A stretch of DNA of 32,000 nucleotides, taken from contig CAWAKW010000015.1 in NCBI GenBank assembly GCA_963782735.1, positions 3,451-35,450 on the forward strand, read 5' to 3'. The translations under genes and the position numbers were made by a program. This DNA comes from Nitrospirota bacterium. GTDB taxonomy: Bacteria > Nitrospirota > Nitrospiria > Nitrospirales > Nitrospiraceae. Position 1 is the first letter of the stretch, and each line of letters opens with the position of its first letter. This document shows, one piece after another, positions 1 through 32,000 of this stretch. A model generated the notes under the pieces. The model was not told the DNA's origin, made no database searches, and saw only the letters and a list, made by a program, of their open reading frames with translations.

Positions 1-207
1 AAATTCGCGCAAGACGGTCAGTCCGTCGACCGCGCCCATGCGAATATCTGTCAGCACCAGATCCACTCGTCCCTGGCGTCCACGAGCGATGACCTCTTCT
101 CCACCGGCGAAGGTTTCAACGGCATAACCTTCCTTCTTTAAGGCTTCAGCCAAGAGATCCCGCGCGACCGCATCGTCGTCAGCTACGAGAATATTCGCTG
201 GTTGCAT
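1..207 (-). CDS. Response regulator receiver domain protein (C-terminal part runs off the window start)
   Basis: Open at the window edge, so absent from the ORF track. My reverse translation from ATG at 207: MQPANILVADDDAVARDLLAEALKKEGYAVETFAGGEEVIARGRQGRVDLVLTDIRMGAVDGLTVLREF. This has the acidic DDD pocket and the phospho-acceptor context LVLTDIRMG typical of CheY-like receivers. The start overlaps the stop of the upstream kinase (TGATG), implying a coupled HK-RR operon. Confidence 0.8.
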   Translation of the reverse strand, partial: MQPANILVADDDAVARDLLAEALKKEGYAVETFAGGEEVIARGRQGRVDLVLTDIRMGAVDGLTVLREF

Positions 208-1412
208 CAGATCTTCTCCGTCATGTGCGTCGGCTCGGCTTTCAACCCAGGTAAAGTCACGGTCACAGTTGTGCCGCGCCCAGTCTCGCTCTCGAGCACA
301 AGACTGCCTCCATGGGCCAGGACTGTTTCGCGGCTCAAGAATAGCCCTAACCCGGTGCCCTTGCCAATCGCCTTGGTCGTAAAAAATGGTTCAAACGCTT
401 TTTGTACATCGGCTTCCGGCATGCCGCATCCCGTATCCTGCACCGCGACTGTAATCACCAGAGGTGACATCGTGTCGGCCACCCGGCGGCCACGGTCGAG
501 TTCTTCTGGCGAAGCCGCATGGGTTCCTACCAGTACGCGCACCGCTCCATGCGCTGGGGTGGCGGCTAAGGCATTGGCGAATACGTTCACCAATACTTGA
601 TGCATCTTTTCTGCATCGGCCCAGACGAGCGGAAGTTCTTTGGGAATCTCAACCGTCATGGTGATCTCTTTTGCATGGAAGGCCGGTTCCATGAGTACGG
701 CTGCCGGACTGATCACCTTGTCCACGGGCAACCATGTCGGTTCAGGTAGGCGCTGTCTGGTTGAGGACAGCAAATCCTGAATGATCCGAACCACCCGCGT
801 GAGCTGCTCATCGATCACGGTCACCCGCTTCTTCATCTCAGGTGTGACGCCCGGCTCTTCAGCCAGTGCTTGTACATGCCAGGCAATCGAGTGTAACGGC
901 GTTCCGATCTCATGTGCTACGGAAGCCACCAATTGCCCCACCGCAGCTAAGCGTTCTGAGCGATTCAACTGGTCTTTCGCTTCAACCAGCTGTGTATTGG
1001 CCTTCAGGAGATTTTCCGTCTCCCGGGCGAGAGCGGCACGTGCCGCCGCCTCTCTCGTCTTGCGTTCCTCCCACGTCATACCGATATACGCCACGACCAG
1101 GAGTACTCCTGCAACCACACTGCGGTTGATCACCGCCGATTGAAACCGCCCCGGTTTGGTTGGTTGCATCAACCCCATATAGGTCGCCACGATACAGGCC
1201 ACTACCGTTACGAGCATCAGGCTGCGACTGCGCACTGTGGCAACCAACAGAATCGGCACCACAAAACCGTACGCGCCAACAACATTCGCCGGGGCGGCCA
1301 TTTCAAGCACGACGATCGCCAGGAACACCGCCCCTGCGATCGCCAGCACAATGCGATTTTGTTTCAACATGGGAGTGGGAGATACGTAAATTGCCGATGA
1401 ACCATGGTCCAA
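207..1412 (-). CDS. Membrane-bound sensor histidine kinase (HisKA + HATPase_c)
   Basis: 401-aa ORF. The N-terminal ~110 aa is hydrophobic (about 4 TM segments, e.g. LAIAGAVFLAIVVLEMA, FVVPILLVATV, LMLVTVVACIVATYMGL, VVAGVLLVVAYIGM). It is followed by a coiled-coil linker, the H-box SVAHEIGTPLHSI, and ATPase boxes DTGCGMP, FEPFFTTK and GTGLGL. Confidence 0.85.
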   Translation of the reverse strand: MDHGSSAIYVSPTPMLKQNRIVLAIAGAVFLAIVVLEMAAPANVVGAYGFVVPILLVATVRSRSLMLVTVVACIVATYMGLMQPTKPGRFQSAVINRSVVAGVLLVVAYIGMTWEERKTREAAARAALARETENLLKANTQLVEAKDQLNRSERLAAVGQLVASVAHEIGTPLHSIAWHVQALAEEPGVTPEMKKRVTVIDEQLTRVVRIIQDLLSSTRQRLPEPTWLPVDKVISPAAVLMEPAFHAKEITMTVEIPKELPLVWADAEKMHQVLVNVFANALAATPAHGAVRVLVGTHAASPEELDRGRRVADTMSPLVITVAVQDTGCGMPEADVQKAFEPFFTTKAIGKGTGLGLFLSRETVLAHGGSLVLESETGRGTTVTVTLPGLKAEPTHMTEKI

Positions 1413-1452
1413 TCCCTAGCAGGTTGAGAAAAACCGCATTGTGACATAGTTG

Positions 1453-1577
1453 CCGGATGCTCAAAAAGGCCGTCCAGCAAGGCCGCAGGCGAGTCGAAAC
1501 CGGAGGCGTACCCTCAGGGGTACGTTGAGGATTTCGATGAGCCGAGAACGAAGCAGGCGGACTTTTTCAGCATCCGG
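1453..1577. repeat. ~125-bp MITE/REP-like palindromic intergenic element
   Basis: Terminal inverted repeats ccggatgctcaaaaag (1453-1468) and ctttttcagcatccgg (1562-1577) are 15/16 complementary. Central hairpin cgtaccc-tcag-gggtacg (1507-1524). The element sits in the gap between the malQ stop (1588) and the kinase start (1412). From memory only (unverified), similar elements are scattered in Nitrospira-like genomes and often mis-called as tiny ORFs. Confidence 0.5.
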
Positions 1578-1587
1578 ACAGAGGGTC

Positions 1588-3837
1588 TTACCCTAGCGGA
1601 CGGGTGGAACGCAAGGCAGCTCCAAGTTGCCGCAGACGTTCATCACCCAACATCTCATCCACACGAACCGCATACTTCCGGGTCCAGTTCGGATGGGTAT
1701 CGACCGTCCCGGGAAGATTGGTTTGCGAAAGTTCGTCCAAGCCGTCTTCGAGATTTGCCAGGACGAGACAGGACGGTGTGCGGGCCAGGTAGAGATGGAT
1801 CGCTCGGCAGAGTTCAGTCGTCATGGCGGGAGCGGTGGCTAGGTCCTCCGTTACGCCAGGTGGCAGAAGGTTTTCCCGCTGAAGCGCACGGAGGATGTGT
1901 GACTTGTCGCGCCGGCGCTCTTCCCAGGCGCGCCGGCGCGTTTCGTCATCTGGAAAGGCACCCAATTCCGCCCGTACGAGTAGATCCTCGCCGGACCAAA
2001 ATCCGGTGAGCGTCGGCAAGTCGTGCGTCGTGGCTACAGCCAGCGATTGTGCGGGATAGTCGCCGGGCGGCTTCATGGCGCCGTCTGCGCCGCGTTCGAA
2101 GTAGAACACACGATACGACAGTACTCGCGCCTTCGCCAACTGTTCTCTGACCCAATCGGGGACCGTGCCGAGGTCTTCTCCAATGACTAGGGTTTTGGAC
2201 CGAACGCTTTCCAATGCCACGATCGCCAACAAGTCTTCAAAGGGGTACTGCACATAGGTGCCTTCGGATGCAGGCCTCCCGCGCGGAATCCAGAAGAGCC
2301 GGCAGAACGCCATCACATGGTCCAATCGAATGGCTCCGCCGGATCGAAAGTTGTTGCGAAATAGCTGGATCATCAGCTCATAGCCGCTGGCGCGCAGCGC
2401 GTGAGGGTTGATCGGAGGTAAGCCCCAATTCTGTCCCACTGGCGCAAATGCGTCAGGCGGGGCGCCGCAGTCGGCTCCGAACGCCAACACCGATTGATAG
2501 ATCCAGGCTTCAGCCCCATTCCGATCGGCGCCGAGAGCCAGGTCATGATAGAGCCCGATCGGCATTGCCAGATGCTCCGCTGCACGTCGGACATCGTTCA
2601 GCTGTTCGCTCGCCACCCACTGAAGGTATTGAAAGAAGCGAATGCGTGTCCGGTGGCGTTCCGCATACTCACGAGCCGGTTGGCCAGGCATCAACAATTG
2701 CTTGGGCCAATCGTGCCAAGAGGCCGGCGAGGATTGAATCAGTCGGCGTTCTTCTTCCAACGTCTGGAAGGTGGCATGTAACTCAAGCGGTGTGCCCTCA
2801 GTCTGGATAAACCGCTCCAAGAACAAGCCGCGTGCTGTGCGGGGTTGGAGATTTGGCTCCTCTCCGCTGTAGGCATCTGTGAGGAATTGTTGGTAGGCCA
2901 GATCGAGCATGGTGCGCTTGGCGGTTGCAACGGCACCGTAGTCCACCCGCCGACTTTCTCGCAACGCCTGAAGCTTGGCTTGAAACTCGGGAGCACGGAA
3001 CTGTTGCTGCGCCTTCTCCGATCCATAAAACTCCGGCAGCCGCTCGAGATCGATATAGAGTTCATTGAGGTATAGTCGGCTGTCCGGCGCATAGGGACTA
3101 ATGTGATACGGTGGAGTATTTCGCAGTGCGTGCAGCGGATTGAGCCCAATGAATCCGGCGCCGAGCTCTTTCCCAGCCCACTCCACAATATGACCGAGGT
3201 CGGTGAAGTCGCCGCATCCCCAGTTACGGTCGGAGGACAACGAATAGAGTTGCAAGGCCAGTCCCCACAGCCGTTGGTTCCCCTCAAGCGACGGCGGAAC
3301 ATAGCACTGGCGTGGGGCCACAATGACACGCATCGTTCCCACGTTTCCCCCGACCAAGCCCTCGGCCCGCATCATCAATTTGTAGTACCCGAGCGAGAGA
3401 CCATTCGGAGCCGGTATTTCGATACGCACATGCCGTTGACCTTTGAGAAAACGGACCTCCATGGCGGAAAGCCCAGGCCCTGCCTGTCCTTCTTGCACCA
3501 CGGTGTTCGCTTCGTCGAAAATCTGCCACGCCACTACGACGGACCCTTCTTTTCCGTCCTCGATCGCGAGATAACAGGAGACAGAAGGTCCCGTCTCATT
3601 GTCACGCAGAACCTGCACCGCGCTGCAGGGGCGTTGCCACGGTGCCTCATCCCAATCTTGCAGCGCCTGTGTCAGCGATTCGGTCGAATCGACCGAAAAG
3701 CCCATGGCAGTCAGTATGGCGCGCCGGGTATCATCGGAGGTGAGGTGAAAATTACCGGCTATATCGTAATAGTCAGTCGCGATACCGGCATGTTCGGCGA
3801 GTTTGGCAAGAAGGGTCTGCTCCGTCTGGTCCTGCAT
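1588..3837 (-). CDS. malQ: 4-alpha-glucanotransferase (amylomaltase, GH77) with N-terminal extension domain
   Basis: 761-aa ORF in the track (TTG at 3873); I prefer ATG at 3837 (MQDQTEQTLLAKLAEHAGIATDYYD). GH77 blocks: GFIGLNPLHAL, SPYAPDSRLYLNELYIDLE, LPPINPHAL, IRLDHVMAF, IGEDLGTVPDW, TTHDLPTL. Confidence 0.85.
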   Translation of the reverse strand: MQDQTEQTLLAKLAEHAGIATDYYDIAGNFHLTSDDTRRAILTAMGFSVDSTESLTQALQDWDEAPWQRPCSAVQVLRDNETGPSVSCYLAIEDGKEGSVVVAWQIFDEANTVVQEGQAGPGLSAMEVRFLKGQRHVRIEIPAPNGLSLGYYKLMMRAEGLVGGNVGTMRVIVAPRQCYVPPSLEGNQRLWGLALQLYSLSSDRNWGCGDFTDLGHIVEWAGKELGAGFIGLNPLHALRNTPPYHISPYAPDSRLYLNELYIDLERLPEFYGSEKAQQQFRAPEFQAKLQALRESRRVDYGAVATAKRTMLDLAYQQFLTDAYSGEEPNLQPRTARGLFLERFIQTEGTPLELHATFQTLEEERRLIQSSPASWHDWPKQLLMPGQPAREYAERHRTRIRFFQYLQWVASEQLNDVRRAAEHLAMPIGLYHDLALGADRNGAEAWIYQSVLAFGADCGAPPDAFAPVGQNWGLPPINPHALRASGYELMIQLFRNNFRSGGAIRLDHVMAFCRLFWIPRGRPASEGTYVQYPFEDLLAIVALESVRSKTLVIGEDLGTVPDWVREQLAKARVLSYRVFYFERGADGAMKPPGDYPAQSLAVATTHDLPTLTGFWSGEDLLVRAELGAFPDDETRRRAWEERRRDKSHILRALQRENLLPPGVTEDLATAPAMTTELCRAIHLYLARTPSCLVLANLEDGLDELSQTNLPGTVDTHPNWTRKYAVRVDEMLGDERLRQLGAALRSTRPLG

Positions 3838-4086
3838 GTAGGGGAGTCTGCGTGAAGACCTCAGGCATGTCAAGCTATCTCATTGTTCTTGAAAGCAAAT
3901 TTGTGCAATCGCGTCTCCTGTCTGGCTGACTCAGTCACGTTCGACTCGGTACAACTTCTCACGCTCCGTCCGCTGGGGTTCATTCTGTCGTGGTAACGGA
4001 AGTGACTCCGGAAATTTGAATAAGCCGAATATGTGATGGATCTGCTGCTGTTAATGGTTTTCCTGGGCGATGAAAGGGCGCAGAAG

Positions 4087-4221
4087 ATGGCAAAAAGAAC
4101 GAGACGAACTCACTCAGCGGTGTTTAAAGCCAACGTGGCGTTGGCCGTGATGGCTGGGATTATGTTGCATCCGAAGCGCTGGCCGGTGGCTCGATTCGGG
4201 GATTGTCCTCCCGGGACATAG
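4087..4221 (+). pseudogene. Possible remnant of an IS3-family transposase orfA N-terminus
   Basis: MAKRTRRTHSAVFKANVALAVMAG resembles the conserved IS3/IS911 OrfA start (MxKRTRRxxSxEFKAKVALxAL, from memory). Similarity is lost after ~24 codons. No orfB, inverted repeats or frameshift site were seen. Confidence 0.3.
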
Positions 4222-4700
4222 CGCATACCCGAGACGTGATCGCCTCACAACGCCATCTCATCACTTCGGTGAGTCTGGAGGTCGCGCTACACCGTCACGA
4301 GCGACACCACGATCCGATATTTTCGCGCAGTCAGGAGTATCGTCGCCGTGGGCGACCGAGGGTAGCAGCAGCTTGCCTCCGAGCAACAGAAGCCCGCCAA
4401 TAAGACGTTTTCAAGAAAACTCGGCGAGTCCACGACCAAGAATCTGGATGTTTCAAAAAGCTACTCTGGAAGAAGGTTGCTATAGCCTGTCAGGATAATG
4501 AGGCTTGCGATCAAAGACACCGAAGAGCAGTCAACTCCGTCCACTGGTTTTATCAAGCCACAGTAGAAAAGTTGTTGAGGTTTATTGACTCCCCCCATTT
4601 CATTTTGTTAGCCTCAAGCCCCACCGCCGCGTTACTGCCGATAGAAAAGACAAGAAAAGTCAGGCAGTATCCTTGGCATTCAATCCCGAAAGGAGTTCCG

Positions 4701-6566
4701 ATGGCTAGCTCAACCGCTTCGCCCGAATTGCTTACTGAACTGCAGAATAAGGCCACACAGCTTCGGATCGAGAGCGTTCGCGCGACGAGTGAAGCCGGAA
4801 GCGGGCACCCCTCTAGCTGCTGCTCTGCTGCGGACATTGTCGCGGCCCTTTTCTTCTCAGTCATGCGATACGATCCCACAAATCCGAAGGCGTACAATAG
4901 CGATCGGTTCGTGCTGTCAAAAGGCCATGCTGCCCCTCTGCTCTATGCCGCTTGGGCCGAAGCAGGTCTCTTTCCCAAGAGCGAACTTCTCAAGCTCCGA
5001 ACGCTGACGTCCGATCTTGAAGGCCACCCAACGCCTCGCTTGTCGTTTGTCGATATGGCAACGGGTTCGTTGGGGCAAGGCCTTCCAGTGGGTATCGGTA
5101 TCGCCCTGAATGCAAAATTCGTCGACAAACTGGATCACCGAACCTACGTCTTGATGGGCGATGGAGAATCTGTTGAAGGATCCGTATGGGAAGCGGCTGA
5201 ACTCGCGCGCCATCATGGCTTGGATAACCTCTGTGCCATTGTGGATGTCAATCGACTCGGTCAAAGCGATCCCACCATACTGCAACATGACATGGAGGGT
5301 TATCGATCCCGATGGGCCGGCTTTGGCTGGCAGGCGCTGGTGGTTGACGGGCACGATCTTTCATCGCTGCTCGACGCATTCGATACTGCTGCCGGCACCA
5401 AAGGGAAACCGACTGTGCTCCTCGCCAAAACGTTGAAGGGCAAGGGCATCTCCTTTATGGAGAACCATCCTAGCTGGCACGGGAAGCCGGTCGCCAAAGG
5501 CGAGGAAACCCAGAAGGCGATCGATGAGTTGACCAAGCAGTTGAGAGCGAGCAGCACCGCCATTTCATTGAAGAAACCATCGGCGCCGGTTCAGGGGGCT
5601 TCGTCTATCAGCCCTCTCCCACCTTCGCCCTACAAAGTAGGCGACTCTGTCGCCACGCGCGAAGCATTCGGCAATGCATTTGAAGCACTGGGCTCGGTCA
5701 ATCCGTTGGTCGTGGGATTGGATGCCGATGTGAAAAATTCGACCTATACCGATAAGTTCGGCAAGAAGTTTCCCCATCGATTCTTCGAAAATTTTATCGC
5801 GGAACAAAATATGCTCGGAGCTGCTGCTGGACTGGCGGCCTGCGGAAAAATTCCATTCGTTGCCACGTTTGCCGCATTCTTTACGCGAGCCTATGACTTT
5901 ATCCGCATGGCTGCGATCAGCGGCTCGAACATCAAACTTGTCGGCACACACGTCGGTGTGAGTATCGGGGAAGACGGCCCCTCGCAGATGGGGTTGGAAG
6001 ATATTGCGATGATGGCTGCGCAACCGGGCGTGACCGTGTTGTATCCGTCCGATGCGACCTGTATGTATCGGCTCGTTGAAAGGGCTGCTACGCACAAAGG
6101 GATGGTCTACATTCGGGCTGGTCGTCCGAAATCTCCGGTCCTATACGGACCAGATGAAACCTTCCAGATCGGCGGATCGAAGGTCATTCGCCAAAGCGCA
6201 TCAGATGTCCTCACGATCGTCGCAGCCGGCGTCACACTCTTCGAAGCCCTGAAGGCCTACGACACATTGAAAGGCGCAGGCCTCTCCGTGCGGATCGTCG
6301 ATCTTTATAGTATTGTTCCCATTGATCGCACCACGTTGCTGGACAGTGCCAGAGCCACTCAGGGGCGCATCCTCACCGTTGAGGATCATTATGCGCACGG
6401 CGGTCTCGGAGATGCAGTGCTCAGCGCGGTCGGACCAGAAGGCATTAAAGTGCATAAGCTTGCCGTTCGCACGATCCCACACAGCGGGAAGCCGGACGAA
6501 CTTGTCGATCACTTTGGCATCGGAGCACGATCGATTGTCGAAGCAGCTAAACAAATCACAAAGTAA
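4701..6566 (+). CDS. tkt: Transketolase (single-polypeptide, ~620 aa short type)
   Basis: The track ORF starts at 4572, but ATG at 4701 is preceded by aaaggag (4689-4695). Motifs: GSGHPSSCCSAADI, SKGHAAPLLYA, LMGDGESVEGSVWEA (ThDP/Mg site GDG...E), pyrimidine-binding middle domain FIAEQNM, C-terminal domain. Confidence 0.9.
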   Translation: MASSTASPELLTELQNKATQLRIESVRATSEAGSGHPSSCCSAADIVAALFFSVMRYDPTNPKAYNSDRFVLSKGHAAPLLYAAWAEAGLFPKSELLKLRTLTSDLEGHPTPRLSFVDMATGSLGQGLPVGIGIALNAKFVDKLDHRTYVLMGDGESVEGSVWEAAELARHHGLDNLCAIVDVNRLGQSDPTILQHDMEGYRSRWAGFGWQALVVDGHDLSSLLDAFDTAAGTKGKPTVLLAKTLKGKGISFMENHPSWHGKPVAKGEETQKAIDELTKQLRASSTAISLKKPSAPVQGASSISPLPPSPYKVGDSVATREAFGNAFEALGSVNPLVVGLDADVKNSTYTDKFGKKFPHRFFENFIAEQNMLGAAAGLAACGKIPFVATFAAFFTRAYDFIRMAAISGSNIKLVGTHVGVSIGEDGPSQMGLEDIAMMAAQPGVTVLYPSDATCMYRLVERAATHKGMVYIRAGRPKSPVLYGPDETFQIGGSKVIRQSASDVLTIVAAGVTLFEALKAYDTLKGAGLSVRIVDLYSIVPIDRTTLLDSARATQGRILTVEDHYAHGGLGDAVLSAVGPEGIKVHKLAVRTIPHSGKPDELVDHFGIGARSIVEAAKQITK

Positions 6567-6757
6567 GCCCTCCCGCACCGCCCTTCCTCATGAGTTGGGC
6601 GGTATTCCTCTCCTGAACATTCTGTCAGGATCGGTCCGCCAACGTCTGCTTCAGGAACTGACCGAAGCCCGCTACGGCAAAGGCTGTTCGTGGAGAAACA
6701 TCAGTCCGGCGATGATCCCGCATAGCGTGCGAAACTGGTGGGATTTCAATCGCCCAC

Positions 6758-7222
6758 TCATGGTGCGTTTTTTCGAGTATGGGGGGCCAGGTCTGCCGTG
6801 ATGCAGGACTGCATAATTTCAGCGCGGCATTGCCATGACGTGGCCGCCGTATTGAGATGGTGAACCAGTTCTTCCGGCACGATTATGCCAACGGTGATAT
6901 CCACCAAGACGTGATCGGCTATGCGATGAAAATGCGCGGCGTTCACACCCTGCAAGGTGAGCAACGCCCTGCTTAGCTCGTTCTCATGGGTGTCGCAGCC
7001 AGGTCCTATCAGCACGACGGGAACTCTCTCCATGGCAGCGTGGCTGGCTTCGGCCGGCTGAAATACGGCAAGACCCACGGTGAGCGCCATCGCAAGCATC
7101 AGACGGTTGTGCCTGAGCGTGGCCTTGCCGTCTACATGAGGCTGTGGGCAGGTTGCGGGTACGCTCTTCGCGAAGGGCGTCTGCGTCCGGTTTGCGTATC
7201 TGCGATGAGCTGTTCGCGTCAT
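6758..7222 (-). CDS. Hypothetical exported protein with HMA-like (ferredoxin-fold) pattern carrying C-x-x-H
   Basis: 154-aa ORF; a more plausible start is M42 at 7099 (MLAMALTVGLAVFQPAEA, Sec-type signal). The mature part VPVVLIGPGCDTHENELSRALLTLQGVNAAHFHRIADHVLVDI...VPEELVHHLNTA follows the beta-alpha-beta-beta-alpha spacing of heavy-metal-associated domains, with GCDTH where GMTCxxC normally sits. No convincing Shine-Dalgarno sequence at any start. Confidence 0.4.
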   Translation of the reverse strand: MTRTAHRRYANRTQTPFAKSVPATCPQPHVDGKATLRHNRLMLAMALTVGLAVFQPAEASHAAMERVPVVLIGPGCDTHENELSRALLTLQGVNAAHFHRIADHVLVDITVGIIVPEELVHHLNTAATSWQCRAEIMQSCITADLAPHTRKNAP

Positions 7223-7375
7223 CGGAATACCTGTCTGCAGGGAGGCGATCTGAAGCCCTTGGGTAGGTTCATCGATTTGTCTTAAGATCTCATGGTAGAC
7301 GGTGATGCGAGTTGTCGGACCATGCGAAGCTCCGGCTCGGCTGGGTTGCAGTGTTCCTCTCTTGAACGCGTTTAT

Positions 7376-7406
7376 GGGCAGGCGGCGAGGATCTCACCGC
7401 CTGCCC
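7376..7406 (-). terminator. Perfect 10-bp GC-rich hairpin directly after the truncated-haemoglobin stop
   Basis: gggcaggcgg (7376-7385) / ccgcctgccc (7397-7406) with an 11-nt loop, beginning 8 nt after the stop at 7415. No clear U-tract follows on the minus strand, so it could be a terminator or an mRNA-stabilising hairpin. Confidence 0.4.
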
Positions 7407-7414
7407 GTCGCCCT

Positions 7415-7861
7415 TTACGGTACTTCGACGATGTCCTTCTTCATAGGACCCAGCACGGCAAGGAGTTCGTTCTTTTCCCTGGCTGGCACGTTGAACGTAT
7501 CCAATGCCTTGACGAGGTCTTCAACCAGGGCATTGAAGGCAGCCGTCGTGATTTTCATGCCGGCATGCGTTGTTTTCATGTCTTTCCCTTCATAGGTGCA
7601 GGGGCCTCCGCTGGCTTGGCAGACCTGGTCGACCAGCTGCTTCTTCAGGTGCGGCAGATCGGCTTTGGCAAACCACCCGTTGATGCGGGTGTCTTGGCCC
7701 ACGATGCTGACGAACTTGCCGACGACGGCCGTGATAGGGCCGGTTCCGCCGAGTCGTTCATACAGTGAGGGCAATGGAGCATCGGCTGCCCACACCGGCG
7801 CTGAGGTCAACAGTACGGCGACGGTCAGCATAGTCTTGATGGCGCGAGAAAGTTGTTTCAT
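7415..7861 (-). CDS. glbN: Group I (N-type) truncated haemoglobin with N-terminal signal peptide
   Basis: 148 aa. The signal-like N-terminus is MKQLSRAIKTMLTVAVLLTSAPVWA-AD. The trHbN pattern follows: SLYERLGG...ITAVVGKFV...D.RIN.WF...DL..LKKQLVDQVCQASGGPCTYEG.DM...HAGM.IT...F.ALVEDL. SD ggag sits 8 nt upstream. It lies 73 bp downstream of nirK on the same strand. Confidence 0.8.
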   Translation of the reverse strand: MKQLSRAIKTMLTVAVLLTSAPVWAADAPLPSLYERLGGTGPITAVVGKFVSIVGQDTRINGWFAKADLPHLKKQLVDQVCQASGGPCTYEGKDMKTTHAGMKITTAAFNALVEDLVKALDTFNVPAREKNELLAVLGPMKKDIVEVP

Positions 7862-7934
7862 GAAAGGCGCTCCTTTTTGAGAGGTAAATGAGGGCTTCCT
7901 TCGAGTGCACAGCTCTATTTATATTTCTGGTCGT

Positions 7935-8882
7935 TTAGGGCTTCCAGGGCGTCAGTGGCATCAGCGGAGCATCCTTGGCTACCGGTGTAATCGTCAGCGC
8001 GGCAATGGCTCCACGAAGGGCTCCAGTGAGCGAATGCGTCACAATCGGATAGACCCCGGGTGATTCGGAGACCAAGTCGAATGTGGCGGCGCTTCCGGGT
8101 CCCACGACATAGGTTTGCACCCCCGTGAGTTTGTTGTGAGGGTTCCCGCTCTCGTAGACGTTGTCCCAAATCTCGCCGATCGGGTGGAGCGAGGAAAACT
8201 CGTTGGGGCCCGCGTTCACAAAATAGATCCGGACCCGCTCATTCGGTTTCGCCTCCAGCGCTTCCGCGCCGATGAAGAAGGGATGATACTTGAAGATCCC
8301 TCCGTTGAAGACCGTATAGTCGAACTTCCGAGCGAACATGGCCTCGACATCGTCGGGGTTCTTCCAGAGCTCAGATTGGACCAACAAAAACTCCCGGTCC
8401 GCTTTCGGCCAGACCTTCGGATCCTTGGGATCGACGATAATCGCGCCGAACATGCCGCGCGCGACGTGCTGGATCATGGGCGCTGCGCCGCAATGATAGA
8501 AAAACACGCCGGGCTTCTTCGCCACAAAGGTGAAGGAAATGGTTTCTCCCGGATTGATGGCCCGGTAGTTCTTCAGGAAATCGATTTCCGCCGCATGGAA
8601 GTCCATGGCGTGTGGAAAAACATTGGTCTTGGGATTCTCCAGCGTGAAGTTGACAGTGTCGCCTTCCGTGACCCGCACGGCCGGCCCCGGCATCTGGCCG
8701 TTGAACGTCCAGGCCTTATATTTCGTTCCCGTTCCTTCAATCACGATTTCCGTTTCGAGCGCCGTCATCTTGACGTCATGGGTCTTCGCGGATGCCTCGG
8801 AGGGCAATCCCATCAATCCGGCCATCGCAAGGACCATGGCCCCTGCGATGGCCATCAGTTGAGGTGATTGTCTTTTCATCAT
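7935..8882 (-). CDS. nirK: Copper-containing nitrite reductase (two-domain NirK)
   Basis: The track ORF extends to 8999, but ATG at 8882 is preceded by gaaggag. Signal peptide MMKRQSPQLMAIAGAMVLAMAGLMGLPSEASA. Cu ligand blocks: PHAMDFH (T1 His, catalytic Asp, T2 His), FFYHCGAAPMIQHVARGM (T2 His-T1 Cys...His...Met), LHPIGEIWD, IVTHSL. Confidence 0.85.
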   Translation of the reverse strand: MMKRQSPQLMAIAGAMVLAMAGLMGLPSEASAKTHDVKMTALETEIVIEGTGTKYKAWTFNGQMPGPAVRVTEGDTVNFTLENPKTNVFPHAMDFHAAEIDFLKNYRAINPGETISFTFVAKKPGVFFYHCGAAPMIQHVARGMFGAIIVDPKDPKVWPKADREFLLVQSELWKNPDDVEAMFARKFDYTVFNGGIFKYHPFFIGAEALEAKPNERVRIYFVNAGPNEFSSLHPIGEIWDNVYESGNPHNKLTGVQTYVVGPGSAATFDLVSESPGVYPIVTHSLTGALRGAIAALTITPVAKDAPLMPLTPWKP

Positions 8883-9108
8883 GGTTGAACTCCTTCTCTG
8901 AAATGGTTGGGCGAACTGCTCCAGGCAAATGTGCAACTGGTCTTTTCTATGTGAGGGTCTCACTGGCACTTCGTCTGTGTGTGAGGAAAAGAATAACATA
9001 GCCAGAATTTGCCAGTGTATATCGTAGTGTCCGGTTAAGAGTCAAGCACTTTGTTAGTCCCAAATGAGCCTGTGACCGGCCACTGTCGTGCCGGCTGGTG
9101 GCTCTTCC

Positions 9109-9249
9109 ATGGCAGAGTTTAAGGTCGAAGTGCCCGGAACCTATATCAATGTTGACCACGCAATCTTCCGCATCGCAAAAGGCGCCGTTGGCCTGATAAA
9201 GGTGGAAGGCGCAGATCAACCGGACATCTACAAGAACCTCCTGAAGTAA
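9109..9249 (+). CDS. Candidate 46-aa small protein of unknown function
   Basis: My own translation (below the track cutoff): MAEFKVEVPGTYINVDHAIFRIAKGAVGLIKVEGADQPDIYKNLLK. It is followed by a 12-bp hairpin and a canonical terminator on the same strand. Only a weak SD (ggtgg). No family recognised. Confidence 0.3.
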   Translation: MAEFKVEVPGTYINVDHAIFRIAKGAVGLIKVEGADQPDIYKNLLK

Positions 9250-9260
9250 TCGGAGGAGAT

Positions 9261-9293
9261 TACACCGCTGTGACCTCAAAACACAGCGGTGTA
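9261..9293 (+). other. Perfect 12-bp stem-loop
   Basis: tacaccgctgtg (9261-9272) / cacagcggtgta (9282-9293), 9-nt loop acctcaaaa, 12 nt after the small-ORF stop. Confidence 0.5.
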
Positions 9294-9352
9294 AATCTGT
9301 AGCGGTCAGGCGTCATGGTTTGATGAATGTGACGAAGTAACGCAGTCTAGGG

Positions 9353-9384
9353 GAGGGAGAGGCATTGCCTCTCCCTCTTTTTTT
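9353..9384 (+). terminator. Rho-independent terminator
   Basis: gagggagaggc (9353-9363) / gcctctccctc (9367-9377) stem, followed by a T7 run (9378-9384). Confidence 0.65.
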
Positions 9385-9858
9385 CGGAAGGGTGAGTTAT
9401 TGGGGTGATTGTAGGTGGTAATCGCAACGTATCTGGTTCACAGCATATCTGATGTCACGAAGTTGCCGGTAAGATCGCTGTCAGCCCATCTCCAGTTGCG
9501 TGTGGATTATCGTCCGTTCTGCAAGACTCAACTGCGTGTAGATGTTTCCCCTGCAACACTTTCTCCCAAAAATGTTGCAGGTGGGTTTTGAGCCAGCCCA
9601 TATTAAAACCGCTCGATTGTACCCTGCCTCTTGACCGCGAGTGATCTGTTTCTGTAACATCTCGCATTCACCGTGATTTTTACAATGATGCTCTTTGGTA
9701 TGTGCGCCAGTGCGTGAAGCCTCCAAAGCACTGGTCGTGCGCAGCGCTCTAGAATTGCCAACGTGCACGGAACAACGAACTAATGTCTTCGTCGAAAAAT
9801 GAAGAAGATCTATAGCTCCAAGGAATTTTAGGGAAACCGGATATTTAGGAGGAACAGC

Positions 9859-11641
9859 ATGTCATCGCATGGAGCGGCAACTCTACCAGTAGAAGACATT
9901 CCAGCACATAGAGAAACCCCAAAACGGGGTGGCTGGGCTGAAGCATTGGCAATACGACCTGATGGCGGGGCTGCAAGTCGCCATGATGGGGATCCCGCTC
10001 TCGCTCGGTATTGCGATTGCCTCCGGTGCGCCTCCGGTCTGTGGTCTGATCTCGGCGATCATCGCGGGATTTGTCTTCCCCTTCCTCGGGGGAGCCTATA
10101 TCACGATCAGCGGCCCGGCCGCCGGCCTGGCGCCGGCGCTGATGGCCGGCACGCTCGCATTGGGTCATGGAGATTTGGAGGCGGGCTATCCGCTCTTGCT
10201 GGTGGCCATTTCTATCGTCGGTGTCGTTCAGGTGATCTTCAGCATCTTCAATGCCGGGAGATTCGCGCTGTTTTTTCCCATCTCGGTGGTCGAAGGCATG
10301 TTGATGGCGATCGGCATGCTGATCATCATCAAACAAATCCCGGCATTTCTCGGGTACATCACACCGCCCATCAAATCCATTCCCAAAGCCATCATGCTGA
10401 TATCCCCGAACATGTCATGGGCCTGAATCCGTTGATCACCGTGATTGGAGCGGTGACCCTCTTCCTTCTCTTTTTTATTAGCGGCATCCTTGCCCGTATA
10501 AAAGGAAAGTGGCCGAAGCTCGTCCCGGTGCCCCTCGTCGTGATCGTTCTAGCCGGCTTGGTCTCTTGGATCCTGGGGCTCGAGGAGAAATAGCTCATTC
10601 ATGTACCCCTCGATATTTTTGAACATGGCATCGTCTTTCCCCATTTCGCTGAAGCCTTTTCCAGACCAGATTTATATGGGTCTCTCATACTCATCATTAT
10701 CACCCTGACCCTCATCGACGGCACCGAGTCGCTCGCGACGATCGCCGCCATCGATAAGATCGACCCGTTTAAACGAAAGTCGAACCCCAATGTCACCTTG
10801 CGGGCCATGGGGGTCTCCAACACCGCTTCCAGTCTGCTGGGTGGATTGACGATCATCCCCGGCGGGCTCAAAAGCACGGTCAACATGCTCGCAGGGGGCC
10901 GAACCCTCTGGGCCAACTTCTACTATGCCTGCTTTCAGTTGATCATCCTGCTGTTCGCCGCAGCCCTCATCAATCAAATTCCAAAATCGGCCCTGGCAGG
11001 GTTGCTCATGTGGATCGGATGGAAACTCTGCTCGAACAAAGTCTTCAAGCGGATCTTTCTCGGTCGGCAAGGAACAGATTTTTCTCGCCCTGGTCAACGT
11101 CGTGGTGACGTTATCCACCTCGGACCTGCTGGACGGCATGATCGTCGCCACCCTGGCGAAGATTGTCTTGCTCGTGAAGGATGTCGTACGGGCTTCGGCC
11201 AAGGATCCCCAGGGCGGCGGGATAGGGGGCGCATTCAAAGAATTGTTCCGCAATCCCGTCATCCGCATCGGAGACAGCCGCGGCTCTCGTGAGGTGATGA
11301 CCGTCGCGGCGAATGCGGTGCTACGGGGCACCGTCGGGGAGATGAAGAATCCCTACAAAATCTACCTGTCGTCGGCCACCTGTATGAATTTGGTGAAACT
11401 CGACGCGGCGCTCAAGGCAATCGTCATTCCTGAGGGCATGAAAGCCAACTATATGATCATTTTGGCCGGAAAGATTGTGGACCACACCACCATGGAATAT
11501 TTACACGGGTTCCAGGATCGCTGTATTGAAGCCGGGCATACCTGTGTCCTCGTCGGGATGGAGCACTTCCGTGGGCTCTCGGACCACGCGCTGGCCTATC
11601 GCGTGAGTCAAGTCCCTGGGAACCTCACTGCCTTTGCATGA
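9859..11641 (+). pseudogene. SulP-family anion transporter with C-terminal STAS-like domain, disrupted by frameshifts and an in-frame stop
   Basis: Strong SD aggagg + ATG at 9859. SulP-like sequence is spread over frames: frame 2 from 9929 (DLMAGLQVAMMGIPLSLGIAIASGAPPVCGLISAIIAG...), frame 1 from ~10410 (NPLITVIGAVTLFLL...PLVVIVLAGLVSW), an in-frame TAG at 10591-10593 and then continuation (LIHVPLDIF...TLIDGTESLATIAAIDKIDPFKRKSNPN..LRAMGVSNTASSLLGGLTIIPG), and frame 2 again from ~11070 (EQIFLALVNVVVTLSTSDLLDGMIVATLAKI... to the STAS-like end). Frame switches lie near 10395-10415 (CCCC run) and 11050-11075. One more probably lies between 9859 and 9929. Confidence 0.75.
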
Positions 11642-11721
11642 GGCGGCGCGGAAACGTCAGGCGGGAGGCGTCGGTTACATCTCATTATGATATTGTCCAA
11701 ACCGTTCAGGGAGTACCATTG

Positions 11722-12006
11722 ATGGCTGATCCGACTCCGCCCCATCAGCAAGGCTGTGGCATCATCGAGGCCAACATGCAATACAACCGTATCCCCGATG
11801 ACGGCTTTCTGTTGCTCGCCGTAGCGCCCTACCAGGAAGTCGGTGTTGACCCTGCTCGCGCCGTACTCAAGAGCCGCTTTATGGCCGAATTCGCCTCTGC
11901 CATCATCTGGACAGACTATCCCAAGCTAGCGGACAAGCTGCACGTGGCAAGGGCTGTCATTCCCAGGCAGACGCGGGCGCTGGAGGTGCTTAATGGCCGC
12001 ATGTAG
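11722..12006 (+). CDS. Hypothetical protein (94 aa from ATG 11722)
   Basis: Track ORF 11638-12006. The internal ATG at 11722 is preceded by cagggag. No recognisable motifs. Confidence 0.4.
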   Translation: MADPTPPHQQGCGIIEANMQYNRIPDDGFLLLAVAPYQEVGVDPARAVLKSRFMAEFASAIIWTDYPKLADKLHVARAVIPRQTRALEVLNGRM

Positions 12007-12053
12007 CCTGAATAACATGTCGATACACTGCACTAATTGAAAGGAGTGCCGAA

Positions 12054-12464
12054 ATGCAAGCGAGTATCTTTGTCGCAGAAGATGAACCTGCGCTTCTCAA
12101 CGCGATTGTAAAGCGGTTGTCGAAGGGCTCGAATAAAGTCCGTGGTTTCAAGTCCGGGGATGAACTGCTGGTTGCAGTTGAGCAAGAGATTCCCGATCTG
12201 GTTCTCGTCGACATGAAGATGCCTGGGAAAACAGGGATCGAAACCCTGGCGGCACTTCGCGCGAAATCGCGAGATGTGGTGGTGATCTTGCTGACCGCAT
12301 ATGGAACAGTCGAAGAGGCGGTCGAGGCCATGAAACTGGGGGCCTATGACTTCATCATTAAGACCGTGGACCTCCAGCTGGTAGAACCGGTTGTTAACCG
12401 GGCATTAGAGCATGTGCTACACCGTCAGGTGGCTGACGTAGCCAAGGATAAAGCCGATCACTAA
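12054..12464 (+). CDS. Single-domain response regulator (receiver only, NtrC-like receiver sequence)
   Basis: 136 aa. SD aaaggag upstream. IFVAEDEPALL..., phospho-acceptor context LVLVDMKMPG, LLTAYG, KLGAYDFIIK. The ORF stops after the linker with no output domain. Confidence 0.8.
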   Translation: MQASIFVAEDEPALLNAIVKRLSKGSNKVRGFKSGDELLVAVEQEIPDLVLVDMKMPGKTGIETLAALRAKSRDVVVILLTAYGTVEEAVEAMKLGAYDFIIKTVDLQLVEPVVNRALEHVLHRQVADVAKDKADH

Positions 12465-12609
12465 GGACTGGCCAGACTCGTCGTGCACATTCGCGACGTA
12501 GCGCAAAATCCGAAGACGACCACTCGTCACACCGCTTCGAGCTGGATCTAAATCCTAGGCATTCACATGGTCGTTTCTGGCATGAAGGCTGGAGTGCGAG
12601 GGAGATTCC

Positions 12610-14542
12610 ATGTACCAGCGCATCGCCGGCCTGTTCAATAATCTTCCGATTCATTCCAAGCTACTCCTCATCACTACCATCCCTCTCGCCTCCCTCATTC
12701 TCGTCAGCATCGTGACATACATCAATGTGCAAACCTTTTCGCAGGATGAAGAGCGGCTGAACAATCTCTATCTTACCCAGAAGGCTGCAGCCCAATACAT
12801 GCGGCTGGTGGTCGACTTAGAGACGGGTTTTCGCGGATATGTGTTGACCGAAGATGCTCGCGATCTCAAGCCGTATCAGGAGGCGCTAGCAAAACCTTCG
12901 TGGGGTCGAGACAAGATCTGAAGGAGAGACTTTCAGAGAGACCAGCAGCAACACTTCAAGGATGCTGAAGCCCTCGTTAGCCAGATCGTCGCAGAGAAGG
13001 AAGGACTCATCAAAGACCTTCAATCTGGCCGAAAGTCGATCGTGCTCCAGTATATCAACGAAGGGCGAGGAAGAGCACTGATGTCCGAGTTTCGGACTTG
13101 GATGGCACGACTCGATACATTTGAGCAGAAAAGCGCGCTCGATGAGTTCGCTCAAATAAGCCTAGATCGCACGTCGACACTTCTTGCAATTTTAGGCGGT
13201 GGGCTATTTACGTTTGGGTTCATCGTCTGTGCGCTCTATCTGATTGCCCGATCGATCGCGATCCCTCTTGTCAATCTGTCGAAGGCCGTTGCTGATTCAT
13301 CCGGCGGGCTTTGTCCTGTCATCCCTGTTTTGGACCGGAAAGACGAGATCGGAGGCCTCACCAGGGTGATGCAAGAGATGAGTCGGCAGGTTCAGGAACA
13401 GTTTGATCAAGTGCTAAAATCCGAGGCGTCGCTCCGTATACTCAACCAGCATTTATCCGACTCTGAATCGAAGTACCGCGGTCTGGTGGATAACGCTCCG
13501 ATCGGCATCTTTACGACGAAGGGGATGCAGGTCACGTTCAGCAATCGACACAATCAAGTCTTAGCCGGGCTTGATCCTGACGAAAAGATCGATCCCGCCG
13601 CTTTCCGTGCACGAATTCATCCTGAAGATCTCGAGCGTGTTATGTCGGAATTTTCACAGGCTGTCGCGGCGAGCCGCCAGTGCGAACTGATCTTCCGGTT
13701 TGTCCACGCAGACGGAGGCGTACGGACTATTTTGAGTCGGCGCGTGCCGATCGCTGATCTCGATAGCCCCAATCCGATCTATGTGGCGTTCAATATCGAC
13801 ATTACGGCGCTACATGCCATGCAATTGCGGTTAAGTCGGACCGAGAAGTTGGCGACGTTGGGGCAGATGGCGGCCGGCATTGCCCATGAGCTCAGGAATC
13901 CCCTGGTCGGGATCGGCTCGACGGCATCGCTGTTATTGGATGAGTTCGAGCCGGCAGATCCAAGACGCGCTGAGATCGACGTGATTTTTCACGAGGCCAA
14001 ACGAATGGATCGGATCGTGAATCAGATTGTTGAGTATGCGAGGACTCGCGAGCTTGTGCTGGTTCAATTTGTTTTGTCCGACCTCATCAACCATATCCTC
14101 AAGTTGCTGAGCGGGCCTCTGCAGGCTAAACATCTCAAGGTCCGAACTTCCATATCTCAGGGAGCCGACCATCTGCACGCTGATCGAGACCAAATCGAGC
14201 AAGTGCTTATAAACGTCATCGACAATGCGATCGATGCCTCTCCCACGGGACGGATTGTCCATGGAAATCGCGGCGTATGAGTTTCTCCACCAGGAACAGC
14301 CCGGCATCATGATACAAGTCCGAGATGCCGGTAAAGGTATTTCACCAGAAGTGCTGTCCCGCGTCTTCGAACCATTTTTTACGTCGGGGAAACGTAACGG
14401 AACTGGATTAGGGATGGCGATCTGCAAGAACATTATCGAGAGGCATCGTGGAGAGATCCATCTGACAAGCGAGGTTGGAGAAGGCACCATCGTGAGTATT
14501 TGGCTGCCTAAATCCCAAGATATCCAGCTGGTGAAAGGCTAG
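12610..14542 (+). pseudogene. CHASE3-HAMP-PAS-HisKA-HATPase sensor histidine kinase, interrupted by an in-frame TGA and a frameshift
   Basis: Three track ORFs. 12610-12921 has a TM segment plus CHASE3 (ETGFRGYVLTEDARDLKPYQEA) and ends at TGA 12919-12921. Reading continues in the same frame (12610 and 13042 are both 1 mod 3) through RRDFQRDQQQHFKDAEALVSQIV into ORF 13042-14280 (TM, HAMP, PAS, H-box GIAHELRNPL, N-box INVIDNAIDASPTG). A frame change near 14242-14256 leads into ORF 14225-14542 (LSMEIAAYEF...VRDAGKGISPEV..FEPFFTSG..GTGLGMAICK). Confidence 0.75.
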
Positions 14543-14545
14543 CCC

Positions 14546-15147
14546 ATGCAGGCAATCATCTTTGTGACTGACGATGAGCAGGCGACTCGCTCGGACATTG
14601 CCAAACCGCTGACTCGGCAAGGCCATCATGTGGTTGGGTATGAATTCGGCGAAGAGTTGCTGGAGGGGCCTCAACACAACCTTCCTGACCTTGTGTTGCT
14701 CGATGTGAAGATGCCATTTCTTCAGCGGTCTGAGGCACATGCTTTAACGCATCCAGCTGACTCAGGAGTTCAACAAACCAATTCCTGATATTGCTCCAGC
14801 AGCGCGTGCGGTACTGGAGCGATACCAATATCCAGGAAACGTTCGTGAACTTCAGAATATTCTCGAACGGGCTATGGTCTTTTGCCAGGGACGGACGCGT
14901 ACGCCCGCTTGTTCGCCAAGTGAAGTGTGTGAGATCGCACCGCATGTGGCAGTGGCCTCAGAAATTGTGACAGATTCGATGCTCCGGATCGATATGAAGC
15001 CCGGACAACAGACTCTCGCCGACATTGAGCGGATGGTCATCGATGAAGTCTTGCGGCTGGCGAGCTACAACAAGACGTTGGCTGCCAAGCAGCTTTGGTT
15101 TCACTCGTTTCTCGCTCGATCGACGGCTAAAGAAGGTTGCAGACTGA
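14546..15147 (+). pseudogene. NtrC-family sigma54-dependent response regulator remnant (internal deletion plus frameshift)
   Basis: Receiver start MQAIIFVTDDEQATR...LPDLVLLDVKMP (14546-~14715). It then jumps in another frame to the extreme C-terminus of the AAA+ domain: IQLTQEFNKPIPDIAPAARAVLERYQYPGNVRELQNILERAMVF (from ~14745). The Fis-type HTH LADIERMVIDEVLRLASYNKTLAAKQL is broken by a 1-nt shift near 15093-15100; the shifted frame reads FGFTRFSLDRRLKKVAD-stop at 15145-15147. About 250 or more codons (Walker A/B, GAFTGA) are missing. Confidence 0.7.
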
Positions 15148-15402
15148 TGAGGCGAACTTTTTCACTTGGCTGCCGAGTTTCTGGTTTGTCCTTGTAGGGA
15201 GATATAGACGAGGGTCGCCGCTTGATTGCTCAGATCCACAACTCTTCCGGTGTTATTTTCTGATCGTGGGTTCATTCCAGCGCTGCCTATCCGTGAAGAC
15301 GACGCTCGAGAGAACGAGCGGGAGAATGTCGTGTACTTCGAGCCTGAGCAGGCGCGTTGTGCCGTCTCCGAGATGTCCATTTTAAGCATTCTTCTCGTTC
15401 CA

Positions 15403-15446
15403 TAAAAAAGCCGATCCGCCGGCCCGTCTTACGACGGCGGCGGATC
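15403..15446 (-). terminator. Rho-independent terminator of the amoCAB operon
   Basis: On the minus strand, 27 nt after the amoB stop: GCCGATCCGCCG (15446-15435), 13-nt loop, CGGCGGATCGGC (15421-15410), then TTTTTT (15409-15404). Confidence 0.7.
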
Positions 15447-15472
15447 GGCGTCACGCTTACGTGACTAAACCC

Positions 15473-16739
15473 TTAGCTTGCTGAGGCCCTCGTGAAGACC
15501 GGGATGATGTTACCAGCAATACTGTTGATGTGGCGATTGCCGGATTCGTCCCAAGACATGATGAGACCTCCGAAGCGCTGATCAGGATCGTGGACCAGGT
15601 CCATAAGTCTCTGTACTTCCCAGAGCGAGTCTCTCGAGTCGATCTTGACCTCTTTGCTTTCGCCCGGGTTGATTGGAGACTCATCCTCGATATGCAAGCC
15701 GTCTGTTGCCATAATCTCCGCTGGGTAGTCCGGGTCCATGTTGTTGGCTACGCCAACCTTGTTGAGGAACCGGATACCTGCCGTTGTGAACTCTCCAATC
15801 CTGAGTGGCTGCTCACCGCTGTTGGTCACCTGCAGGGTCATGCGCAGGGCGCGACCAGGAACATCGTAATCTGCGGCGAGCACCTTTACCGTAAGATCCG
15901 ACTTCAAATGAGTCGCCTTGATCTTTGGTTCACCCGCCTGGAGCGGGATGGTATACGGATACTGACTGTCCGTAACGAAGAAACCAACGGCAATCAAAAC
16001 AAAGACACACTCCTAGCATCCCAAAGGCCACTACGCGGTCAACTGGATCGTTCAGCAGTGCGTCTCCACCCTCTTGGGCCAACACACGCGCACGAATGAG
16101 GAACATTGGTCTGATCATGAACCAGCCGATCCAGGCAAATCCAAGCCCACCCCATATCAAATGCCAGAAGAGCCCGGCCGCTAGGCCTGCGGTTTCTGTA
16201 TCGATGGTTCCTCCAACCAACAGCTTTGCTGGGTTGGTGAAGTCTTTATAATTGCCTGTGATATCCATCCAGCCTCCAGGTCCGGCGATAGGCCCGGCCC
16301 CATTGACTGCCAACATCGGGTGGATGTGGTGGTGGCCAGGTAACCGGCCCCTCAGCTTAATCACGTATTCGTAGTCCCCACCGATCTCCATCGGGCCCGA
16401 GGTGAACATCGGAACCCCGTTCACTTTCGAGCTGAGACGTGTGAACACCGAACTTGGGCTCCCCACGTTGATGAACGTACGATTGGGCTTGACGACGGCC
16501 CGAGGCCAGTCTTCCGATATGTGCAACTTCCCCGACAACATCGCTTCATCGTTGACGGCGGTTTTCTGCGGATTCCACCTTGTGTCGTACCATTGAGCGG
16601 TACGCATCCGCAGGAACGGTTCCTGAGAGCGCTCCCCGTGGGCGGCAGCGGGTGAGGCATTGAACACCAGGGTGAGCCCCAGCGTCGCCATCCCGAGGGA
16701 GCCAATCACGCACAATTTGAATATGTTTTTAGCGTTCAT
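15473..16739 (-). pseudogene. amoB: Ammonia monooxygenase subunit B (AmoB), reading frame broken by a single extra nucleotide (true pseudogene or assembly error)
   Basis: Track ORFs 15930-16739 (269 aa) and 15473-15997 (174 aa) together give a colinear AmoB/PmoB. It has a signal peptide, the N-terminal His ([22 protein letters not shown]), the HxH site (GHHHIHPML) and two TM helices. The C-terminal cupredoxin domain follows ([11 protein letters not shown]...LRMTLQVTNSGEQPLRIGEFTTAGIRFLN). The span is 1267 nt (3n+1). The frame switch is confined to 16004-16012, between the downstream-frame TAG at 16013-16015 and [10 protein letters not shown], inside GTGTGTC. Confidence 0.85.
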
Positions 16740-17629
16740 GATTTCCCTTCCGCTAATGTAGCTCCGCCCGACAATCTAGGTGCAACTCCATCCGGCGTAC
16801 CATGTCTCGCTGCAAACTCATCTGTACCGACGATCATGATATCGTTCTTCCGTGACATAACGCCACGTCTACCCTTAACCCAAAAGAACGCTTGCCCGAC
16901 GAAGTGCCCCATTTGCCACCAAATGGTGAACATCAACATGGAGATGAAGGCCGAGAAGAACGCGGAAATCCAGACGGTGTGGCCGCCAAACGTACGCAGC
17001 GATCCCACCTCGATGATTCGGATATACTCAGGCGTCCCCGTACGGACATAGGTGAATCCCATGTAGTCGGCCAGAGACAGCAGCTGACCATCCACCACCA
17101 ACGGTTGATGGCTGTACCCGAATAGGGCATAGTTTGTCGGATTAAACATCATCGCGAACGCCCATACCCCGAATATTGCTGTGAGCATCCAACTCCGAGT
17201 CAGCAACAGGGTACAGTCGAGGATCAGCGCACTGGAGACCATGGTGGCCGGCATGACGAAGTTTGCCGGAAAGTTGGCCCACCAGTACCAGGCAAACAAA
17301 ACCGTGATCCACTTCCCGACGAGCAGCCCCGTGATGCTCAATGTTGCACCAAACGGTTGCCGATAGAACGTCCAGAAGTAGTACATGATCGCCCCGGGAT
17401 ACATGACCTCCACAATTGGTGTGACCGTCACCCAAAACTGCCGGTCCTTCCAATCGATCCAGAAATCCCAGTCTCCTGCAAGCAGGTCGAAGTGCATATG
17501 AAATGTTGCGAACACCCCTAAATACGCAATCGGAAGAAAATACACCGCGTCTATCATTCTTGACAGCTTGACGCCTTCCGGCGGAAGCTTGCTGGCTTTG
17601 ATAATCTCAGCGGTTCTAAACAGTGCCAT
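16736..17629 (-). CDS. amoA: Ammonia monooxygenase subunit A (AmoA)
   Basis: 297 aa. Hallmark CuMMO-A blocks: [84 protein letters not shown] gaggagggg upstream. The stop overlaps the amoB start (ATGA at 16736-16739). Confidence 0.93.
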
Positions 17630-17657
17630 TTGTCCCCTCCTCGCTCGTTCTGAACAT
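17616..17657 (-). promoter_or_regulatory. 13-codon upstream ORF ([13 protein letters not shown]) created by duplication of the amoA RBS/start region
   Basis: Minus strand reads AGGGAGGGGACAG-ATG-TTCAGAAC...GAGGAGGGGACAA-ATG-GCACTG-TTTAGAAC. GGAGGGGACA[G/A]ATG occurs twice, 30 nt apart. The upstream ATG (17657) opens a +1-frame ORF ending at TAG 17616-17618, 14 nt inside amoA. Confidence 0.3.
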
Positions 17658-17692
17658 CTGTCCCCTCCCTAAATATCCAACTGGCTGGGCGG

Positions 17693-17723
17693 CCCCGTTC
17701 TCTCCGGCATCCGGAGTACGGGG
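17693..17723 (-). other. Nested stem-loop in the amoC-amoA intergenic region
   Basis: Minus strand: CCCCGT-a-CTCCGG-atg-CCGGAG-aga-ACGGGG. There is an outer 6-bp and an inner 6-bp helix, in the 121-bp amoC-amoA spacer. Confidence 0.4.
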
Positions 17724-17750
17724 TCAGCCCGCCAAAGTCGACGGCACGTC

Positions 17751-18551
17751 TTAGTACGGGATCACGTGCAAGCAGTCCTTGCTCTCGTTGTTCCAGACCA
17801 CATCGCACAGGTTGGACATGCGCGCTACGATCTGCGCCGCCACGCCGCCCGTGCCCCCGAACAATCCGCACCAGCCCAGGGTCACAAAGCCCCAGTGCAA
17901 CGGCGCCGCAAAGAGTTCATCGACGAACCAGAACGCATGCCCCCACTCATTGAGGCCCACGTTCGGGAGAATCATCATCGGCCCCACGATCGCCCCCACC
18001 AACGGGAACGACACCGCCTTGCTGAACTGCGGCAGCCGGGTCATGGCATACAGATAGCTCGCCACGCCACAGGTGATGTACAACGGGAAGGTGAAGTAGA
18101 AGGCAATGATATGGCTGGCCGTAAAGCTCGTATCGCGGATGATCACTTGATGCCACGAGGCATCCTGCTCGAGCGTATAACTGCCCGCCCAATAGACCCC
18201 GAACACGTACACCGCGAGCCACATCATCCAATAGAAGTACCGCTTGAGCTCGGTCTTGGGATCGACGTTGGCGATGTTGCGATCCCGGGTACTCCAAATC
18301 CACCCGAGGGTGGAGGCCGAGAAGATGATGTTGGAAATCACGTTAAAGCGCCACAGCCCCATCCAGACATTTTCGAACTCCGGCGTCATGGAATCCAGGC
18401 CGTGGGAATACCCGAAGACACGCTGAAAGACGACCTCGGCCCCTACCGCCGCCAACATCGTAAACCAGCCGATCTTGAGGGGCCGGGAATCGTACCAGAG
18501 CGACATGTCGTAGCCCCGATCCGCCCCCCCTCCCCATGTTGTACTAGCCAT
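17751..18551 (-). CDS. amoC: Ammonia monooxygenase subunit C (AmoC)
   Basis: 266 aa. AmoC/PmoC blocks: [76 protein letters not shown] aaggagg 7 nt upstream. Confidence 0.93.
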
Positions 18552-18656
18552 ACACTGACCTCCTTGTTAAGTGATTGAGACCCACCGCTTATTCCAGAGA
18601 AAAATTCTCCGGCGAAACATTGATACTGGTTGCTGCCGTTAGATCTGCGTGGCGGG

Positions 18657-18686
18657 AGATTAGCGGATACAGTTTCTTGATGTCAA
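18657..18686 (-). promoter_or_regulatory. Candidate sigma70 promoter for amoC
   Basis: Minus strand TTGACA (18686-18681), 18-nt spacer, TAATCT (18662-18657). This predicts a ~100-nt 5' leader before ATG 18551. It lies between the IS left end (18739) and amoC. Confidence 0.4.
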
Positions 18687-18738
18687 GTAGAATATCCAAG
18701 GTTGAAGCCTTGTCTCGCTTGCAAAATGCGTGCAACGA

Positions 18739-18757
18739 TCTATGCACTTAACTCCAG
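18739..18757. repeat. IS left terminal inverted repeat
   Basis: ctatgcacttaactccagt, the exact reverse complement of 19721-19739. Confidence 0.85.
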
Positions 18758-18772
18758 TTTATCGCCTACTAT

Positions 18773-19681
18773 TTAGGAGGTGGCTGCGGTCAGCCTCGAG
18801 TAGGGGATAGGCTCAATCGCGACGGTTTGTGCGACAAGTTTGTAGAACAGTTTCCAGCGGTATCTCGACGTTCGACGGTTGAACCGAAATGTGAATTCGT
18901 CGAGATAGGAGTCCAGTTGCTCACGGGACAATGCACCTTTATGGGTACCCAACAACCAGCGTTTCAATAAGGAAGACACCTTGTGCACGCGGGGTAGCAA
19001 AGCCGACGTTATTTTGCCGCTGGCGTTGATCAGGCGCGGTTGGTGCTTGAAGCCTTCCTGCTTCAAGCCCACGTAGGCCTTCCATCCATCTGTGATGACC
19101 ACGGAACCAGGTTCAACCGCGTATTTCACGAAGGCGACGAGCGAGCTCGGAGAGGCAGAGGGAATCCGACGCAGGCAGATGCGCCCAATCCCCTTCCCGT
19201 CGACCTGCGCCGCGATCGCCACCAGGGCCTTGCTTCCCATGTGCCGACGGCTTCGTCCAGCCTCGACGCCCACCACATATGTTTCGTCCACTTCAATCTG
19301 GCCTCCCAGGCTGTCCCAGCCAGGCCGTACCACTGCGCGTCGCAGTTTCTGCAGCCACAACCACGCCGTCCTGTAACTGCCAAAGCCCAGTAGGCGCTGT
19401 AGCCCCAAGGCACTGAGCCTATGTTTCTGATCGGTCATCCACCACATGGCTCGGAACCAGTCCTGCAGAGGAAGGCGGGTTCGATGAAAGATCGTTCCAG
19501 CCGTTACTGAGGCTTGGTATCCACACCGGCGGCACATCAAAAGGCATCGTGTGGTTGTCCAACTGCCGCTGGTCATGCATTGGGGGCAACAGAACCCGGT
19601 CGGCCACCGCAGCCTGGCCAGATAGGCACGGCAGGCACCTTCTGTAGCGAAGCGCTGTTCGAACTCGGAGAGGGTTCGCAT
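18773..19681 (-). CDS. IS1595-family DDE transposase with N-terminal zinc ribbon
   Basis: The track ORF starts at GTG 19693, but ATG at 19681 has SD ggagga 5 nt upstream. Zn-ribbon: CRAYLARLRWPTGFCCPQC...CRRCGYQASVTAGTIFHRTRLPLQDWF. DDE_Tnp_IS1595 blocks: IEVDETYV, VITDGWKAY, YLDEFTFRFNRR. Confidence 0.85.
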   Translation of the reverse strand: MRTLSEFEQRFATEGACRAYLARLRWPTGFCCPQCMTSGSWTTTRCLLMCRRCGYQASVTAGTIFHRTRLPLQDWFRAMWWMTDQKHRLSALGLQRLLGFGSYRTAWLWLQKLRRAVVRPGWDSLGGQIEVDETYVVGVEAGRSRRHMGSKALVAIAAQVDGKGIGRICLRRIPSASPSSLVAFVKYAVEPGSVVITDGWKAYVGLKQEGFKHQPRLINASGKITSALLPRVHKVSSLLKRWLLGTHKGALSREQLDSYLDEFTFRFNRRTSRYRWKLFYKLVAQTVAIEPIPYSRLTAATS

Positions 19682-19720
19682 ATAGTCCTCCACGGTATAA
19701 CTCCAGCACGCCTGGCGCGT

Positions 19721-19739
19721 ACTGGAGTTAAGTGCATAG
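19721..19739. repeat. IS right terminal inverted repeat
   Basis: actggagttaagtgcatag. An internal 9-nt copy taactccag (19698-19706) can pair with 19722-19730. Confidence 0.85.
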
Positions 19740-20077
19740 CCTAATTCGCATGCAAAAAAATATACAATGTTGTATTAAAAATCAAGCTTACGGGGAGATC
19801 TGCACGTTAAGCAATATCCGTGCCGGTTTAGTTATAACGATCAGCTACGTTTTCTCGATCCTGTGCCCACCCTTAACATACGGACGTAACTGACTCATCC
19901 GATTGTTCGTGTGTATTCAAGAGTGGCGCTGCCAGCCAGGACTTCAAGGACCACGGTCACATGGGTCTGACACGCTCGGGTTGCCGGGAGCACAGCCTCC
20001 ATTCCGCTTTCCTGATAATGACTGTTGAAAATGTAGCTGCGCAATCCACGCCACACCCCGTTACTTCGACACGAAGC

Positions 20078-22099
20078 TCAGTGCACATGGTCGTCTGGTG
20101 GCGGACGGAGTTCCTTTTCCCGATTGAGTTGTTCGATCTGCCGCGTCAGTTCGCCGATGTCTGTCCACCCCGCTCCGTCCACGTTAGGAATCCAGCGCGC
20201 CCGCAAATAACCGTAACGATCTATGAGGAACTCCATGTGCTTGGGTGATGTTCCCTCACCAGCCAGATCAGGATTGCTGAGAGTCCTACGGAATAGAGCA
20301 TAGCTGCGTGCGATCTCCGGCGCTCCTTGTGTCGCCACTGGAAAAGGCATGTCTGCTGTGATCGCTGCCAGGTCTTCCGGGTTGAGATCATTCACTGGTG
20401 CCGCCAATATCACCGTATTGGCGCCGCTTAGTGTGGCATAAGCCAGCCGCAGCTGATCGAGCCTCGCGCGCGACTCCGGCCACGAAAACAGGACCAGCAG
20501 TACCGCTTTCTGCCGACGGAAGTCCTTCAAGGTACCGCTCGTACCGTCATGCGCGGAATAGGAGAAATTCTGCGGGGCCATGTAGGGCTGATTGGGGGCG
20601 ACGTAGGGATTAATGAGGCGAGCTTGATAGCCGCGGGAGGTGGCATGGAGAAAGTTCACCACATCCCAACGATCCTCTTCCGAGAGTTTGTCCGCAAATG
20701 CCGGCATGCCGGTACCGGGAATACCATGGGTCAGCCAGTGGAAAAAGTCTCCAGCAGTGTGCTTGGCCGTGTGCGGCTCTGTGAGCAGATCCACCGGTGG
20801 TATAGCGAAAGTCTTGGCCAGAACGCCATTGCCCTTGGCTTGAGGTCCGTGGCAGAGCACGCAGTTCGCGGCAAATATGGTCGCACCGTTGGCAACGGAA
20901 ATGGCATCGAACGGGACCGGTGTCTTGCGGTAGGTTTCCGGGAAAGCTTGAGTGGCAAGGGGAGGCAGCGCTGCAACCAGCGCACAGACCGCCAGTACGG
21001 CCGGGATGGCAATGCGCCACTTCGTCTCCCAGAGCTTGGTTCGACCGAGGGCAACTGCCCCACCTGCCAGGGTAAGCAGTGCGACTCCGACCCCCCCCCC
21101 GATCATTACGCCCAACCCGCCCCAGGTGGCGTCGATGGAGAAGCGGAATGGATAGGGCCAGTCCTCAATGACGGCATGTTTCGCCGGCACGGCGTTGGCT
21201 AGCACTGTCGCCACCAATACCAGTACCAACGCGATTACGAATTCGATGGTGACCCACTTTCGAAGTCCCTGTTTGCCGACTGCAGCCACGTCCGTGTTCT
21301 GGTCGAGTGACGGAATCCAGATGCGGCGCGCACACGCGCCGATCACGAGAATCGGCGCGAGCAACGCAAGCTTTGTATTGAGAAACCAGCCCCAGCTCGT
21401 TGCGACCAATGCGGCGTAGCTCGTGTCCACCATGTCATTCGCAACGATGATGCCGGTGGCCACGACAGCGACCATCACAGGAAGCGCTATTGCAGAGAAA
21501 CGCTTCATGGTCTGGATGTCGAACCGATCCACTTCCTCGTGTGATCGTTTCCCGGCGGTGGCGAACATTATTGAGAGAATAGCCGGCAGCCCTCCGAGCC
21601 AGACGCTTGCCAGAACAATATGCAGCGCGTAAGGCAGCACCGATATCACGGATAGTTCTCCGGCTGCGGAATGGCTTGCGAGCGATCCTGCAGCCAGCGT
21701 GAGTGCAGCGACGGTCGCGCACAGCACATACCGCCAGCGTGCCCAAGGTGAGAAGCGAATGTAGAGAGCCATTCCGAGCACGAGCAGCGCAAGGGCCGCG
21801 CGTGCCGTCCAGATGAGTCCTATGCGGGTTTTTTGTAAGAGTTCTAGCCAGGCTCCCGGGTGCCAAGCATTTTCAGCCAAGCCCGTAGCCTGCGCGGTAG
21901 TCGTGGCCAGCAAGCCTAGTAACCCCAGCAGAAGCGTGGCCGAAAGCCACGGTAACGCCCGTTCCAGACGGGCTAGCCATGGGATGTCGAGTGCGGTTTT
22001 CGCATGCACCGCAATTGCAAGAAAAACGCAACTGCCGATCAGGATCATGTTGGACGCAAGCTGCAGCCAGCGGAGCAGCGCGCCGATGACCTCGATCAT
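20078..22099 (-). CDS. copD: CopD-family membrane protein fused to a c-type cytochrome domain and a C-terminal thioredoxin/redoxin-like domain
   Basis: 673 aa. Residues ~1-385 are polytopic membrane (CopD-like; 10 or more hydrophobic segments). The haem motif CVLCH at aa 413-417 (nt 20849-20863) has a distal GIPGTGMPAF. The last ~170 aa (KAVLLVLFSWPES...FLIDRYGYLRARW) resemble an AhpC/TSA or thioredoxin-fold domain without the active-site Cys. The start overlaps the copC stop (ATGA). Confidence 0.8.
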   Translation of the reverse strand: MIEVIGALLRWLQLASNMILIGSCVFLAIAVHAKTALDIPWLARLERALPWLSATLLLGLLGLLATTTAQATGLAENAWHPGAWLELLQKTRIGLIWTARAALALLVLGMALYIRFSPWARWRYVLCATVAALTLAAGSLASHSAAGELSVISVLPYALHIVLASVWLGGLPAILSIMFATAGKRSHEEVDRFDIQTMKRFSAIALPVMVAVVATGIIVANDMVDTSYAALVATSWGWFLNTKLALLAPILVIGACARRIWIPSLDQNTDVAAVGKQGLRKWVTIEFVIALVLVLVATVLANAVPAKHAVIEDWPYPFRFSIDATWGGLGVMIGGGVGVALLTLAGGAVALGRTKLWETKWRIAIPAVLAVCALVAALPPLATQAFPETYRKTPVPFDAISVANGATIFAANCVLCHGPQAKGNGVLAKTFAIPPVDLLTEPHTAKHTAGDFFHWLTHGIPGTGMPAFADKLSEEDRWDVVNFLHATSRGYQARLINPYVAPNQPYMAPQNFSYSAHDGTSGTLKDFRRQKAVLLVLFSWPESRARLDQLRLAYATLSGANTVILAAPVNDLNPEDLAAITADMPFPVATQGAPEIARSYALFRRTLSNPDLAGEGTSPKHMEFLIDRYGYLRARWIPNVDGAGWTDIGELTRQIEQLNREKELRPPPDDHVH

Positions 22100-22500
22100 T
22101 TCTTTTGCACTTTGCCCTTTACCGTGAAGTCGAAGGACGACTCCACCACGTGACCGTCTACCGACAGTACTCGAAACTTTACTGAATACTTTCCGGGCGT
22201 CAACTCCGGCAATGGGAGAACGATGGACTTTGGGTCATCTGGAGTAAGTTGAGGCTTGATCTCGGTAACGGGATGTTTCTCGGCGTCGAGTACAACAAGC
22301 GACGCGTACTCGCCTTCGAGTTCCTCGTTGAACCAGAGTCGCACCTGCGCCGGCGCCTTGGCGAGGACAGCCCGGCGTGGCGGCTCTGCCTTGACCAGCA
22401 TTGAATGCGCCAGCGCTGGGGCGGCATGCGCGCCCATCGCCATCAGCATCGCTACTCCTATCATGACGCGCTTGAGTGCATGAACCGCCCATGATTCCAT
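22096..22500 (-). CDS. copC: Periplasmic copper-binding protein CopC
   Basis: The track ORF runs to 22674. ATG at 22500 is preceded by aaggagaggggga. Signal peptide ...AAPALA, then mature N-terminus HSMLVKAEP (the His1 Cu(II) ligand position), and SVDGHVV near the C-terminus. Confidence 0.85.
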   Translation of the reverse strand: MESWAVHALKRVMIGVAMLMAMGAHAAPALAHSMLVKAEPPRRAVLAKAPAQVRLWFNEELEGEYASLVVLDAEKHPVTEIKPQLTPDDPKSIVLPLPELTPGKYSVKFRVLSVDGHVVESSFDFTVKGKVQKK

Positions 22501-22594
22501 TGGATCTCCCCCTCTCCTTGACTGCTGCGTTCGAGTAAAGCAGCCGGTCTTTTGCACGCCTCGGTTCGGCGTACTGCTCTCAGTGACCGGCTGC

Positions 22595-23206
22595 CTACGA
22601 AGCGGTGCGAACCGACGGCTTGCGACGACTGCGCAGGAAAAAGAATATCGCCGCTCCACCGGCAATCGCTGCAAGCGGGACTATGACCATGATGTAGTGC
22701 ATGAAGTGCGAAACCACTCCCGATTCTCCTACCGAGATCGGGAATCGCGCGATATGTTCCTCCTTGCCGCCAACGGTGACTACACCGATGAAATTGCCTG
22801 GCTGGGTGAAGTTATATTCGAAATTAATGAACCCCCCAGGGTAGACCTTGGCCGGCAGGTGAAGGACCGTGTTGGCCTGAAGATCCTGTTCCGAACCCGT
22901 ATCCTTGATGACCCGGACCTCGACGGGCAACGAGCGGAGTTCCCCTTCGATATAATCGAGCACCAACACCGTGCGTCCGATCGACGGAACATCCCCGCAG
23001 AGTTCCCTCGAGGCTGAGGTATCAGGTTGATATTCTGTAAGATGCATGCCGTAGGGTCCGAGCTTGAGTATGCAGAAGTTTTTGTCCAATTCGTGAAAGT
23101 GCTGGGCCTGTGCGGAGAGCGGAGCTCCGATCGCCAATATCAAGAAGCACACGCAAGCAGGTTTGAGAAATTGCAAAGACATCGTCAGTATCCTCATCAT
23201 TATCAT
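22595..23206 (-). CDS. amoD: AmoD/PmoD-family periplasmic, C-terminally membrane-anchored putative copper protein (paralog 1)
   Basis: The probable start is MSLQFLK at 23182 (SD gagga). It has a signal peptide, His-rich mature N-terminus QHFHELD, motif FCILKLGPYGMHLTEYQPD, a second Cys (ELCGDVP), LPVEVRVIKDTGSEQDLQ, and a C-terminal TM helix IMVIVPLAAIAGGAAIFFFL. Position before copCD matches amoD in known AMO clusters. Confidence 0.7.
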   Translation of the reverse strand: MIMMRILTMSLQFLKPACVCFLILAIGAPLSAQAQHFHELDKNFCILKLGPYGMHLTEYQPDTSASRELCGDVPSIGRTVLVLDYIEGELRSLPVEVRVIKDTGSEQDLQANTVLHLPAKVYPGGFINFEYNFTQPGNFIGVVTVGGKEEHIARFPISVGESGVVSHFMHYIMVIVPLAAIAGGAAIFFFLRSRRKPSVRTAS

Positions 23207-23275
23207 CTTTTAGACAGCTCAATTTTCTCGTTGAACCAGAGTTGCAACTGCTCATTGGACCGGATGGCCGGTCGC

Positions 23276-23854
23276 TTACGAAACGGTATTGCTTGACGTT
23301 GTGCCACGCCCGCGCAGGGCAAAGAAGATCACTCCGATAACGGCAACCCCTGCGAGCGCAATCAAGAAGTAGGTGGGGGGTAACCATATTTTTGTTTCCC
23401 CTACCGAGAACGGAAATCGCGATACATGTTTATCACCTACGGTGACCAGACCAACGAATTTGCCAGGCTGGTCAAAGTTATATTCGAAATTAACCGAGCC
23501 GGCAGGGTAGACCTTGGGCGGTAGGTGAAGAATCGTGATGGCCTGAAGGTCTTGCTCCGACCCCGTATCCTTGATGATCCGAACCTCGGTGGGCAACGGG
23601 CGCAGTGCATCTTCCATATAATCGAGCACCACGACTGTACGGCCCGTCGCGGGAATGTCCTCACAGAATTCCTTATTGCGGGTGTTGTCCGGCTGATAGC
23701 CGGTAAAGTGCATGTTGTACGGGCCGATCGTGAGTCTGCACATGTCCTCGGCCAGTGCCAATCCTCCGTGAGCCTGGGCCTGTGTGGAGAATATAACCCC
23801 CATCGCCAGCATCAAGAAGCACAAGCCAGCAGATTTCACCAATTGCACAGCCAT
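23276..23854 (-). CDS. amoD: AmoD/PmoD-family protein (paralog 2, tandem duplicate of paralog 1)
   Basis: ATG at 23854 is preceded by gggaggatcc. MCRLTIGPYNMHFTGYQPD, EFCEDIP, LPTEVRIIKDTGSEQDLQ, C-terminal TM. It shares long identical nucleotide runs with paralog 1, e.g. the 17-mer gttatattcgaaattaa at 22811-22827 and 23477-23493. Confidence 0.7.
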   Translation of the reverse strand: MAVQLVKSAGLCFLMLAMGVIFSTQAQAHGGLALAEDMCRLTIGPYNMHFTGYQPDNTRNKEFCEDIPATGRTVVVLDYMEDALRPLPTEVRIIKDTGSEQDLQAITILHLPPKVYPAGSVNFEYNFDQPGKFVGLVTVGDKHVSRFPFSVGETKIWLPPTYFLIALAGVAVIGVIFFALRGRGTTSSNTVS

Positions 23855-23907
23855 TGTCAGGATCCTCCCTCTCGAATGTTGAACCATGTGCTCGCGGGCC
23901 GGAGCGC

Positions 23908-24501
23908 CTAGTTTCCCGTACGGCGGACTGCCCACCAATTCCGCAGCCATTTCGATCGTATGAGTATGTATCCAATGAATGCAACTACCAGCACTCCTAT
24001 CGCCGGTCCTGTCATGGTACGTATAAGCTTCTGGTAATCGATCATGTTTACCCGCAAGAGATACTGCGGGTGCTTCATAAGATTCTGCTTCTCCGCCGAA
24101 ATAGTTACCGTATACAGGCCCTCCTCCAGTCTGACTTCGCCCCTGAGCACTCCGTCCGGGTGAGTGCTTGGACGAAAATCTGCCACAATCTGATCTTCTG
24201 TCGCATTGCTCCCACTACCCTTCATGATACGCATACCGATAGGCTCGCTGCGTAACGCCGGGTCCACGAGGTCTACGACTAGGAAGGTGTCGCCTTCCTT
24301 GGGAATGTCTGTGCAGTATTGACCCCTCAGCTCGTATTGCGGCTGGTAGGCGCTGAAATGCACCACGCGCTCACCTACTCGGCGCAAGCATGGGTCGTCT
24401 TCTCCGCTCGTTGTTCCATGTGCAGAAGCGACTCCAGGTTGGTCCAGTGCGGCAAGAAGAATCAGCACCATGAGGCCTGCTCTTGTCACTTGCCTAATCA
24501 T
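23908..24501 (-). CDS. amoE: AmoE-like divergent member of the AmoD/E family
   Basis: 197 aa. SD caggagg. The architecture matches the paralogs (signal peptide, SAHGTTSGEDDPCLRRVGERVVHFSAYQPQ, QYCTDIP, C-terminal TM VLVVAFIGYILI). Met is replaced by Val before the conserved His, and identity is much lower. It is first in the amoE-amoD-amoD-copC-copD series. Confidence 0.6.
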   Translation of the reverse strand: MIRQVTRAGLMVLILLAALDQPGVASAHGTTSGEDDPCLRRVGERVVHFSAYQPQYELRGQYCTDIPKEGDTFLVVDLVDPALRSEPIGMRIMKGSGSNATEDQIVADFRPSTHPDGVLRGEVRLEEGLYTVTISAEKQNLMKHPQYLLRVNMIDYQKLIRTMTGPAIGVLVVAFIGYILIRSKWLRNWWAVRRTGN

Positions 24502-25204
24502 ATATGCGTGATCCTCCTGTTTGGAACCTCACGGTGATCCGTTGCTTCGTATGACGAAGCGGCCTCACCGCATAGTTGCGTATCTAGCCACATGTCCTAT
24601 CAAGGACAATCACTATGATGCCACTAACGCAGGGCAAGATTCTAGCCCCCCTCGCAAGGGAAGAGAAAATCTAACATGTGTTTTTCTGCTGGGCTGGGCC
24701 GAGCTCCAGCGATCCGATATGGAGCAGGCCTGATTGAGAGGATGTCTCGCATGGCGACAGCTTTCCCCCGGGTGTTCGTGAGCAACGGTTTCTTCTGCTG
24801 CAGACGCGGCTGAACTGGTTGCTTGGGGGATCTGCCCTGGTTCATTCTCGGTGTGGTGTGCTAGAAGAGGTACACCGAATTTTGTTCTGGTGCCCATAGG
24901 TTCGAGCAGCGGGCATCGGAGATGCGTTCATGCCATATCGACTCCAAACCATCTTTGACTTGCCAGTGTCAGATGGGCGACAATTATTATTGATGTGAGT
25001 GCGTTCTCTTTCATGAGGCCTCCAATTGCCATATCCATATAATAGCGACATCAATCTTGCGGATGGGTTAGCGTTTCAGCGACAGCTGGGTCTCTGTATG
25101 AGACGTCAGGCAGGGTCGAAAAAGTACTCACGAGCAGCACGACCCATGAAGATCCGACGCTATGGCAATTTTGTTTCTCCGGTCCCAGTAGGATTTCCCC
25201 GAAT

Positions 25205-25825
25205 ATGTTCCAAACCGTCGCACTGAGCGGCAGTCGCGGAGAACGACAGCTGTTCTCCGGCGTCAGCGTGACGGTCAAGCCAGGAACGCTATTGGCTGTG
25301 ACCGGTGAAAACGGCAGTGGGAAGACCAGCTTCCTCCGCATGCTGTGCGGCCTGTTATCTCCTGATGGAGGTACGATCCTTTGGCAGGGGAAAGACATCC
25401 GCCAACTCAAGGAACTCTATAGCGCCCAGCTTACCTATGTAGGGCATCTCAATGGAATTAAGGACGAACTAACCCCGGTCGAAAACCTCAAGGTCTCCGC
25501 TTCCCTGGCCGGCGATAAAAACTCCGGCGCAGTCGTGCAACAGGCATTGGAGGCCGTCGGTCTTGAGCCACGAGTTCATCGTCTGTCGACGAGGGTGCTG
25601 TCGCAAGGACAAAAACGCCGCGTGGCATTGGCTCGTCTCTGGCTTTCCACCCGTCCGTTATGGCTCTTGGATGAGCCGTTCGCTTCACTCGATACTGCAG
25701 CCACCAATTACTTAACCCAACGCTTGCAAGCGCATCTGAGTCATGGCGGCATGGTGGTCGTCGCCACGCACCAGGATATCGCTCTCCCAAGTGATTCCAT
25801 CCAGCACCTGAGGCTGACTCGATGA
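25205..25825 (+). CDS. ccmA: Haem exporter ATP-binding protein CcmA
   Basis: 206 aa. Walker A GENGSGKTS, signature LSQGQKRRVALA, Walker B LWLLDEP. The stop overlaps the ccmB start (ATGA). Confidence 0.88.
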   Translation: MFQTVALSGSRGERQLFSGVSVTVKPGTLLAVTGENGSGKTSFLRMLCGLLSPDGGTILWQGKDIRQLKELYSAQLTYVGHLNGIKDELTPVENLKVSASLAGDKNSGAVVQQALEAVGLEPRVHRLSTRVLSQGQKRRVALARLWLSTRPLWLLDEPFASLDTAATNYLTQRLQAHLSHGGMVVVATHQDIALPSDSIQHLRLTR

Positions 25826-26505
25826 GCCAGCCCAGCATGAGTGCGGCGTTGCGCGGAGTTGTCCGGCGGGATTTTCTTCTGGCCATGCGGCACCGTTCGG
25901 ATGTGGCGATGTCGGTCTTCTTCGTCGTCATCGTCGCGAGCCTCTTCCCTTTGGGAGTTGGGCCGGAGCAGGCGGTGTTGAGGATGATCGCCTCCGGTGT
26001 GCTCTGGGTCACGGCCCTGCTTGCGTGCCTGTTGTCACTGGGGCGCCTGTTCACCGCTGATTATCTCGATGGGGTGCTGGAACAGACGCTTTTGATACCT
26101 CAGCCTCTGGCTGTCCTGGTCGTTGGCAAGGTATTCGCACATTGGGTAATTTCCGGTTTGCCAGTCGTTCTGCTCTCGCCTCTCCTCGGTTTGCAGTTCG
26201 GCCTGAGTGGGGACTCGCTGGTGGTGTTGACGTTATCGCTCTTGCTTGGTACGCCGACGTTGAGTATGATTGGAGCCATCGGTGCTGCGCTGACTCTTGG
26301 GTTGCGGGGGAGCGGTTTACTCGTTGCCCTCCTAGTGCTTCCTCTCTTTATTCCGGTACTGATCTTTGGGGCTGGCGCCGTTACGAATAGTTTGGCCGGA
26401 ATCGGCAGCGAAGCGAATCTGTCGTTACTTGGAGCCTGTTTCATGCTGTCACTCGTTTTTGCGCCCTGGGCCACGGCTGTTGCATTACGCATTGCGTTGG
26501 AATAA
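25822..26505 (+). CDS. ccmB: Haem exporter membrane protein CcmB
   Basis: 227 aa, six hydrophobic segments. It sits between ccmA and ccmC. FLLAMRHRSDV...LFPLGVGPE is typical of CcmB. Confidence 0.85.
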   Translation: MSQPSMSAALRGVVRRDFLLAMRHRSDVAMSVFFVVIVASLFPLGVGPEQAVLRMIASGVLWVTALLACLLSLGRLFTADYLDGVLEQTLLIPQPLAVLVVGKVFAHWVISGLPVVLLSPLLGLQFGLSGDSLVVLTLSLLLGTPTLSMIGAIGAALTLGLRGSGLLVALLVLPLFIPVLIFGAGAVTNSLAGIGSEANLSLLGACFMLSLVFAPWATAVALRIALE

Positions 26506-26516
26506 GACAATTACGG

Positions 26517-27278
26517 ATGAGCGCCACTGGCATTAACTGGTTCAAGTATTCCTCGCCGCAGGCCTTTCACCCTTTGGCCGGGCGGCTGATTCCGTGGTTC
26601 GCCGCCGCGGCGCTCGGTTTGAGTGGTGTCGGCCTGTATATGGGTTTTTTCGTGGCGCCGACCGACGCGACACAAGGTGATGCGTATCGCATTATCTTCG
26701 TCCATGTGCCTGCCGCCTGGATGTCCATGTTCCTCTACGTCATGATGGCCGTGTGGGCCGGGATCGGACTGGGATTGAATGCACGCCCGTCGTTCATGAT
26801 GGCGCAAGCCATCGCCCCCACCGGGGCGCTGTTTACGTTTTTGGCGCTGCTCACCGGGTCGATGTGGGGAAAACCGACCTGGGGGGCCTGGTGGGTGTGG
26901 GATGCCCGGCTGACGTCGGAGCTGATTCTGCTGTTTCAATATATTGGGATCATCTTGCTTCGGTCGTCGATTGACGATCTACGCCGCGCTGATCGCGCGA
27001 GCGCCGTTTTGGCGCTGGTCGGGGTGATCAATGTGCCGATCATCTATTTTTCCGTGAAGTGGTGGAACACGCTGCATCAAGGCGCCTCTGTCAGCATCAC
27101 CGCGGCGCCGAGCATGGCCGGGAGCATGGTGACGGCCATGCTCGTGATGACGCTCGCGTTTTGGATGTACAGCTTCGCTGTGACGCTGGCCCGCATGCGG
27201 TGCGTGATTGTCGAGCGGGAGCGGCAACCTTCGTGGGGCAAGCCGGCCGCGATCCCGGACATCGCGGAGGCGCGCTGA
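26517..27278 (+). CDS. ccmC: Haem handling protein CcmC
   Basis: 253 aa. Trp-rich motif WGKPTWGAWWVWDARLTS; conserved His in FVHVPAAW. Confidence 0.9.
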   Translation: MSATGINWFKYSSPQAFHPLAGRLIPWFAAAALGLSGVGLYMGFFVAPTDATQGDAYRIIFVHVPAAWMSMFLYVMMAVWAGIGLGLNARPSFMMAQAIAPTGALFTFLALLTGSMWGKPTWGAWWVWDARLTSELILLFQYIGIILLRSSIDDLRRADRASAVLALVGVINVPIIYFSVKWWNTLHQGASVSITAAPSMAGSMVTAMLVMTLAFWMYSFAVTLARMRCVIVERERQPSWGKPAAIPDIAEAR

Positions 27279-27433
27279 TGCAGTGGGGGAGTCTGGCAGA
27301 GTTTGTCGCGATGGGCGGGTACGGCCTCTACGTGTGGGTCTCATTCGGGGCCACGGCCCTGTGTATGGGGGGAGAAGTCCTCGCGGTGTGGCGGCGGTCT
27401 GTCGCCGCAGCGGCGGGTCGTGACGAGTTGTAG
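27278..27433 (+). CDS. ccmD: CcmD small membrane protein
   Basis: Below the track size as a separate ORF. ATG at 27278 overlaps the ccmC TGA (TGATG). MQWGSLAEFVAMGGYGLYVWVSFGATALCMGGEVLAVWRR is a single TM helix, with typical CcmD size and position. Confidence 0.75.
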   Translation: MQWGSLAEFVAMGGYGLYVWVSFGATALCMGGEVLAVWRRSVAAAAGRDEL

Positions 27434-27448
27434 GAGGAAACGGAGACG

Positions 27449-27916
27449 ATGACACCTCGACGGAAACGGTTTGTTCTCATCGGGCTGGGCCTGGTCGCTT
27501 TGGCTGTGGCGTCGGCTCTCGTGTTGAATGCGTTCCAAAGCAATCTCGTGTTCTTCTATACGCCGACGCAAGCCGCCAGCGGGGATGTCCCCCAGGGGCG
27601 CAGCTTCCGTATCGGCGGGATGGTCGAAGCGGGAAGTCTCACCCGAGAAGGGGATGGACTGACCGTGCATTTTGTTGTGACCGATATGGCGAAGCGTGTG
27701 CCCGTGACGTTCAAAGGGATCCTCCCGGACCTCTTCAAGGAAGGGAAGGGAGTAGTGGCTCAGGGTCAACTCGCTGCCAATGGGGCATTCCTGGCAAGTG
27801 AAGTGCTGGCGAAGCACGATGAAAACTATATGCCACCGGAAGCTGCGGACGCGCTTGCCAAGGCCAAGACCGTAGGGGCGCAGAGCAGCGGCACCCTGGT
27901 CGTCAATCCACGTTAG
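27449..27916 (+). CDS. ccmE: Haem chaperone CcmE
   Basis: 155 aa. SD ggagga. N-terminal anchor, FRIGGMV, and haem-binding [12 protein letters not shown]. Confidence 0.9.
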
Positions 27917-27924
27917 GAGCCTAC

Positions 27925-29916
27925 ATGATTCCAGAAATTGGTCATTACGCCTTAATTCTCGCGCTCTGTGTGGCGGTGGTGCAGGGATGTCTGCCTATCT
28001 ATGGCGCCGCGGTGGGGAACTCCTCGCTGATGGCCGTCGCGAAACCGGCGGCACGCGGGCAATTCCTCCTTGTTCTACTGGCTTTTTGTTGTCTGGGGTA
28101 TGCTTTTGCGGAGAAAGACTTCTCCGTGCTCTACGTCGCGGCCACGTCAAACTCGCAACTCCCGTTGCATTATCGCCTTGCAGCCATCTGGGGCGCGCAT
28201 GAGGGCTCGTTGCTTCTCTGGATGTTCATCCTCAGCATCTGGATGGTCGCCGTCTCCTTCTTCTCCACCCGTCTGCCGGAGGCGATGCTCGCGCGCATCT
28301 TGGGCGTCATGGGCCTCGTCAGTGTGGGATTTCTTTTATTCATGTTGACCGTCTCCAATCCGTTTGAGCGGTTGATCCCGGCGGCTCTCGATGGGCGCGA
28401 TTTGAATCCGCTGCTGCAGGACCCAGGCATGGTAATCCACCCGCCGATGCTTTACATGGGATACGTGGGGTTCTCCGTGGCGTTTTCCTTTGCGATCGCC
28501 GCGCTCTTGGGGGGCACGTTGGACGCGGCTTGGGCGCGCTGGTCTCGCCCCTGGACCACAGTCGCCTGGTGTTTTATGACCGTGGGGGTTGCGATGGGGA
28601 GCGGCTGGGCTTATTACGAGCTGGGCTGGGGTGGCTGGTGGTTTTGGGATCCAGTTGAAAATGCTTCCTTCATGCCCTGGCTGGCCGGCACCGCCTTGAT
28701 GCATTCGCTGGCGGTTACCGATAAACGGGGCGGGTTCAAAGCCTGGAGTGTGTTGCTCGCCATTATGGCGTTCTCGCTCAGTTTGCTCGGGACCTTCTTA
28801 GTCCGCTCTGGAGTCTTGACTTCAGTGCATGCATTTGCCACCGATCCAAAGCGTGGCCTATTTATTCTCATATTCCTGGCAGTGGTGATCGGCGGTTCTC
28901 TGGTTCTGTACGCCTGGCGGGCGCCCCGCGTGGGTTTGGGCGGGAGCTTCGCCCTGATCTCGCGTGAAGGAATGTTGCTGGCGAACAATGTGTTGTTGGT
29001 TGCGGCCTTGGGATCGGTGCTTTTGGGTACGTTGTATCCCTTGTTCTTGGACGCGCTGGATCTCGGAAAAATCTCGGTCGGTCCTCCGTACTTCGACACA
29101 GTCTTTCTTCCCCTGATGACTCCCGCCATATTTTTGATGGGGATCGGGCCGCTGGCTCAATGGAAGCAGGCGAGCCTGCCGGCCTTGGCCATCCGCCTGC
29201 GCTGGGCCTTCGGCGTCAGCCTGGCGACTGCCCTGGCGGTGCCGTGGCTCATGGGCCAATGGACGCCGCTGATCAGTCTGGGACTGCTGCTGGCCTTCTG
29301 GATTCTGGCGACGATCCTGGTGGATCTGCGGGAGCGGCTGCTCCAGGCCGAGGGCGGCGGCGTCGGGGGCCGCCTGGCCGCGCTGCCCCGCGCCTATTGG
29401 GGCATGGTACTGGCCCACTGCGGCGTGGCCCTGTTCATCGTCGGCGTGACCATGGTGAAGGGTTTCGAAGTGGAGCAGGACGTGCGGATGAACGTCGGTG
29501 AGACTGCCACGCTCGGCGGCTACACGTTCCGTTTTGACGGGACACAACAGGTAAATGGCCCGAACTATGTCGCGGCGCGGGGAACGTTTCATGTGAGCCA
29601 GGATGGCCGAGAGGTGACGGTGATGTATCCCGAAAAGCGACGGTACTTCGTGCAGAACCAGACGATGACCGAAGCGGCGATTGCACCGGGGTTATTGCGC
29701 GATCTGTACGTGTCATTGGGCGAGCCGATCGAGGGCGGAGCCTGGAGCGTGCGGCTCTATCACAAGCCCTTTATAGATTGGATCTGGGGAGGCTGTTTGG
29801 TCATGGCTTTGGGTGGCGTCCTGGCCGTCAGTGATCGGCGCTATCGGCTGGCGTGGCGGCGAAAAGAGGCCGCGGTGCCGGCGGCGACGCAGATGGCGCG
29901 CACGACCGTCTCATGA
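27925..29916 (+). CDS. ccmF: Cytochrome c haem lyase subunit CcmF
   Basis: 663 aa. Trp-rich motif WGGWWFWDPVENASFMPW; polytopic membrane protein. Confidence 0.92.
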   Translation: MIPEIGHYALILALCVAVVQGCLPIYGAAVGNSSLMAVAKPAARGQFLLVLLAFCCLGYAFAEKDFSVLYVAATSNSQLPLHYRLAAIWGAHEGSLLLWMFILSIWMVAVSFFSTRLPEAMLARILGVMGLVSVGFLLFMLTVSNPFERLIPAALDGRDLNPLLQDPGMVIHPPMLYMGYVGFSVAFSFAIAALLGGTLDAAWARWSRPWTTVAWCFMTVGVAMGSGWAYYELGWGGWWFWDPVENASFMPWLAGTALMHSLAVTDKRGGFKAWSVLLAIMAFSLSLLGTFLVRSGVLTSVHAFATDPKRGLFILIFLAVVIGGSLVLYAWRAPRVGLGGSFALISREGMLLANNVLLVAALGSVLLGTLYPLFLDALDLGKISVGPPYFDTVFLPLMTPAIFLMGIGPLAQWKQASLPALAIRLRWAFGVSLATALAVPWLMGQWTPLISLGLLLAFWILATILVDLRERLLQAEGGGVGGRLAALPRAYWGMVLAHCGVALFIVGVTMVKGFEVEQDVRMNVGETATLGGYTFRFDGTQQVNGPNYVAARGTFHVSQDGREVTVMYPEKRRYFVQNQTMTEAAIAPGLLRDLYVSLGEPIEGGAWSVRLYHKPFIDWIWGGCLVMALGGVLAVSDRRYRLAWRRKEAAVPAATQMARTTVS

Positions 29917-30440
29917 ACCGGTTTCTCATCCCGTTTGGGCTCTTCGTCGTCGTGGTCGGTTTTCTTGCCGTCGGACTGACGCTCAACCCGCGTGAATTGC
30001 CGTCTCCCTTAGTCGGGAAGGCGGCGCCTGAGTTTTCCCTGCCGCAGCTCCACGATTCCGGAAAAGTGATTTCGTCGAACGAGCTTAAGGGCAAGGTCTG
30101 GCTGCTCAACTTCTGGGCATCCTGGTGCGGGGGCTGTAAGGACGAGCACCCTGTGCTCATCCACCTCGCACAATCCGGAGCGGTGCCCATCTATGGCATG
30201 GACTATAAGGATCAACGGAGCGAGGCCCTGGCGTGGTTGAAGGAGTGGGGCAATCCCTATCAGATCGTTGCCGTAGATGAGCCGGGGCGTGTCGGCATTA
30301 ATTACGGGGTCTACGGTGTACCGGAAACCTACGTGATCGATAAGCAGGGGGTCATCCGCTACAAGCAGATTGGCCCGCTGCGCGAGGACATCTTGGAGAA
30401 AAAGATTTTGCCCCTGGTCAGGGAGTTACAGAACCAATGA
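29913..30440 (+). CDS. ccmG: Thiol:disulfide oxidoreductase CcmG/DsbE
   Basis: The track ORF starts at 29853. ATG at 29913 (MNRFLIPFGLFVVVVGFL) overlaps the ccmF stop (ATGA). Active site WASWCGGC; GVYGVPETYVID. Confidence 0.88.
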   Translation: MNRFLIPFGLFVVVVGFLAVGLTLNPRELPSPLVGKAAPEFSLPQLHDSGKVISSNELKGKVWLLNFWASWCGGCKDEHPVLIHLAQSGAVPIYGMDYKDQRSEALAWLKEWGNPYQIVAVDEPGRVGINYGVYGVPETYVIDKQGVIRYKQIGPLREDILEKKILPLVRELQNQ

Positions 30441-30898
30441 GATGGCTGTGGGTGCTCATGCTGCTGCTCCCCAGTCTCGCTACGGCGTACGAGGCCCAGC
30501 CGCTTGCTGCGAACCCGCAGGCTGAGGCGCGTTTGAAAGCCCTCGCCGTCGAGTTGCGCTGCCTGGTCTGTCAGAATCAGACGCTGGCGGACTCGAATGC
30601 ACCATTGGCCGAGGACTTGCGTCGAGAAGTGAGGGAAATGATCGCAAAAGATATGAGCGACAAGGAGATTATCGATTTTCTCGTCACTCGATACGGAGAC
30701 TTCGTCTTATACCGACCGCCCTGGAAGCTCACGACTACGTTGCTCTGGCTGGGGCCGTTTCTCTTATTGGGAGTTGGCGCAACGGGATTAGTGTTTGCGC
30801 TACGCAGGAGACAGAAAAAGGTTACCGACGTGACATTGTCGGAAGCTGAGCATAACCGTGTCGCAAAACTGCTTTCCGAAGGAGTTCATCGCCCTTGA
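30437..30898 (+). CDS. ccmH: Cytochrome c maturation protein CcmH
   Basis: 153 aa. LRCLVCQNQTLADSNAPLAEDLR motif and a C-terminal TM. The start overlaps the ccmG stop (ATGA). Confidence 0.88.
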   Translation: MRWLWVLMLLLPSLATAYEAQPLAANPQAEARLKALAVELRCLVCQNQTLADSNAPLAEDLRREVREMIAKDMSDKEIIDFLVTRYGDFVLYRPPWKLTTTLLWLGPFLLLGVGATGLVFALRRRQKKVTDVTLSEAEHNRVAKLLSEGVHRP

Positions 30899-32000
30899 CC
30901 ATCATATTTTGGCTGATCGCATCGAGCATGACCCTTCTCATCCTCGGTCTCCTGCTGTGGCCACTGCTGAAACGCACAGTCGCCGTAACGGGAGAGCAGG
31001 AAAAGACGTTGGCTATTTTCCGGCAGCAGTTTGCAGAATTGGGGCAAGATCGCGCCAACGGTGTGCTCACTGACGAATTGTATGAGCAGGCGCGACGTGA
31101 GCTTGAACGCCGTTTGCTGGAGGAAACAGGCACCACGGAGACGACTCCCACAAGGGCACCACGAGAAGTAAGTAGCAGGCCGGTTGCGATTGCACTGGCC
31201 ATCATCGTGCCGGCTGTCAGTGGGTTGCTCTATTGGGAATTGGGGAATCCACTTGCCATGACGCAGCCAACCGCGGCTTCTTTGTCTGCGCAAGGGGGGC
31301 CAGAAGGTGCGAGTCCATTTTCTGACGGACTTGGGCCACTGATCGAGCGACTCAAGCAGAAAATGCAGCAGAATCCGAATGATGGCGAGGGATGGGCATT
31401 GCTCGCACGTTCGTACATGGGAATGGGGCGTTACGCCGAAGCCGCACTGGCATATGAGAATGCCACAAAACTAATTCCTGATGATGCCCAGTTATTCGCC
31501 GATTATGCCGATGCCATGGGGGTCCTCCATGGTCGTAAGTTGGAGGGAAAGCCTGAGGCCTTGATTCAACAGGCGCTGAAGATCGATCCACGTAATGTGA
31601 AGGCGCTGATGTTGGAAGGGACTGTGGCGTTCAACCGAAAAAACTTTGCTCGTGCGGCGAAGGACTGGGAGCAAGCTCGTGCCAACCTTCCTGCGGACGT
31701 AGATCCGGAGATGACACAGCAACTGACGGCTGCTATAGAAGAGGCTCGGAGCCAACTCGGTGGTGGCCAAAGCATGATGTCTGCGCTTACGGAACCTGCG
31801 GCGCCGGCTCAGCCAACCGGGCAGCCGCGCGTAATCAAGGGTACGGTGGCGATGGCGCCCAGCTTGGCCGGCAAGGGATCTCCGACGGACACATTGTTTG
31901 TATTTGCACGCGAAATGAATGGCCCACCCATGCCGGTGTCGATCGTACGGGCGACGAGGAAAGATCTCCCGTTTACGTTTCAGCTCGATGACTCGACCAG
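30895..32000 (+). CDS. ccmI: TPR-containing cytochrome c maturation protein CcmI/CycH (3' end beyond window)
   Basis: Open at the window edge, so absent from the track. My translation from TTG 30895 (overlapping the ccmH TGA): (M)TIIFWLIASSMTLLILGLLLWPLLKR...QQFAELGQDRANGVLTDELYEQARRELERRLLEE...second TM...TPR region NDGEGWALLARSYMGMGRYAEAALAYENATKLIPDDAQLFADYADA...KALMLEGTVAFNRKNFARAAKDWEQA...VIKGTVAMAP...LFVFAREMNGPPMPVSIVRATRKDLPFTFQLDDST. The start codon is uncertain. Confidence 0.75.
   Translation, partial: MTIIFWLIASSMTLLILGLLLWPLLKRTVAVTGEQEKTLAIFRQQFAELGQDRANGVLTDELYEQARRELERRLLEETGTTETTPTRAPREVSSRPVAIALAIIVPAVSGLLYWELGNPLAMTQPTAASLSAQGGPEGASPFSDGLGPLIERLKQKMQQNPNDGEGWALLARSYMGMGRYAEAALAYENATKLIPDDAQLFADYADAMGVLHGRKLEGKPEALIQQALKIDPRNVKALMLEGTVAFNRKNFARAAKDWEQARANLPADVDPEMTQQLTAAIEEARSQLGGGQSMMSALTEPAAPAQPTGQPRVIKGTVAMAPSLAGKGSPTDTLFVFAREMNGPPMPVSIVRATRKDLPFTFQLDDST

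Follow-up and report, generated by a model that had tools for sequence, protein, structure and literature searches.

The DNA stretch analysed here (the window, 32,000 nt) carries, at positions 15473-32000, two gene blocks that diverge from a 703-bp spacer (Table 1). The minus-strand block runs in the order amoE-like, amoD, amoD2, copC, copD-cytochrome c, an IS1595 element, amoC, amoA and amoB, and the plus-strand block beyond the spacer comprises ccmABCDEFGH and the start of ccmI. A first-pass annotation had listed these genes and a divergent spacer of about 700 bp; profile and structure matches place every gene where it had been reported, and the spacer is borne out as well.

Table 1 Features of the amo-ccm region, in window coordinates
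Feature	Position	Strand	Properties and matches
Terminator-like hairpin and T-run	15408-15425	-	48 nt past amoB stop codon; consensus scan only
amoB, interrupted	15473-16739	-	ORFs 15930-16739 and 15473-15997
amoA	16736-17629	-	297 aa; NCBIfam AmoA_BACT 312 bits (cut-off 290)
amoC	17751-18551	-	Pfam AmoC E=7e-106; NCBIfam AmoC_BACT 342 bits (cut-off 319)
IS1595-family element	18740-19739	-	1000 bp; Pfam and NCBIfam matches
copD-cytochrome c fusion	20078-22099	-	673 aa; Pfam CopD, Cytochrom_C, Cytochrome_CBB3
copC	22096-22500	-	periplasmic copper-binding, 134 aa; Pfam CopC E=1.3e-21; NCBIfam copper_CopC
amoD2, second amoD copy	22595-23182	-	mechanical ORF to 23206; 54-60% identity to amoD ORF
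amoD	23276-23854	-	PDB 6CPD PmoD E=2.9e-23 (ORF 23276-23950)
amoE-like	23908-24501	-	PDB 6CPD PmoD E=1.2e-6; tblastn synteny
Divergent spacer amoE/ccmA	24502-25204		703 bp; poorly conserved among relatives
ccmA	25205-25825	+	NCBIfam CcmA E=3e-73
ccmB	25822-26505	+	TIGR01190 E=1e-68
ccmC	26517-27278	+	TIGR01191 E=1e-67
ccmD	27278-27433	+	51 aa, by translation; equivalent 51-aa gene in relatives matches Pfam CcmD
ccmE	27449-27916	+	NF009729 E=5e-64
ccmF	27925-29916	+	TIGR00353 E=6e-231
ccmG/dsbE	29913-30440	+	175 aa, as in relatives; mechanical ORF from 29853; TIGR00385 E=1e-54
ccmH	30437-30898	+	NrfF/CcmH-type E=3.5e-30; identical protein in relatives matches Pfam CcmH
ccmI, first 368 codons	30895-32000	+	cut by window end; TIGR03142 E=1.5e-28; 558 aa in relatives

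The amoC, amoA and amoB genes match the Pfam and NCBIfam models of AMO/pMMO subunits with E values from 1e-56 to 1e-106. AmoA contains both motifs looked for (a 14-residue block and SLRTFGGH) and bears a long C-terminal tail, as in its close clade B relatives. The two ORFs of amoB span positions 1-211 and 214-380 of the Pfam Monooxygenase_B profile; an additional base near position 16007, in the part coding for the second transmembrane helix, breaks the frame between them, and deletion of this base restores a 421-aa AmoB in the repaired translation. A terminator-like site lies downstream of amoB, and the total number of such sites in the consensus scan was not above chance.

Three genes of the PmoD/AmoD/AmoE family are found in the window. 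The amoE-like gene has its ortholog in the gene that directly follows amoB in Nitrosospira (50-54% identity), and amoD, whose product is a PmoD-like cupredoxin anchored in the membrane by its C-terminus, is 58-68% identical to amoD of Nitrosospira and Nitrosovibrio. For amoD we took the start at the Met giving about 192 aa (195 aa are called in relatives), the mechanical ORF reaching 23950. The amoD2 gene is a comammox-specific paralog present in all comammox loci compared, and two amoD copies in comammox were described by Palomo et al. (10.1101/138586). The copC gene is called at the same length in relatives. The cytochrome c domain of the CopD fusion bears a CVLCH motif, and the C-terminus gives a weak AhpC/TSA-like (thioredoxin-fold) match that falls below the Pfam cut-off (AhpC-TSA, E=1.5e-4).

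On the plus strand, ccmA, B, C, E, F, G, H and I match NCBIfam models. It had been predicted that hao-cycAB would follow directly after ccmI, and haoAB-cycAB are indeed found there in five relatives with an identical CcmH, where ccmI is followed by an Ig_CycH paralog (CcmI-like), haoA, haoB, cycA and cycB; these genes are not seen in the present genome because the window ends in ccmI. BLAST alignments to relatives break in the spacer between the two blocks. The spacer gave no Rfam match and no convincing ORF (no family was found for the ORF at 24613-24897), and its promoter-like sites were not above chance.

We then compared the locus with its relatives. The nearest are the MAG MFD00031.bin.1.108 (CAVPBK010000005.1, L001) and the ENA contig ERZ25039489:contig_33320 (L143), whose DNA is about 95-97% identical to that of the window across some 13-15 kb; AmoC, AmoD, AmoD2, CopC and CcmA are 100% identical to those of L001. 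AmoA is 99% identical to that of L001 and 89-98% identical to those of 36 further Nitrospira/Nitrospiraceae loci, including the clade B genomes CG24A, CG24C, RSF3 and RSF6 (10.1101/138586) and Rifle RCB (Poghosyan et al. 2019, PMC6852473), for which the range is 89-95%. In a neighbour-joining tree of AmoA, the window groups with CG24A/C, RSF3/6 and RCB, within comammox clade B. More broadly, tblastn synteny shows an identical gene order, from ccm across the spacer through amoE, the two amoD, copCD and IS1595 to amoCAB, in nine clade B genome loci, and many metagenome contigs share it. The flanking tkt, malQ, nirK-like and trHb genes are syntenic in the same clade B MAGs, and the contigs bearing syntenic relatives come from Nitrospira/Nitrospiraceae MAGs and reach 2.9 Mb. 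Taken together, we assign 15473-32000, with a probability of roughly 0.93, to the chromosome of a clade B comammox Nitrospira, as its ammonia-oxidation region. The first-pass reading as an island of comammox type, and not a locus of Nitrosomonas, is supported, as are the predictions made from it.

A source outside clade B, either a betaproteobacterial ammonia oxidiser (Nitrosomonadaceae) or clade A comammox, is barely credible, although the gene families are common to Nitrosospira multiformis and Nitrosovibrio (L057, L073, L077), in which amoE and amoD have orthologs with 50-68% identity to those of the window. The copD-cytochrome c fusion is likewise common to Nitrosospira, in which a CopD of equal length (about 700 aa) aligns over the full fusion with 61% identity. 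Yet these bacteria have the order amoCAB-amoE-amoD-copCD, with the accessory genes after amoB, and a single amoD; no ccm genes were near in the loci examined, and ccm and hao are reported not to be co-located with the betaproteobacterial operon (10.1101/138586). Clade A (for example Rifle RCA, L055) does share the one-strand order amoE-amoD-amoD-copC-copD-amoC-amoA-amoB and has System I ccm genes in the neighbourhood, but it lacks the IS1595 element, leaves a gap of about 400 bp between copD and amoC, and has its ccm genes, oppositely oriented, some 7 kb downstream of amoB. Both origins are refuted by synteny, by the tree and by the identities: AmoA is only 57-60% identical to Nitrosomonadaceae/Nitrosospira (59-60% for the Nitrosospira/Nitrosovibrio loci above), so that nesting among them is not seen, and 57-63% identical to clade A. 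AmoC (beta-AOB 65%, clade A 74-78%, clade B 92-100%) and AmoB (54-58%, 55-70% and 83-98%, respectively) are also closest to clade B. The IS1595 element could in turn be read as an ordinary recent insertion, a sign that amoCAB was recently transferred horizontally or rearranged in this genome: it has perfect 19-nt terminal inverted repeats (18740-18758 and 19721-19739; matches expected by chance, 0) and a full-length transposase ORF (18773-19693, with a zinc ribbon and a DDE_Tnp_IS1595 domain), and the literature interprets transposases beside amoCAB as indicating plasticity or lateral transfer (PMC6852473, PMC12903955). We regard this as very improbable. The element occupies the same site between copD and amoC in 9/9 clade B genomes covering it and in the metagenome contigs examined; among 56 metagenome stretches carrying the repeat, the context is amoC wherever the contig reaches a flanking gene, 14 being short stretches that show the IS only. 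Its synonymous divergence (0.37-0.84) equals that of its neighbours, indicating that it has co-diverged with them. No target-site duplication is visible, and the composition check that had been proposed, run here against the flanks, found no break in GC content or tetranucleotide profile between these and the amo or ccm blocks.

The layout, including IS1595 between copD and amoC, is therefore best described as ancestral for clade B and not rearranged in this genome. The first-pass annotation had singled out the arrangement and the IS as unusual, and had spoken of IS elements in the plural; neither aspect holds up, since amoE-amoD-amoD-copCD upstream of amoCAB and beside ccm is normal for comammox, the exact layout is the clade B norm, and the IS, the only one visible in the window, is fixed across the clade. 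The two amoD, copCD upstream of amoCAB, the transposase beside amoC, the adjacent divergent ccm genes and, in relatives, the CcmI-like gene and haoAB-cycAB after ccmI all follow the clade B AMO-Ccm-HAO region. The comammox order amoBAC-copDC and the CcmI duplication of clade B are on record (Palomo et al., 10.1101/138586; ISME J 2018), as are the co-location of amo, hao and ccm in every comammox genome other than that of N. inopinata (10.1101/138586) and a transposase adjoining amoCAB in RCB (PMC6852473). The arrangement is the standard clade B neighbourhood, known biology that both Palomo et al. and Poghosyan et al. have described.

From established knowledge of the families, AmoCAB would act as a membrane copper monooxygenase converting ammonia to hydroxylamine. 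AmoE, AmoD and AmoD2, as membrane-anchored PmoD-type cupredoxins, are thought to handle copper or to help assemble AMO; CopC and CopD, the latter with its cytochrome c and thioredoxin-like fusion domains, would import copper into the cell. The divergent System I Ccm machinery would attach haem to multi-haem cytochromes. These cytochromes (HaoA with HaoB, cytochrome c554 and cytochrome cM552) would pass the electrons of hydroxylamine on to the quinone pool, a step shown in relatives only, where the genes come directly after ccmI just beyond the window end. Nitrite oxidoreductase would be encoded elsewhere in the host genome: neither 16S rRNA nor nxr is found within the 32,000-nt window, so that nitrite oxidation by the host is read from relatives only, among which the CG24 MAGs are reported to carry NXR (10.1101/138586).

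Only the one-base insertion splitting amoB is private to this sequence. The lesion, already pointed out in the first-pass annotation, is real in the sequence and specific to this copy. As written, amoB gives no full-length subunit, which may leave the ammonia-oxidation operon of this genome without function. An error in sequencing or assembly is the somewhat likelier explanation. The repaired AmoB differs from that of L001 at seven residues, of which only L195I and I251V, both conservative, are private to the window, giving no sign of relaxed selection; none of amoC, amoA, amoD, copCD and ccm is disrupted, and their products are 98-100% identical to those of L001. Moreover, errors of this kind do occur in such data: ENA long-read assemblies (L143, L081), from the same species or related ones, contain many clustered single-base, non-homopolymer indels in ccm and amoD/E. 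A true and very recent inactivation is somewhat less probable, though a serious contender; the strain would just have lost its working AMO, and would live as a nitrite oxidiser or use another amoB copy. The insertion (GTG|GTC to GTGTGTC) lies outside a homopolymer and is absent from all of about 35 aligned relatives; no other indel breaks a reading frame in the roughly 15 kb of cluster coding sequence. Just downstream of amoB, the 9.8-15.4 kb block encoding a SulP permease, a histidine kinase and a regulator (two-component) is frame-broken, with at least eight such indels relative to two other loci (L032 and L009); this block, like the amoB insertion, sets the window apart from the named clade B MAGs. 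In both L001 and L143 amoB is intact and window positions 9580-14370, much the same stretch as this block, are missing. These indels and the absence of the stretch from L001 suggest genuine erosion beside the operon. If the frameshift is true, this would be a comammox lineage caught in the loss of ammonia oxidation.

As a side observation, an IS1595 transposase-like gene is retained beside amoC throughout clade B. The element resembles IS1595-family insertion sequences (PF12762, PF12760; NF033547) in its zinc-ribbon and DDE domains, 1-kb length and 19-nt terminal inverted repeats. Unlike ordinary members of the family, which it also departs from in being fixed, co-diverging and free of a visible target-site duplication, it is under purifying selection (dN/dS 0.09-0.24), about fourfold stronger on the zinc-ribbon N-terminal DNA-binding part; the gene is intact in 52/56 copies, and the putative catalytic residues are replaced in some copies.

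We surveyed the window by ORF listing combined with profile searches against Pfam and NCBIfam, and all the genes that the first-pass annotation had listed for 15473-32000 were recovered. Both amoC and amoA are intact, scoring above the NCBIfam equivalog cut-offs in the profile search. On the plus strand, NCBIfam models were matched by ccmA, B, C, E, F, G, H and I, which together with ccmD give the nine genes of System I CcmABCDEFGHI in a single cluster, with ccmI incomplete at the window end. The divergent spacer between the minus-strand and plus-strand blocks measures 703 bp. Pfam and NCBIfam searches gave no match for the three PmoD/AmoD/AmoE ORFs; similarity to the PmoD cupredoxin came from the solved structure 6CPD, matched by two of these small ORFs, and the translations carry hydrophobic C-terminal segments as expected of a membrane anchor. 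An Rfam scan of the entire window returned nothing at gathering thresholds. In addition, no tandem repeats were found, and the Nitrospira-like repeat mentioned earlier was not confirmed.

Features of the ammonia-oxidation and cytochrome c maturation cluster and of the adjoining block (window coordinates)
Feature	Position	Strand	Evidence or remark
amoE-like gene	23908-24501	minus	6CPD match, E=1.2e-6
amoD	23276-23854/23950	minus	6CPD match, E=2.9e-23
second amoD (amoD2)	22595-23182/23206	minus	54-60% identity to amoD ORF
copC	22096-22500	minus	profile search
CopD with cytochrome c domain, 673 aa	20078-22099	minus	profile search
IS1595-family transposase ORF	18773-19693	minus	PF12760, PF12762, NF033547
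amoC	17751-18551	minus	full length; NCBIfam 342 vs equivalog cut-off 319
amoA	16736-17629	minus	full length; NCBIfam 312 vs equivalog cut-off 290
amoB, two pieces	15930-16739 + 15473-15997	minus	profile search
ccmD, 51 codons	27278-27433	plus	translation; Pfam CcmD in relatives
ccmI	cut by window end at codon 368	plus	NCBIfam model
SulP permease, response regulator, PAS histidine kinase, Fis-type regulator remnant	9580-15400		indels 9.8-15.4 kb

The AmoA alignment was scanned against one genome per GTDB species, which yielded 80 loci. AmoA of the window is 99% identical to that of MAG MFD00031.bin.1.108 (L001), 89-98% identical to 36 further Nitrospira/Nitrospiraceae loci, including CG24A, CG24C, RSF3, RSF6 and Rifle RCB, and only 57-63% identical to clade A (RCA, ST-bin4, SG-bin2) and to Nitrosospira/Nitrosomonadaceae. 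A look-up for exactly the same AmoA sequence gave no record. A neighbour-joining (NJ) tree of AmoA places the window within clade B, adjoining L001. The relatives identified by AmoA are Nitrospira/Nitrospiraceae MAGs, and all clade B references in this analysis are MAGs. At the DNA level, the window shares 96.7% identity with L001 across 13.3 kb and 95.4% with an ENA contig (L143) across 15.3 kb, which makes it a close relative of both, from a different genome; judged by these identities, the three sources probably belong to the same species. Flanking genes for transketolase, 4-alpha-glucanotransferase, a nirK-like oxidase and a truncated globin occur in the same order in the same MAGs. We also compared the composition of the amo block, the ccm block and the flank inside the window and found continuous profiles: the tetranucleotide correlation is ~0.86 among the three and GC is 0.56-0.59, with no break between them and no sign inside the window of a recent transfer. 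No nxr or rRNA genes lie within the window; the CG24 MAGs are reported to encode NXR (10.1101/138586).

Synteny was examined by tblastn of the window proteins against the relatives' loci. Nine clade B genomes share the order ccm(…CBA) <-> amoE amoD amoD2 copC copD IS1595 amoC amoA amoB, and the identical order is found in many metagenome contigs. The arrangement, initially regarded as an oddity, is therefore the norm of the clade. Clade A (RCA and others) has the amo/cop order of the window but lacks the IS, and its ccmGHI are on the opposite strand ~7 kb downstream from amoB. In contrast, Nitrosospira and Nitrosovibrio have the order amoA-amoB-amoE-amoD-copC-copD, and in beta-AOB loci reaching far enough upstream, amoC immediately precedes amoA. 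A betaproteobacterial amo operon was rejected for the window, since its accessory genes precede amoC and its AmoA reaches only 57-60% identity and does not nest in Nitrosomonadaceae. The AmoA identities, the NJ tree and the gene order uphold the earlier proposal of a comammox-type island and narrow it to clade B. CopD of Nitrosospira/Nitrosovibrio aligns over all 673 aa at 61% identity, so the cytochrome c fusion is no comammox peculiarity. The C-terminal 186 residues of CopD (~490-673; window 20078-20630) gave a weak full-length AhpC/TSA match (E=1.5e-4, under the Pfam cut-off) with no cysteine at the expected peroxiredoxin active-site position; judged from the full-length alignment, Nitrosospira CopD has this AhpC/TSA-like domain too.

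Much of this layout has been described before. Comammox genomes were reported to carry two amoD copies and the order amoBAC-copDC, with which the window agrees, and a CcmI duplication was found to be unique to clade B (10.1101/138586); RCB was noted to have a gene of a transposase family next to amoCAB, and System I ccm was reported from every comammox organism (PMC6852473). Since the layout is already in these two papers, the window represents a correct recognition of known biology and adds no new biology; the amo-ccm finding is already known, and its use is annotation. The cluster marks the host as a probable clade B complete nitrifier, a clade known from MAGs only in the cited papers.

Beyond ccmI, we relied on an exact-sequence look-up of the window CcmH, which is present on at least 22 contigs. 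On five of these CcmH-identical contigs, ccmH is followed by ccmI (558 aa), a 153-aa Ig_CycH paralog, a 569-aa multihaem HaoA, HaoB, cytochrome c554 and an NNT-family cytochrome (CycB). The hao-cycAB genes predicted past position 32000 are thus found in five relatives; the window itself stops inside ccmI. The CcmH protein (window 30437-30898) is 100% identical in six related loci (L081-L086), in which the surrounding DNA is only ~87-88% identical, and this comparison suggests that the small protein is very strongly constrained.

The amoB gene is split into ORFs of 269 and 174 aa, each under the full-length NCBIfam cut-off, its frame being broken by one extra base at ~16007 (plus-strand coordinate). 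Read on the minus strand, the window has GGAGTGTGTC at the lesion, while the relatives have GGAGTG-GTC or GGAGTGTG-C (~35 loci aligned); the extra base lies outside any homopolymer. The lesion was rightly singled out as unusual, being private to the window sequence and absent in all the aligned relatives. Once the base is removed, the frame encodes an AmoB of 421 aa with 98% identity to that of L001. This protein departs from L001 at 7 residues, and only two of the changes, both conservative, are found in the window alone. The lesion, if real, is very recent.

We favour an assembly or sequencing artefact as the source of the extra base, with a probability of about 0.6. A true mutation, that is, a recent loss, is the less probable reading but one to be taken seriously: the extra base is the sole frame-breaking indel across the cluster, and the block directly downstream of amoB (9.8-15.4 kb), most of which is lacking in L001 and L143, contains at least 8 frame-breaking indels relative to two related loci (L032 and L009). 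Against a true mutation, clustered single-base indels outside homopolymers occur in long-read ENA assemblies from this species or related ones (L143 and L081). In these assemblies, L143 (ERZ25039489) and L081 (ERZ25039492), single-base indels break ccmA, ccmC, ccmF, ccmI, haoB, amoE and amoD. Frameshifts in this assembly group should not be taken as pseudogenes unless the reads are checked. Two further readings were discarded. Relaxed selection on amoB was suggested by a dN/dS of 0.35 against L001, a value from only 8 non-synonymous and 7 synonymous changes; polarised with 19 other sequences, it left two conservative changes on the window branch and was ruled out. A programmed +1 frameshift was considered because the lesion has a CUU_U site preceded, 5 nt upstream, by AGGAG, and found unsupported: the site lacks a stop or rare codon, the relatives are all in frame, the shift site is unconserved, and the spacing is presumably unlike that of prfB. 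Should the artefact reading fail and the frameshift be real, the window would come from a natural comammox strain that had just lost ammonia oxidation, which bears on the ease of trait loss.

Window 9580-14370, within the frame-broken block downstream of amoB, is missing from the closest relatives L001 and L143; L143 has an IS3-type HTH gene close to the site of the missing segment.

The transposase ORF between copD and amoC is bracketed by 19-nt perfect inverted repeats (18740-18758 and 19721-19739), which define a 1000-bp IS1595-family element with the zinc ribbon, DDE domain and terminal inverted repeats of that family. The ORF occupies the same site in 9/9 clade B genomes and is intact in eight of them, with both repeats conserved to within one mismatch. 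Listed earlier among the oddities, the element is a fixed, clade-wide norm and not a private insertion. Its synonymous divergence (0.37-0.84) is like that of the neighbouring genes, and its dN/dS of 0.09-0.24 is comparable to that of copC, copD and amoD. Searching metagenome contigs with the exact repeat gave 56 stretches, and in every stretch long enough to show context the element adjoins amoC. Conservation was drawn from window 18740-19739, L001, L004, L010, L011, L015, L032-L034 and L087-L142. An ORF of at least 290 aa is kept in 52 of the 56 copies, with next to no variation in either inverted repeat. The zinc-ribbon N-terminus (residues 1-120) has a mean identity of 91%, invariant cysteines and a dN/dS with a median of ~0.06, against 78% identity and a dN/dS of ~0.24 for the DDE part. 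At D136, D202 and H237, which are the putative catalytic residues judged by IS1595 motifs, substitutions occur in 4, 1 and 8 of the 52 intact copies. No target-site duplication is visible around the element, and the element displays neither the varied sites and target-site duplications nor the invariant putative catalytic residues of a mobile one. A protein search returned over 120 separate clusters of this protein (90%-identity level) at 82-98% identity, with lengths of 300-304 aa in nearly all cases.

In the literature, the transposase-like gene in front of amoC has been read solely as an indicator of gene transfer. The selection pattern suggests that the gene is kept by the host for some reason, and the comparative data fit a transposase-derived, host-retained gene. 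Going further, to a domesticated DNA-binding protein that is no longer selfish and has a host function, is tentative and on present grounds rather doubtful. A module in front of amoCAB might then comprise a promoter-like site, the transposase-like gene, the inverted repeats and amoC, and its protein could control the expression of amoC/amoCAB or act in the duplication or gene conversion of amoC. We regard the conserved IS1595-amoC module as a modest side lead.

Most metagenome copies of the element lie between copD and amoC; at least 10 lie elsewhere, without upstream copD or without amoA/amoB past amoC, which agrees with literature reports of an additional, non-operonal amoC in clade B. Units in this second context were seen in L127 (79-2099), L113, L124, L131, L140, L104, L111 and L141, with neighbours that include a tRNA-editing domain gene, a haem peroxidase and pseudouridine synthase/ATP-grasp genes. 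In an NJ tree of the IS1595 copies the two contexts are intermixed and some pairs are very close, a pattern that suggests gene conversion or repeated duplication. Near-identical second-context and operon-linked copies occur on different contigs, for example L127/L123 and L131/L090. BLAST boundaries at 19738-19742 hinted at an IS-mediated mobilisation starting at the outer inverted repeat. This was rejected, since alignment of the left flank shows that homology in the second-context copies runs 60-100 nt upstream of the repeat and includes TTGACA-N15-TATATT, which indicates a segmental duplication including the IS and not an IS-delimited unit.

Promoter and terminator counts over 15.3-25.3 kb were not above shuffled expectation, and given these chance-level counts no promoter is claimed for the divergent spacer. 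Several conserved motifs were observed around the element. The promoter-like motif at 19759-19785 (minus), TTGACA-N15-TATATT in relatives with TTGATT in the window, stands just upstream of the left inverted repeat, is directed into the transposase gene and amoC, and is kept in both IS-amoC contexts (aligned in L011, L124, L140, L104 and L141). A conserved TTGCACGCATTTTGCA adjoins the right inverted repeat (18720-18735, minus) and resembles a sigma-54 -24/-12 site with TG replacing GG; ~35 nt past it, a conserved TTGACA (18681-18686, minus) lies 130 nt upstream of amoC. The amoC-amoA intergenic region contains a GC-rich hairpin (CCCCGTACTCCGG..CCGGAGAGAACGGGG; 17690-17716, minus), just past the end of homology with the non-operonal amoC copies. 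Additionally, in the second-context loci L124 (1030-1095) and L131 (1183-1250), read in IS orientation, a hairpin-like insert of ~30-40 nt comes after the right repeat, and beyond it stands a further, near-perfect copy of that repeat, an arrangement resembling a minor local duplication or a miniature insertion.

Follow-up and report, generated by a model that had tools for sequence, protein, structure and literature searches.

The window, the stretch of 32,000 nucleotides of a Nitrospirota bacterium that was analyzed here, carries a comammox-type Nitrospira ammonia monooxygenase locus with the gene order amoC-amoA-amoB, all on the minus strand; copCD and ccm genes lie close to it. As given, the sequence contained complete amoC and amoA genes and an amoB distributed over two open reading frames (ORFs; 15930-16739 and 15473-15997) with one surplus nucleotide between them. 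The features of the locus are the following.

15473 to 16006, minus strand: downstream reading frame of amoB, matching positions 214-380 of PF04744 (E = 2.6e-56) and positions 242-410 of NF041640
15930 to 16739, minus strand: upstream reading frame of amoB, matching positions 1-211 of PF04744 (E = 5.6e-84) and positions 13-240 of NF041640
16004 to 16010, minus strand: the lesion, GTGTGTC in the window versus GTGGTC (Val) or GTGTGC (Cys) in relatives
16736 to 17629, minus strand: amoA, intact (PF02461, E = 3.6e-92; TIGR03080 above cut-off)
17751 to 18551, minus strand: amoC, intact (PF04896, E = 7e-106; NF041641 above cut-off)

The upstream frame of amoB encodes a signal peptide, an N-terminal cupredoxin domain that contains H34 and H138-x-H140, the first transmembrane helix and the first half of the second; past the surplus base, 25 codons are read out of frame before the stop at 15932-15930. 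The second half of this helix and the C-terminal cupredoxin domain are encoded in the downstream frame, the listed ORF of which opens at a TTG at 15997; in an alignment with 421-aa homologues, homology reached further up, to the junction. Neither fragment alone scored above the curated cut-off of NF041640 (AmoB_BACT, 410 positions), and jointly they spanned nearly the whole of this profile and of PF04744 (380 positions). A TAG at 16015-16013 bounds the downstream frame and the stop at 15932-15930 ends the upstream one, so the switch of frame must fall between the two. The junction lies at residue 244, inside a strongly hydrophobic stretch (residues 231 to 260) that forms the second membrane helix. 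The ORFs, the profiles, the alignment and the position of the junction thus bear out the claim of the first-pass annotation that amoB is split by a single nucleotide inside this helix, and its arithmetic, by which a span of 1,267 nt (15473-16739) is 3n+1 and holds one extra base, was correct. The split is a genuine feature of the given sequence and no chance pattern.

A single uninterrupted amoB ORF with both cupredoxin domains and two membrane helices was absent from the sequence as given and present once position 16007 was removed. Removal of the surplus base gave an amoB of 421 codons, the length that had been predicted for the gene with one base fewer. The repaired product aligned end to end with solved AmoB chains (for example, 9leg_B; residues 1 to 417, E = 6e-163), and a protein search with it yielded full-length AmoB sequences of 419 to 421 aa, the best of which was 93% identical; entries labelled Nitrospira were 60 to 64% identical. 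H34, H138 and H140 were invariant columns in an alignment of 15 protein sequences. These columns, together with the profile and structure-chain alignments, agree with the earlier description of the metal-ligand motifs and the C-terminal cupredoxin domain as intact. In its full length of 421 aa and in the order amoC-amoA-amoB, the repaired gene resembles AmoB/PmoB (PF04744, NF041640) of clade-B-like comammox Nitrospira, and its product was 98% identical to that of the MFD00031.bin.1.108 locus. Unlike known AmoB, the gene as written is interrupted by one base.

Relatives were collected in a scan at one genome per species, which gave 40 amo loci; wherever the titles named an organism, these were Nitrospira, Nitrospiraceae or Nitrospirota metagenome-assembled genomes (MAGs), including known clade-B bins (CG24C and RCB). 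The closest relative was MFD00031.bin.1.108 (L001), whose identity was 98.8% in amoB and 96.8% over positions 14371-26748 of the window and which reads GTGGTC at the site of the lesion. Alignment with 13 relatives placed the surplus column at 16010-16004, in agreement with the earlier assignment of the frame switch to minus-strand GTGTGTC. The extra base was found in 0 of the 13 relatives in this 14-sequence nucleotide alignment, in which it formed the one unique gap column, in 0 of 39 genome loci in a 40-sequence alignment, and in neither of two metagenome contigs (L041 and L042) that matched the flanks exactly in a scan permitting the 6- or the 7-base version. No lesion common to independent assemblies of the lineage was thus seen, the extra base being absent from L001, L042, L002, L003, L041 and 34 further loci.

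In GTG[T]GTC, the surplus T corresponds to position 16007 (A on the plus strand). Its deletion gives GTG GTC, the Val allele of L001, L002, L003, L041 and L042, and deletion of the T at 16005 gives GTG TGC, the Cys allele, which about a dozen relatives carry; two of these (L014 and L022) have a context of ±8 nt that is otherwise the same as in the window. The Cys allele was restricted to relatives 80 to 87% identical in amoB; those more than 91% identical all carried the Val allele. The change from GTGGTC to GTGTGTC rules out a homopolymer error at this site. A literature search for a reported frameshift in comammox amoB gave nothing relevant, and exact queries of a gene-position collection with the truncated AmoB fragment and with AmoA gave no matches.

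Signs of decay were sought in amoB and its partner genes. Repaired amoB contained no internal stops or further lesions. It differed from that of L001 in 14 codons, and most of these differences, when polarized with L002 and L003, fell on the L001 branch; on the branch of the window there remained only I251V, possibly L195I, A395S (ambiguous) and one or two synonymous changes, the replacements L195I and I251V being conservative. Ratios of synonymous to nonsynonymous differences in amoB were 45:13 against L002, 42:11 against L042 and 89:10 against L041. Relative to L001, amoA, whose stop overlaps the start of amoB (ATGA), showed 19 synonymous and 3 nonsynonymous codon differences, and amoC showed 33 and 1, respectively. 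Over positions 15473-26748, 21 indels separated the window from L001; only the one in amoB breaks the frame of a gene, and the remaining ones are intergenic or multiples of three. By these measures, amoA, amoB and amoC are under purifying selection and carry no other lesion. Because repaired amoB shows no decay, its lesion would have to be extremely young or not biological, which is what the first-pass annotation had hedged with the words "very recent or artefactual." The same annotation had considered that a truly broken amoB would mean a dying copy of the operon or an organism that has lost ammonia oxidation. Neither was supported, given the purifying selection on all three genes and an extra base unique among 41 relatives, and both are further opposed by the membership of the amoB insertion in the class of insertions described below for Nanopore-only bins.

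Other features of the window near these genes deserve a brief description. At the 5' end of amoC (18524-18526), the length of a C run differs by 3 nt from that in L001, in frame. Between copD and amoC lies an intact IS1595-family transposase-like gene (18773-19693, minus strand; DDE_Tnp_IS1595 and zinc ribbon), which occupies the same position in eight relatives and shows ratios of synonymous to nonsynonymous differences of 17:5 against L001 and about 64:52 against L005; these data suggest that the gene is fixed and possibly domesticated, and not a mobile insertion. Three ORFs of 197 to 224 aa that lie between the ccm cluster and copC (22595-24501, minus strand) had no Pfam match, and two of them are paralogous (22584-23195 versus 23396-23867, about 70 to 73% nucleotide identity). 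By position, the three may be AmoD/AmoE-like candidates.

Downstream, amoB is followed by several damaged genes.

7935 to 9279, minus strand: multicopper-oxidase (MCO)-like gene (Pfam Cu-oxidase matches)
9859 to 11641, plus strand: SulP-like transporter gene (partial PF00916 match; alignments with L005, L042 and L015)
12610 to 14542, plus strand: CHASE3-PAS-HisKA-HATPase sensor kinase in three ORFs (Pfam matches on the pieces)
14546 to 15197, plus strand: remnant of a sigma-54-type response regulator, consisting of half a REC domain and HTH_8 (Pfam)

In an alignment with 6 relatives, the sensor kinase was broken by four 1-nt insertions unique to the window (at about 12890, 12910 and 12938 and at 14247-14250). 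Once repaired, it had 642 aa and no internal stop, and synonymous and nonsynonymous changes on its branch stood at 21:14, compared with 22:15 on the branch of L005 and 48:39 on that of L042. Since its substitutions look selected and stops are absent, the kinase is a poor fit to a pseudogene aged enough to have acquired four indels, in which stops and a predominance of nonsynonymous changes would be expected. Window-unique insertions also break the SulP-like gene, at about 9907 (+1), 10400 (+2, AT) and 11059 (+1), and in the MCO-like gene the N-terminal part is moved into another frame by a 1-nt insertion that only the window has, at about 8894. The three 1-nt insertions within 12890-12940 of the kinase total +3, as do those at 10400 (+2) and 11059 (+1) in the SulP-like gene, and in both genes the original frame resumes downstream; such sums could be due to chance (roughly 1 in 9).

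From within the response regulator, about 790 bp have been lost in both the window and L001; in L002, L005 and L007 the gene is complete, at 463 aa. L001 lacks the region corresponding to 9580-14370 of the window (the kinase region) entirely. Judged from its shared deletion, the regulator remnant is a genuine pseudogene with real damage. Across the loci, at least three independent events degraded the regulator: one common to the window and L001, one in L042 and one in L020. Natural decay as an explanation for the whole flank was consequently accepted for the regulator, with its deletion in common with L001, and rejected for the kinase, with its selected-type substitutions and its lack of stops after repair. 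The first-pass annotation was right to place amoB at the edge of a region rich in lesions, but this region proved to be mixed, with small insertions of the artefact type next to one genuine deletion in the regulator.

To survey unique indels, we aligned 16 segments of conserved coding sequence from the window with every fetched locus covering them and listed the indels present in one sequence only. Over the 19.3 kb surveyed in this way, the window had 10 frame-breaking indels of its own, and all were insertions (10 insertions and 0 deletions). They were located in the MCO region (2), the SulP-like gene (3), the kinase (4) and amoB (1); one of the two in the MCO region, at about 7918, falls in the spacer that separates the globin gene from the MCO gene. 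Similar events were found in four Microflora Danica bins, with 9 unique frame-breaking insertions in L005, 6 insertions and 1 deletion in L026, 3 insertions in L039 and 2 insertions in L011. Loci with contig names in the style of MEGAHIT or SPAdes (L002, L003, L006, L015, L016, L042 and others) had 0 such indels, apart from a few short-read-style loci with events near alignment edges. The lesions of the Microflora Danica bins affected amoC, copD, copC, the kinase and transketolase, and 0 were common to two assemblies. Per locus, these included +2 in amoC of L026, +1 in amoC of L039, events in copD and copC of L005 and five indels in transketolase of L026. L041 (metagenome contig Ga0213857_1000512) has a unique 1-nt insertion of its own in amoB.

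By the results of this survey, the window behaves like the Nanopore-only Microflora Danica bins. The MFD MAGs were obtained from Nanopore reads only, by Flye assembly and one round of Medaka polishing, and the soils sampled were highly microdiverse (PMC12313526). For soil data, frameshift errors have been reported to be more common in ONT than in HiFi assemblies (PMC13087279), and indel-driven frameshifts have been reported in ONT assemblies, in greater number for soil datasets (PMC9262707; PMC13087279). The lesions of the window resemble the frameshift errors of long-read metagenomes as scored by IDEEL, in which assembly-specific single-base indels split genes that are otherwise conserved. 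A generally noisy assembly with uniformly random indels was rejected, as genes of 761, 664, 673 and 663 aa were intact and the lesions clustered between 8.9 and 16.0 kb.

Many of the insertions coincided exactly with a polymorphic site and displayed two alleles side by side. At about 12910 the window reads AG where relatives have G or A, at about 12938 it reads AG where relatives have A or G, and at about 14250 it reads GGGACGG where relatives have GGG-CGG or GGA-CGG; at the amoB site, the GTC and TGC alleles combine to TGTC. We scored an insertion as positive when deletion of a different base within ±3 nt recreated the allele of another relative, and random simulated insertions in the same gene served as control. 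Among all unique 1-nt insertions, 19 of 31 were positive (expected, 5.25; P < 5e-6), and among those of the window, 7 of 9 were positive (expected, 1.33; P = 3.5e-5). The amoB site was positive as well; with 39 polymorphic relatives, chance alone gives a positive there with a probability of 0.29, and the signature is for that reason weak at amoB alone and draws its strength from the class as a whole. We know of no mutational process that yields an enrichment of this kind. Unlike the classic ONT error, which concerns the length of homopolymers, most of the events seen here are non-homopolymer insertions at polymorphic sites with both alleles in tandem, which points to the consensus of a mixed population rather than to homopolymer basecalling.

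The uniqueness of the extra base, the absence of decay in the operon and the membership in a class of insertion-only, both-alleles lesions as found in Nanopore-only bins all suggest that amoB owes its extra base to a consensus error, made when a mixed population was assembled from long reads, and not to a mutation, and we put the probability of this reading at about 0.8. The window would then most likely derive from a long-read (Nanopore-type) metagenome assembly, in which reads of two co-occurring variants of clade-B comammox Nitrospira were piled on one contig. At the amoB codon, one variant would have GTG GTC TTT (Val) and the other would have GTG TGC TTT (Cys). If these were aligned by gaps instead of mismatches (GTG-GTC versus GTGTG-C), a heaviest-path consensus could take the bases of both and arrive at GTGTGTC, one base over. 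Some observations run counter to this reading. All close relatives (>91%) carry Val, so that the close or cross-mapping second population is an assumption. The lesions are also concentrated between 8.9 and 16.0 kb, beside a regulator that has genuinely decayed, which would also fit a locally decaying region.

The best surviving alternative is a genuine and very recent +1 insertion, fixed or segregating, which would represent either a fresh inactivation of this amoCAB copy or a minority variant captured in the consensus, and which would truncate AmoB inside the second membrane helix with loss of the C-terminal cupredoxin domain. The base is present in the sequence as given, the locus adjoins real loss (the regulator deletion common to L001 and the kinase region missing from L001), and a very young mutation would agree with the lack of further decay. 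We nevertheless consider it unlikely. The insertion occurs in none of the 41 relatives, is neither of the homopolymer nor of the slippage type, and counts among 10 lesions that are all insertions and whose genes look selected in other respects, whereas indel mutation in bacteria is generally biased toward deletions. A mutational origin also leaves the both-alleles enrichment (P = 3.5e-5) without explanation, and the method rather than biology is implicated by Nanopore-only bins, in which transketolase, amoC and copD show this pattern, and by short-read bins, which lack it. That the base is real in a clade-B comammox Nitrospira which either has a freshly broken sole amoB and is reverting to a nitrite oxidizer or keeps AmoB partly functional through +1 slippage is, in our estimate, very improbable.

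Even less credence can be given to a real frameshift that is bypassed in translation, with a peptidyl-tRNA-Leu slipping from CUU to UUU to give full-length AmoB. The insertion does bring a CUU into frame ahead of a U (GUG UGU CUU UGU), with an AGGAG 5 nt upstream, and the predicted product would equal its homologues in length, with two hydrophobic substitutions within the second membrane helix. In its potential CUU-U slippery context and its upstream Shine-Dalgarno-like AGGAG (AGGAG-UGUGU-CUU-UGU, 16003-16015), the site recalls the programmed +1 frameshift of prfB, where the sequence is AGGGGG UAU CUU UGA C with a spacer of 3 nt. Unlike prfB, the amoB site has no stop in the A site, differs in spacing and is conserved in 0 of the orthologues examined: its A-site codon is the sense codon UGU, its spacer is 5 nt against 3 nt, and the shift site was present in 0 of 41 relatives. 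The AGGAG and the T run were inherited from the ancestor, in a different frame, and nothing suggests selection for such a device; for transcriptional slippage, no T or A run at the site is long enough. Expression of AmoB as two polypeptides is unlikely, as the sole start in the downstream frame is the TTG at 15997, which has no obvious ribosome-binding site and would leave about 9 hydrophobic residues of the second membrane helix.

On the artefact reading, amoB is very probably complete in the organism, at 421 codons, and its amoCAB operon functional. The occurrence of both alleles in tandem provides a simple reference-based flag for assembly errors of this kind. In public Nanopore-only bins of clade-B-like Nitrospira and in Ga0213857_1000512, the unique insertions would be misannotated as pseudogenes, and gene-content calls for this clade that are based on long-read soil MAGs, such as an absent or pseudogenized amoB, cannot be relied on unless the reads themselves are checked. 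If the frameshift were real, it would represent an uncultured clade-B comammox lineage in the course of losing ammonia oxidation and would bear on the gain and loss of this trait in Nitrospira.
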